Assembly: GCA_026387155.1 (NCBI GenBank)
Contig: JAPLMF010000026.1
Coordinates: forward strand, 1-43,115
Direction: 5' to 3'
Source of the DNA: Candidatus Omnitrophota bacterium
GTDB taxonomy: Bacteria > Omnitrophota > Gorgyraeia > 2-01-FULL-45-10
Length of the DNA: 43,115 nucleotides
Within the stretch, counting starts at the first letter, position 1; every line of letters begins with the position of its first letter. Shown here in pieces: positions 1 to 43,115 of this stretch. The notes under the pieces were generated by a model that was not told the origin of the DNA, did no database searches, and worked only from the letters and a program-made list of their open reading frames with translations. The position numbers and the translations under genes are program-made.

Positions 1-104
1 TCTTTTGTCATCTGGACATCCGTCTCCAGAAGGTCGGCGCCTAATTCTAAAGCTCTATTAATATCGGCCACAGATCTTACCTGATGAGCTGCAAGCGCGG
101 GCCC
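1..104 (-). other. Start of a PLC-like/GDPD/SMaseD-like phosphodiesterase (TIM-barrel) domain, cut by the window edge
   Basis: The last 35 residues read PALAAHQVRSVADINRALELGADLLETDVQMTK. The pattern H-x-V...(A/L)-x-x-G-A-D-x-L-E-T-D-V matches the N-terminal catalytic His/Glu/Asp strand-helix-strand of GDPD and sphingomyelinase-D type enzymes as I remember them. Only a fragment is visible. Confidence 0.3.
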
Positions 105-3100
105 CTTATGTTTTCTGAAGAATGGCGGTACCTGGGATGTTTCTGCAGGACCGGCGGGAGGTATAGGTAAACCGCCGCTGAATATGCCCCATGTGTCATC
201 AGCGCTTTTTACTGCGAATATCGTGGGATTGGTGTTATTTACTATTCTCCATCCGTACTGGGTATCCGGCTCGAAATGCCAATCGCTAGCCGGGAATTGA
301 GGAGGAAGCTCTGCGGGTTTTTCGGTAATCTTGACTATCGCCGGCGGAGCCTGGGGCTGCATTGAAGATATGAACGCCTGGTCTTCCGGCATAAGCTCCG
401 CAGATTGTCTGGCTTCGTATATCGTACTCATCAGGACAGCATCTTTATTGGCCAGAAGATATATCAGCTTGTCCACTACATTTGTATAGGCGCCAAGTCC
501 TTCTCTTCCAAAAGAATATTGAATAAATTTTATCGTTGATGCAAAATCCTCTATTGGAACCCCTCTCATGTCTCTTCTTGACTTATTGTTGCCGTTCTCC
601 AGGATATCGCTTGCCCTGAAGATGACCGCCAGAAGCTTTACTTCATCCGGATTCATTGTAAATCTCTTTGAGAGTTCTATCATCTCCGGAGACGTATCCA
701 ATAGCCCCACTTTTTCATGGCACCTAATAATAGCCTCTGCTTCGGGGGATAAAGTTATTCCTCTATTCTTAAGTTCCGGTATGGCCAATAATCCGTGATC
801 CCACCAAGACTTAAGTACCTCGTCTTCTTCCGGAGAAAGCTTCTCACCTTTAAGTAATTCATACTCTTCTTTATACAGAAGGTAAGGATTAACGGTCTCT
901 TCTCGAGTTAACGGCCCGCGCAGACCCCGGACCGCTCTTTCTTCGGCGCGCTTAATACATATTGCCGGGTCCTCGCTGGGCTTTGTTTCTTTTGACCGGG
1001 TAAATTCCAACCTTAGAAGGACTTCATGTGCTTCGAGATATTTTACCTTGGCTAAACCGCCAATATCATGGGCCCAGCCAATACGCCTCAACATTTCTAT
1101 TTGCTGCAGTGGCAATCCTAAAGCCTCCGCTATTCTCACAGCTATCTTTGCATCCCTTATTGAATGGTCTTTTATGTAAGGCGCCACATCTCCGAGGATC
1201 TCTTCCTGCTGCATATCCAAAAGATCCTTAGCCTGGGGACGCGCCGTAGGCGAAACCTGGAACTGCCTTCTCCTGTCTCCTTCAGCTGTTATCTTTCCTT
1301 TAAGTATAACTTTTCTGGCCAACACAACCAATATGACCACTGCGAATACGAGTGCCACTACTACGGGCCAGTTATGACCTAAAGTTGTAACCCATGATGA
1401 AGCCTGACTTAAGCTTCCGGCAGCAGTCGATCCAGCCTGTGCAGCCTGGCCTGCAACTCCGGAGTGGAATGATTCTATTATGTTGACGACCGGAGCGATA
1501 TCACGCTTAGCAAACGTACCCGATAGATACTCTTGCGACAGGGGTCCGAGGAAACATATATATATTATGGCAAAGAAAGCTAGCCCATAGGTCCTTATCC
1601 CTCTCCAGCCTTTGATCTTCATAAAGAAATTCGCAAGTTCCGATTTTTCTGCAATGGCTTCACGCAAAAATCTAGCGGCGCCTCTGATGCTTGGATAGAA
1701 TCCCTGCTCTGTTCTGGAACGCAACCTGAAGTCTTTCTCTACGGCCCTATTTATACTAACGGTGACGCTCTTAAGCGTGTAAGGCCACCTGTTATCCTGC
1801 CTGTCCACTATCTGCCCCATTATCATGTCTGAAGCCGGGAATATAAGTAGATAATAGAAAGGCATGTTAAACGACCTGCCGGTATAGTACAGGTAGAACT
1901 TTGCCACATCCGGAGGAACCCTTACCATGCCCAAAGTCAGTATGGCCACAACTTTATCGGCCGGCAGAGTCCACCCCATCACGCGGAATATAACAGGTAA
2001 AAATATCATCGCTGAAGTACCTGCCCAGAAGATAGACGTGGCAAGTGAAAAACTCGGCACGAAGAGCGCCCCGATAGCCGCGGCTAAAAGTCCAAAAGTA
2101 AATATTACAAGGCCCGGGGCATACCTACCTTTCTCAAAGACGCCTTTCTCTTTCTGAAGCTTGGCGACCATCTCTTGGAGTGCATCCGCCACTGCTCCAC
2201 GCAATTCACTTTCCAGAGCGTCCAGACTATCTGCGGTCACTCCCCCGGATAATTTCTCACCAAGAACCCTGAATACATATCTTTGCTGGGCAGTAAGCTC
2301 CTTGCCATTTTGTTTCTTGTCCTTCTTTTCGCTTTGTTCCAGCGCCCGTAGTTCATCCGCAGCGTTTTTGCCTGGGTCTATCCGTCCCTTGAACTTTTCG
2401 ATAACGCCAAGCGCTTCATTCCAATTGGCGGCGTCCGCAGCATCTCCACGCAGCTTACCCCTGCTTCTTATATTATTGGCATCGTCTTCGAATTCGGAGA
2501 CTCTCTCATTGTAATATGTGTTATAGCCGATCCTTATCTTTTCAACCCCGCCTATGCGGTTAGCGTAAAGCGTATATATATTTCCGACTATTTGGCCAAA
2601 GAAATTACCGAGCATTATACTGACACCGACCACCTTGGTTGTTATTGCCCACATCGCCGGAGGTATGGCATATAGGACGGAACCCGTGAAGGGCGCTATA
2701 AAGTTCCTTATAAGACCGAATGTTATATCGTTCGCAGCCCACGACGGATGCACTCCAAGTATAAATTGCACTCCGAAAGAAAGAAGATAGAAGAGGGTTA
2801 TATTAAAGAAGAGACCTGTCCAGAAAGTGGACTCCACACCGGAGTCGAGGTTCCTGCTAATAAGAAAGTTTGAAAGCCCTACCGCTTTCACAGGGTTGGC
2901 TATATTATTAAGGGCCCTCTTATAGCCCAATCTTATTTGGATCCGCATTATAAAACTTCCAATAACAGCCCACAACCCATAACCGGCAAAGAATCCTATC
3001 GCCGCAAAGAATATACCTGCCCCGACTTGGCCGGGCACGGTTCCGATGAACGAACCGACAAGGCCAGCAATTACTGCTCCGAAGAATGGTGCCATAAAGC

Positions 3101-5636
3101 GGTATCTACCGGCAAATATCGTAGCATTAGAAACAGGGTTCACCCATCTTGACCGCTGAGCTACAAAAGCCATGTTAACCGGGCCTGCATTTTCAAAAAC
3201 AGAAGCACCTCTATCAGTACAATAGGTGACCTCCCTCTTGGTCATTACCAGTCTTATGCCAAGATGCTTGTCCTCTGTGGTGTCATCGGCCGGATGCGGC
3301 CCTAAAGGCTGCAGGTAATATACATCGGCTAGTGCCTGCATGGTCTTTTGTATAGCCGGATACCCTTTCCAGAAAGCCTTCCATCTAAGGCCTATGTATT
3401 CGGCTATTTCTCCGTTCTTCCTCTTAAGTTTTATCTGATCCCTTATAGCATCGTGCCTTTCCACGGCCTTTATCTTTGACACTAAGACTATCTCCTGACA
3501 TTCACGGCTCTTTGTTTTTTGTAAATATCCTTCCTTATCCGTATAATAACCGAACATGGCTCTATTGGAGAAACAATTGGACAAGCCATCGAGATGGAAG
3601 ACGGTACGTTTCGGCAGGCCCTTTTGCACCCATCCCCACCCTTTGTTAATGCCCATCCTTATTATGAATGAAGCCAGCAAGAACGCGCCTATGGCACTTG
3701 TGAGGAAAAGAGCCGTCCCATAGAAGCCACCTACCAAGAACAGGGCTTTAAGCCCTACATATACTCCGAACACGGACATGAGGAATGTCAGCGGATGCCT
3801 GGCTGCTACACCGCCAAATTTTACATTGCCCCAGATATTATAATCGCTGTAGAAGCTCTTGTTTTCTCCATAGGGCATCTGTAGCGGGTTACCCTGTATT
3901 ACACCTATCTTCATCCTTTCCCTGACCTGGTCGGCAAAAAAATCATTAAAATTTTTATAAACAGAATCCGCGCTTCCGAAGAGTTTCTTCTGAGTTTCGT
4001 ATCTGGCATCCGCTTCCGCGTCTCCTTTCCCGGAGGCCTTCTTATACTTTTCCAGATCCTTCACGTGCTTGTTCCAGTCCCGGGCTATCTCATCTATGAC
4101 AGAAAGCTTTATGCCCCATCTCTGGACCTCTTCGTATAGCTTGGGATTGTCTCTCTTCAGCCTTCTGCTCTTAAGCTTAGCCGTATCATATGTTCCGTCT
4201 TCATTTCTGGCCTCTTCGAGCACATATTCGACGATCGTGTCTTTCCTCGTCTTCATAAGGCTGTAACTCCAATAATGGAACCTTTGCGGGAAGTTATCTT
4301 CGTCGAGTATCTCCCACATATCCGGTATAACGGTCTTGTTCTTAGCTGCATTTTGATATTCTGCATCCATAGCCCTGACAATTTCCCAATATGCTGCGAA
4401 TAGATCCGATCCGGGCTTAGAAAGCGGCTGTGGCTGTACGCCGGACCCACCGCGAGCGCCCATAGGAGGCGGCTGTCTGCTTATAATGGCCGCTCCATCA
4501 GGTCCTAGTTGAGTATGGGACATTGCTATCATCTGCAAATCTGCATTATTCTGGTCGGTACCGGTATCTGTGTCCATCCTGGCTATAATAGCTTTTGTAC
4601 CGTTTTGATATGGATAGGCCCCCAAAAGAACTGAGTAGCGGTAAACCCTATCTATGACGAACCCTTTTTCTTTTATGGGTGGAGCAGGCCTGCCTATTGA
4701 AAGCTGTATGACAAGTTTATTCGCAAGGCTTCTAGCCTTTCTCTCGCCAAAAGTCTCCGCTAAGAATACGCATATGGACATATTCTCCACTTGCGACTTA
4801 TCTTGTTTTATCTTTAAGCTATCTTCTTCGCTAAAAACATGTTTCTCTTTCAACATCCTTACGGTTTCTGGCCTGAGACTGATCTTGCCGTCGATAACCG
4901 CTTTCTTAAATTCTCCTTTTACATCGTCGCTTAACTTGAAATTCCTGTCCATAAACATATCGTTACCGGACATATCCGGATTCACAGCGTAAAGATCCAA
5001 TATCGATTTAACGAGCTCCTGCTCTTCTATCTCATTCAATGTAGCCCACTGGAGATCTTCGATAGTCCTGCCAGTCCTGGCGCCGGCCGATTGTTCGTGA
5101 TCGCGCCATCTTTTATAAATGGCATCGTCATCGAGCGCTTCTAGTTCCGCGCGTATGGCATCCCTCTCCTCTTCTCGGCGCGTAAGCATCTCGACTGTTT
5201 GGGCAAGCACCATGTCTCTGTCGGCTGCCCAAGCTGCCGTCACCTGATCCTCGGAAACACCGAGATATTGGGCCTGATCTGATAGAGAGATCCTACCGGC
5301 CTTAGATTCCCTTCTTATCATATCCTCTATTTCAACGGCGGTGGTGCCCTGTGATATGTTGTGCAGGCCGTAAGATTCCGCCTGCCTTAATAGTGCATTC
5401 TTTCTTAAATCCTGAACCGTCAATACTTCATTTTCAGTAAGCGCGGTCCTGGCTTTCAGCCAGAAAGAACCGTTTGCTATAAACCATGCTTTTAGCGGCT
5501 GGATCATGCATGTCATCATGAAGAATCCTGCTCCAAGGACAGTAGTAAATGCTCGTTGTGATAGCGTCTGGGTCAGGTTTATAGAAACACCAGTTAATGA
5601 CCCTAGCTTCCCGATATAAGAAGCAAGCGTCGGCAC
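1..5636 (-). CDS. 3'-truncated giant-locus segment 6. Polytopic membrane protein of >=1,878 codons with a C-terminal HD domain and the start of a PLC-like phosphodiesterase domain. It continues past position 1.
   Basis: I translated the minus strand by hand. The frame is open from the stop at 5658-5660 down to position 1. The first canonical start is GTG at 5636, and ATG ATG lies at 5519-5514. The ORF is absent from the track because there is no stop in the window. Five hydrophobic clusters sit at about 3650-3810, 2560-3110, 1835-2125, 1545-1600 and 1318-1372. HD-type motifs are RRIGWAHDIGGL, IIRCHEKVG and FRASDILEN. Confidence 0.8.
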   Translation of the reverse strand, partial: MPTLASYIGKLGSLTGVSINLTQTLSQRAFTTVLGAGFFMMTCMIQPLKAWFIANGSFWLKARTALTENEVLTVQDLRKNALLRQAESYGLHNISQGTTAVEIEDMIRRESKAGRISLSDQAQYLGVSEDQVTAAWAADRDMVLAQTVEMLTRREEERDAIRAELEALDDDAIYKRWRDHEQSAGARTGRTIEDLQWATLNEIEEQELVKSILDLYAVNPDMSGNDMFMDRNFKLSDDVKGEFKKAVIDGKISLRPETVRMLKEKHVFSEEDSLKIKQDKSQVENMSICVFLAETFGERKARSLANKLVIQLSIGRPAPPIKEKGFVIDRVYRYSVLLGAYPYQNGTKAIIARMDTDTGTDQNNADLQMIAMSHTQLGPDGAAIISRQPPPMGARGGSGVQPQPLSKPGSDLFAAYWEIVRAMDAEYQNAAKNKTVIPDMWEILDEDNFPQRFHYWSYSLMKTRKDTIVEYVLEEARNEDGTYDTAKLKSRRLKRDNPKLYEEVQRWGIKLSVIDEIARDWNKHVKDLEKYKKASGKGDAEADARYETQKKLFGSADSVYKNFNDFFADQVRERMKIGVIQGNPLQMPYGENKSFYSDYNIWGNVKFGGVAARHPLTFLMSVFGVYVGLKALFLVGGFYGTALFLTSAIGAFLLASFIIRMGINKGWGWVQKGLPKRTVFHLDGLSNCFSNRAMFGYYTDKEGYLQKTKSRECQEIVLVSKIKAVERHDAIRDQIKLKRKNGEIAEYIGLRWKAFWKGYPAIQKTMQALADVYYLQPLGPHPADDTTEDKHLGIRLVMTKREVTYCTDRGASVFENAGPVNMAFVAQRSRWVNPVSNATIFAGRYRFMAPFFGAVIAGLVGSFIGTVPGQVGAGIFFAAIGFFAGYGLWAVIGSFIMRIQIRLGYKRALNNIANPVKAVGLSNFLISRNLDSGVESTFWTGLFFNITLFYLLSFGVQFILGVHPSWAANDITFGLIRNFIAPFTGSVLYAIPPAMWAITTKVVGVSIMLGNFFGQIVGNIYTLYANRIGGVEKIRIGYNTYYNERVSEFEDDANNIRSRGKLRGDAADAANWNEALGVIEKFKGRIDPGKNAADELRALEQSEKKDKKQNGKELTAQQRYVFRVLGEKLSGGVTADSLDALESELRGAVADALQEMVAKLQKEKGVFEKGRYAPGLVIFTFGLLAAAIGALFVPSFSLATSIFWAGTSAMIFLPVIFRVMGWTLPADKVVAILTLGMVRVPPDVAKFYLYYTGRSFNMPFYYLLIFPASDMIMGQIVDRQDNRWPYTLKSVTVSINRAVEKDFRLRSRTEQGFYPSIRGAARFLREAIAEKSELANFFMKIKGWRGIRTYGLAFFAIIYICFLGPLSQEYLSGTFAKRDIAPVVNIIESFHSGVAGQAAQAGSTAAGSLSQASSWVTTLGHNWPVVVALVFAVVILVVLARKVILKGKITAEGDRRRQFQVSPTARPQAKDLLDMQQEEILGDVAPYIKDHSIRDAKIAVRIAEALGLPLQQIEMLRRIGWAHDIGGLAKVKYLEAHEVLLRLEFTRSKETKPSEDPAICIKRAEERAVRGLRGPLTREETVNPYLLYKEEYELLKGEKLSPEEDEVLKSWWDHGLLAIPELKNRGITLSPEAEAIIRCHEKVGLLDTSPEMIELSKRFTMNPDEVKLLAVIFRASDILENGNNKSRRDMRGVPIEDFASTIKFIQYSFGREGLGAYTNVVDKLIYLLANKDAVLMSTIYEARQSAELMPEDQAFISSMQPQAPPAIVKITEKPAELPPQFPASDWHFEPDTQYGWRIVNNTNPTIFAVKSADDTWGIFSGGLPIPPAGPAETSQVPPFFRKHKGPALAAHQVRSVADINRALELGADLLETDVQMTK
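545..1175 (-). other. HD-superfamily metal-dependent phosphohydrolase domain
   Basis: The segment reads DHSIRDAKIAVRIAEALGLPLQQIEMLRRIGWAHDIGGL (His-Asp codons at 1065-1070) ... WWDHGLLA ... EAIIRCHEKVGLLD ... LLAVIFRASDILENG. This gives the spacing H...HD...H...D typical of HD domains. Confidence 0.65.
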
Positions 5637-5640
5637 ATGT

Positions 5641-6558
5641 TCAGCAAACAGATATGATCAAAGCAGCCCCTATCACGAACTGGTATCTATCCCTGATCGG
5701 TATCCTTGAAGCGAGGGAGTCGAGTATATTCTCGTATTCGGATACTGCTCCTATGCGGGCGGCGCGTTCTTTTATACCGGTCTTATATTCTCCTGGTTTT
5801 AGATTTTCCAGGAACTCAATATTCATGCAATATACGGCGGCGTTCAAGTCATACCCGACCCTGTGGGCAAAAAGCTCCGAGGCCAAATGCGGCGCGCCGC
5901 CATCATCTTCTTTTATTTCGCCCACCGCATCTCTCTCAAGCAGGCCGATATATTTCTCCGAACCGGGCATCTCGTATTCGCTTGTATCTCTTCCGGCTCT
6001 ATCTTTGACCTTAACCCCGAAAAGCCCTATTACAGTGCCACCTGACTGCCTAGTTCTATCCTCCTCAGAGAGATCGAACGTAGGAGTCTGCTTATACCTT
6101 AAAAATCTGTATTTCGGCCCCATGACCTTCATAAGATTAAACTTCGCATCCCTGTGCACAGTTATCCTATATCGCATTCTCTTGGTCTTATTCAATCCGG
6201 AATTGTTAAGGCCGTATCTTTTAATGATCCGATAATCCTTACCATCGAGCTCTGTTTTGCCAAGGAACGCTTTTATTTCAGCTGCGGGTGATACTAAGAA
6301 GTATCTTCCTTTGGCGTCAGGATCTTCAGCTATCTTTATCCCTGTATCTTTTAATAACTTGAAAGCACCCTCGCTCAAACCATCTTCTGCTAAACTTCCT
6401 TTTATAGCCACTAGAGACCTGGCGGCCTCTCTCTTCAGGAACTCAACTTCTATCCTTGCTATATCTATTGAGGCAAATAGGTCATTATATGCTTTTGTAT
6501 CCTTTACTATATCCTCTCCGCTGGGGAACTCTACCCTACCCGGAATATTATTAAGCAC
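5641..6558 (-). CDS. Hypothetical protein, giant-locus segment 5
   Basis: A 305-aa ORF with a GTG start. Its frame is already open from about 6650 and codes plausibly there (LIKLIDDARAAPPGSEYADALQRLNN...). It ends in a hydrophobic stretch (FVIGAALIISVC) that overlaps the open frame of the next ORF. I recognise no family. Confidence 0.6.
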   Translation of the reverse strand: MLNNIPGRVEFPSGEDIVKDTKAYNDLFASIDIARIEVEFLKREAARSLVAIKGSLAEDGLSEGAFKLLKDTGIKIAEDPDAKGRYFLVSPAAEIKAFLGKTELDGKDYRIIKRYGLNNSGLNKTKRMRYRITVHRDAKFNLMKVMGPKYRFLRYKQTPTFDLSEEDRTRQSGGTVIGLFGVKVKDRAGRDTSEYEMPGSEKYIGLLERDAVGEIKEDDGGAPHLASELFAHRVGYDLNAAVYCMNIEFLENLKPGEYKTGIKERAARIGAVSEYENILDSLASRIPIRDRYQFVIGAALIISVC

Positions 6559-6629
6559 GTTGTTAAGCCTTTGGAGGGCGTCGGCGTATTCGCTTCCGGG
6601 CGGTGCGGCCCTGGCATCGTCTATTAATT

Positions 6630-9416
6630 TTATAAGCCCTGGCCATTAAGGACGACCTCCATGGCCCTGTACTGAAGCTCAGCTTCGGAAAGCTCATCTT
6701 TAGTGGCTATACCGGATCTGAGTACTTTTAAAAATAACTTTCTTACTAAGGGCGCTACGATCCACACGATTATTGCTATGGTGAGCACAACGTATAGCCA
6801 GTTTTCGTACAGATATCCTCTAAGAAGTTGCGGAGAATTATCAAGTATCCCGCGGACCGATAACAGAATATCGGTTGCGTGCCATATTCCTATCACCTTT
6901 GTAATAGCTCTTATCCTTTGAGCTGCGATGCTCTTCTTCTTCGGAAGCCTGGAGTTCAATATTTCTGTGGCTTTAGCCACAACCCCGCCGCCGAGTAGCC
7001 TGAATTTTGAAGCGAATGAGGCGCTCATCTCCGTCAGTCTTAATCTTACAGCAGGTTTACCGCGCATGGAATCAAGCGGCGTTGACTTACTATAATCGGC
7101 TTTTCCTTTTGCAGCATCATACGGAGCGCTGAAGAATTCATCTGAACCGTTTCTACCTGTTCCGATCGAGCGTATATACTGGATCTTGAGATTGCCGGAA
7201 TACTGAAATTCTTTTATCGCCGTTCCACCCATAGATTCCAGCTGAGCAGAAACGGGCCCCACAGTATTCGTTGCTGGGTCACGCGGAGCGCTGAAAAATT
7301 CATCTGCCCCTCCTTTTCCCGTGCCTATGGAACGAATATATCTGGTCTGTCCGTCCGCAGAATCCGTAAACTGAGGCTTTGGAGGCGTTTTTTTGACAGG
7401 TACTTTTGTAATTGGTACTTTTGTTTTGCGATAGGCGTCGCGCCCGCTTCTAAACATCCATAAAATAGCCATCATGAAAGCTACTACCATGTAAGTAGCC
7501 CAAAGGGTCGACCTGTTCTTAAGCGCTTCATCAAATGGTGACATCCCGTGCTGTATCTTCTTGGCCCCTACCAGTATTGTATATGCCTGATGGTTGGCTT
7601 CAGCTTTCGTGATCTGACCGCCATTGACCTGTTCGGCGAGATCCTGTAAAAGGTAGAGAGCCCTGTTAACGCTTTCGCTGTTTATACTCTTCAGAGAATA
7701 TTGTTCTTTTAGCACAGCTAACGCCTGTTTTACATACAGCAGTCCAGCTACATCCTTATATGTGCCCTCCATATTTTTGGAATATATTTTATCGGCCCAG
7801 TGCATAAGGACCTCTGCTGTTTTGACATCTATCTTCTCTACCGAATTAATATTAAGAGTTTTTGCTACGAAGAGATACAATTTATCAGTACCGATAAGCG
7901 TATTTGTTATGCTATCCGGATCGAGCGCGCCGGCTTTATTCCACCTTCCGGAATCGTCAAGAGTCCTGAATATAGCGTTTATAAGAGATACTCGCGGGAT
8001 CACTCTTAATCTTTCAGGGATCGTGACTTTGTTCATGGCGGCATTAATGTCGCCATAAGCCTTCCCATTAGGATCGAGCTCCTTATAAAGCTTAGTGGAA
8101 ACGGCCGATGCTGCTTGCGTTTTCGATTCCGGCGCATTCTGGACTTTTTCCACAGTTATATCGTTTGGTTCAGTCGCTGCATTTCTTATCGAAATACCAG
8201 TTATCCGAACATCGCCCGCAAATTTTTGCTTTGAAACGTTCTTTTCGCTGAATACGAGGCCAACGTGCGTGATCCTAGTGGGGTCATACATCCTGAACGG
8301 TAATTTCTCATCTCCGAATCTTACTCTGACCGTTATTAGATTATCCGGGTTACCAGTCCTTTTTATAGGGTCGTCTATTATGAAGACAAATCCGTTTGAA
8401 TATGGTGTGGCTTCGGTCGACCGGGATACGTCTATCCACCTGCCTTTTTCTATCGACTCGGCGCTGTATAAGGAAGATATGGCTGCCGCCTCAAGTCCTA
8501 TATGGCCACCCGGTCGCATATGCATGAAGCTATCCGGAAGCCTTACCGTAAATATAAGCTCCTTACCCCTCAGATCCGCGGCACCGTTTTCCACTACACT
8601 ATCCTGCAATAAACCTTCTACTGGTATATATATGTAGGCCTGCCCCGCGCGCTGGTCAGACATTATTTTTCCTACCTCACCAAGACTTATCTCTCCGTCC
8701 ACAAGCGCAAGACTTGGAATATTGTGTGTTCTTATTTTATCGATCGCCCCTGGCTTTACTGACAAAAGCTCCTTTTCGGGATATTTGACAAAATCACTTA
8801 TATCAATACCATATCGTCTAGCCGTATTCTCCAACGAGGCAAAAAGATTATAGTAAACGGATCTTGCCGTTTCCGAGCTAAAATCTGATTTATATTTTAT
8901 CCTTAAAGCTCTATCCAAACTGCTAAATTTGATCTTTATGATATCCGGCAGCGATGCCTTATGCCTAGCCCAATCGTTAATTATTTCCTGCTCTGACATT
9001 CCGAGGCGGTCTGTTCTAAATTTGACGGTCGGCTCCGAACTGCTCAATTCCCTTATGTCCATCTGGATCCAACCATATATGTTATCCGGTTCTCCACTAT
9101 CGATAAATTCCTCTACAAGATCTTGAGCAATTTGAACGTAAGTAAGATCAGACCATAGTTGTCCGAGGCCGGTTGTAACGAATATGGAACCCTTATTATT
9201 TGAGGTACTGGTTTTAGTCACGGTAATAACACCATTTGCATCCGTCTCTCTTCTTTCGGCCTTCTCTATACTTCCATCGGATTTTATAACCCTTACGACC
9301 CTCCCGTAAGGATGTGCAAGAGGTCTATTATTCTTATCTACGGTGACGAGGGCTGTTTCATCGTACTCGTAGGCCTTATTGTCCTTATCCGCAGGATCGG
9401 AAGTAGCGTATGTCAC
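6630..9416 (-). CDS. Giant-locus segment 4. It holds the YD/RHS-like repeat continuation, a beta-rich central region, and two TM helices flanking a duplicated 54-aa motif.
   Basis: A 928-aa ORF. The listed start (GTG, MTYATSD...) lies inside a repeat unit. The same frame continues upstream as PQYTGETRTEAGKAELDKAGNLFATTAYYPSGNLKSVTYATSD. TM helices are LWATYMVVAFMMAILWMF (about 7455-7510) and WLYVVLTIAIIVWIVAPLV (about 6745-6805). Confidence 0.75.
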   Translation of the reverse strand: MTYATSDPADKDNKAYEYDETALVTVDKNNRPLAHPYGRVVRVIKSDGSIEKAERRETDANGVITVTKTSTSNNKGSIFVTTGLGQLWSDLTYVQIAQDLVEEFIDSGEPDNIYGWIQMDIRELSSSEPTVKFRTDRLGMSEQEIINDWARHKASLPDIIKIKFSSLDRALRIKYKSDFSSETARSVYYNLFASLENTARRYGIDISDFVKYPEKELLSVKPGAIDKIRTHNIPSLALVDGEISLGEVGKIMSDQRAGQAYIYIPVEGLLQDSVVENGAADLRGKELIFTVRLPDSFMHMRPGGHIGLEAAAISSLYSAESIEKGRWIDVSRSTEATPYSNGFVFIIDDPIKRTGNPDNLITVRVRFGDEKLPFRMYDPTRITHVGLVFSEKNVSKQKFAGDVRITGISIRNAATEPNDITVEKVQNAPESKTQAASAVSTKLYKELDPNGKAYGDINAAMNKVTIPERLRVIPRVSLINAIFRTLDDSGRWNKAGALDPDSITNTLIGTDKLYLFVAKTLNINSVEKIDVKTAEVLMHWADKIYSKNMEGTYKDVAGLLYVKQALAVLKEQYSLKSINSESVNRALYLLQDLAEQVNGGQITKAEANHQAYTILVGAKKIQHGMSPFDEALKNRSTLWATYMVVAFMMAILWMFRSGRDAYRKTKVPITKVPVKKTPPKPQFTDSADGQTRYIRSIGTGKGGADEFFSAPRDPATNTVGPVSAQLESMGGTAIKEFQYSGNLKIQYIRSIGTGRNGSDEFFSAPYDAAKGKADYSKSTPLDSMRGKPAVRLRLTEMSASFASKFRLLGGGVVAKATEILNSRLPKKKSIAAQRIRAITKVIGIWHATDILLSVRGILDNSPQLLRGYLYENWLYVVLTIAIIVWIVAPLVRKLFLKVLRSGIATKDELSEAELQYRAMEVVLNGQGL

Positions 9417-9855
9417 GCTCTTTAAGTTGCCTGAAGGATAGTAGGCTGTCGTTGCGAAGAGATTGCCTGCCTTATCCAGCTCTGCCTTGCCGGCCTCTGT
9501 CCTGGTCTCGCCTGTATATTGAGGAGCTATTGTCCAGAGAATCGGAAGTAGCGTATGTCACGCTCTTTAAGTTGCCTGAAGGATAGTAGGCTGTCGTTGC
9601 GAAGAGATTGCCTGCCTTATCCAGCTCTGCCTTGCCGGCCTCTGTCCTGGTCTCGCCTGTATATTGAGGAACCTCGGAGTTCCCGTTGACCTTAATCGTC
9701 TTTGTGACTCGGCCGTACGGGTGCGCCAGGGGCTTGCCGTCTTTTACATCTACAGTAATGAGGGCTGTTTCATCGTACTCATATCCCTTGTTGCTATTGT
9801 CCAGAGAATCGGAAGTAGCGTATGTCACGCTCTTTAAGTTGCCTGAAGGATAGTA
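9396..9855 (-). repeat. Coding tandem repeat with a 267-nt (89-aa) YD/RHS-like module, partly collapsed
   Basis: 9396-9525 and 9541-9670 are identical (130 nt, offset 145). 9526-9588 and 9793-9855 are identical (63 nt, offset 267). One unit encodes YYPSGNLKSVTYATSDSLDNSNKGYEYDETALITVDVKDGKPLAHPYGRVTKTIKVNGNSEVPQYTGETRTEAGKAELDKAGNLFATTA. A more diverged third unit follows at about 9130-9395. Confidence 0.9.
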
Positions 9856-9909
9856 TGGAAGCTTCATTCTTGGTATCGCCGCGGTAGGCTGTGATCTCGA
9901 TATCCCCAT
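9472..9909 (-). pseudogene. Out-of-frame fragment of the YD-like repeat region, not an independent gene
   Basis: This 145-aa ORF consists only of repeat units (YYPSGNLKSVTYATSD appears twice). It goes out of frame at the 9525/9526 junction, where a 122-nt sub-block of the unit is missing. Its N-terminal 18 residues are the alternative frame of the preceding ORF. Confidence 0.7.
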
Positions 9910-12865
9910 TCCCGTAATCTACGATCTTCTTGTTATTCCGGCGGTCCATCGTGATGGTGGTGCCGTCGGCGTAATATATAGTTTTCCACATGGCATTCCC
10001 GGCGACCGTCTCATATTCGATCAGCACTGCTCCACCGTGCTTTATGGCAAACTCATTTCCGGCGGGCTTCTCCGGAATAGTACACTCTTTAGCGATAAGC
10101 CCCTCGAGCGCCTTACCGCTTGAATACATATATCCTTTCGCCGTCTCTTTTCCGGCTGCATTGCGCGATAAGAATGGTGTGCGCCAAACTCCTTTAAGCT
10201 CTATCTTTTTTCCGTTCGGCAGAGTAATGGTATAGTTGCCCATTACCGCTCGGTTCAAGGTCGTATCATCAACCAAAACGCCGGAACTATTGTAAGTCTT
10301 CTCCCGTATTGTACCGTTGGCGGCGGGCTTGCCGCGGACGGTCCGCGTTTCGGAAAGCCTAGCCTTCATATTGGCCCTGACATCGGCAAGACAATTTTCT
10401 ACAGCTGCCAGGGCTTCAGGCCCAAGCTGCCCGGCGCTGATACGTGTCCTGACCTGGATAAGCATTTCCTGTAGTAAGGCCTCGGAGCGAGACCATTCGC
10501 CTTTTTCATTATAGCCTTGTATGATGGCTATCCAGTCTTCAGCAGGGGCGCCCTTTACGCTCTCCGCGGCCTCTCCAGCAGCGGCAATGAGTGGAGTAAT
10601 GAATATGCCACCAAGAAGATTTTTCAATTTTTCAAGGCCTTCGTTCAGTTTTTCTGGAGCGACCGGCGGCGGAACAAAATTCCTGGACTCTATTAAGTTC
10701 CAATTGTTATTCGGCAGATCCTGGCTGTCAAATATGAGCAGCTTGTATTCGCCCTTCATCACGCCTTCTCTGGAGGTCTCCTTAAAAGTCCCTAATACCG
10801 TCCTGTACATATCTGTGCCGACTGGCAGATCCTTAAGCGAATTGACTTTAGCGACTATCTTATCGAGGGCTTCGAGCTCCGTCTTAACCGCTTCCGCGGT
10901 TAGCGGTGTCTTGGCCGCGACGGCTTTCGCCCTCGCTCTATCAACGGCTACTGTAACGAATTTTAGCGTCTTATCTATGGGCCTGGCTTCCTTATCGCGC
11001 CTCTCGATATAATTGGGTATCCACTTTTCCAGATAGCTTGCTATGGCTTTTCTCTCGGCATCATTAAATCTCGTATCGGAAGATATGCCCTCGCTCATAT
11101 TCTTGAGGAACTTAAGGTATTTATCTTCAGGTTCTATGCCCGGTATATTGCCGGCGGTCCGCACCAACGGCGCTACGGTTTCACCAAACAGCTTATCCAC
11201 CTCTGCAGCCTCCATATCGGAAAGATGCAGGACCGCATATGTCCAAGGACCTGCCAGCGTATTCCTGTCCATGACATTGGACGGATTTGTGGAAAAAGTC
11301 CTTCCGAGCATCTTCTCGACAAAACGTCTGGCCCACGCCATACCGTTGTCCCAGAAGTTCTTATCTTTATTTATCAGACCATATTCGTCTACCAGGGATT
11401 CCACGCCTTTAAGGTACCCCATATCGCCTCTTTTATAAGCCGCAAGTATTGCGGAGGCGGCACTGGAGGCGAGTTTGCCGGCCTGAGCCACGGAGGCCCA
11501 GCCATTTCTCACCATGTATTCGTTGTAAGCCTCAAGGAAATCGAGGAAACCTAATGACGAAGCGTAGCCGGGATCGTTCTGAGAATAGCCGAACCACATG
11601 CGGCCGAAAAGCTCCGGCACCTTCTTGCCCTTCATCTCACCGGCTCTCTTCGTCATCCGGTCTATGTGGCTTATCAGATCCTTTGCGTTGTAGCCCCTGA
11701 TATTCTTCTGACTGAGATATACGAAGAACCCTATGCGCCCGTCTCTTGTAGCCGGCGCCTTGACCTTCATTGCGCTATATAGCTTTCGGGCAGAGGAGTC
11801 TATCCTCTGTTTCTCTTTTTCGCTGAATCGTGCAGCCTGGATGGACCAGCCTACAAGGCTTACATCCTTAGCCTTAAGCTCCTCGTTAGATACCGGCCTG
11901 GCAACTGCGGCTTCCGGCACTGCTGCATTTTCCGATACCGGTCTTTCCGATAACTTGCCGAGTTTCTCTTGTATATTTACGCCGATCGCTTTCAGGGTAA
12001 GGAGCCCTGTAAATAGCATGGTGTTCAGATCTTTTTTTCCCTGTATACTGCTTACCCTGGCTAAGTATCTCTGTTGGGCCGCGCGCAATACTTGAAGGCC
12101 TCCTGTCTCGTTCCTCCCCCACCGATCATCATAAAGTTCTTTATAGGATGAGTTCCAATTTTTGTATGAAGTATTCGAATCCTGTACGGCTTTCGCAGCT
12201 GCGGGTATACCATCCCCGAATAACTCACCGATCCAGTTCGCGCGGGTGAGCTTTTTACCTTCAGCCTCAAGCTTCTTCTGGGCCGCGCGCATCCTGGAGC
12301 CCATCCTGTCGAATTTCATACTCGAATTCCAACCTATTCCGAGGCTGGCGAAGAAGTTTCCGTCAATTTCGCGGTTCGAAAACGCCTCGCCGAATTTGCC
12401 GTTAGAAAGTAGCTGTCCTAGAAGGCTGAGCTTGAAATCGTCCAGCTTCTCCGTCTTCTCATCTATGAGAGATTCCATGACCTCCGGCCACTTTTCCTTT
12501 GCCTCTTTGGCGGCCTGGGATATAACGGCTTCCCAGAGCATAGCGGCCTGTTCCGGATGTTCCTGAAAAAGTAAGTCGAAATCTATCTTCTCTTCAGGAT
12601 TTTCGGGCGATACGGATTTCGATAGTTTTATATACCCCTGCTTTATAAGGCGGCTTAAACCGGCGCATCCCGACCTTTCCAACTTTTTTATATATAATTC
12701 TATCGCCTTTATGCTCTCTTTTACCTTTTCTATTTCGTCGCGGCACTCTTTTATATCGTTCTTCGCTGAAGGATTCCCGGTGAGCAGTTTATTGGCGACC
12801 AATCCGGGCATTATGCGGTTTAAATCATCAAGATAATCGTTCGCGGCGGTAAGCTCCTGCCTCAA
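9794..12865 (-). CDS. Giant-locus segment 3. A mostly helical protein of unknown function with YD-like repeats at its C-terminus. The coding frame actually extends upstream to 13140 and beyond.
   Basis: A 1,023-aa ORF from a TTG start. The same frame is open for 101 further sense codons upstream (to 13168) with no ATG, GTG or TTG. That stretch reads as normal protein (YGKDGWLTAAEANRTTLQNTKTDLEEKIARYQGISDRRLFKVFDWNVYWAVSF...). The C-terminus (TIYYADGTTITMDRRNNKKIVDYGNGDIEITAYRGDTKNEAS) leads into the repeat array. Confidence 0.75.
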   Translation of the reverse strand: MRQELTAANDYLDDLNRIMPGLVANKLLTGNPSAKNDIKECRDEIEKVKESIKAIELYIKKLERSGCAGLSRLIKQGYIKLSKSVSPENPEEKIDFDLLFQEHPEQAAMLWEAVISQAAKEAKEKWPEVMESLIDEKTEKLDDFKLSLLGQLLSNGKFGEAFSNREIDGNFFASLGIGWNSSMKFDRMGSRMRAAQKKLEAEGKKLTRANWIGELFGDGIPAAAKAVQDSNTSYKNWNSSYKELYDDRWGRNETGGLQVLRAAQQRYLARVSSIQGKKDLNTMLFTGLLTLKAIGVNIQEKLGKLSERPVSENAAVPEAAVARPVSNEELKAKDVSLVGWSIQAARFSEKEKQRIDSSARKLYSAMKVKAPATRDGRIGFFVYLSQKNIRGYNAKDLISHIDRMTKRAGEMKGKKVPELFGRMWFGYSQNDPGYASSLGFLDFLEAYNEYMVRNGWASVAQAGKLASSAASAILAAYKRGDMGYLKGVESLVDEYGLINKDKNFWDNGMAWARRFVEKMLGRTFSTNPSNVMDRNTLAGPWTYAVLHLSDMEAAEVDKLFGETVAPLVRTAGNIPGIEPEDKYLKFLKNMSEGISSDTRFNDAERKAIASYLEKWIPNYIERRDKEARPIDKTLKFVTVAVDRARAKAVAAKTPLTAEAVKTELEALDKIVAKVNSLKDLPVGTDMYRTVLGTFKETSREGVMKGEYKLLIFDSQDLPNNNWNLIESRNFVPPPVAPEKLNEGLEKLKNLLGGIFITPLIAAAGEAAESVKGAPAEDWIAIIQGYNEKGEWSRSEALLQEMLIQVRTRISAGQLGPEALAAVENCLADVRANMKARLSETRTVRGKPAANGTIREKTYNSSGVLVDDTTLNRAVMGNYTITLPNGKKIELKGVWRTPFLSRNAAGKETAKGYMYSSGKALEGLIAKECTIPEKPAGNEFAIKHGGAVLIEYETVAGNAMWKTIYYADGTTITMDRRNNKKIVDYGNGDIEITAYRGDTKNEASILSFRQLKERDIRYFRFSGQ

Positions 12866-13140
12866 ACTAACTAAGCTATGGAATTCAGATATCGCGCCGG
12901 CGAGCTTGGAAATGTCTCCGTATTTCCTGGCGGCTTTAGACTTGTCTGCCTCCAGACCCTTCTTTATTATCTCCGGTATGTCGAAAGAGACGGCCCAATA
13001 AACGTTCCAGTCAAAAACTTTAAATAGGCGTCTGTCACTTATACCTTGATACCTGGCTATCTTCTCTTCAAGGTCCGTTTTTGTATTCTGAAGCGTCGTT
13101 CTATTAGCTTCTGCCGCGGTAAGCCAGCCATCTTTACCAT

Positions 13141-13154
13141 AGAACTTAGAACTT
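13141..13154 (-). repeat. Perfect 7-nt tandem duplication (AGAACTT x2 on plus, AAGTTCT x2 on the coding strand) that creates the stop of the 2,701-aa ORF
   Basis: The coding strand reads ...TTG TCC AAG TTC TAA GTT CTA TGG. With one copy removed it reads ...TTG TCC AAG TTC TAT GGT AAA GAT GGC TGG..., which is exactly the frame of ORF 9794..12865. Confidence 0.9.
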
Positions 13155-16100
13155 GGACAATGTGTCGTTCATATTTTTAGACTCGTCCCCAAGCCTTGCT
13201 ACCTCGGCGCCCTGTTTTCCAATCTCCGCGTTTTGTGTTGATAGGTCCGCTATATTTGCGTCGAGTGAAGCGGAATCATTAGCCATCGCTTGGCCATCTA
13301 CAATTACTCCTCCCGTATCGGAGTCGAAGATCCAATAGTTAAATTGGTCCGAAAGTCTATTTGTAAGAGAAGCGATATTCGCGCGGTCTTGCGCGGCTTG
13401 AGCGTTCGCCTGTGCCATGTATGCATTGGCATTGGCTACATACCCGGGTATCGCCCCGATAGCAGCCTTTGTCCTATCGTAATCGGAGTGGAGCTGGGCA
13501 AGATCGGCGGCATTTATATTTATATACACCTCAGTATCCGAAAGAGCGCGTTTTGCATCATCGAGCGTCTTTGATACGATGCTCGGGAAATCTTTGGAGA
13601 TGCTCCCTCCTATATCCACAAACTGAAATACCGCTGCGGCTCTGGACAAAAATTCATTGAAAGCGGCACGCCTGTCCGCCATCGCTTTCCCCCGGCTGGT
13701 TATTTCATCGGCAAGACTCCTGTAGTCTTTAGCCCTATTCGTTACTGCTATCTTACCGGAATCGACTTTACCGGGCGCGCCCGGTCCGTCCACCCTGCAA
13801 AGCTCGACCGTCCTATAGACAAGATTCTCTTCCTCCGCCCGAACCTTGTCCTTTGCGCCGTCAAGCGCTATCTTAAGATCATCTGTTATATTCGGATTGG
13901 CGTCCTCCATGTCCCCGGCCTCAAGCTTGCCGCTGGCTACGTTCTCCAGGCGATGATCAAGATCTCTCTGGACGCCCGCCATTTTATCAACTGCGAAAGA
14001 GAATTCCTTCTGCGCATATTTGTACTTGTTTCTGGCATCCGTCACCGCTTCTTCCGACCTTCTATCCCACGTATTCAGACTTAAAGTGGCGGTATCTACA
14101 ACGCCTCCGGCTTCCGATACCTCCGCAACCCTGCCGATGATGCTTTTTATTATATTGTCCCAACCTAAACTCACCGTGCTAAACGGTTCACTGACAGTCT
14201 CTGTGGTCACCGTGCCGGACGTGGTCCTGACTTCTTCCTGAAGTGCCCGGCCCGTTGCCGGATTTATCACAGATTGATTCGCCGAATATGTCGTACCGCC
14301 TACGGTTTTAGCGGTTGTCGGCAGCCAGTCCTTTGTAACTTTTTGGGTCTTATCCGCGGTCGTATAGGAGCCGGATACATTTACCGCAACATCTCCCCAT
14401 TTAATCATCGATCGGGCTAGTTCCGCGCGGTCCTTTAATATCTGAAGCCTGGTTTTTTCCGAATCGTGCGGGTCTGGATTCGCCCCTATATATTTGGGAT
14501 TTGCCAGTATAACCGTCGGATTAAAACTCTCGTCCTTTATGCCGTCCAGCCTCTGGACCAATATCGTCTCGAGCTCGCTCTTTACGTCACTAAGCCTCTT
14601 CTTCTGGTTAGTAAGCTCCTCTTCTGCTTTGGCAAGTTCCTGTCCTGCGCCTATAACTGCCGGACTGCGCACCGCATCCGGCTCTTTTGACAGATCTCTG
14701 CCGGCGGCTCGCGTCTCCACTTCGACGGCGCGGGCCATCTTGGCTTTAACATCGAGTACCTTGGCCTCGGCATTGGTAACCGCTTTCTTGGCGGAAATAT
14801 ATCCGGCGGACTTATTCAGGATGTCGTAAACCAGATCTCGCTTATCCTTATCCGCGGCAGCTCGGTTTGCCTCCGCAGACTTCCTGTAGAATTTGCCGGG
14901 TATGCCGATCGCGCGCCCGACCCGGATCGCCGGGGCCATACTGACCAATGTTGTCAACATGTTTTTACGCGGCTCGCTCCACTTGTCAAATCCTACCTGA
15001 TCGGTAAACTCTTTGCTATTAAGCGATCCTTTTATATTTATCGATCTGTCATCCATCCCTATGATGAACCGCGAGCAGAAAGTATCGTAGGCTTTAGCCA
15101 TCTCATCGTCGAACTGCGCTTCCCGTAATAAAGCTTTTATGTTAGGATTATTTTCTATCGCGGCATCTATGGCTTCTTCGATAGTAATATTGCCCAGACT
15201 CGGTCTGGTTTTCTCGGCAGGCTTCTCCTCCTTGCCGAACTCTACCTTAAGGCGCGCGTCTATGTTATTCAATAGTTCTTCGGCATCCATAAGTTTTGCC
15301 CTTGCGTAAAGGATCTCGATGGAGACCTTGCCGTAGTCGAGCGCGTTCCACGACATGCCCTGTTTTTGCTTAAGATCGTAATTATGTCTCTCCAACTCGA
15401 ACGAGGCGAGGCTCTCCTTGAGCTTCTGTATAAGGTCAGCAACGTCGGTCCTTGCCGTCTTAAGGCTATTCCGATCCACCCCGGCCTGATTCAGGGCATA
15501 TTCCGCAAATATCTCCTTGGTCCTCTTAAGGACGCTTTCATCTACTATCGAAAGATCTTTTGCTCCTCTCCACTGGACTTTTAGTGTAATGAAGTGGGTC
15601 CAGAACGCCGTATTCGAAAGAGCCAGCCCTGTGGGCGCTTCGGTCCCGATGCCCAATGTCATGCTTTTCGGAGTGACCGTCTTCCAAAAACCCATATTCT
15701 CCTTCTGTATATCATATCTCACCTTCGCCCATTGCTCGGCGGCTTTCGCTTTGGCCAGATCGGCGGGTATACCGGCATCCACTCCATACTCCTCGCAAGT
15801 ACGCAAGACGCTGTCTATTTTTATATTCTTCGTAAAATCGAACGGTTTCCTGGTATCCTCAAGACCCAGTAACGGCCTGATCTCGGATTCTATACTCGAT
15901 AGGCGCACTTTTGCGTGAGATATTTGGGATTTAAGACCATCTATGTAACCTTCTATGCCGGCCTTCTCACCTGGCTCGAGATCGGGCCTTGAAGCTACCA
16001 CCTCAAGTTCCTTTATCATATTCTCCGTCAGTTTTATCGCCTCGGTTATCGAATAACCTTCATTCCACAGGCCGTAAAGCTTCATGATGCCGGAGACTAT

Positions 16101-19100
16101 CTTGTCGTATCTGTCGGCTTCACTATTGGGCGCGTTCGCCTCGAGCTCCTTGAGTAGGTCTTTAACTTCAGTATTGAATAGCTCTACCGATATCTGAGCC
16201 CCAAGTTTGTAGGTTTCCTTGGTAAAATCACTATTCCATGTTCCGGTGATGCCTATCCAGGCCCCGAGCCGCCCGTACCAGTGCTGTCTCCCGTATTGTT
16301 TCAGCCACGGGGTGGCTATATCATTAAGCATCTTAAGGAGCGACGCCTTGCTGGCATCGGATGTCATGAATAGGTCTATTGCGGCTTCAGATATGCTCTT
16401 ATCGCCTCTCGCTACGGATCCCAGGACCGCCAGCCTCTTCGCGTCGAGATCAATGCCCGCCTCTTTCAGTATAGTAGCCACCTTCTCCGGCCGTCTGCCA
16501 TGAGCAGCTATCAAGCCGTGAGTGTACATCGTAGCTTTTATATAATCCTTCTTGGCTATATACTTCTTTATGATTTTAAAAGCGAACTTTTCGGCGTTGA
16601 TTCGTTCATCTGAATCGGCTGCTTTGGCTATAACCGGCAATATGGTTTCAAGCGCCGCAGCATAATTCTCATCGTCGTATAGTGTCTTCGCCCGCGTTAA
16701 GGCATCGGCCATTGAAAATCCGGAAACATCAAGCGCAGATACTTTTATATCATCTATTGTGAACATGGCGCGGGTGAGATTTTCGGTATCACGGCTCTTT
16801 GCATATTCGAGCGCACCCTTAAGCGCTTTAATATCGTCAGGATTCACCGTACCGTTAAGTCTGTCGATACTACTTGCCACAAACCTGTAGGCCCTGCCCC
16901 TGAATAGCGCATCGTTCATATTACCGGTGGTTTCGGCGTGTATCACCGGCAAGAGATTCTTTACTACGCCGAGGTAGTCACCTTTATGGGCAAGTTCCTT
17001 TGCGCCGTCATAAGTTTTCCTGCCGTCCCTTGAATTATATAAAGCCGGATCGAGAGAGACTTTTATGAGCGCCAGACGCTTACTGGCAGACCTCTCTTCG
17101 GCGGCCTTTTCGGCTGCGGCCTTCTGCTCTTCAGCGGCTTTCTTTTCTGCGACAGCTTTTTCGGCTGCGGCTTTCTGCTCGGCAGCCTTGCGCGTTTCCT
17201 CGGCTGCTATTTCGGCTGCGGCTTTCTTTTCTGCAGCGATCCTCTTTCTTTCAACGGCTTTCTTCTTTGCGGCAGCTTTCTTTTCTGCAAGGGCTTTCTT
17301 ATCTGCGATGGCTTTCTGCTCGGCAGCTTTACGTGCTTCCTCTGCGGCCTTCTGCGCTTCAAGTGTTACAGAAGCGGTAACGGACGGAGCAGCGGGGGGA
17401 ACTGCAGGTGCCTGTACTACCGGCGGAACCGTTAATGCGGGAGCCATGACTGTGGATGGCTGTGCGACAGAAGGTGCCGGAGCGGCCGCTAATGGAGCAG
17501 CCGGTTTCTCTTCCTTAGGAGGTGGAGGCGTCCCGCCGCCAGGCCCCGGACCGGGTCCGGCTAAGCCGGGTCCGATTCCGGCGCCGACAGGCTTTTCCAC
17601 CTTAGCGGCTTCTTCGGCAGCCTTCTTCTCGGCTGCGGCCTTCTGTTCTTCAGCGGCTTTCTTTTCTGCATCCTTGCGCGCTTTAGCTTCCGTATTTATG
17701 GTAGCAAGCAACTGGCCGGGTAATTTTTGAGCAACTATCAATGCCCTGTCAACCTGTTCGGGGGTTTTGGCTGCCTTTATGAGTCCGCTTGCTATATCTC
17801 TGGTATTTATATTCTCAAGATCCGATGGAGGCGCGCGGCTCTCGGGCGTTACTGCTTCCGGAGCCTTTGGCACCGCAGATCGTTTTATTGTTATACCGAA
17901 TATCTTATCGAGATTCGCGATGAGCTGATCCTCGGTCTGTGCCTTATACATGCTCTGCTCAGGTGCTACGACACGATTGACTTCGGCGCCCATGCCTATC
18001 GATGGAACCGCACCGGCTATTATAGCGGAAGCCATTAGGCCTTTTACCATTTTCTTTGATTCGGTCGCGGCAAGACGTTCGAACACTCCCGTAGGCTTCT
18101 CGCCTCGCGCCATACGAGCCATTACACTCTTGCGATAGGCTAATAATTTATTGCCGAGGATGGCTATCAAGGTCACTGAGGAAACGGTTAACGTTAGCGC
18201 CGCTATTGAAAATCCTCCAACCATCATGTATATACCGCCTACGACGGCACCGGCCGCGCCGAATCCTACTATCATGCCTCTGAGATTAGGCGCGGTGAGT
18301 TCAAATATCTCGCGGATGAACTGCGCGCGCGTCGTGGTCTTTCCAAGGGCTTCGCTTTCTACCGCGGCAAATCTTCTGGCCATGTAAGGCGCGGCTATCA
18401 CATATAATACGGTCGTCGCAAGAACTATCATTGAGCCCATCGTTGTGAAAGCGGTGAATGCTCCGCCGACTGAACCCGCGCCCTTAGCTACGATAAGAAG
18501 GACTGTGAGGAGTAGCGGCATCGCGGCTACACCGGCTATCTTCGCTTTTATCGCGGGACGCGAGCGCTCAAGGGCCTTTCCTTCCGGCGTTTGGGCGTAC
18601 ATCCTGGAAAACGCTGTCCTTGCCCACATGCCGGCAAGCGCTATCGCGCCCACGCCTGCTGCGAATCCGGCAGTACTGCCGGAAAGGAGGGCTAAAAGGA
18701 TCGTTCCTGTCACCGCAGCCAGACTGAAACCGAGGTAACTCATTGCGCGCTGGAAACCGGTCCTCTGGACCGTCACAGCGAGAGATATCTTTTTGTGGAA
18801 TATGATCGAGATGGCCGCTCCCGCTAAGATCCCTATCGCCGCCATAGCAAGCGCCGCAATGACCACAACCGGCGCGGCCTGCGGAAACATTATCGTAGAT
18901 GCGAGCGCAAGGAGTGATCCTATCGGCATCGTGCCGCTCAATAGCTGCAGTATGGATACAGGGATCGCTCCCACAGCCCCCGCCAACTCGCGCGAACTGG
19001 CTACGCCGCGCAGCGCAAGAGCGAGATTCTGCTGTCCTCTATAAACTTGGGAGAACTTCTTTACTTTCACTAAATAGATAGCGAGTCCTATTATAACGAG

Positions 19101-21251
19101 CGCGACTGTGACGGCTATATAGACGGAAGGCATATTGCTGAATAGTTCTGTCACGGGTGAAAGCCCTTCCGGACTGGATATGATACCCCTTATAAAGCCT
19201 ATGCTTTTAAATGCGTACGTGAACGAGCTTATCATGGCGGCAATTATAACACCGCCTATCCCCCATCCTGCTGCCTTGCGCCATATACCGGCACGGGCAA
19301 CACGGCTGGCGGCCCATTCCAAACCTTTAAGATCCAGATACGAAGCTACAGTGTCATTTACGGATTGTATTGCGGAGTCACGAGTTTTAGCGGATATGTC
19401 CCTTAGCTTGACATCCGGCGGCGTCTGGATAGCTTCACCTTTTACACCGGCCTCCTGTATCTCCTGACCGATATCGTACTGCGCCCGGTTCATGGTGCTT
19501 AAATATCTAGAGAACGCATTATCGAGAAGCCCGAGGATAGTAAGCTTAAACTCTCCGGCCATCTCCGCAGGGACCCTGTCGAAGGCAGCCCTTACTCCCG
19601 GCAATCCGGCTGCGTCGAGAGAGTCGAGATCTCCTTCCGTAACGAGCTTCCTTAAATTCTTAAAATATTCTTTCGTCTCCTGCATATCATTATTGAATGG
19701 CTCGGACTGTTGAAACTGTTGTATCTTCTGGGTCATTATCGCTTTTCGCAGCGCCCCTATAAGGTTCACCACTTCGGCAGGCTCCGCGCCATCCTTAGCT
19801 TCGATGGGCTCACCGGCGGCAACAAACTTATCATTTATAGCATCAAACACATCCCTGGCGCCCGGCAGCTCTCCATGTTCGCTGAATATCTTGTCTTCTA
19901 TGGACCAGTAGGCCCTCCAGGCTCCCGTATCTCCCGGACGACGGACGAGACGGCGCCTGAACTGTTTGTCGGTAGCGGCAAGTTCATCTATATATGTGGA
20001 ATAAGATATGTTCTGTCCGCTGCGAGCCACCAATTCATCGAGCTTTACGTCCACACCTCGCGCGCCGCGGTTTGTCACTATGGTAATGGCGCCCGATTTT
20101 CCGGCCGTCTTTTCGAGAGTATCTATATCGGTCTCCGAAAATGCGTCGAACTTCATTATCGGGCCGGTTATCCCCTGGCTTCTCAGCTGGGTTTCCACTT
20201 TATCGGATTCGCCTTCGCGGACCTTTATATATATGGCGGGTTTTTCAGGCTTCCCCATCTCTGTAACGACGTCTTTATAGAAACCTTCCCACTTACCCGC
20301 CTCGGTACGGTACATCTTTACCGTTTCGATGAGTGAATTTCCTGTGGACGCGACCGGATGCACGACTTCCTTCCCGTGAACCGCCAGAATGAAGTCATCA
20401 TCCATAGTGCCGCTGGCTCCGGCATAGTCTATGACCCTGCCGCTTCGTTTCAGGAAGTCCATAAGCATCATCTGGTTGCTCGTATCCTGTTCCGTGCGGA
20501 CCTCGACGCCTCCTGCAGCATGCTTAGCTTCTATGGCCGAATGCAGGCCGTTGGACCAGCGCCTGCCGGGCTGTTTTACGCCGTTATCTATGATAACTAT
20601 TTCATTGCCCACTATAGCGTAGTCTTCCACGCCGTAACAGATCTCCGCGGTAAGGGCCTGTTCTATGAGACGCCCCCATTTACCGGGTTCAAGATTAAAT
20701 AGCGCTGTGGCGCGCGACCCGAGCCTTGCAGATATTTCCCTTATACCGGCGTAGGTTAGTTTTATACGTTTTTTCTCTTGCTCGGATATATTGATATAAC
20801 CTCTACTAATCCCGGCCCCATTATCATAAAGCTCCATCGCAAGTTCCCTGGCCGCGATATACTGATCGCGAAGCTGGGCGCCGCCTTCACGCTCATTACC
20901 GGATATGATGAACGGCGTCATAAGCTGATAAACGAGAGGATCGTCCGCCTCGTCGAATAACACAAAATATTTCCTGGAGGACAGGGCCATATCGGCTTCG
21001 TCGGTAGCGAACTCTTCCTGCTCGTAACGGTGGACGAATGTCGTGACCGTGCCGTATATGATATCGCAGGTCCTATACACGTCTTCCTGAGTCTTCTTCT
21101 CCAACTCGCTGGTGGTTGGATTATACACATAACCCACGTGCTCACCGTTCTCTTCACCCACAAAACCTACGGTGCGGCCAAACTTGCTTTCAACCTGTCC
21201 GGCAGCTCTAGCGTCCCTCTTTGCCAGGTCGTCGCTCTTCGTTGCAACCAA
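13146..21251 (-). CDS. Giant-locus segment 2. In order: SecA-like ATPase motor, 10-12 TM helices, A/E/K and Pro-rich spacer, TPR-like helical region, TolC/OEP-like module, coiled coils.
   Basis: A 2,701-aa ORF whose listed start is TTG. Its frame is open upstream to 21287 and there encodes ...AGAEGKGVLVATKSDDLAKRDA, which continues the SecA P-loop region begun in the previous ORF. The domain-level features below give the motifs. Confidence 0.85.
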   Translation of the reverse strand: MVATKSDDLAKRDARAAGQVESKFGRTVGFVGEENGEHVGYVYNPTTSELEKKTQEDVYRTCDIIYGTVTTFVHRYEQEEFATDEADMALSSRKYFVLFDEADDPLVYQLMTPFIISGNEREGGAQLRDQYIAARELAMELYDNGAGISRGYINISEQEKKRIKLTYAGIREISARLGSRATALFNLEPGKWGRLIEQALTAEICYGVEDYAIVGNEIVIIDNGVKQPGRRWSNGLHSAIEAKHAAGGVEVRTEQDTSNQMMLMDFLKRSGRVIDYAGASGTMDDDFILAVHGKEVVHPVASTGNSLIETVKMYRTEAGKWEGFYKDVVTEMGKPEKPAIYIKVREGESDKVETQLRSQGITGPIMKFDAFSETDIDTLEKTAGKSGAITIVTNRGARGVDVKLDELVARSGQNISYSTYIDELAATDKQFRRRLVRRPGDTGAWRAYWSIEDKIFSEHGELPGARDVFDAINDKFVAAGEPIEAKDGAEPAEVVNLIGALRKAIMTQKIQQFQQSEPFNNDMQETKEYFKNLRKLVTEGDLDSLDAAGLPGVRAAFDRVPAEMAGEFKLTILGLLDNAFSRYLSTMNRAQYDIGQEIQEAGVKGEAIQTPPDVKLRDISAKTRDSAIQSVNDTVASYLDLKGLEWAASRVARAGIWRKAAGWGIGGVIIAAMISSFTYAFKSIGFIRGIISSPEGLSPVTELFSNMPSVYIAVTVALVIIGLAIYLVKVKKFSQVYRGQQNLALALRGVASSRELAGAVGAIPVSILQLLSGTMPIGSLLALASTIMFPQAAPVVVIAALAMAAIGILAGAAISIIFHKKISLAVTVQRTGFQRAMSYLGFSLAAVTGTILLALLSGSTAGFAAGVGAIALAGMWARTAFSRMYAQTPEGKALERSRPAIKAKIAGVAAMPLLLTVLLIVAKGAGSVGGAFTAFTTMGSMIVLATTVLYVIAAPYMARRFAAVESEALGKTTTRAQFIREIFELTAPNLRGMIVGFGAAGAVVGGIYMMVGGFSIAALTLTVSSVTLIAILGNKLLAYRKSVMARMARGEKPTGVFERLAATESKKMVKGLMASAIIAGAVPSIGMGAEVNRVVAPEQSMYKAQTEDQLIANLDKIFGITIKRSAVPKAPEAVTPESRAPPSDLENINTRDIASGLIKAAKTPEQVDRALIVAQKLPGQLLATINTEAKARKDAEKKAAEEQKAAAEKKAAEEAAKVEKPVGAGIGPGLAGPGPGPGGGTPPPPKEEKPAAPLAAAPAPSVAQPSTVMAPALTVPPVVQAPAVPPAAPSVTASVTLEAQKAAEEARKAAEQKAIADKKALAEKKAAAKKKAVERKRIAAEKKAAAEIAAEETRKAAEQKAAAEKAVAEKKAAEEQKAAAEKAAEERSASKRLALIKVSLDPALYNSRDGRKTYDGAKELAHKGDYLGVVKNLLPVIHAETTGNMNDALFRGRAYRFVASSIDRLNGTVNPDDIKALKGALEYAKSRDTENLTRAMFTIDDIKVSALDVSGFSMADALTRAKTLYDDENYAAALETILPVIAKAADSDERINAEKFAFKIIKKYIAKKDYIKATMYTHGLIAAHGRRPEKVATILKEAGIDLDAKRLAVLGSVARGDKSISEAAIDLFMTSDASKASLLKMLNDIATPWLKQYGRQHWYGRLGAWIGITGTWNSDFTKETYKLGAQISVELFNTEVKDLLKELEANAPNSEADRYDKIVSGIMKLYGLWNEGYSITEAIKLTENMIKELEVVASRPDLEPGEKAGIEGYIDGLKSQISHAKVRLSSIESEIRPLLGLEDTRKPFDFTKNIKIDSVLRTCEEYGVDAGIPADLAKAKAAEQWAKVRYDIQKENMGFWKTVTPKSMTLGIGTEAPTGLALSNTAFWTHFITLKVQWRGAKDLSIVDESVLKRTKEIFAEYALNQAGVDRNSLKTARTDVADLIQKLKESLASFELERHNYDLKQKQGMSWNALDYGKVSIEILYARAKLMDAEELLNNIDARLKVEFGKEEKPAEKTRPSLGNITIEEAIDAAIENNPNIKALLREAQFDDEMAKAYDTFCSRFIIGMDDRSINIKGSLNSKEFTDQVGFDKWSEPRKNMLTTLVSMAPAIRVGRAIGIPGKFYRKSAEANRAAADKDKRDLVYDILNKSAGYISAKKAVTNAEAKVLDVKAKMARAVEVETRAAGRDLSKEPDAVRSPAVIGAGQELAKAEEELTNQKKRLSDVKSELETILVQRLDGIKDESFNPTVILANPKYIGANPDPHDSEKTRLQILKDRAELARSMIKWGDVAVNVSGSYTTADKTQKVTKDWLPTTAKTVGGTTYSANQSVINPATGRALQEEVRTTSGTVTTETVSEPFSTVSLGWDNIIKSIIGRVAEVSEAGGVVDTATLSLNTWDRRSEEAVTDARNKYKYAQKEFSFAVDKMAGVQRDLDHRLENVASGKLEAGDMEDANPNITDDLKIALDGAKDKVRAEEENLVYRTVELCRVDGPGAPGKVDSGKIAVTNRAKDYRSLADEITSRGKAMADRRAAFNEFLSRAAAVFQFVDIGGSISKDFPSIVSKTLDDAKRALSDTEVYININAADLAQLHSDYDRTKAAIGAIPGYVANANAYMAQANAQAAQDRANIASLTNRLSDQFNYWIFDSDTGGVIVDGQAMANDSASLDANIADLSTQNAEIGKQGAEVARLGDESKNMNDTLSKF
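13900..15190 (-). other. TolC/outer-membrane-efflux-protein (OEP)-like module inside the giant ORF
   Basis: GNITIEEAIDAAIENNPNIKALLREAQFDDEMAKA (15121-15190) matches the hallmark OEP N-terminal signature (L-t/s-L-x-E-A-I-x-x-A-L-x-N-N-P-x-L). A second-half-like element follows: RLQILKDRAELARSMIKWGDVAVNVSGSYTT. S/T-rich beta-like stretches lie between long helices. Compare ILSIDDCVKIAAANNIQALVAKK in the bona fide TolC-like gene at 34907..36838. Confidence 0.4.
17060..17720 (-). repeat. Low-complexity coding region with A/E/K helical repeats flanking a Pro/Gly-rich core (TolA domain II / TonB-linker-like)
   Basis: The protein reads ...KARKDAEKKAAEEQKAAAEKKAAEEAAKVEKPVGAGIGPGLAGPGPGPGGGTPPPPKEEKPAAPLAAAPAPS...AVPPAAPS...EAQKAAEEARKAAEQKAIADKKALAEKKAAAKKKAVERKRIAAEKKAAAEIAAEETRKAAEQKAAAEKAVAEKKAAEEQKAAAEKAAEE. 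A 41-nt direct repeat with one mismatch occurs at 17110-17150 and 17629-17669. Confidence 0.85.
17990..19300 (-). other. Polytopic membrane domain (about 10-12 Ala/Gly-rich TM helices) directly after the SecA-like motor
   Basis: Successive hydrophobic 18-25-aa segments include WGIGGVIIAAMISSFTYAF, VYIAVTVALVIIGLAIYLV, APVVVIAALAMAAIGILAGAAISIIF, AMSYLGFSLAAVTGTILLALLSG, IAGVAAMPLLLTVLLIVA, MIVGFGAAGAVVGGIYMMVGGF and SIAALTLTVSSVTLIAILG. They are separated by short basic loops. I see no similarity to SecY. Confidence 0.7.
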
Positions 21252-21298
21252 GACGCCCTTGCCTTCGGCACCCGCAAAGTCAGGGTCTTACCAAATCC
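19450..21298 (-). other. Divergent SecA-type ATPase motor (NBD1, PPXD-like insert, NBD2, start of the helical scaffold), interrupted by a frame break at 21264-21287
   Basis: Each motif is given against E. coli SecA as I remember it:
- MLMGFGKTL (21281-21298, previous ORF frame) vs MRTGEGKTL.
- GKGVLVATKSDDLAKRDA vs GKGVHVVTVNDYLAQRDA.
- YFVLFDEADDPLVYQLMTPFIISG (DEAD at about 20940-20957) vs [23 protein letters not shown].
- DYAIVGNEIVIIDNGVKQPGRRWSNGLHSAIEAK vs [36 protein letters not shown].
- AITIVTNRGARGVDVKL vs AVTIATNMAGRGTDIVL.
- DKQFRRRLVRRPGDTGAWRAYWSIEDKIF vs [31 protein letters not shown].
- LLDNAFSRYLSTMNRAQYDI vs LDSLWKEHLAAMDYLRQGI. Confidence 0.8.
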
Positions 21299-24200
21299 CA
21301 TGAGCATCTGGTACATCTTACCTTTTACAAGTTCTGGGGCTGCCGCTGCCTGGACTTTTAACTTTTCGTAGTCGGGAGTAATATTCTCGCCGCGCAGATA
21401 TTCCAGTTCGACCTTTAACGCCGACCGCATCTCATCTGTGTATATAGGATTAGCGAGGAATTCTTCATCGGTCATAATTGCGGGTGCCGGCGCAGCTGGC
21501 GGAGCTTCAGTCCCGGTAACGCCTTTTTCAAACTTGATCCCCCATCCGAAAATCGCCGATAACTTATTCATCAAAGGCTGGATCAACCAGTTCGAGAGTA
21601 TGTGCCAACCTGAGTTTATAAGGAAGAACATCAAGAATACGGATTGCGGGGTCTGTCCCAGGATATGCGTCAATATTTGCGGCGCGAAGAAAGTGCCTAT
21701 CAGAAATATAGCGGAAGGCAGTGAAACTAGTATAGGTACGACGGTCTTTTCGATTACCTCTTTTCTTAGTCCCGGAGGAGCGCGCGGACTTATGGAGCTG
21801 CGTATTTTCCCTAGACTTATATGGCGGTGCACAAATATCAGGATCGCCGCTGTCATTGTAACAGCTACTATTGCGCTCGCCGCGCCTGATGTCATATCTA
21901 AACCCATAATATTGGCCAGTAATGTTCCGGATCCGAGGCCCAATACCACGGGAAATATAAACGATTCAAAGACCGGCGCTATCACGTTATCGAACAGCCA
22001 CCTACCTGCCCTATTATCCCTAAAGAACGGTTTGCTGTCGCGGTATCTCTGCATCTCGAGCGTCACGCCCTTGCCTGCGCGCATCCTGACGGCTTTTTCA
22101 AGCTTTGCTACCTCGTTCTCAAATTGCTTCCAGTTTGGATTTTTTCTTAAATCTCCGATCTCGCTCGTAATTTTCTTCAGCATCAAATAAGGCGCCGGAT
22201 TTTTCTCAGGATCGAAGTTCTTCATCGCTTTCTGCGCCTCATTAAAACCGATGCCTAGAGATGCTATCTTTGCCTCAAGCTGGACACTATTCATCTTGTA
22301 TATGGGGCCCGTTACTTCTTCGGGTTTAATTATATCGGCAAGTTTCTTAGGTACCGGCTTCTTTAGCGACGGCGCCTTTTTGAAAATCTTCAGGCACCAG
22401 CGCGCGCCCAGCACTATCCCTATTGCCGCACCGACAAGAACTAATCCTGTGCCAATGCCTACGCCGCCAGCGGAATCCTGAGCGATTCCTCGAGCCGCTT
22501 CACCGGCATAGGACGAAAGGGCCGTACCAAGCAGCAATATGCCGCCTATAGAGAGAAGCCTTCCTCTATTAGTACCAGAAATATTTCGCTTAGCTCTTGC
22601 TCTGAGCCAGAGAGTCGCAAGTATGATATCCATTACCGCCAAAAATACGATTATTGCCCCGGTAGCTATCTTCTTCCACGCCGGACCCTTAGTCTCGGTT
22701 ACAGCTTTCTGTACTGCATTAACAACTGATTCTTTCTGAACTTTCGGAGCAGACGGCTTCTCTACTACGGATATACCGGCTGTAGTCACCATAAAATTCT
22801 GGACGGAACCCGTCAATTTCAGATTACTTCCCGCCTGATTCTGCATGGCCGCAAGCCGGGTAAATACCCTGTCTATGGCCCGTTTCATGCCCTCTATTTT
22901 ACCTTCCTTTTCGAGCAAAGCCCTCTTGCGTTCATCTGGAATGCCCGCCAACTGTTTTTCTAAAGTAGCTTTCTTATTCGTCCATTCACGGTGGAGTTTC
23001 ACAGCGTTATTATACAGGCTCCTGTATTTTGAGCCCGTCTTACCTCTATACATCTCCATGTCCCTACTGTACCTACTGAGATTGAATGGGACATCTTCTG
23101 CAAGTGCTTTTTTGAGGGTGGCCTCACGTCTGTCAGCCCTAGCCAACGAGCCGTCCCTGTTATACACATTAAACCAATACTCAGCTATCTTGTCCCTAAG
23201 TTGAAGCGCATTCGTACAAGATCCTGCGTCGGGCATAGGGTCCGGATCAAGAGCAAGGGCAACCCTGGTCATATAAACCGCAAAGGCATCACATAAAACT
23301 AGGTATGCTTTTTGAACATCGATGGAGGCGTCCTTCAGTTCTTTTATCGTGGCCGGGCCTTTAGGAAAATAGTTATCGTGCACGAATCTTATGGTAGTTT
23401 CGATATTGGTCTTTAAAACACCCCCGTCATTACGACGGGATAAACGATCTAGAAAATCCCTGAAGTTGTTATAGCGGGGATCTTTCCACACCTGTATCTG
23501 CCCAAGCCCGGTACCGGCGCCGGCTTCGAGCTGAGTCCTTCTCCTGCCACCCATGCTTTCATGCTCCAATATGCAAAGCATAACGATAAACTCATTTCTA
23601 TTCATATTTGCTTTGGCGGATTTTGGATCCGTTGGAACCAGGTTTGTAAGCGGCTCCGTTATGAAAGCCGCAGCCGCGGCAAGGGGTATCAGCTGGCTAA
23701 ATCTTGTGTCGCCATCGGCTTTAGTATCGACATTGGGATGAAACGGTATTCCGCGATTATACGGCGCTGCGGGCGCAGTCGGAGTTACTTGTGTCGTAAC
23801 GGCCCGTTGCGGTATAGCCGCGGGAGTTCTCATGAAGGTCTGCGCGGCCGTCTGTGCGGCCATTGATGGCGCAACAGCCGCTAGGATCGTTATCAATATG
23901 GCCAATAGTACGGTGGACCAGTGAGTGTAAAGCGCCGTTGGCTTTTTGACCTCAGCCGGGGCAGCTTGGGGTTTGACTGGCCTCTCCTGAGAAACAGCCT
24001 TCGGGGTAGGTGCTGCGGTTACAGGCGCCTGTACCGGTGCCTTTCCGAGATACTTATGCAGATCCTCGGTCAGTTTTCTAATGTCCTCGGCGGTAATTTC
24101 TCCTCCATATGCCGCTAATGACCACATCTCAGTCGCTCTTTCTATCAATACTCCCGCACCGCTACCAGGCTCATTTTCCCTGCTTTCGATATCATTCTTG

Positions 24201-26938
24201 AGCGCATGGCACTCATAAACCCCTTCCCAGAACGCTCTTTTATTTCTTTGAATAAGGCCATCTTTAGTTATATTTGCGAGTATGCCCACATGTCCGCTTA
24301 CCACCAGATACAGAATCCAGTCTCTGGCACTATAGACTCTTTTTTCTTTCGAAACAGGGTTGTCCGCTACAGGGGCTTGTGAGCCCCTTTCTCTCATAAC
24401 TTTCGTTGCAATTGAAATCCTTGTATCTGGCGGCAGATCTTTGTAGACAGCATTGATAATTCTCGCTTCGGCAATAAGATTTTCGATGTCTTCATCTCTC
24501 GTGCCGATATGATCTCTTATACGATCAAATAACTCGATGATCTGAGCCGCGAGCATCTCAGGCATCTTTGCTGGGGCGGCCTTCTGCGGAGCGGCTTCTT
24601 TGGCCGGCGCCCCTTGCTTTTCGGTCACCTTCAACGTAAGCGCATCCACCAATCCCTTAATACTGGCTTCCTTGTTGTAAGTAGATGTCGGTATATTGAG
24701 TCCTTCTGATCTTCTAAGAACATTTAGGACTTGTGCTTGGGACACTGGGCCGTTACCGGATTGTGCGGCTTTAAATATACGCTCTACGGCAGCATCATCA
24801 GCGATCAGCTGATTTAGAGTCTTTTCCCATTGTTCCTTGAAATACACATCTACGGCGGACTTTATGGCGCCGGGCTCTATGCTAACGGCGGTGACGCCTT
24901 CGGGAACAGCCGCCTTGTCGATATCTATGCCGAGGTTTTTATTGAAGAGATATTTGACGAACCCTTTGAACTCTTCCGGAGTAAGAAGCCTTACTCCTTC
25001 CGGCGCCGTGAAGCTCTTATAGAAAGCATCGTAGCTGTTCGAATATATCTCTAAAAGGCTTTTACAGTCTTTGGCAAGCTGGGCGACCGTCATGCGTTTA
25101 AATCTCGATTCAGCCTTTTCGGGATCGGATTCGCGCGAAACATAGAACTTAGCTGCCTGGATGATAGCCTGGCCGTAATTTTCGTTAAGCTCGGCAAAGA
25201 GTTTTGCCTGATCCGCAAGATCCCGACTTATCATCCCGCTTATTCCGTTAAAGTACGCCGCGGTCGCCAGGTAATATTGTCCGCTCTGAAGCAGCCCCTT
25301 GTACGACTCGGCCTTATTTGTGAGTATTGCCACATACGGACGCTCGGGTTTTGAAGCGTCAAACTTAGGAAGTATGACGAGATATGATGTCTCTTTCTGG
25401 CGAAGGAGCTCGGTAAGGCCCTTCGTGTGGTAACCGCCTGTGATGAGGGCCGCGACATTCTGGCCTTCCTGGTTCATGCGGCTGACGGTATTGGCAAACA
25501 TGACCGAATTACGCTTTTCAGCGGTGTGATAGAAATCCATAGCCGCCGGTATATACCCGAATATCCGGCCAATATCATAATCACCTTTTAGCGCCACATT
25601 GTATTTGCTGGAGGCATCTCTTAAGAACTCAGCCAGAACCTGGGCATTGCATACCTTGACATTATCCGACAGATATTCAAAATCACCGTTCTGGAGCTTA
25701 AGCTCAAATAGGTCCTGTATAAAATCTACGCATTTCGAAAGATCGTGGAGTTTTTTCTGGTCATCGTTAGCGAAGAGCTTCGCCTTTATCTCATCCTCAA
25801 AATCACGGGCCTCGGCGAATATTCCGAGAAGGTCTATTGCCTCGTAGAGCGCTATATATTCAGTATAGTTTATAAGGTTTTTGTAAGGCGCCGGGGATAT
25901 TCCATTCTTCTGGGCGAGGTCCTCGAGGAATGTGTAATATTCGCCCTGGGAGACCTTATTCGTCTTGAAAGCGAGCGACTTTAGTACCAGCTTTTCTAGC
26001 TCCGCCTTGGCAAGCGACTTACTCAAGGCATCAATAAGCGAGTCGCGTTCTTTATTGGCGGTGTCGAAACTTATACCCTTTTCGAGCTTGAGGGACTCTA
26101 CGAGCTTCGAAAGGTTCGGGTACTTTTCGTAGCTTGAGCCCGTCTTCCCGGCCAGCTTATTCACGAGCTCCCAACGTGCGGTAAAGGTTATCTTGCCATC
26201 CTTATGGAGCACGGAATTGGCGTCAAGTTCTTTTAAGTCGCTCGAATATATCTTCTCCTGGAGCTCTTTCAGCGCGGCCTTCAGGTTGGCCAGATCGGTC
26301 TTCGTAGCTTCATTTATCTCATAAACCTTTCGGAACTGCTCAACATTCGTCTCATAAAGGGGTTTGTCCTCGATACCATATAACGCTATCGGCTTGTTCG
26401 AGGTTATCGCGAAGAACTCGCCGGCCGACATACGCCCCTTCCCCATCAGGTACTTGGCGGTCGAACGCTTTATGTTTTCATCGGGAAATGTCTTTAAGAG
26501 GGACGTGTCTATGTAACCGGTGGAACCTTCTATCGCGATGAGTTTCAAATCGTAATTTGTAACGAGAGAATCTAGTATCGAGGCTATGGACTCCTGGGCC
26601 GCTAGAGATGCGTGCGCGTCCTGGATGTTTATTATCGTCTTGTCGCCCGTGGAATTATAAACTTCTTTCGTTACGGCAACATCCTTGGGGACATTGATAT
26701 TACTATTTATATTGAGAGGGTTAGCTGATGCGGCCTGCTTGCCCCAGATGGGGTCGCCGCCCTGGGCCCATACTATATCTTGGTTAATGAATGCAAAAAC
26801 AACGAGAAGAGCTATTAGACGGATCCACTTCTTGTTCCTAGTGCTCCTCCAATCCATTATGAGCGAAGTAGATTCCAGCTCTTCTCTCGTCGAAGGTTTC
26901 CCGACGACAAAATCATTTGTAACGCGCCAAGCATTCAT
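21167..26938 (-). CDS. Giant-locus segment 1 (N-terminus). In order: signal anchor, possible TIKI/TraB/ChaN-like domain, Pro/Ala linkers, SLT-like lytic transglycosylase motif, TM helices, first P-loop of the SecA-like motor.
   Basis: A 1,923-aa ORF. ATG at 26938 is preceded by GTGAGGCG about 8 nt upstream (SD-like) and by a promoter-like element. KKWIRLIALLVVFAFINQDIVWAQ is a signal/anchor. The last 30 residues (RVPKARASWLQRRATTWQRGTLELPDRLKASLAAP) look like out-of-frame read-through after GFGKTLTL. Confidence 0.85.
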   Translation of the reverse strand: MNAWRVTNDFVVGKPSTREELESTSLIMDWRSTRNKKWIRLIALLVVFAFINQDIVWAQGGDPIWGKQAASANPLNINSNINVPKDVAVTKEVYNSTGDKTIINIQDAHASLAAQESIASILDSLVTNYDLKLIAIEGSTGYIDTSLLKTFPDENIKRSTAKYLMGKGRMSAGEFFAITSNKPIALYGIEDKPLYETNVEQFRKVYEINEATKTDLANLKAALKELQEKIYSSDLKELDANSVLHKDGKITFTARWELVNKLAGKTGSSYEKYPNLSKLVESLKLEKGISFDTANKERDSLIDALSKSLAKAELEKLVLKSLAFKTNKVSQGEYYTFLEDLAQKNGISPAPYKNLINYTEYIALYEAIDLLGIFAEARDFEDEIKAKLFANDDQKKLHDLSKCVDFIQDLFELKLQNGDFEYLSDNVKVCNAQVLAEFLRDASSKYNVALKGDYDIGRIFGYIPAAMDFYHTAEKRNSVMFANTVSRMNQEGQNVAALITGGYHTKGLTELLRQKETSYLVILPKFDASKPERPYVAILTNKAESYKGLLQSGQYYLATAAYFNGISGMISRDLADQAKLFAELNENYGQAIIQAAKFYVSRESDPEKAESRFKRMTVAQLAKDCKSLLEIYSNSYDAFYKSFTAPEGVRLLTPEEFKGFVKYLFNKNLGIDIDKAAVPEGVTAVSIEPGAIKSAVDVYFKEQWEKTLNQLIADDAAVERIFKAAQSGNGPVSQAQVLNVLRRSEGLNIPTSTYNKEASIKGLVDALTLKVTEKQGAPAKEAAPQKAAPAKMPEMLAAQIIELFDRIRDHIGTRDEDIENLIAEARIINAVYKDLPPDTRISIATKVMRERGSQAPVADNPVSKEKRVYSARDWILYLVVSGHVGILANITKDGLIQRNKRAFWEGVYECHALKNDIESRENEPGSGAGVLIERATEMWSLAAYGGEITAEDIRKLTEDLHKYLGKAPVQAPVTAAPTPKAVSQERPVKPQAAPAEVKKPTALYTHWSTVLLAILITILAAVAPSMAAQTAAQTFMRTPAAIPQRAVTTQVTPTAPAAPYNRGIPFHPNVDTKADGDTRFSQLIPLAAAAAFITEPLTNLVPTDPKSAKANMNRNEFIVMLCILEHESMGGRRRTQLEAGAGTGLGQIQVWKDPRYNNFRDFLDRLSRRNDGGVLKTNIETTIRFVHDNYFPKGPATIKELKDASIDVQKAYLVLCDAFAVYMTRVALALDPDPMPDAGSCTNALQLRDKIAEYWFNVYNRDGSLARADRREATLKKALAEDVPFNLSRYSRDMEMYRGKTGSKYRSLYNNAVKLHREWTNKKATLEKQLAGIPDERKRALLEKEGKIEGMKRAIDRVFTRLAAMQNQAGSNLKLTGSVQNFMVTTAGISVVEKPSAPKVQKESVVNAVQKAVTETKGPAWKKIATGAIIVFLAVMDIILATLWLRARAKRNISGTNRGRLLSIGGILLLGTALSSYAGEAARGIAQDSAGGVGIGTGLVLVGAAIGIVLGARWCLKIFKKAPSLKKPVPKKLADIIKPEEVTGPIYKMNSVQLEAKIASLGIGFNEAQKAMKNFDPEKNPAPYLMLKKITSEIGDLRKNPNWKQFENEVAKLEKAVRMRAGKGVTLEMQRYRDSKPFFRDNRAGRWLFDNVIAPVFESFIFPVVLGLGSGTLLANIMGLDMTSGAASAIVAVTMTAAILIFVHRHISLGKIRSSISPRAPPGLRKEVIEKTVVPILVSLPSAIFLIGTFFAPQILTHILGQTPQSVFLMFFLINSGWHILSNWLIQPLMNKLSAIFGWGIKFEKGVTGTEAPPAAPAPAIMTDEEFLANPIYTDEMRSALKVELEYLRGENITPDYEKLKVQAAAAPELVKGKMYQMLMGFGKTLTLRVPKARASWLQRRATTWQRGTLELPDRLKASLAAP
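23250..23610 (-). other. SLT-family (goose-lysozyme-like) lytic transglycosylase motif region
   Basis: The sequence is NRNEFIVMLCILEHESMGGRRRTQLEAGAGTGLGQIQVW, with Glu-Ser codons at 23555-23560 and GLGQIQ at about 23489-23508. The canonical SLT pattern is E-S-x(10-12)-G-A-x-G-L-M-Q-I/L. A later EYWFNVYNRDGS resembles the AYNxG motif. Confidence 0.5.
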
Positions 26939-26996
26939 CTAGAGACGCCTCACTTTTGTAGTGTTAACAACTGACTTTTTGTTGTATCACACTACA

Positions 26997-27024
26997 AGTA
27001 TATCATTATATAGAATCATGTCAA
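26997..27024 (-). promoter_or_regulatory. Sigma70-like promoter for the giant locus
   Basis: On the coding strand: TTGACA (27024-27019), 16 nt, TATACT (27002-26997). It sits about 60 nt upstream of ATG 26938 in an AT-rich 285-nt intergenic region. It is flanked by CTGACTTTTT(T)G direct repeats at 26971-26981 and 27035-27046. Confidence 0.5.
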
Positions 27025-27072
27025 TAGAAAATATCTGACTTTTTTGTAACTAAACATTACTGAGCCCACACA

Positions 27073-27109
27073 GGGGTGGAACGAAACGGAATTAAAGTTA
27101 TTCCACCCC
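27073..27109 (-). terminator. GC-rich hairpin downstream of the RND operon (candidate terminator or structured element)
   Basis: GGGGTGGAA (27073-27081) pairs with TTCCACCCC (27101-27109) across a 19-nt loop. It lies 115 nt after the RND stop at 27224. No clear U-tract follows on the minus-strand RNA, so terminator function is uncertain. Confidence 0.3.
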
Positions 27110-27223
27110 CGGCGTGGAATATTGCCAGGTTCGCTCATACAAAACGGTTACGTGGAGTTCAGTGCTGGGTTATCTGCTATCGTATGAAGGATCTTATGCG
27201 GCTAGAAAGATGGATTCGGAAAA

Positions 27224-30091
27224 TCAGACTCTCTTATACCTGGCTAATGTCTTTCTTGTCAACCTTTTTGCGTCCTCAAATATGATATAGACGCTCGGAA
27301 CTATCATAAGCGTCAGTATGGTGGAGCTTGTCAGCCCACCCATTACTGTTATTGACAACGGACTCCACAAATTTGACCCTTCCTGCGTACTTATAGCCAT
27401 CGGCAGAAGCCCCAGAAGAGTAGCTATTGTGGTCATCAATATAGGCCTCAGCCTGTCTCTCGACGCCAGGACCACAGCTTTAACATGCCCCATATTTTTC
27501 TTCCGCAAATTATTGGTGTGATCTATCAAAAGTATGGAATTACTTACCACTATGCCTCCTAACATCATTATTCCTACAAGGACCCCCATTCCGACGGACT
27601 TCCCAGTGATATATAGCGCTATCACAACACCTATAAGGGCTAGTGGGACTGCCGTCATAATTATAAAGGGCTGAGAATACGATTCAAAGAGCGATGCGAG
27701 CACCAGATATATTAGCACAATCGTAAGTATTATCATGAGCGGGAACTGATGCTGTGTCGCCATCATCGTCGGATAGTTGCCGCCAAGCTTGAAATAATAT
27801 CCCTCAGGAAGCTTCAGGTCGGCCATGACGGACTTGGTCATTTCTCCGGCCTTCGAAAGCGGTATCCTGCCTATGTTGGCGCTGACCTGTATCATTCGCG
27901 TCTTATTCTTACGCCAGACTTCACTCGGGCCCAGACCGTACTTAAAGTCAACCACCTGTTCCAGATACACCCTGTCTTCGTCCTTGTTCACCAATATCAA
28001 TTTATGCAGATCTTTGAATGTTTTTCGGTATTTTTCGTCAAGCCTTGCAATAGTTTCGACCTCGCTTGAGGATGTGTGAAATAACGTAGCCCTGAGTCCC
28101 CTCATCTGCGCATGGATCATATCGGCAACATCCGTCACGGTCATATCCATCAAACTCGCCTTCTTCCGGTCGACCTTTAACCCAAGCTCAGGACGCCCCT
28201 CCCTCATCCTTATCTTAGTATCGGTAAAACCTTTCACGGTTCCGAGCCTCGTGGCCATAGATATTGCTATCTCTCTTAGGGTGCCATAATCGTAGCCGAA
28301 TAGTTCTACTATGACTTCTTTAGTCCCGACCTCCTGCTCTTCCTCGAAATATATGAACGCGGGCCTTACCTTCTCCACCTTGGGACGCAGGCTCTCTATG
28401 ACCTCGGCAACCGAACGCTTCCTGTGGATGAGGCCGACAAGCTCTACATAGACCTTGCTCGACCACGGCTCTACTCTCGATGAAAAAGTCTTAACTTCCG
28501 GTATCTCTCTAATGAGAGATTCGACCTTCTTTACCACAGCATTCGTAACGTCCAGTTTGGCTCCGGTGGGCATTTCAACAAATACGGTAAATTTATTCTG
28601 CTCGGTCGTGCCCAGAAACTCCATTCCCAGTTTTGTGAACATGAATGCCGACACCGCGAATATTATGAATGCATACAATAGCGCGCGGTAACGGTACCTC
28701 ATCACAAGCATCACGCCCTTCCTCTGGAATGAATATACCGACCTCATGACTCCGACTATATTCGTCTTACCGTAACCCTTCGGTATATCCTCTAAAGAGA
28801 ACTTCATCCTTGAAGCCAAAAGCGGCACTACTGTTATAGCCACAAATAGCGATACAACCAGCGATATTGTAACCGTCCAGGCCACTCCTCCGTAAAGGAG
28901 CCTTATCTCCTGCCCGACATATATCATAGGAAAAAATACCACTATGTGGGTAAGGGTGGCCGAAAGTATGGCGACCCAGACTTCATTAGTGCCATCTATG
29001 GCTGCGGATACCCCGGTAAGGCCTTCCTCATTTTTCTTTAAAATATTCTCAAACACTACTATGGAATTGTCGACGAGAAGGCCTACGCCTATGGCGAGAC
29101 CGAAGAATGTCATGAAATTTAGCGATAGTTTCATTGCCCACATGAGCGAAAAAGTTATTATTACGGATATTGGGATCGATGATGTGACTATCAAGAGAGG
29201 CCTTAACTTCGCTATAGATACCGACGCTATGATCATCGCCACGAGTACTATGTAAAGAAATTTCACCGGCATGAAGAGCGTAAGGACCAGGAGCGAGGTC
29301 GTTATTATAAGAAGTCTCCTGTCCATCTTTATGAGGAAGTAAGCCAAAACTATCATAATAAGCCCGGCGCCTTTTAAGAGAGAATCCCTTAAATTATCTA
29401 TAGCCTTTATTATGAAGTCGGCCTGATTGGAGGTAAATACTATCTGGATGTCGCTTGGCAATACGGTCCTTAAGCGCTCCACTTCTTTTTCTATTTGCTT
29501 GGCTACTTTAATTGTGTTTGCCGTAGACTCTTTCTGCACATATATTGAGACGACCGGCCTTATATTGACCCTTGCATATCCTGTAGGCTCCAAATATGAA
29601 TCGAGCACATTGGCAACGTCCTTAAGCCTTATTATGAGCCCGTTCGGCAGGGCCTGTACCGGGATATTTTTTATCTCGTCGACGGTTTTATACAGCCCTA
29701 TCATCCTTATCAGGTACTTGTCATCGGTCCGCGCTATTTCTCCGGATAATAGGTTTAAGTTATTCTGGCTTATCATAGATATGATGCGCTCAAGCGATAG
29801 GTTGTATGCCGCCATCTTCCGCTGGTCGGCCTCGACCAGGATCTTCCTCTCTCTGCCGCCGGCGACTTCGGCGTCCGCCACGCCGCTGACGCGCTTTATC
29901 GCCTCGCGCACGTTCTCGTCGACTATCTTTCTTATCTCTTCCGTAGAGCGTTTTAAGCTTGTAACGGCTAGGATCACTATCGGGACATCGGAGCGCTTGA
30001 ACTGCGCTATGATCGGCTTCTCTATCTCTTTGGGTAATTTATTCTTCACCCTGGCGAACTTCTCCCTGACATCCAGAGCGGCGAACTCCAT
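27224..30091 (-). CDS. RND efflux permease (AcrB/HAE-type), C-terminal 955 aa of a gene split by a 68-nt duplication
   Basis: Typical ACR_tran architecture and sequence (12 TM helices, large periplasmic loops). The listed start MEFAALDVREKF is internal to the conserved N-terminal porter domain. Removing one 68-nt copy joins it in frame to ORF 30112..30462, giving 3,171 nt (1,056 aa). The neighbouring paralog is 1,059 aa. Confidence 0.9.
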   Translation of the reverse strand: MEFAALDVREKFARVKNKLPKEIEKPIIAQFKRSDVPIVILAVTSLKRSTEEIRKIVDENVREAIKRVSGVADAEVAGGRERKILVEADQRKMAAYNLSLERIISMISQNNLNLLSGEIARTDDKYLIRMIGLYKTVDEIKNIPVQALPNGLIIRLKDVANVLDSYLEPTGYARVNIRPVVSIYVQKESTANTIKVAKQIEKEVERLRTVLPSDIQIVFTSNQADFIIKAIDNLRDSLLKGAGLIMIVLAYFLIKMDRRLLIITTSLLVLTLFMPVKFLYIVLVAMIIASVSIAKLRPLLIVTSSIPISVIITFSLMWAMKLSLNFMTFFGLAIGVGLLVDNSIVVFENILKKNEEGLTGVSAAIDGTNEVWVAILSATLTHIVVFFPMIYVGQEIRLLYGGVAWTVTISLVVSLFVAITVVPLLASRMKFSLEDIPKGYGKTNIVGVMRSVYSFQRKGVMLVMRYRYRALLYAFIIFAVSAFMFTKLGMEFLGTTEQNKFTVFVEMPTGAKLDVTNAVVKKVESLIREIPEVKTFSSRVEPWSSKVYVELVGLIHRKRSVAEVIESLRPKVEKVRPAFIYFEEEQEVGTKEVIVELFGYDYGTLREIAISMATRLGTVKGFTDTKIRMREGRPELGLKVDRKKASLMDMTVTDVADMIHAQMRGLRATLFHTSSSEVETIARLDEKYRKTFKDLHKLILVNKDEDRVYLEQVVDFKYGLGPSEVWRKNKTRMIQVSANIGRIPLSKAGEMTKSVMADLKLPEGYYFKLGGNYPTMMATQHQFPLMIILTIVLIYLVLASLFESYSQPFIIMTAVPLALIGVVIALYITGKSVGMGVLVGIMMLGGIVVSNSILLIDHTNNLRKKNMGHVKAVVLASRDRLRPILMTTIATLLGLLPMAISTQEGSNLWSPLSITVMGGLTSSTILTLMIVPSVYIIFEDAKRLTRKTLARYKRV

Positions 30092-30204
30092 ATTGATCCC
30101 GGGCTCAAAACTTAAGACGACGGTCGATTCGCCTTCTCATCTAGCGCCGCGAAGTCCATATTGATGCCGGGCTCGAAGCTCAATACAACCGTCGATTCTC
30201 CTTC
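30069..30204 (-). repeat. Imperfect 68-nt tandem duplication inside the RND gene
   Basis: Copy 30069-30136 and copy 30137-30204 differ at 13 of 68 positions. Twelve of the 13 mismatches sit at positions that are multiples of 3 within the repeat, which is the wobble phase. Both copies encode (K/E)GESTVVLSFEPGINM(D/E)FAALD. Confidence 0.9.
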
Positions 30205-30462
30205 CTTAGATATCGAGAGCATCTCCTCCAGATGGCTTACCGTACCGACTGCCTCTTCGACGGGTTTCGATACGAGCGCCTCTACTTCCGTAGGGGGGAT
30301 GCCGCCGCGTACCTCAATTATTATACTCACCTCGCCGAACGCTATGTTTGGATACAGCTCTACCGGAAGCTGCGTCAGCGCCAAAAGCCCCGCCAACACC
30401 AGCGCCGAGTAGATCATGAGCATGGTGATCGGTTTTTGTATGGAGAACGAAGGAAGGCTCAT
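30112..30462 (-). CDS. RND efflux permease, N-terminal 116-aa fragment of the same split gene
   Basis: MSLPSFSIQKPITMLMIYSALVLAGLLALTQLPVELYPNIAFGEVSIIIEVRGGIPPTEVEALVSKPVEEAV is the canonical RND N-terminus (TM1 plus the start of PN1). It parallels residues 1-100 of ORF 30474..33653 and ends out of frame after the duplication. Confidence 0.85.
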   Translation of the reverse strand: MSLPSFSIQKPITMLMIYSALVLAGLLALTQLPVELYPNIAFGEVSIIIEVRGGIPPTEVEALVSKPVEEAVGTVSHLEEMLSISKEGESTVVLSFEPGINMDFAALDEKANRPSS

Positions 30463-30473
30463 TTAAGGCTCTT

Positions 30474-33400
30474 TTATTTCTTTTTGAACAGCTTATTTGC
30501 GAACTCTGCCGCGCCGATGTACATCGTCGGGATGACTACAAGGGTAAGCACCGTTCCCACCATAAGTCCTCCCATGACCGTAATGGCCATGGGGCTCCTG
30601 AGCTCGGCGCCCTCTCCTCCGAGGAACGCCATCGGCAAAAGGCCTAGCACCGTCGCCAGGGCGGTCATCATGATGGGACGAAAACGCACGGAACTTGCCT
30701 GTACCACGGCTTTTTCAAGCGGTACGCCTTTCTTCAGAAAAAGATTCACACAGTCCATGAGCACTATGGCATTATTAACGACTATGCCGACCAGTATACC
30801 GACGCCCATTAATACATATGCGCTTACGCTTGTATGTGTTATGAATAGCGCCCACGACACCCCTATCAAGCCCAGCGGTATCGTAAACATTATTATGAAC
30901 GGCTGCCATAGCGACTCAAATAGCGCGGCCATAACCATATATACCAGGAGAAAGGCCGCTATGATGGCATTGCGCATGCTGTCAAACGAGGCCCTCATCT
31001 CTTCGGACTCACCGGTTATCCTCACGATATAATTTTTCGGTGCATGCAGATTGTCGATCAAGACTTTGACGTCCTGCATGACATCGGTGATCTTGCGCTC
31101 ATAGACATTGGCATATACGAGCACGGACCTCTCCTGGGCCACCCGTTTTATCTCACTGGGGCCCCTGCCCTTACCGAATGACGCTACGCTTGAAAGGTTG
31201 GTTCTCATGCCGGTAGGGGTCTGTAGCTCCATCTGGCCGAGTTTTTCGAAATCTCTCCTGTCGCTCTCTCTTAAACGAACGCGTATATCGTACTCCTCGC
31301 CCCTCTCTTTTAACTTTGATGATATATAACCTTTTAGTCCTAAGAGCGAAGTCTGGGCTATGTCTGTGACGGAAAGGCCATAAAGCGAAGCCTTGTCCTT
31401 ATCTATATAGATCTTTACTTCGGGGGACGGATCGGAAAGGTCGTTCTTTATGCCATAGACTCCTTTTATTCTGGAAAGCCCCCCTTGCACTTCTCTGGCA
31501 AGTTTCTCGAGCTCCTTTAAATCATTGCCCTTTATCTCGACGGTAATGGGGGCCTGCGCCGAAAGGCCGGCCTCAAGCACATTTTCCTGGAGGCTGTATT
31601 CTATGCGCGCTTCGCCCAGTTCCCCGGACGAAAAATGGTTCTTCACTATCTGGACGACATCGGCGGATTTAAGCTTTCTTTTCTTCTTGAGCGACACGAC
31701 CACCTCTGCCTGGTTAGAGTTCAGGCGGTCCACTATATTCCTCGTGGCCGATTCTTTCGTGGATCCCACGGTAGCGCTGGTAGATTCTACTTCAGATATG
31801 GATGACAGGAATTTTTCCATCTTTTCGGACATTCTGTTGGTCGTCTCAAGGCGCGTGCCGGCCGGCATCTCTATCTTGATAGTGAACTGCCCCTGGTCGA
31901 CCTTCGGCATCAGCTCTTTATCCATAACAGCGAAGAGCCCCATAGAGAGAAGGAATATGACTACCGTATAGAATATGTATCTTCCTTTATGCTTTATGAA
32001 CCTCTCGAGCAGCCTTTCAAAAAACTCTCTCACCCTGGAGACAAGAGCGGATTTGTCGAGCTTGGCCTTATCGTCGCTTACTTCGGCGGCGATATCTTTT
32101 CCTAAAGATACGCCCCTTGAAGCTAATAGCGGTATTATCGTTACCGATGCGACCCATGAGGCCAGAAGCGAGAACGTCACCGTAAGGGCAAAGTCCTTGG
32201 ATATCTGGCCGACTATGCCTATTACAAATATAAGGGGCACAAATACGACTACCGTGGTCAGGACCGATCCCGCGACCGACACGGTAACCTCTTCCGAGCC
32301 GATTATCGCGGCTTTCTTATTGTCGTCACCCATCTGCATATGCCTGAATATATTCTCAATGACTACTATAGCGGCATCTACGAGCGACCCGACGCCGAAC
32401 GCCAGCCCTCCAAGCGACATCATATTTATCGACACGCCGGAGAAGAACATGATCGCGAAAGTTGCCATCACAGATATAGGTATCGTCAACGTCACTATGA
32501 CAGAGCTCCAGGTATTGCGCAGAAAGTATAGAAGCACGAAGAATACTATAACGCCGCCCTGCCACGCCGCGTCCCAGACGCCGGTTATAGAACTGCGGAT
32601 AAACGCGGACTGATCGTAGACGATCCTTATATCCACGTCTTTTGGTATGTTGCTCCTGAGATCCACAAGGCGGCTCTTCACCCGGTTTATTATCTTCACG
32701 GTGTTACCGAGGGCCTGTTTCTGTACCGCTATGGATATATTCTCTTTGCCGTTAAACCGCGAATAACTTGTACGTTCTTTAACGTTATCTATGACCTCGG
32801 CAACGTCTTTAACATATATGAGACGCCTGTCTTTGGCTATAGCCCTGCCGCCCTGCTGCTCCCTCTGATATCGGGCCTGCTCCTCCTCGGTGGCCCCGCG
32901 ATCCTGGAAACCTATGGCCACATCCTCTATCTCACTGACCTTGCCAAACTCGCCCAGCGTCCTTATAAGATATTCGTAAAAGCTCTCCTTTATCGTGCCT
33001 GCCGGGTAATTTAAGTTGGCGCTCGATATCGCTTTCGAGACATCGAGTATCGGTATCTGTCTGGCCTTCAGCTTATCCTGGTTTATCTGCACCTCTATTT
33101 CGCGTTCCAGACCGCCGGAGATGGTGGCGGAAGCCACGCCTTCGACTTTTTCAACCTCATCCTTTATCATCTTCCTCGTCAGTTCTCTGAGCGAAACGGG
33201 CGTGCGGTCAGCTTTCGATGTGGTGACGCTCAAGATGAGCACCGGCTTGTCGAAAGGATTATAAGATATAACCGTGGGTTCCTCGGCCTCTCTCGGGAGC
33301 CTCTCCTTTATCAGATCTATCTTCTCGCGCATACCGAGAGCCGCGAAGTTGATATTCTGGTTCCAGCCAAATTCGGCTATTACAAGCGATAGGCCTTCTT

Positions 33401-33653
33401 TCGATATGGAGTGTATGCGTTTTACGCCGGCGACGGTACCGACGGCTTCTTCGATCGGTTTTGTTATGAGAGTCTCTATCTCTTCGGGAGCGGCATTCTC
33501 ATAAGGCGTTACTACCGTAAGCTGCGGATATGTGATCTGGGGAAATAGTTCCTGCGGGAGTATCGCAAGCGACACTGCTCCCAGTATGAGCGTCCCTGAA
33601 ACTATCATGAGTAGCGTTACAGGCCGCTCTATAGAAAATTTCGCTAATTTCAT
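30474..33653 (-). CDS. RND efflux permease (AcrB/MdtB/MdtC-like)
   Basis: A 1,059-aa ORF. MKLAKFSIERPVTLLMIVSGTLILGAVSLAILPQELFPQITYPQLTVVTPYENAAPEEIETLITKPIEEAV plus the 12-TM organisation is a clear ACR_tran-family pattern. Confidence 0.92.
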   Translation of the reverse strand: MKLAKFSIERPVTLLMIVSGTLILGAVSLAILPQELFPQITYPQLTVVTPYENAAPEEIETLITKPIEEAVGTVAGVKRIHSISKEGLSLVIAEFGWNQNINFAALGMREKIDLIKERLPREAEEPTVISYNPFDKPVLILSVTTSKADRTPVSLRELTRKMIKDEVEKVEGVASATISGGLEREIEVQINQDKLKARQIPILDVSKAISSANLNYPAGTIKESFYEYLIRTLGEFGKVSEIEDVAIGFQDRGATEEEQARYQREQQGGRAIAKDRRLIYVKDVAEVIDNVKERTSYSRFNGKENISIAVQKQALGNTVKIINRVKSRLVDLRSNIPKDVDIRIVYDQSAFIRSSITGVWDAAWQGGVIVFFVLLYFLRNTWSSVIVTLTIPISVMATFAIMFFSGVSINMMSLGGLAFGVGSLVDAAIVVIENIFRHMQMGDDNKKAAIIGSEEVTVSVAGSVLTTVVVFVPLIFVIGIVGQISKDFALTVTFSLLASWVASVTIIPLLASRGVSLGKDIAAEVSDDKAKLDKSALVSRVREFFERLLERFIKHKGRYIFYTVVIFLLSMGLFAVMDKELMPKVDQGQFTIKIEMPAGTRLETTNRMSEKMEKFLSSISEVESTSATVGSTKESATRNIVDRLNSNQAEVVVSLKKKRKLKSADVVQIVKNHFSSGELGEARIEYSLQENVLEAGLSAQAPITVEIKGNDLKELEKLAREVQGGLSRIKGVYGIKNDLSDPSPEVKIYIDKDKASLYGLSVTDIAQTSLLGLKGYISSKLKERGEEYDIRVRLRESDRRDFEKLGQMELQTPTGMRTNLSSVASFGKGRGPSEIKRVAQERSVLVYANVYERKITDVMQDVKVLIDNLHAPKNYIVRITGESEEMRASFDSMRNAIIAAFLLVYMVMAALFESLWQPFIIMFTIPLGLIGVSWALFITHTSVSAYVLMGVGILVGIVVNNAIVLMDCVNLFLKKGVPLEKAVVQASSVRFRPIMMTALATVLGLLPMAFLGGEGAELRSPMAITVMGGLMVGTVLTLVVIPTMYIGAAEFANKLFKKK

Positions 33654-33656
33654 CCG

Positions 33657-34877
33657 TTATATAAGCCCTTCCTGTACTTCGGCTATCTCTACGCGCGCTT
33701 TGTCCTTGAGATCTTCCTGGATCTCCACTACTATCATATCATCTTCCGCAAGGCCATCTTCGACCTCAACAAGATCCTGCGTCATGTACCCGAGCTTAAG
33801 CGTCTTCACCTCGATCGTCCCATATTCGGCCGTTTTCTCTTTCGGCGCCTCCGGCTTCGCCTCGGGCTTCTTCAATTCTTTCTTCTTGCCGAACGGCCAG
33901 AAGCTCTTCTTGGCCTGTTTTATAGTTTTTATATTATCGGTCGGAGTCTCTTTGGGCTCTTCCTTATTGACTTTGTACGCTATGTAATCGTTCTCTTTCT
34001 TCTTAAGGCCGGATGACGGTATAACTATTACGTCCTTCTTTTCATATGTAGCGATGAGGGCCCTTACGAACATCCCGGGCTTCAGGAGCCCTTCCTTATT
34101 ATCGAGCTCTATCTTTATATTCTCGGTGCGCGAGCGGCCTTCTATTATAGGCGCTATCCTGTCTATAACGCCGCCGAAAGTCTTCGTCGGATAAGCGTCC
34201 ACAAAAACCTCCGCCTTCTGCCCGAGCGCCACCTTTGGAACGTCCTTTTCTATTATAGAGAACTCCGCGTAGACCTTATCTATTTCTACGAAGCTCCCGA
34301 TCTTATCGTTGGTGCTGCCGGGATTAACGTAGGAACCCACATCCATAGTTCGGGCCCCTAAAAGGCCGTTTGAAGGGGCGTATATATTGGTCTTGTCGAG
34401 ATCGGATTTGGCCGACTCGTATTCGAGTTTAGACTGGTCCATCTTCATCTGGCTTATCCCACCCAGATCGAAGAGTTTTGTATTCTTGGACAGTTCTATC
34501 TCGGCGTACTTAAGCTTAAGGAGCGCATCCCTCTGTATCAGACTCGCTATTATGTCCCCCTCCTGTATCTTCTCGCCCTCTTCAAAGTTAAAACTCTCTA
34601 TAACTCCGGAAACCTGGAACCTCAGATCCACTTCTTTAAAGCCTTTTATATTGCCTATAGCCGGCAGGGTGTCCTTAAAGTCCGTCTTCTTAACCTTAAA
34701 GGCCTTGACCGGCACGGCCTCTTCTTCAAAAGCTACGCCCGGCATCTTCGCCTCCGCGGCTGGCTTCTTCTTGAACAGCACTTTAGTTATGTTGCCTGTG
34801 GTGCGCACCAGTATCACGGTAAGCACAACAGCCGCAAGACCGATAAATACGACACGTTTCTTCATTCCGGCATCCAT
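33657..34877 (-). CDS. RND efflux periplasmic adaptor (membrane fusion protein, HlyD/AcrA family)
   Basis: A 406-aa ORF with an N-terminal TM anchor and a lipoyl/hairpin/beta-barrel pattern (VSGVIESFNFEEGEKIQEGDIIASL ... IYAPSNGLLGARTMDVGSYV ... AEVFVDAYPTKTFGGVIDRIAPII ... LKPGMFVRA). Its stop lies 3 nt from the RND start. Confidence 0.9.
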   Translation of the reverse strand: MDAGMKKRVVFIGLAAVVLTVILVRTTGNITKVLFKKKPAAEAKMPGVAFEEEAVPVKAFKVKKTDFKDTLPAIGNIKGFKEVDLRFQVSGVIESFNFEEGEKIQEGDIIASLIQRDALLKLKYAEIELSKNTKLFDLGGISQMKMDQSKLEYESAKSDLDKTNIYAPSNGLLGARTMDVGSYVNPGSTNDKIGSFVEIDKVYAEFSIIEKDVPKVALGQKAEVFVDAYPTKTFGGVIDRIAPIIEGRSRTENIKIELDNKEGLLKPGMFVRALIATYEKKDVIVIPSSGLKKKENDYIAYKVNKEEPKETPTDNIKTIKQAKKSFWPFGKKKELKKPEAKPEAPKEKTAEYGTIEVKTLKLGYMTQDLVEVEDGLAEDDMIVVEIQEDLKDKARVEIAEVQEGLI

Positions 34878-34906
34878 ATTTTGCTCCTCAAATTTTGTAT
34901 ATGTGT

Positions 34907-36838
34907 CTACTTATTCCTGAAATAATCTTCCACGCCCACGGCTTTTTCGAGTGACGCGAGCGCTGTTTTACAGTCGGTAACCGCTTGGACGTACCCGAAT
35001 TTCTCCTGCGCTACTTTTATCAGGCTGTCTACGACATTAGAATCCTGCACCTCGTCCATACCGCGCTTCATCCTCATCAGTTCCGAGTCAGCTTCCTGGT
35101 ACTTCACTTTATTGGACGCGGTCTCAAGCTGTATCACTGCCTTTTCGTAATTAAAACATCCTTCCCTGATTTCGAGCGTAACGTCGTTCTTTGTCTTGTT
35201 CATCTCCTGCCTTGAGCGGTCATAGTCTATATCTGCCAACTGCTTATCTGAGAACATGTCGAGCTTATCAAGGATCTTGAATTTAAACGAGTTGACCGTG
35301 GCTGCCGTGCCCTGGTAAGTTTGAACGACCGGCACCCAATCTTCTCTCGTATAGGAATATTCCGCCGTGTTACCCGCGAACGGCACACCCACCTTTATCC
35401 CGACGTACCACTGCGGCTGAAGATTACGGCGAGGCGATGTTTCGTTCTCGTTTACTAATCCGGGCGAACCCGAAACATAATCTTCCCAAGCCAAACCCCA
35501 TTGGCCTAATAGGTCTACCTTAGGCAGACTCTTGGCGTTAGCTATGCCCTTGCCGTAATCATAGTAAGTTATCATGAGCGCATTAGCCTTTATTTCTGGA
35601 CGATTCACAAAAGCGTCCTGCAGCGTCTTTTCAAAATCGAGTGTAACTTTCTTGAATTCCGGGCTTGAGATTATACTGAACTTTTCGCGCGGGTTGACAT
35701 TCATTGCCTGTCTTAATATAAGTTCGGCTATAGAAACGTCCCCTTCGGCGGACACGAGCTGATACTTCACCTGGCTTGCCTGAGAGCTTACATTAAGATA
35801 TTCGACTTTAGCGACGGCCCCTGCTTCGTAACCTTTAGAGGATACACCATACATCTTTTCCACTTCTCTTGATAGGATACTCTGTAATACAGCGTTCTCT
35901 TTCGCCTTCTCAACGGTATAGTAGGCTTTCTTCACCTGCAGAACGAGTTCATTTTTTACCCTATTATAGTCATTCTTCGCTATTTGCAGATTAGCCTCTG
36001 CCTGTTTCATCGCGAAATATAATTCCCCTCCGTGAAATATAGGCTGCTGCCCCTCTATATACTGTTTTCTGCCCAGATAATCATCACCACTTACCCGACC
36101 CTTCGTTCTTTCCACCACTATAGTTGCCGTAGGAAGCAGGTTGCGCCGCGCTTCGAATATCCTCATCTCGGCAAGCTTTATCGACTTTTTAGCTACGAGC
36201 GCCTGTATGTTGTTTGCCGCGGCTATCTTTACGCAATCATCTATACTTAGTATCACCGGAACACTTTCCGCCGATATCGCCTTGGCCTCAGAGCCGGAAG
36301 CTTTGATGCCATTATTTCTATATGTCGTCACCGTAGTGAAACCGGTCTCGCCCATAAACGGGCGGCCCTGTATTTTTTTATCAAGCTCCTCTTCTTCGGT
36401 CAGTTTTTTCTTGGGCCCGGTCTGCCATGGCATCGTAAACTTCATTCCGGAGCGAGCCTTCTTCCTCGGGAGAGGCTGGACCGCCTCCACCGGCGGCTGC
36501 GCAACGGTTATGATCTTCACTTCACCCGTAGCTTCAGATTTCAAACCCGAAGTTTCGGCCTGAGATGCCGAAACCGATTTCTCGACTGGGGGGGCCAGAA
36601 CAGCTGCCGCTTCGATCTTTTCGGCAGATGCGGGCTTTGGAAGCGATGTGTCGGTTATATCGATAGCTACCCTGGGCGCACTCTCCTGTTCCGGCTGTGC
36701 GGAGATCGGAGCCATTCGCTCTTTTTTGGCCGATTCAAGCGATATCTCTTCCCTGCCTGCGGGAGCGTCATCGGAGGCAAATACGGCTCCGCAAAGGACG
36801 ACAGTAAATATCAATACAAATAAAAGTCTTCTTATCAT
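34907..36838 (-). CDS. TolC-family outer-membrane efflux protein with a long low-complexity N-terminal extension
   Basis: A 643-aa ORF with signal peptide MIRRLLFVLIFTVVLCGAVFA. After about 190 aa of P/A/E/S-rich linker comes OEP-like sequence (ILSIDDCVKIAAANNIQALVAKKSIKLAEMRIFEARRNLLPT..., NLQIAKNDYNRVKNELVLQVKKAYYTV...). Confidence 0.85.
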   Translation of the reverse strand: MIRRLLFVLIFTVVLCGAVFASDDAPAGREEISLESAKKERMAPISAQPEQESAPRVAIDITDTSLPKPASAEKIEAAAVLAPPVEKSVSASQAETSGLKSEATGEVKIITVAQPPVEAVQPLPRKKARSGMKFTMPWQTGPKKKLTEEEELDKKIQGRPFMGETGFTTVTTYRNNGIKASGSEAKAISAESVPVILSIDDCVKIAAANNIQALVAKKSIKLAEMRIFEARRNLLPTATIVVERTKGRVSGDDYLGRKQYIEGQQPIFHGGELYFAMKQAEANLQIAKNDYNRVKNELVLQVKKAYYTVEKAKENAVLQSILSREVEKMYGVSSKGYEAGAVAKVEYLNVSSQASQVKYQLVSAEGDVSIAELILRQAMNVNPREKFSIISSPEFKKVTLDFEKTLQDAFVNRPEIKANALMITYYDYGKGIANAKSLPKVDLLGQWGLAWEDYVSGSPGLVNENETSPRRNLQPQWYVGIKVGVPFAGNTAEYSYTREDWVPVVQTYQGTAATVNSFKFKILDKLDMFSDKQLADIDYDRSRQEMNKTKNDVTLEIREGCFNYEKAVIQLETASNKVKYQEADSELMRMKRGMDEVQDSNVVDSLIKVAQEKFGYVQAVTDCKTALASLEKAVGVEDYFRNK

Positions 36839-37164
36839 TCTTCTTTGTGGGTCTTCCTGTACTCTCTCATGTAATCGCGCATGTAGTTCCTGTGGCGGTC
36901 CCTGTGTTCTTCTCTGTATAGCTTTAAATACTCGTAGTGTTTCTTACGCCAATCGAGAGACCGCTGGCGGCAGGTTTCTTTCCACGAGGAATCCTGGGCT
37001 TCCTTATATTTAAAGTAGTTCGGATTTCTGTCGCGCCAGGTCCTCATATTCTCCAGTTGCCTCTGATATTGACACTCGATCGACGAACATATCGTCTGGT
37101 TGGGCCTGTATTTATTCGTCAGAAATGGCTTGCCACAGATCCTACAATTTCTCTCTTCCGCCAT
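36835..37164 (-). CDS. Small basic Zn-ribbon protein of unknown function
   Basis: A 109-aa ORF with CRIC-x15-CSSIEC (four Cys) at the N-terminus, followed by an R/K/Y/W-rich helical tail (RDRHRNYMRDYMREYRKTHKEE). A 4-nt ATGA overlap with the TolC-like start indicates translational coupling. Confidence 0.6.
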   Translation of the reverse strand: MAEERNCRICGKPFLTNKYRPNQTICSSIECQYQRQLENMRTWRDRNPNYFKYKEAQDSSWKETCRQRSLDWRKKHYEYLKLYREEHRDRHRNYMRDYMREYRKTHKEE

Positions 37165-37175
37165 AAACTTTCCTC

Positions 37176-38267
37176 CTATGACCTTAGAAAAAGCTCCCTA
37201 ATCGCGAGCGCCGAGGCACCCAGAGCCACACCATCGGGACCAAGAGCCGATGGTATTATGGAAATACTTTTTGACCTGGACGAATGCGCAAGCCTTGCGA
37301 CCGTCCTCTTTACACCTGACAATATGGCTTCGCCGGCCGCCTCTATACCACCGCCTATAATGACGGTCTTAGGGGCGAATATATTCACCAGATACGCTAT
37401 CCTCAAACCTAAATTTATACCGACGGATTCTATGATGCCGCCGGCTACCTCATCCCCCTCTTTAAGAGCTTCTATCACGGAACCTTCTGTTATCTTATTC
37501 ATATCGGCTCCGGCTATGTGCACAATCTTAGTCCCAACGCCTTTTGCGACCTCACCCCTTGCCATGGTTTCGGCGGACAGGGCCCTGCCCCAGGGTCGCA
37601 GGTATTTGGTCGTCTCTTTGGGTTCATCGGAAGAGCCGAGGAGTTCGCTTTCTTTTATGAGCACACACTCTCCCAGGCTTGAATGTACATAAAGAATTCC
37701 ACCACAAGACGCTTTATTGCCTAGCGACCTCTCGCCGAACGCAGCGCAGTATACATTTCTCCCAGCAAAGGCCGGAGCTTTAGCCGCATCGCTTACGCTC
37801 TTTAGTAGTGCTATCGAATCTCTCGTCTCGGACCCGATGCCGACGGCCTTTACTTTAATTCCGCGGGAATTTGCCGCCGCGCAAAGTTCCCTCGCCAATT
37901 TCAGAGCATCCCCGAAGGCCGAACTTCGCTTTTCAACTGGCAGGGCGCTTAAGTCCGTCAGTACCATGTCCACTCTATCCCCATTTATACTTATACCCAA
38001 GGCTCCCCCGTCGCCGGTAGCAAGCTCCAAGAGCTCCGGCTTCCTGCCTCCCGTCGAAACGTCGGGTCCCTTATCGTATAATAATCCCTTATCTATGAAG
38101 CTCTTGATGTAATTAGAGACAGACACCATATTGATGCCGGTATCCTTGGATATGTCCGTTCTTGAAATGACACTTTTTGATTTTATAAGATCAAACACAA
38201 TAAGGTTTTTTGATTCTTTCTCGGAGAGGCCTGTGAATGTAAAATTTTTGTCCCGCTCTATTTTCAT
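37176..38267 (-). CDS. ROK-family-like transcriptional regulator (wHTH plus sugar-kinase/actin-like fold). The Zn/kinase motifs are not evident.
   Basis: A 363-aa ORF. The N-terminus NLIVFDLIKSKSVISRTDISKDTGINMVSVSNYIKSFIDKGLL is a MarR-like wHTH as in NagC/XylR/Mlc. It is followed by GGRKPELLEL...GGALGISING and C-terminal VIIGGGIEAAGE...LGPDGVALGASALA. I could not find the CxCGxxGC Zn motif or GEiGH. Confidence 0.65.
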   Translation of the reverse strand: MKIERDKNFTFTGLSEKESKNLIVFDLIKSKSVISRTDISKDTGINMVSVSNYIKSFIDKGLLYDKGPDVSTGGRKPELLELATGDGGALGISINGDRVDMVLTDLSALPVEKRSSAFGDALKLARELCAAANSRGIKVKAVGIGSETRDSIALLKSVSDAAKAPAFAGRNVYCAAFGERSLGNKASCGGILYVHSSLGECVLIKESELLGSSDEPKETTKYLRPWGRALSAETMARGEVAKGVGTKIVHIAGADMNKITEGSVIEALKEGDEVAGGIIESVGINLGLRIAYLVNIFAPKTVIIGGGIEAAGEAILSGVKRTVARLAHSSRSKSISIIPSALGPDGVALGASALAIRELFLRS

Positions 38268-38286
38268 TTTCTTAACCTTGGATTGC

Positions 38287-38299
38287 GTTAGTAACTAAC
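38287..38299. promoter_or_regulatory. 13-bp perfect palindrome (candidate operator) in the ROK-gene leader
   Basis: GTTAGT-A-ACTAAC at 38287-38299, between the predicted -10 (38309-38314) and the ATG at 38267. Confidence 0.35.
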
Positions 38300-38308
38300 T
38301 TTCGAATA

Positions 38309-38337
38309 AGTATACATAATGATATGGTCAAAGTCAA
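38309..38337 (-). promoter_or_regulatory. Sigma70-like promoter for the ROK / efflux gene string
   Basis: On the coding strand: TTGACT (38337-38332), 17 nt, TATACT (38314-38309). It lies in the only intergenic gap (86 nt) between the TPR gene and the ROK gene. AAGG sits about 10 nt before the ATG. Confidence 0.55.
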
Positions 38338-38353
38338 GGGTGGAGAGGTCGAT

Positions 38354-40090
38354 TTAATTTTTATCGGGAGGAATTGCTTTTATGCCGAGTATCTTATTGT
38401 GTATCTCTTCGGCTTCAGCATTCTTACCCTGCAGCGTATATACCGTAACCAGGTTATTTAAGTCAGTGAGAGTGGCGGCGTGGTTCATGCCGAGGGATTT
38501 CTCATCTATGGCAAGCGCCCTTTCCAAAAGTGGTTCCGCATCGGCATACTTGCCCTGGTATGAATATGCGGCAGCCAGGTTATTTAAATATGTCGCCGTG
38601 AGGACACTGTCTGCTCCCAGCGCTCTTTCTGCTATCTCTATGGCCTTCTTCAGGAGTTCTTCGGACTCTTCATACATCTTCTGTGCCCTATAAGAGGACG
38701 CCAAAGCGTTCAATGCCGCCGCAAAATCCGGATGACTGCTTCCGATGGTACGACCCAATATTGTAATGATCCTTTTATGGAATAGTTCAGCTTCCGAGTA
38801 TTTACCCTGAGCCTCATATGCCGCTATAAGGGCCCTTAAATCATTTACTACGCTAATACTGTCTTCGCCTGATACCTTTTCGTCTATAGCCAGCACGGTG
38901 TATAAGAGCGGTTCGGCCTCAGAATATCTTCTCTGGTAGGAGTAGACCATAGCAAGGTTGCTTGCGTCTGTAGCAATGTCCGGATTGTCCGCCCCGAGAG
39001 CCTTTCGGTCTATCATAAGCGCCCTGGCCAAAAGAGACTCGGCATCTGCATACTTTCCCTGGTAGGAATATACGGTCGCCAGGTTGTTAAGCGATTCCGT
39101 ACAGGATGGGCTATCAGGGCCCGCCGCTTTAACGTTAATTTCAAGCATACGTTTAAGGAGCTCTTCCGCAGAAGCGTATTCCTTTTTATATGAATATATC
39201 GAGGCAAGGTTATTAAGGCTTTTTGATAATTCGACGTTATCGGGTCCGAGCCTGCGCTCATTCGCATCCAGCACCTTCTTGTAGCCTTCGGCGGCCTTAT
39301 CATATTCACCCTGAGATGTATAGAGAGCCGCGAGTTTATTGAGATCGGACATGACCTCCGGGCTTCCCTCCCCGAAGGCCTTCGTATCTATATCCAGCAT
39401 TCTCTCTAACAGAGGTACGATCTCCTTATACTTTCCTTGGGAAAAATATATCGCACCCAGATTGTTAATGTATACCGCCAATGACTGCCTATCGGGGCCC
39501 GTAGCTCCCCCCATTATATCGATCGCTTTTTTCAAAAGATCTTCAGCCTCTTGATAACGCTTCTGGGCTCTATACATACCGGCAAGTCCGTTTAAAGCAG
39601 CGGCATGATCCGAATTTCCCCGATCCGACATATTCCCTGCCAAAACCACGATCTTCTTATACAATACCTCTCGGTCTTGTAGATCGCCATCCTCCTCATA
39701 CATGGATATGAGATCCTTAATATCCGATATCGCAATTTCAGGATGTTTATCGGTCAGTTTTTCGTCGATCCCTATAACCCTGGCCATGACCATCTTGGAT
39801 TCCTGGCGCTTTCCTTCGAATTTATATATCTTGACCAGATTCCGTAAAGAGGCTGCTACTGCCGAGTAGTCGCTTTCGGTAATGCTGTCGCCGATTAAAA
39901 GCGCTCTGGCGGCAACTATCTTCTTAAGCACGGCTTCGGCGCTGGTGTAATCCTTATTTACTTCATACTCGGTAGCCAGAGTCTCCAACGATTTTATATA
40001 ATTTTCGTCATAGACCCTCTCCGCCGATGCGCACATTGGCGTACCGGACAATAATAAAAATGCTAACGCCAGGGCTAACGGTCTATTCAC
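38354..40090 (-). CDS. Secreted tetratricopeptide-repeat protein (TPR_12 / kinesin-light-chain-like 42-aa repeats)
   Basis: A 578-aa ORF with signal peptide MNRPLALALAFLLLSGTPMCASA. About 11 repeats follow the pattern NNLAxxYxxQGKYxEAExLLxRALxIxEKxLGxDxPxxAxxL. Confidence 0.9.
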   Translation of the reverse strand: MNRPLALALAFLLLSGTPMCASAERVYDENYIKSLETLATEYEVNKDYTSAEAVLKKIVAARALLIGDSITESDYSAVAASLRNLVKIYKFEGKRQESKMVMARVIGIDEKLTDKHPEIAISDIKDLISMYEEDGDLQDREVLYKKIVVLAGNMSDRGNSDHAAALNGLAGMYRAQKRYQEAEDLLKKAIDIMGGATGPDRQSLAVYINNLGAIYFSQGKYKEIVPLLERMLDIDTKAFGEGSPEVMSDLNKLAALYTSQGEYDKAAEGYKKVLDANERRLGPDNVELSKSLNNLASIYSYKKEYASAEELLKRMLEINVKAAGPDSPSCTESLNNLATVYSYQGKYADAESLLARALMIDRKALGADNPDIATDASNLAMVYSYQRRYSEAEPLLYTVLAIDEKVSGEDSISVVNDLRALIAAYEAQGKYSEAELFHKRIITILGRTIGSSHPDFAAALNALASSYRAQKMYEESEELLKKAIEIAERALGADSVLTATYLNNLAAAYSYQGKYADAEPLLERALAIDEKSLGMNHAATLTDLNNLVTVYTLQGKNAEAEEIHNKILGIKAIPPDKN

Positions 40091-40617
40091 TCTCGTTTTT
40101 CCTGTTTTTCAGACGGCGGAACTTGAGACGGCAGAATTTCGGATGGCGGGACTTGAGATGATGTGGTTTCAGCCGGAATAACGTCCTCTTTCTTAGTAAG
40201 ACTTTCCAAAACGGCCGTGAATAGCTCTTTCTGCGCCGACAGGTCATTCACGCGTTTCTCAAGCTGTGAGGCATTATGTTCAAGCGTCGTTTTCTCAGCA
40301 GCGGCTTTATCCAGGTTCACTTGTAAAATGGCGGCTTCCTTCTCCTTCTCGGATATGCCTATCTTTATCCTATCATTTTCGATCGCTATACTGGCGACCA
40401 TGAATAGGGCCGCCGCAAATATTGCTAAAACAAGCGCTATCAGGAATACCGGGCGCGTTTTTAGGGGTGGTGCGCCCTGCGCAAGGTCTTTATAGTCCTG
40501 ACTCTCGGAATCTATTTTGGCAAGATCCGACTCATCTATCTTCCAGGGAAGCGTGGGTTCCTCGGATTTCGTCTTAGGCATTTGGCTGGCTACATTATCC
40601 TCGAATTTTTTCTTCAT
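40087..40617 (-). CDS. Bitopic membrane protein with a coiled-coil ectodomain, unknown function
   Basis: A 176-aa ORF with one TM helix (VFLIALVLAIFAAALFMVASIAI), then heptad-like sequence and a short SQVPPSE x2 tail. It has 4-nt overlaps with both neighbours. Confidence 0.6.
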   Translation of the reverse strand: MKKKFEDNVASQMPKTKSEEPTLPWKIDESDLAKIDSESQDYKDLAQGAPPLKTRPVFLIALVLAIFAAALFMVASIAIENDRIKIGISEKEKEAAILQVNLDKAAAEKTTLEHNASQLEKRVNDLSAQKELFTAVLESLTKKEDVIPAETTSSQVPPSEILPSQVPPSEKQEKRE

Positions 40618-41390
40618 AGTTCTCCTCCGTTAACTTCATGTACAAGGTTCTTTATGTCCTCTGCGACTTTGGAATCCGGGTAGAGCTCAAACAGCGACTT
40701 GCCTTCGCTGGAAGCATTCATTATCTCCTGTGATTCGCGCACCACCGTCTTAAGCAGGTTCTCAGGATAGAAGCGTCTCACGGCCTCTTCACACTCCCTG
40801 CATATGGCATAATCGGGGTTGTATCTGTTTAAGAATATATGTATCCTGCCGAGATAGTAAGAAAAATCTTTTTCTATCGATGCTAGCGTCTCCAGGAGTA
40901 TCTTCAGGCCGTGGAACGACAGGAAATCGGCCAAAAGAGGCACCAGTATCTCATCGGACGCAAGTATCGCATTCAGGCTCATGAGCCCGATCGACGGCGC
41001 GGAATCTATGATTATGTAATCGTATTCCCGCTCAGCATTTTTAAGCGCCTTGCGCAGTCTGAATTCCCTAAGCGGCATCCTGAATAACGGCAGCTCCAGC
41101 GACGAAAGCGCTATGGACGACGGGACGAGCTTTAAATTCGGCAAGGACGTATCTACTATGATATTCCTTATGTCCTCGCCCTTGACTATCACGCTGTAGA
41201 GGCTCTTCTCGTGATATACCGATTCTTCGTTTAGGCAGGCTGTCAAATGGGCCTGCGCGTCCAGATCGACCATGAGCACGCGCTTGCCTTTACCGGCGAG
41301 ATAATAGCCGTAGGCGGTCGATACACTCGTCTTCCCCGTACCACCCTTGTAGTTTAGGAAGAGATGTTTTTTTGCCCTAGCCGGCGCCAT
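40614..41390 (-). CDS. ParA/MinD/Soj-family P-loop ATPase
   Basis: A 258-aa ORF with the deviant Walker A LNYKGGTGKTSVS. It also has VLMVDLDAQAHLT and the Walker B-like YDYIIIDSAPSIG, which is typical ParA family organisation. Confidence 0.9.
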   Translation of the reverse strand: MAPARAKKHLFLNYKGGTGKTSVSTAYGYYLAGKGKRVLMVDLDAQAHLTACLNEESVYHEKSLYSVIVKGEDIRNIIVDTSLPNLKLVPSSIALSSLELPLFRMPLREFRLRKALKNAEREYDYIIIDSAPSIGLMSLNAILASDEILVPLLADFLSFHGLKILLETLASIEKDFSYYLGRIHIFLNRYNPDYAICRECEEAVRRFYPENLLKTVVRESQEIMNASSEGKSLFELYPDSKVAEDIKNLVHEVNGGEL

Positions 41391-41391
41391 C

Positions 41392-42966
41392 CTATTTTGC
41401 CCTGAAGAAAGAGGGTCTCGTCCTCTTCCGTAGTTCGTTCAATTCGCGAAGCAGACCTTCACAATACTTAATATCCCTCTCTATTTTCTGATCGCGCTCC
41501 TCTATTTCGCCTTTGAGCGCCTGAATAGATTCTTTTAACTCGCCCTCGGCCTTTTCCTTTTCCTGTATGGAGCTCTTCAAAACTTCTATCTCTTCCTTAA
41601 GCTTATTAGCCGCTTCTTCCGCAGTCGTCCTATCGCTTTCGCGGCGGGCTATCTCAGTTTCAAGTCCGCGCCTGGCTTCTCCGGCCGACTCTTCATACTC
41701 TTTTCTGGCTGACTCCGCCTTCTGGACCTCGAGCGCGGCAGCCTTCAGCATATCATCCAACTCTTTTTTAGAATCTTCTATCTCAATGATCCTTGAATTC
41801 TTCGCTTCTATCTCGCCCTCGAGCTGTGAAAACTTGCCTTCAAAACTCCTCTTTTCGCGCTCGAGTTCCTTCTTCTCCATCTCGGAGGTCTTTAATTTAA
41901 GCGCCGAGTCCTTTATTAGGCCCTCCGTTTCTTTGGAAAACTCCTCAGCCTCTGTGAGGCGCTTATTCTTCGCTTCTATCTCCCGGATTAGCTGCGAGAT
42001 CTTACCGTCGAGATCCTTCTTTTCGCGTTCAACCGACTGTATTTTCGCTATAAGCTCTGCTTTAGCCAACTCCACATTCTTAGAATGCACTTTATCTATA
42101 TCTCCCAGCTTCTTATCGCGGACCTCGATATCCGTCTCAAGGATGGCTATCTTTTCACCGGCGGACTTTATATTCTCTTCGGCCGCCGAAAGTTCAGCGG
42201 CAAGCGCCATCTTCGCCGTTTCGAGGGCTTTGGATTGGTTCTCGAACGCCGATATTTTCTTATCACGGGCCTTAAGCGTCTCTTCCAGCTGGGCAGACTT
42301 GTCGGACTCTTCCTTAAGTTCCTTGGTCGCCGCGTATAGCTTCGATCTTAAACTTTCAACATTGGCGGCGGCCTTATCCCTTTCTTTTTTGATCTCTTCC
42401 TTCTCGATCTCAAAACTCTTGCGGATATTTTCCGCGGCGGATATTTTTTCGTCGACTTCGTCCTGCGACCTCTCGAGCTTCCCCTGTAGGTTCTTTAACT
42501 CCTCCCGGAGACTTTCGAGATCGCCGGTAAGCTTATTGCTCTCTGCCTTGGCTTCTCCGACTTCCTGCAACAATTTTTCGCCTTCTGAGAAGGACTTGCC
42601 GACATCCCCCTCCAGACGGATAACCCTTGCCTGCAGGCCTTTCTTCGCCGTCTCAAGTTCAATCTTTTCTGCGGAAAGGGACCTATTCTCTTTTTCCAGC
42701 GCTTCAACCTTATTCTTGAGCATTGGATTCTGGATCCGGACTTCATTTACCATCGGGGCGGGGGCAACCTCTTTCGTAAAGACCTTTGCGATGCTTATGG
42801 TAGACTCCTCTTTCTTGCCCTCTTTTATGCGCTCCAGTATCTTCGACCTCATCTGATTCACATCCATAGCCGCAGAGGTCTCGGTGTAGATTGATGGGTC
42901 GGCCTTCTTAGTTTTCTTAAGCTTGGATTCTGAATTTTTTTTCAGCAGGTCAAAGATTTTACTCAT
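41392..42966 (-). CDS. Long E/K-rich coiled-coil protein, unknown function
   Basis: A 524-aa ORF with AAGGA 8 nt upstream of the ATG. Heptad-rich sequence runs almost end to end, with internal repeats (EREKKDLDGKISQLIREIEAKNKRL / EREKRSFEGKFSQLEGEIEAKNSRI). The stop lies 1 nt before the ParA-like start. Confidence 0.75.
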   Translation of the reverse strand: MSKIFDLLKKNSESKLKKTKKADPSIYTETSAAMDVNQMRSKILERIKEGKKEESTISIAKVFTKEVAPAPMVNEVRIQNPMLKNKVEALEKENRSLSAEKIELETAKKGLQARVIRLEGDVGKSFSEGEKLLQEVGEAKAESNKLTGDLESLREELKNLQGKLERSQDEVDEKISAAENIRKSFEIEKEEIKKERDKAAANVESLRSKLYAATKELKEESDKSAQLEETLKARDKKISAFENQSKALETAKMALAAELSAAEENIKSAGEKIAILETDIEVRDKKLGDIDKVHSKNVELAKAELIAKIQSVEREKKDLDGKISQLIREIEAKNKRLTEAEEFSKETEGLIKDSALKLKTSEMEKKELEREKRSFEGKFSQLEGEIEAKNSRIIEIEDSKKELDDMLKAAALEVQKAESARKEYEESAGEARRGLETEIARRESDRTTAEEAANKLKEEIEVLKSSIQEKEKAEGELKESIQALKGEIEERDQKIERDIKYCEGLLRELNELRKRTRPSFFRAK

Positions 42967-42978
42967 ATTTTTAATTCC

Positions 42979-43115
42979 TTATTTTTCGCAGAGCGCTTTA
43001 TATACTTCGGCTAATGATGCCGTGGCCTCGGAAAGCTCGGACTTTAATTTCTCGTTCTCCTCTTTCAGCGCCTCCTTGTCCTTGAGCGCCTCCTCTAATT
43101 TCTTTTTCGATGCTC
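42979..43115 (-). CDS. C-terminal end of another coiled-coil protein (5' part lies outside the window)
   Basis: Hand translation gives ...ASKKKLEEALKDKEALKEENEKLKSELSEATASLAEVYKALCEK followed by TAA at 42981-42979. Confidence 0.55.
   Translation of the reverse strand, partial: ASKKKLEEALKDKEALKEENEKLKSELSEATASLAEVYKALCEK

What the first reader, a model, noticed from the sequence alone, without database searches (positions are those of the whole stretch)
1..26938. One giant gene of at least about 8,900 codons appears as six or seven abutting ORFs
From ATG 26938 to position 1 there is no real intergenic space, and every ORF is on the same strand. I see only one promoter/SD-like signal, at 26997-27024 and 26946-26953.

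Evidence at each boundary:
- 21264-21287: splits a conserved SecA motif.
- 13146: the stop is created by a perfect 7-nt duplication.
- Upstream of the TTG at 12865: 101 sense codons contain no possible start.
- About 9860 and 9525/9526: both lie inside a collapsed tandem repeat whose units continue across three listed ORFs.
- 6630-6650 and 5636-5660: the downstream frame is already open before the upstream stop.

Read through, the product carries a signal anchor, a cell-wall lytic motif, a SecA motor, more than 20 TM helices, a periplasm-spanning spacer, a TolC-like module, YD repeats, an HD domain and a phosphodiesterase-like domain. It is still open at the window edge.

This matches what I remember of giant, TM-rich, SecA-DEAD-containing genes from Candidatus Omnitrophota. 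The particular module order here is not something I can match to a described system.
Basis: partly seen in the sequence, partly recalled or inferred. Interest (0 to 1): 0.9.

Follow-up and report, generated by a model that had tools for sequence, protein, structure and literature searches.

The report
Broken-up giant Omnitrophota membrane-protein gene
Seven abutting reading frames on one strand are pieces of a single giant (at least 8,929-codon) membrane-protein gene of a kind already described in Omnitrophota bacteria, cut by six small insertions or deletions that are most likely local assembly errors.

Summary
From ATG 26938 to base 1 the minus strand has seven stop-free segments that abut or overlap. 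Six small repairs give 8,929 codons with no stop, still open at the contig end.

Relatives show it is one gene:
- Sixteen Omnitrophota genomes carry the N-terminal domain and the SecA-like domain in one uninterrupted ORF, and alignments run straight across junction J1.
- A Ca. Tantalella ORF holds B-like and C-like parts in one frame.
- A 6,065-aa ORF fragment (P0081) aligns at 41% identity in one piece across D, E and F.

The breaks cut a P-loop helix, a repeat array and a membrane helix, and no fragment has an ATG/SD restart. They are lesions, not gene boundaries.

Whether they are artefacts or real mutations could not be settled without reads. I favour local assembly error (about 0.65). The same contig has a 68-nt out-of-frame insert in an ordinary AcrB gene. 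Two independent assemblies that are 99.99% identical elsewhere lack it.

The kind is known: TM-rich giant Omnitrophota proteins with a divergent SecA DEAD/PPXD motor lacking scaffold and wing (West-Roberts 2023; Nielsen & Lui 2026). The TolC and YD calls got no profile support. Lysozyme, HD and GDPD are sub-threshold. This is a new member of a known kind, of modest interest.

The parts
26997..27024 (-). Promoter-like site (TTGACA-16-TATACT, TG) upstream of the giant gene
   Evidence: Best of all sigma-70-like matches in 1-27400, 11/12; the other sites are at chance level.
26946..26953 (-). SD-like GTGAGGCG, 8 nt before ATG 26938
   Evidence: Nine of ten ordinary genes of the contig also start with ATG after a purine-rich stretch.
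21278..26938 (-). Segment A (repaired aa 1-1887): signal anchor, conserved N-terminal domain, lysozyme-like stretch, hydrophobic-helix cluster, first part of SecA NBD1
   Evidence: Annotated in NCBI as a separate 1923-aa protein.
25244..26716 (-). Conserved N-terminal domain (aa ~75-565) that opens this gene family
   Evidence: 188 relatives in GTDB species representatives, all Omnitrophota. No Pfam or NCBIfam hit. Conserved QDAH / EG / E..RN / GGYH columns. AF2 model pLDDT 85.9. Top PDB fold hit is erythromycin esterase EreC, prob 0.91, E 0.03.
23165..23599 (-). Lysozyme-like stretch (aa ~1114-1258; EHES...GLGQIQ)
   Evidence: Pfam Phage_lysozyme2, E 0.0075, 16.9 bits, below the 28.2 cut-off, profile 17-139 of 140. 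No PDB sequence hit. AF2 single-sequence model unusable.
20034..21367 (-). SecA-like ATPase: NBD1 + preprotein cross-linking domain + NBD2, without scaffold/wing
   Evidence: NCBIfam SecA profile positions 118-623 of 789, far below the cut-off.
21264..21287 (-). J1: frame break inside the P-loop helix of NBD1
   Evidence: Twelve of the 13 relatives whose alignment spans the P-loop have 7-16 more residues between GKT..AGA and GK.V and are continuous there.
13148..21277 (-). Segment B (aa 1888-4597): rest of SecA-like motor, about 8 hydrophobic helices, Ala/Glu/Lys- and Pro-rich low-complexity stretch (about 16950-17702), long helical region
   Evidence: L038 and L066 ORFs are homologous to aa 3540-4387.
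13141..13154 (-). J2: perfect 7-nt tandem duplication AAGTTCT AAGTTCT that creates the TAA stop
   Evidence: L038 has B-like and C-like parts in one uninterrupted ORF.
9857..13140 (-). Segment C (aa ~4598-5691)
   Evidence: 101 start-less sense codons lie upstream of its first TTG.
9855..9860 (-). J3: +1 frame change at the left edge of a perfect 62-63-nt repeat copy
9396..9670 (-). J4: 130-nt perfect direct repeat with 15-nt spacer (period 145 = 3n+1); the frame changes at 9525/9526
   Evidence: Removing 145 nt restores the frame.
6636..9525 (-). Segment D
   Evidence: Homologous to P0081 aa 1-870, P0082 aa 190-793 and L037.
6630..6648 (-). J5: frame break within a 15-nt window
   Evidence: A P0081 alignment (45% identity) runs straight across it.
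5650..6636 (-). Segment E
   Evidence: 52% identical to residues 863-1160 of the 6065-aa P0081; 38% to residues 1255-1418 of the 5700-aa P0082.
5641..5657 (-). J6: frame break inside a predicted membrane helix
   Evidence: P0081 and P0082 alignments cross it.
1..5651 (-). Segment F (aa 7047-8929), open at the contig end: hydrophobic-helix clusters, HD-like region (315-1241), start of a GDPD-like domain (3-74)
   Evidence: P0081 continues 3,380 aa beyond the point that matches aa 8515.
30070..30137 (-). Not part of the gene, but a control for assembly quality: 68-nt out-of-frame insert in the second AcrB gene
   Evidence: Absent from Logan contigs L002 and L003, which are otherwise 99.99% identical. 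It is a divergent copy of the preceding 68 nt. Removing either copy restores a 1056-aa ORF.

Best explanation
Positions 26938 to 1 (minus strand) are the first 8,929 or more codons of one giant gene of an Omnitrophota bacterium. It is transcribed from the promoter-like site at 27024-26997 and starts at ATG 26938.

Shown or supported by sequence:
- An N-terminal signal anchor.
- A roughly 500-aa family-defining domain, possibly erythromycin-esterase/TraB-like.
- A SecA-like ATPase (NBD1-PPXD-NBD2) without scaffold or wing.
- Several clusters of membrane helices: 31 hydrophobic 19-aa windows, some overlapping.

Sub-threshold: a lysozyme-like stretch, an HD-like region and the start of a GDPD-like domain.

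Inferred from the literature on this class: the protein sits in the inner membrane, its built-in SecA-like motor helps thread its own extracytoplasmic segments, and outward-facing modules act on a host or prey envelope.

The six frame breaks are lesions peculiar to this contig, not gene boundaries. They are most likely local assembly errors of the contig-join kind, meaning small unmerged overlaps and small lost gaps.
For: One gene:
- 16 relatives have the N-terminal and SecA-like domains in one uninterrupted ORF.
- About 70 of 82 family copies run uninterrupted to the end of the locus, up to about 4,000 aa.
- Alignments are continuous across J1.
- B-like and C-like parts lie in one ORF in L038.
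- P0081 aligns at 41% identity over 2,801 columns from D through E into F. P0082 and L037 are collinear.

Lesions, not boundaries:
- The breaks cut a P-loop helix, a repeat array and a membrane helix.
- The first start codon in each fragment after A is TTG or GTG without SD, except ATG 9909 in the 145-aa fragment X.
- There are no in-frame nonsense codons in 8,929 repaired codons.

Assembly error:
- The same contig carries a 68-nt divergent-duplicate insert, followed by about 140 nt of variant haplotype, that breaks an ordinary AcrB gene.
- Two independent assemblies lack the insert and differ by one base over the 10.4 kb and 8.2 kb they share with the contig upstream of the site.
- J3 and J4 sit at the edges of perfect repeats.
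- West-Roberts et al. report a local Illumina assembly error that split one giant gene into two adjacent genes.
- The 305-aa E ORF is not on record in any other assembly, although the organism is present in at least 8 runs. This is weak evidence.
Against: - No reads were available, so no break was tested directly.
- Base-level accuracy of the contig is very high, so the indels are not base-calling noise.
- A 7-nt tandem duplication (J2) is a classic real slippage mutation that de Bruijn assemblers do not normally create.
- J1 removes at least 7 residues of a conserved helix. An artefact there would have to delete about 20 nt.
- J1, J2, J3, J5 and J6 show no flanking duplicate of the kind seen at the AcrB site.
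- Some relatives also have short N-terminal-domain ORFs or a frame change, for example L062 and P0037-P0043. Real disruption or fission therefore occurs, or is equally mis-assembled, in this family.
Confidence: 0.65

Rival explanations
1. It is one giant gene by descent, but the six indels are real mutations. The copy in this strain is a recently inactivated pseudogene, or a disrupted allele segregating in the population. Only the first roughly 1,900 residues would be made.
For: - High base accuracy of the contig.
- J2 is a typical slippage duplication.
- J1 removes part of the P-loop helix that 12 of the 13 relatives aligned there retain.
- Giant genes are large mutational targets, and Omnitrophota genomes carry several paralogous copies, for example three starts on PLNN01000019.
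- Some relatives also show truncated or frame-shifted copies.
Against: - Six indels but no nonsense codon in 8,929 codons.
- Protein similarity to orthologs stays at 41-46% right up to both sides of J5 and J6.
- The AcrB lesion on the same contig is a divergent duplicate plus a haplotype patch, which is not a simple mutation. It is absent from two independent assemblies of the same population.
- Seven frame-breaking lesions in 43 kb is far above the rate seen in relatives.
Confidence: 0.28
2. The segments are separate, translationally coupled genes of an operon. This would be natural fission of a giant gene into modules.
For: - NCBI annotates A, B, D and E as separate proteins.
- E and F have GTG codons 72 nt and 3 nt after the upstream stops.
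- Some relatives have stand-alone N-terminal-domain ORFs of 600-1,200 aa.
Against: - The breaks lie inside a P-loop helix, inside repeat units and inside a membrane helix, not between modules.
- The stop at J2 is created by a 7-nt duplication.
- C has 101 start-less codons.
- Restart codons lack SD, whereas normal genes here use ATG with a purine-rich leader.
- Orthologs are continuous at every junction that could be tested.
Confidence: 0.05
3. Programmed recoding (ribosomal frameshifting or transcriptional slippage) joins the frames in vivo.
For: Nothing specific. The only basis is that the frames abut.
Against: - It would need six sites with different shift directions: two are -1/+2 and four are +1.
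- No shared slippery motif is visible at the junctions.
- J2 and J4 are duplications.
- J1 lacks residues that relatives have.
Confidence: 0.02

Closest known systems
Giant TM-rich, SecA_DEAD-containing proteins of Ca. Omnitrophota (West-Roberts et al. 2023, bioRxiv 10.1101/2023.11.21.568195; catalogue of Nielsen & Lui 2026, bioRxiv 10.64898/2026.06.07.730766)
   Same: - Phylum: all relatives are Omnitrophota MAGs.
- Many membrane helices.
- Divergent SecA DEAD plus preprotein-binding domains without scaffold or wing.
- An N-terminal region without a database domain.
- Mostly unannotatable sequence with few sequence relatives.
- Gene broken or truncated in a short-read-type assembly. That paper reports one giant gene split in two by a local assembly error.
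   Different: - Only 8,929 codons are visible, below the 10-kAA and 30-kAA thresholds those papers use. The gene runs off the contig.
- No glycosyltransferase, methyltransferase, NUDIX, dockerin or TSP3 domains in the visible part.
- No C39 or S8 peptidase near the N-terminus. A conserved roughly 500-aa domain with a weak erythromycin-esterase-like fold match sits there instead.
- The ORF is interrupted six times in this record.
Canonical SecA preprotein translocase ATPase
   Same: NBD1 (Walker A GxGKT), PPXD and NBD2 are recognisable. NCBIfam SecA profile positions 118-623 match.
   Different: - Scores are far below the family cut-offs (147 vs 862 bits).
- No helical scaffold, wing or C-terminal domains.
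- Embedded between membrane-helix clusters of a giant protein.
- The P-loop helix is shortened and frame-shifted in this record.
P0081 (GCA_042571705.1, contig JBHPFV010000037.1), a 6,065-aa ORF fragment filling a whole 18.2-kb contig
   Same: 41% identity, collinear with aa 5847-8515 (segments D, E, F), and with HD-like regions downstream.
   Different: It is uninterrupted. It continues 3,380 aa further with NTP-transferase, methyltransferase, TPR and LMW-phosphatase domains that lie beyond this window's edge, if they are present here at all.

Membership tests
Omnitrophota giant SecA_DEAD-type membrane proteins (West-Roberts 2023) | Encoded in an Omnitrophota genome | tested here: met
   All 79 related loci and all named protein hits are Omnitrophota MAGs, a few mislabelled 'uncultured Planctomycetia'. 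The window's own taxonomy was not given.
Omnitrophota giant SecA_DEAD-type membrane proteins (West-Roberts 2023) | Numerous transmembrane helices | tested here: met
   31 hydrophobic 19-aa windows at or above 1.6 on the Kyte-Doolittle scale, some overlapping, in several clusters. This is a crude method, not TMHMM.
Omnitrophota giant SecA_DEAD-type membrane proteins (West-Roberts 2023) | Divergent SecA DEAD plus preprotein-binding domains, lacking scaffold and wing | tested here: met
   Pfam SecA_DEAD, SecA_PP_bind and P-loop_SecA hit; no SecA_SW. The NCBIfam SecA match ends at profile position 623 of 789.
Omnitrophota giant SecA_DEAD-type membrane proteins (West-Roberts 2023) | Giant length (at least 10,000 aa in Nielsen & Lui; more than 30,000 aa for the core set of West-Roberts) | tested here: inconclusive
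   8,929 codons are visible and still open at the contig end. The ortholog fragment P0081 has 3,380 aa beyond the last aligned point, which suggests more than 11,000 aa, but this is not shown.
Omnitrophota giant SecA_DEAD-type membrane proteins (West-Roberts 2023) | A single uninterrupted ORF | tested here: not met
   Six frame breaks in this record. Relatives are uninterrupted at the corresponding places. Whether the breaks are real needs reads.
Archaeovorin subtype | Glycosyl transferases/hydrolases, methyltransferases, peptidases, NUDIX | tested here: not met
   No such Pfam or NCBIfam hits in the visible 8,929 aa. The unseen C-terminal part could differ.
Dockerin-type subtype | Many dockerin and TSP3 repeats | tested here: not met
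   No dockerin or TSP3 hits.
Canonical SecA | NBD1-PPXD-NBD2 plus helical scaffold, wing and C-terminal domains; score above the family cut-off | tested here: not met
   147 bits against a cut-off of 862. Profile positions 624-789 are unmatched.
   No OEP hit at E <= 1. No PDB sequence hit. Only a short LTIEEAIxxAxxNNPxI-like motif is visible. The fold was not tested.
   No RHS_repeat hit at E <= 1. Repeated beta-hairpin-like units with YxYD are visible by eye.
Erythromycin esterase / TraB / TIKI / GumN-like superfamily (N-terminal domain) | Shared fold and the conserved His, Glu and Arg motifs (recalled from memory, not looked up here) | tested here: inconclusive
   Conserved QDAH, EG, E..RN and GGYH columns in 47 sequences. 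Foldseek top hit is EreC 6xcs_A, prob 0.91, E 0.029, TM 0.21-0.27, and Ere-like 2rad/3b55 are also listed. No Pfam hit.
HD phosphohydrolase | H...HD...H...D motif and a profile match | tested here: inconclusive
   Pfam HD E 0.011, 16.5 bits, below the cut-off of 22. The motif AHDIGG is visible. The region is homologous to P0081, L046 and L056.

The most novel reading that the evidence does not exclude
The six breaks are real and tolerated. This population would carry a giant gene caught in the act of decay or fission, with only the N-terminal roughly 1,900-aa part (family domain, lysozyme-like stretch, membrane cluster) still made. That would give a natural experiment on which part of an Omnitrophota giant protein is dispensable.
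Probability: 0.12. Interest if true: 0.5.

Novelty: new member of a known kind. Interest (0 to 1): 0.3.

Why it matters
- Annotation. GenBank lists these pieces as unrelated hypothetical proteins of 305-2,701 aa and one truncated AcrB. Anyone counting giant genes, or using this MAG for pseudogene or coding-density statistics, would be misled.
- Curation. The case shows how to recognise a fragmented giant gene from sequence plus relatives alone.
- A search handle. The conserved N-terminal domain was found in 188 loci of species-representative genomes, often several per genome. It is a practical way to find the starts of this class of giant genes.
- Biology. This adds one more, poorly conserved, member to a class whose function is still only inferred.

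Tried and rejected
A 4,900-aa query timed out.
- A word-based protein search across J5 and J6 found only the window's own protein.
- A JGI metagenome scan with the D-E-F region found no relative.
- Exact look-ups of A, D, E and X in other assemblies found nothing. Independent assemblies of the giant gene itself could therefore not be obtained. Only 28329-40612 is covered by Logan contigs.
- A test for serial duplicates at each junction was positive only for J4 and the AcrB control.
- tblastn of aa 700-1850 against the 79 loci found no homologs.
- PDB sequence searches for the TolC-like and lysozyme-like regions found nothing useful.
- The single-sequence AF2 model of the lysozyme-like stretch had pLDDT 45 and was not used.
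- Programmed frameshifting and a true operon were considered and rejected; see the rival explanations.

Full report
**Observation**

On the minus strand the window has seven stop-free segments that abut or overlap by 15-437 nt:

| Segment | Coordinates | Frame | Length |
|---|---|---|---|
| A | 26938-21167 | 1 | 1,923 aa, starts with ATG |
| B | 21287-13146 | 0 | 2,713 aa |
| C | 13168-9794 | 1 | 1,124 aa |
| X | 9909-9472 | 2 | 145 aa |
| D | 9557-6630 | 0 | 975 aa |
| E | 6645-5641 | 2 | 334 aa |
| F | 5657-3 | 0 | 1,885 aa, open at the edge |

The window is a whole 43,115-nt NCBI contig. A, B, D and E are annotated there as separate proteins. Six minimal repairs give 8,929 codons without a stop.

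- The SecA Walker-A region is split at 21264-21287.
- The stop at 13146 is made by a perfect AAGTTCT AAGTTCT duplication.
- 101 start-less codons precede the TTG at 12865.
- The repeat array at 9.3-9.9 kb has units that run through C, X and D. TRF reports a period-145, 100%-identical repeat at 9396-9670.
- There are 15-16-nt frame overlaps at 6630-6645 and 5641-5657.

The best sigma-70-like site of the whole 27 kb lies at 27024-26997, just upstream of ATG 26938. Other matches are at chance level.

**Is it one gene?**

Relatives answer this at every junction.

J1:
- The Omnitrophota protein P0001 (locus L001/L062) aligns straight through it.
- So do about a dozen further loci.
- In 16 related loci the family's N-terminal domain and the SecA-like domain lie in one uninterrupted ORF, 833-3,239 aa apart.
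- After repair, the Pfam SecA_DEAD match starts at profile position 77 instead of 116, and the score rises from 60.8 to 79.2 bits.
- NCBIfam SecA matches to B start at profile position 118 at B's residue 8.

J2:
- Removing one 7-nt copy restores the frame.
- A single ORF of Ca. Tantalella remota (L038) has segments homologous to aa 3540-4295 (B) and 4608-5329 (C) in order.

J3 and J4:
- The roughly 87-aa units (YYPSGNLKSVTYATSD...YEYDE...PYGRV...) continue from frame to frame.

J5 and J6:
- An exhaustive HMMER search with E found it as residues 863-1160 of a 6,065-aa ORF fragment, P0081. That fragment fills a whole 18.2-kb contig of GCA_042571705.1. E also matched residues 1255-1418 of the 5,700-aa P0082.
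- BLASTP aligns repaired aa 5847-8515 to P0081 1-2686 in one 2,801-column alignment at 41% identity, across both junctions.
- An uninterrupted 3,212-aa ORF in L037 has D-like and F-like parts at the same spacing.

Family-wide, about 70 of 82 copies run without a stop to the end of the fetched locus, up to about 4,000 aa.

**Lesions, not gene boundaries**

- J1 lies in the helix after the P-loop. Twelve of the 13 relatives whose alignment spans it have 7-16 more residues there.
- J3 and J4 lie inside repeat units.
- J6 lies inside a predicted membrane helix.
- J5 lies inside a stretch that aligns with P0081.
- The first available start in each fragment after A is TTG or GTG without an SD, except the ATG at 9909 in the 145-aa fragment X. 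Nine of ten ordinary genes on the contig start with ATG after a purine-rich leader.
- A true operon, natural fission and programmed recoding are therefore very unlikely.

**Artefact or real mutation?**

This could not be tested directly, because no reads were available. No independent assembly of the giant gene could be retrieved either.

One indirect control exists. Logan contigs from other runs cover 28329-40612. Upstream of 30138 they differ from the window by one base over 10.4 kb (L002) and 8.2 kb (L003). At 30137 the window has an extra 68 nt. This is an 82%-identical copy of the preceding 68 nt, followed by about 140 nt with 16% mostly synonymous differences. After that the sequence is identical again. 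The insert breaks the second AcrB gene. That gene reads through the site without a stop in L003, as far as that contig extends. Removing either copy from the window gives a 1,056-aa ORF.

That pattern looks like two haplotype versions joined in series, which is an assembly-join artefact rather than a simple mutation. It shows that this contig contains frame-breaking structural errors.

A model of abutted contig ends, with small unmerged overlaps and small lost gaps, would explain all seven lesions:
- Overlaps: 68 nt at the AcrB site, 130 nt at J4, 7 nt at J2.
- Lost gaps: at least 20 nt at J1, and a few residues at J5 and perhaps J6.
- The lesions lie 0.3-9 kb apart in otherwise accurate sequence.

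Further support:
- There are no nonsense codons.
- West-Roberts et al. describe exactly such a local error splitting a giant gene in an Illumina assembly.

Points against:
- A 7-nt tandem duplication is a typical real slippage event.
- Five junctions show no flanking duplicate.
- A few relatives also have truncated or frame-shifted copies.

I put artefact at about 0.65 and real pseudogenising indels at about 0.28.

**What the protein is**

| Feature | Position (aa) | Support |
|---|---|---|
| Signal anchor | 38-56 | Hydropathy |
| Conserved N-terminal domain | ~75-565 | 188 loci in GTDB representatives, often several per genome; no Pfam or NCBIfam hit |
| Lysozyme-like stretch | 1114-1258 | Pfam Phage_lysozyme2, E 0.0075, below cut-off |
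| SecA-like ATPase (NBD1-PPXD-NBD2, no scaffold or wing) | ~1858-2302 | Pfam and NCBIfam |
| Membrane-helix clusters | several | 31 hydrophobic 19-aa windows, some overlapping |
| Ala/Glu/Lys- and Pro-rich low-complexity stretch | ~3080-3330 | Sequence, TRF |
| Repeated beta-hairpin-like units | ~5540-5850 | By eye only |
| HD-like region | ~8517-8825 | Pfam HD, E 0.011, below cut-off |
| Start of a GDPD-like domain | 8906-8929 | Pfam GDPD, E 0.0013, cut by the contig end |

For the N-terminal domain, an AF2 model has pLDDT 85.9. Its best PDB fold match is erythromycin esterase EreC (prob 0.91, E 0.03, low TM). With the conserved QDAH / E..RN / GGYH columns, this suggests an Ere/TraB/TIKI-like core with a large helical insert. 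It is a lead, not a result.

The mechanism is inferred from the literature on this class. The protein would be anchored in the inner membrane, its built-in SecA-like motor would help export its own external segments, and outward modules would act on a host or prey envelope.

**Comparison with what is known, and verdict**

This is the class described by West-Roberts et al. 2023 and catalogued by Nielsen & Lui 2026. It comprises TM-rich giant Omnitrophota proteins with divergent SecA DEAD/PPXD domains lacking scaffold and wing, which are mostly sequence-unique and often broken in short-read MAGs.

The visible part here shows none of the enzyme sets of the Archaeovorin subtype and none of the repeats of the Dockerin subtype. 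Its length within the window is below the 10-kAA threshold, although P0081 suggests several thousand more codons beyond the edge.

- It is a new member of a known kind.
- Interest is modest. The main value is curation, plus the N-terminal domain as a handle for finding the starts of such genes.

Noticed in passing
window 30070-30205 (minus strand), second AcrB-like gene 27224-30462: A 68-nt insert breaks an AcrB/RND pump gene. It is an 82%-identical copy of the preceding 68 nt and is followed by about 140 nt of variant haplotype. The gene is annotated as a truncated 955-aa protein. Two independent Logan assemblies lack the insert, and removing it gives a 1,056-aa ORF.
   Followed up: yes
window 25244-26716; loci L006-L084: The roughly 500-aa N-terminal domain has no Pfam or NCBIfam match but occurs in 188 loci of Omnitrophota species representatives. 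It almost always sits at the very start of an ORF that then runs for thousands of codons. It has conserved QDAH / E..RN / GGYH motifs and a weak erythromycin-esterase-like fold match.
   Followed up: partly
L028, L035, L046 (PLNN01000019.1); L042; L066: Several genomes carry two or three copies of this gene start on one contig, about 30 kb apart on PLNN01000019.1. This suggests tandem arrays of giant genes. In L037 and L046 one giant ORF ends a few hundred bases before the next begins.
   Followed up: no
L001/L062 (JADGBR010000028.1), locus L001 9824-10022 and 14450-14491: In this relative the N-terminal-domain ORF (855 aa) and the SecA-containing ORF are in different frames and overlap by about 200 nt. 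The SecA ORF is annotated as two partial genes only because of a 42-N scaffold gap. This may be another fragmented giant gene.
   Followed up: partly
window 27224-36838 (minus strand): Directly upstream of the giant gene lies a complete RND efflux set: an outer-membrane factor (OEP, 34907-36838), a membrane-fusion protein (33657-34877) and two AcrB-type pumps. A terminator-like hairpin at 27121-27099 separates it from the giant gene's promoter.
   Followed up: no
window 7109-7345 (minus strand): Within D there is a diverged internal duplicate at protein level (QYIRSIGTG(K/R)(G/N)G(A/S)DEFFSAP...), with 73% nucleotide identity. It is a natural repeat, not a lesion.
   Followed up: no
P0081 (L085) residues 2690-6065: Downstream of the part homologous to this window, the ortholog fragment carries two HD-like regions, an NTP-transferase, SAM methyltransferases, TPR repeats and an LMW phosphatase, each separated by short membrane helices. 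This hints at what may lie beyond the window's edge.
   Followed up: partly

Follow-up and report, generated by a model that had tools for sequence, protein, structure and literature searches.

The stop codon that ends a 2,701-amino-acid open reading frame (ORF) on the minus strand of the window, the whole 43,115-nucleotide stretch of DNA analysed here, is created by a perfect tandem duplication of the heptamer AAGTTCT. We propose that this duplication is a local assembly error, made at a contig join or in polishing, which has cut a giant gene into pieces; from the analysis below, we put the probability of this reading at about 0.65. It is favoured by at least four more small join-type lesions in the same contig, one of them absent from independent assemblies, by the composite structure of one of these lesions (junction D), and by the lack of nonsense substitutions and of codon-bias decay in about 27 kb. 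The stop is probably absent from the organism and, as biology, carries little weight.

The stop codon spans two copies of a heptamer

13141..13154, minus strand: junction B, perfect tandem duplication of AAGTTCT (two copies), with a +1 frame break
13146..13148, minus strand: TAA stop codon straddling the boundary between the copies, read from the sequence

The plus strand at 13141-13154 reads AGAACTTAGAACTT, and the minus strand accordingly AAGTTCT AAGTTCT, with copy 1 at 13154..13148 and copy 2 at 13147..13141; repeat analysis assigns a copy number of 2.1. On the coding strand the codons are TTG TCC AAG TTC TAA GTT CTA TGG TAA AGA, and the stop takes its T from the end of copy 1 and its AA from the beginning of copy 2. 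The claim of an earlier note on this DNA, that the stop is manufactured by a perfect 7-nucleotide duplication, is thus borne out by the letters themselves. On removal of one AAGTTCT copy, a single uninterrupted frame of 3,816 codons results, extending from 21251 to 9794 and reading ...NMNDTLSKFYGKDGWLTAAEANRTT... across the junction.

Perfect 7-nucleotide tandem repeats occur in the window at the frequency found in shuffled sequence (3 observed versus 3.15 +/- 2.4), and the two other doublets, at 19935 and 31985, lie inside intact ORFs. The frame change is confined to a 20-nucleotide interval, 13149-13168, which the AAGTTCT repeat overlaps. A repeat would be expected at this interval with a chance of roughly 3 x 33/43115, about 0.002, and chance was rejected on this ground for the position of the repeat, not for the mere existence of a 7-mer doublet. 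The length of the insert, 7 = 3n+1, has the sign required for restoration of the frame, and the flanks of the doublet are unique in the window.

Coding continues across the duplication

13146..21251 (frame open from 21287), minus strand: 2,701-amino-acid ORF, an internal fragment of the giant gene by domain and frame analysis
9794..13168, minus strand: downstream frame, open for 1,124 codons, with full coding signal but no start-type codon in codons 1-101

The two frames are deposited in nr as separate proteins, the downstream one as a 1,005-amino-acid protein starting at ATG 12811 (P0001) and the 2,701-amino-acid ORF as P0002; by cluster look-up, each is a singleton found on one NCBI contig only. 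Codon usage was scored as log-odds, with the window's long ORFs as the training set. Between 13190 and 13160, exactly at the repeat, this signal leaves the upstream frame for the downstream one, and it remains positive, at +5 to +14 per 30 codons, throughout the 101 start-less codons. Start-type codons (ATG, GTG or TTG) make up 4.6% of the codons of the giant gene, which gives a probability of about 0.009 for a run of 101 codons lacking them. The first such codon after 13168 is TTG 12865, as expected from the remark in the earlier note that the downstream extension has no start. A GAGG, GGAG or AGGA precedes the genuine starts of the window, whereas ATG 12811 and TTG 12865 have no Shine-Dalgarno (SD)-like motif before them. 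The 2,701-amino-acid ORF and the downstream frame belong to a single coding sequence, in which the downstream ORF lacks a start of its own. It also holds, as had been claimed, that deletion of one copy fuses the two. The nr proteins of 2,701 and 1,005 amino acids are most likely pieces of one Omnitrophota giant protein of ~9,000 amino acids or more.

A chain of open frames with a divergent SecA-like motor

21167..26938, minus strand: N-terminal fragment of 1,923 amino acids with an ATG and a GAGG ribosome-binding site, ending with the SecA Walker-A motif GFGKTLTL
21170-26938, minus strand: open frame, 1,923 codons
13149-21287, minus strand: open frame, 2,713 codons
9797-13168, minus strand: open frame, 1,124 codons
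9472-9909, minus strand: open frame, 145 codons
6633-9557, minus strand: open frame, 975 codons
5644-6645, minus strand: open frame, 334 codons
3-5657, minus strand: open frame running off the contig end, 1,885 codons

From 26938 to the contig end, the minus strand is filled with abutting or slightly overlapping open frames, 8,979 codons in all (26938..3), and the chain runs off the end of the contig. The coding signal passes from frame to frame at every junction. In-frame stops are absent from the ~9,000 codons (~27 kb) of chained frames except at the junctions, and the codon log-odds score is fully positive in every fragment, with undiminished codon bias; an intact gene therefore fits these data better than a decaying one. 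The 1,923-amino-acid, 2,701-amino-acid and 1,124-codon frames and those that follow are most likely one giant membrane-protein gene with a divergent SecA-like motor. The earlier note did not recognise that the 2,701-amino-acid ORF is a fragment of a larger, repeatedly broken gene of ~9,000 codons or more, and this gives the single stop another meaning. All genes of the window, which is a complete MAG contig from NCBI, lie on the minus strand, tRNA and rRNA genes were not found in it, and the contig ends inside the giant gene.

The 2,701-amino-acid ORF opens partway through a SecA_DEAD domain; after this domain come SecA_PP_bind, P-loop_SecA and about eight hydrophobic segments, and the ORF also contains Ala/Glu/Lys-rich and Pro-rich low-complexity stretches. 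No Pfam match to the scaffold/wing domain SecA_SW (PF07516) was obtained in the frames of the giant gene. Across the chained frames, about 27 hydrophobic segments were counted with a crude predictor (Kyte-Doolittle 19-residue mean of 1.6 or more), and the chained protein has long low-complexity linkers and YYPSGNLK-type repeats. At 44% identity, P0003, a partial protein from Omnitrophota, is the closest homologue; canonical SecA proteins reach at most 29%. A further stretch, residues ~1090-1250 of the 1,923-amino-acid ORF (window ~23300-23750, minus strand), contains ...LEHESMGG...GAGTGLGQIQVW... and matches nearly the whole Phage_lysozyme2 profile below threshold (E = 0.0037; 17.9 bits versus a cut-off of 28.2). 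It may be a lysozyme- or transglycosylase-like module, a candidate assignment that agrees with the cell-wall-degrading role proposed for Omnitrophota giant proteins.

The neighbouring AcrB gene has its nearest relatives in Candidatus Omnitrophota MAGs (67-75% identity), and the N-terminal 560 or so amino acids of the giant gene recur downstream of the RND operon in three Omnitrophota loci (L014, L018 and L022). The syntenic homologues at L018 16656-24383 and L022 16420-22134 share only the N-terminal 550 or so amino acids. Of these two, one is a complete protein of 1,904 amino acids, and the gene that comes after it is unrelated; in the other, the frame stays open for at least 2,576 codons and contains no Pfam domain. 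Beyond the conserved N terminus, the sequence appears, from these comparisons, to be freely replaced between lineages.

An exhaustive phmmer search of 1.84 billion representative proteins returned no orthologue of the junction-B region other than the two ORFs of the window. Protein-pattern scans of GTDB genomes and JGI metagenomes did not match the junction region, nor did a DNA pattern allowing one or two AAGTTCT copies in the JGI metagenomes, and exact look-ups of the 2,701-, 1,023-, 1,005-, 1,923- and 305-amino-acid ORFs gave no record of an independent contig. A word-index protein search with the fused junction also found nothing and is uninformative, having missed the window's own nr proteins too. 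Equally uninformative was a single-sequence AlphaFold2 model of 270 residues across the fused junction, which consisted of helices only, with a pLDDT of 55.

Further frame breaks in the giant gene

21252..21287, minus strand: junction A, -1 frame break inside the SecA motor, from SecA structures and comparison with P0003
9793..9925, minus strand: junction C, +1 frame break, from repeat and frame analysis
9396..9670, minus strand: junction D, perfect 130-nucleotide repeat with a period of 145 and a +1 frame break (145 = 3n+1)

The giant gene is broken at least four times, and the contig holds at least five small join-type defects. Within the giant gene, the small structural lesions each sit at a frame hand-over. 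At junction A the window is short of 3n+1 nucleotides (about 6-17 codons) between GKTLTLRV and AEGKGV. The 2,701-amino-acid ORF starts at position 123 of the Pfam SecA_DEAD profile, and fusing the frames raises the SecA_DEAD match from 52.8 to 79.6 bits, covering profile positions 77-285. Alignment with Thermotoga SecA leaves a 6-residue gap exactly at the break, and the partial Omnitrophota homologue reads GFGKTLTLRVAGYLLTNNKDKTKNYTTAQGKGTLVAT where the window has GFGKTLTLRV and AEGKGVLVAT in two frames. By these sequence comparisons, the 1,923- and 2,701-amino-acid ORFs are the two halves of one predicted motor domain.

At junction C an extra base lies most likely immediately upstream of a 63-nucleotide repeat, B-C1, at 9855..9793. 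Junction D is composite. Its repeated unit A-B occupies 9670..9541 and again 9525..9396, with the 15-nucleotide element C1 in between, giving the anatomy A-B-C1|A-B-C2, in which 9526|9525 is a novel joint; B-C1 is a perfect 63-nucleotide copy of the head of the preceding 267-nucleotide protein repeat. No single duplication yields this arrangement, which looks like two sequence ends that halted at boundaries between repeats or variants and were then joined. The surrounding region, 9396-9925 on the minus strand, is a mis-threaded array of 267-nucleotide (89-amino-acid) YYPSGNLKSVTYATSD... repeats, in which the 130-nucleotide repeat has a period of 145 and the 63-nucleotide repeat a period of 267, and in which two +1 breaks fall at repeat edges.

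The coding signal is handed over twice more, at about 6640 and about 5650, positions that may be further breaks or true gene boundaries. The open frames there overlap by only 13-14 nucleotides (~6630-6645 and ~5641-5657, minus strand). At 6630-6640, three stops fall within four codons (TAA AAT TAA TAG), and the coding signal of the next frame sets in immediately, the first start codon of that frame lying 29 codons further on.

A join artefact in the neighbouring AcrB-like gene

30070..30137, minus strand: frame-breaking extra segment of 68 nucleotides in the second AcrB-like gene, from comparison with Logan contigs

One lesion of the contig could be compared with independent assemblies. The extra 68 nucleotides are a second-allele copy of the adjacent stretch 30138-30205 (allele 1), with which they are identical at 55/68 positions. 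Allele 2 runs on for 53 bases past the 68-nucleotide segment before it rejoins; over this length the alleles differ at 23/121 positions, with only two amino-acid changes. Logan contigs of two independent runs, L001 (ERR15302196) and L002 (ERR15302223), lack the segment at 30070-30137; elsewhere they agree with the window apart from 1 mismatch each, in 10,475 and 8,178 nucleotides, respectively (99.99% identity). Removal of the 68 nucleotides restores an AcrB-like ORF of 1,056 amino acids. Since two alleles of one segment in tandem are the product of an assembly and not of mutation, this lesion is a concatenated strain bubble, a join artefact, and a clean diagnostic example of such an error. 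The contig thus demonstrably holds join errors that appear as frame-breaking direct repeats.

Logan contigs cover only the RND-operon side of the window, not 13141-13154; those on that side come from eight runs (ERR15302166, -169, -175, -191, -196, -205, -223 and -224) of one ENA series. In all eight runs they differ from the window by 0-1 mismatch per 2-10 kb, and the population is almost clonal. Both alleles of the 30070-30205 stretch coexist in the sampled population.

Origin of the heptamer duplication

If the heptamer duplication is an assembly error, two sequence segments would have been butt-joined at 13141-13154 with an overlap of 7 nucleotides left untrimmed; this would insert 7 = 3n+1 bases and would happen to create TAA. 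We infer by analogy that the 7-nucleotide lesion has the same origin as the verified artefact of the contig. A variant was also considered, in which the heptamer would be the 7-bp footprint or target-site duplication of a transposon that was skipped in the assembly. Several points speak against an assembly error. De Bruijn assemblers normally leave no 7-nucleotide overlaps, and a perfect 7-nucleotide duplication in unique sequence is a classic spontaneous slippage mutation as well. Furthermore, the giant gene, with 4-6 lesions in 27 kb, is more densely affected than the remainder of the contig, with 1 in 16 kb, a difference that could reflect relaxed selection.

The duplication could instead be a real and recent 7-bp frameshift that is fixed or dominant in the population, with the protein truncated after ...LSKF, the downstream part untranslated and pseudogenisation at an early stage. 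Among spontaneous frameshifts, short tandem duplications within unique sequence form a common class. The perfect copies and unique flanks at junction B suit such an event, the several other disabling lesions of the giant gene are as in a decaying gene, and giant orphan genes may be dispensable. This account must nevertheless accommodate the 68-nucleotide segment, a lesion of the same class that the contig also contains and that is demonstrably artefactual, and junction D, which is beyond any single mutational event. Nonsense substitutions and eroded codon bias, which mark a decaying pseudogene besides its indels, were not found across the chained frames of about 9,000 codons, and in a population that is near-clonal over eight runs, four to six independent recent indels in one gene are unlikely. 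We regard a real frameshift as unlikely, but as the main rival of an assembly error. A real duplication would amount to no more than an ordinary, recent frameshift mutation of an orphan giant gene, and only population heterogeneity would add interest.

Readings that give the duplication a function fare worse. It is very improbable that the DNA itself contains the duplication, possibly along with the other breaks, and that its copy number varies within the population. If it did, a predatory Omnitrophota cell could uncouple the N-terminal module of SecA motor and transmembrane segments (about 4,600 amino acids) from the C-terminal 4,400 amino acids or more of its giant protein; alternatively, giant genes of this kind may be expressed through several recoding events. 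Taken singly, phase variation, with the AAGTTCT copy number toggling expression of those C-terminal residues of a surface- or predation-related giant protein, is scarcely credible. Large membrane and surface protein genes are typical targets of phase variation, and the unit length here is not a multiple of three; contingency loci, however, depend on tracts of many units, two-copy repeats not being hypermutable. At junction B there are only two copies and no slippage-prone tract, no comparable tract exists elsewhere in the giant gene, and the two other chance 7-mer doublets are silent in intact ORFs. Of the two possibilities weighed in the earlier note, a recent disruptive mutation or switch and a local artefact, the artefact is favoured by the other lesions of the contig, and the slipped-strand switch is not supported.

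Least probable, and hardly conceivable, is a programmed +1 ribosomal frameshift at UUC UAA G, by which the fused protein would be made from the sequence as written. An in-frame stop after a sense codon, continued in the +1 frame, is the layout of prfB. The site has no slippery CUU-type codon, though, and UUC cannot re-pair on UCU; no SD-like stimulator is present upstream, in ...GACACAUUGUCCAAG, and neither a stable RNA structure (z = +0.39) nor an Rfam match was found. The other breaks of the gene differ in direction (-1 at junction A, +1 at junctions C and D) and share no motif, and the 1.84 billion representatives held no orthologues to show conservation of the site.

Comparison with known systems

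The +1-frame continuation directly at a stop codon is shared with prfB-type frameshifting, from which junction B differs in having neither a slippery codon nor an upstream SD sequence. With the contingency loci of Neisseria and Haemophilus surface genes, which consist of pentamer or tetramer tracts, it has in common a unit length not divisible by three and a location in a large envelope-associated protein gene, but here the unit is present in two copies only, without a tract. A perfect short 3n+1 duplication, an immediate stop and an intact downstream frame are likewise what a spontaneous tandem-duplication frameshift in an early pseudogene would present; in contrast to such a case, the heptamer is accompanied by junction D and the 68-nucleotide allele tandem, and nonsense substitutions are absent. 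Strain-bubble concatenation or the butt-joining of contig ends provides a closer parallel. The 68-nucleotide lesion is exactly of this kind, allele 1 followed by allele 2, and the 7- and 145-nucleotide lesions are also direct repeats at a joint, although the copies of the heptamer are identical and very short and bear no allele signature that would point to the mechanism.

The chained protein matches the giant proteins described from Omnitrophota. West-Roberts et al. (2023; 10.1101/2023.11.21.568195) reported proteins of 30,000 amino acids or more, together with partial ones of 10,000 or more, and replichores in which the genes all lie on one strand, as in the window. A 2026 preprint describes Omnitrophota giant proteins as overwhelmingly sequence-unique and as truncated in fragmented MAGs, and this uniqueness agrees with the lack of a junction-B orthologue among the 1.84 billion representatives. 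Shared with the proteins of West-Roberts et al. are the Omnitrophota host, a very long and sequence-unique protein, a divergent SecA DEAD domain and preprotein-binding domain without scaffold/wing, and many transmembrane segments. The same authors found Omnitrophota giant genes divided into adjacent ORFs by local assembly errors; correction of one such error merged two ORFs into a protein of 74,983 amino acids (10.1101/2023.11.21.568195). That case has been corrected; the gene described here has at least four breaks and extends beyond the end of the contig. As this contig illustrates, join errors conceal giant genes and give rise to apparent pseudogenes. In both cases, adjacent large ORFs on the same strand merge once a small local error is removed.
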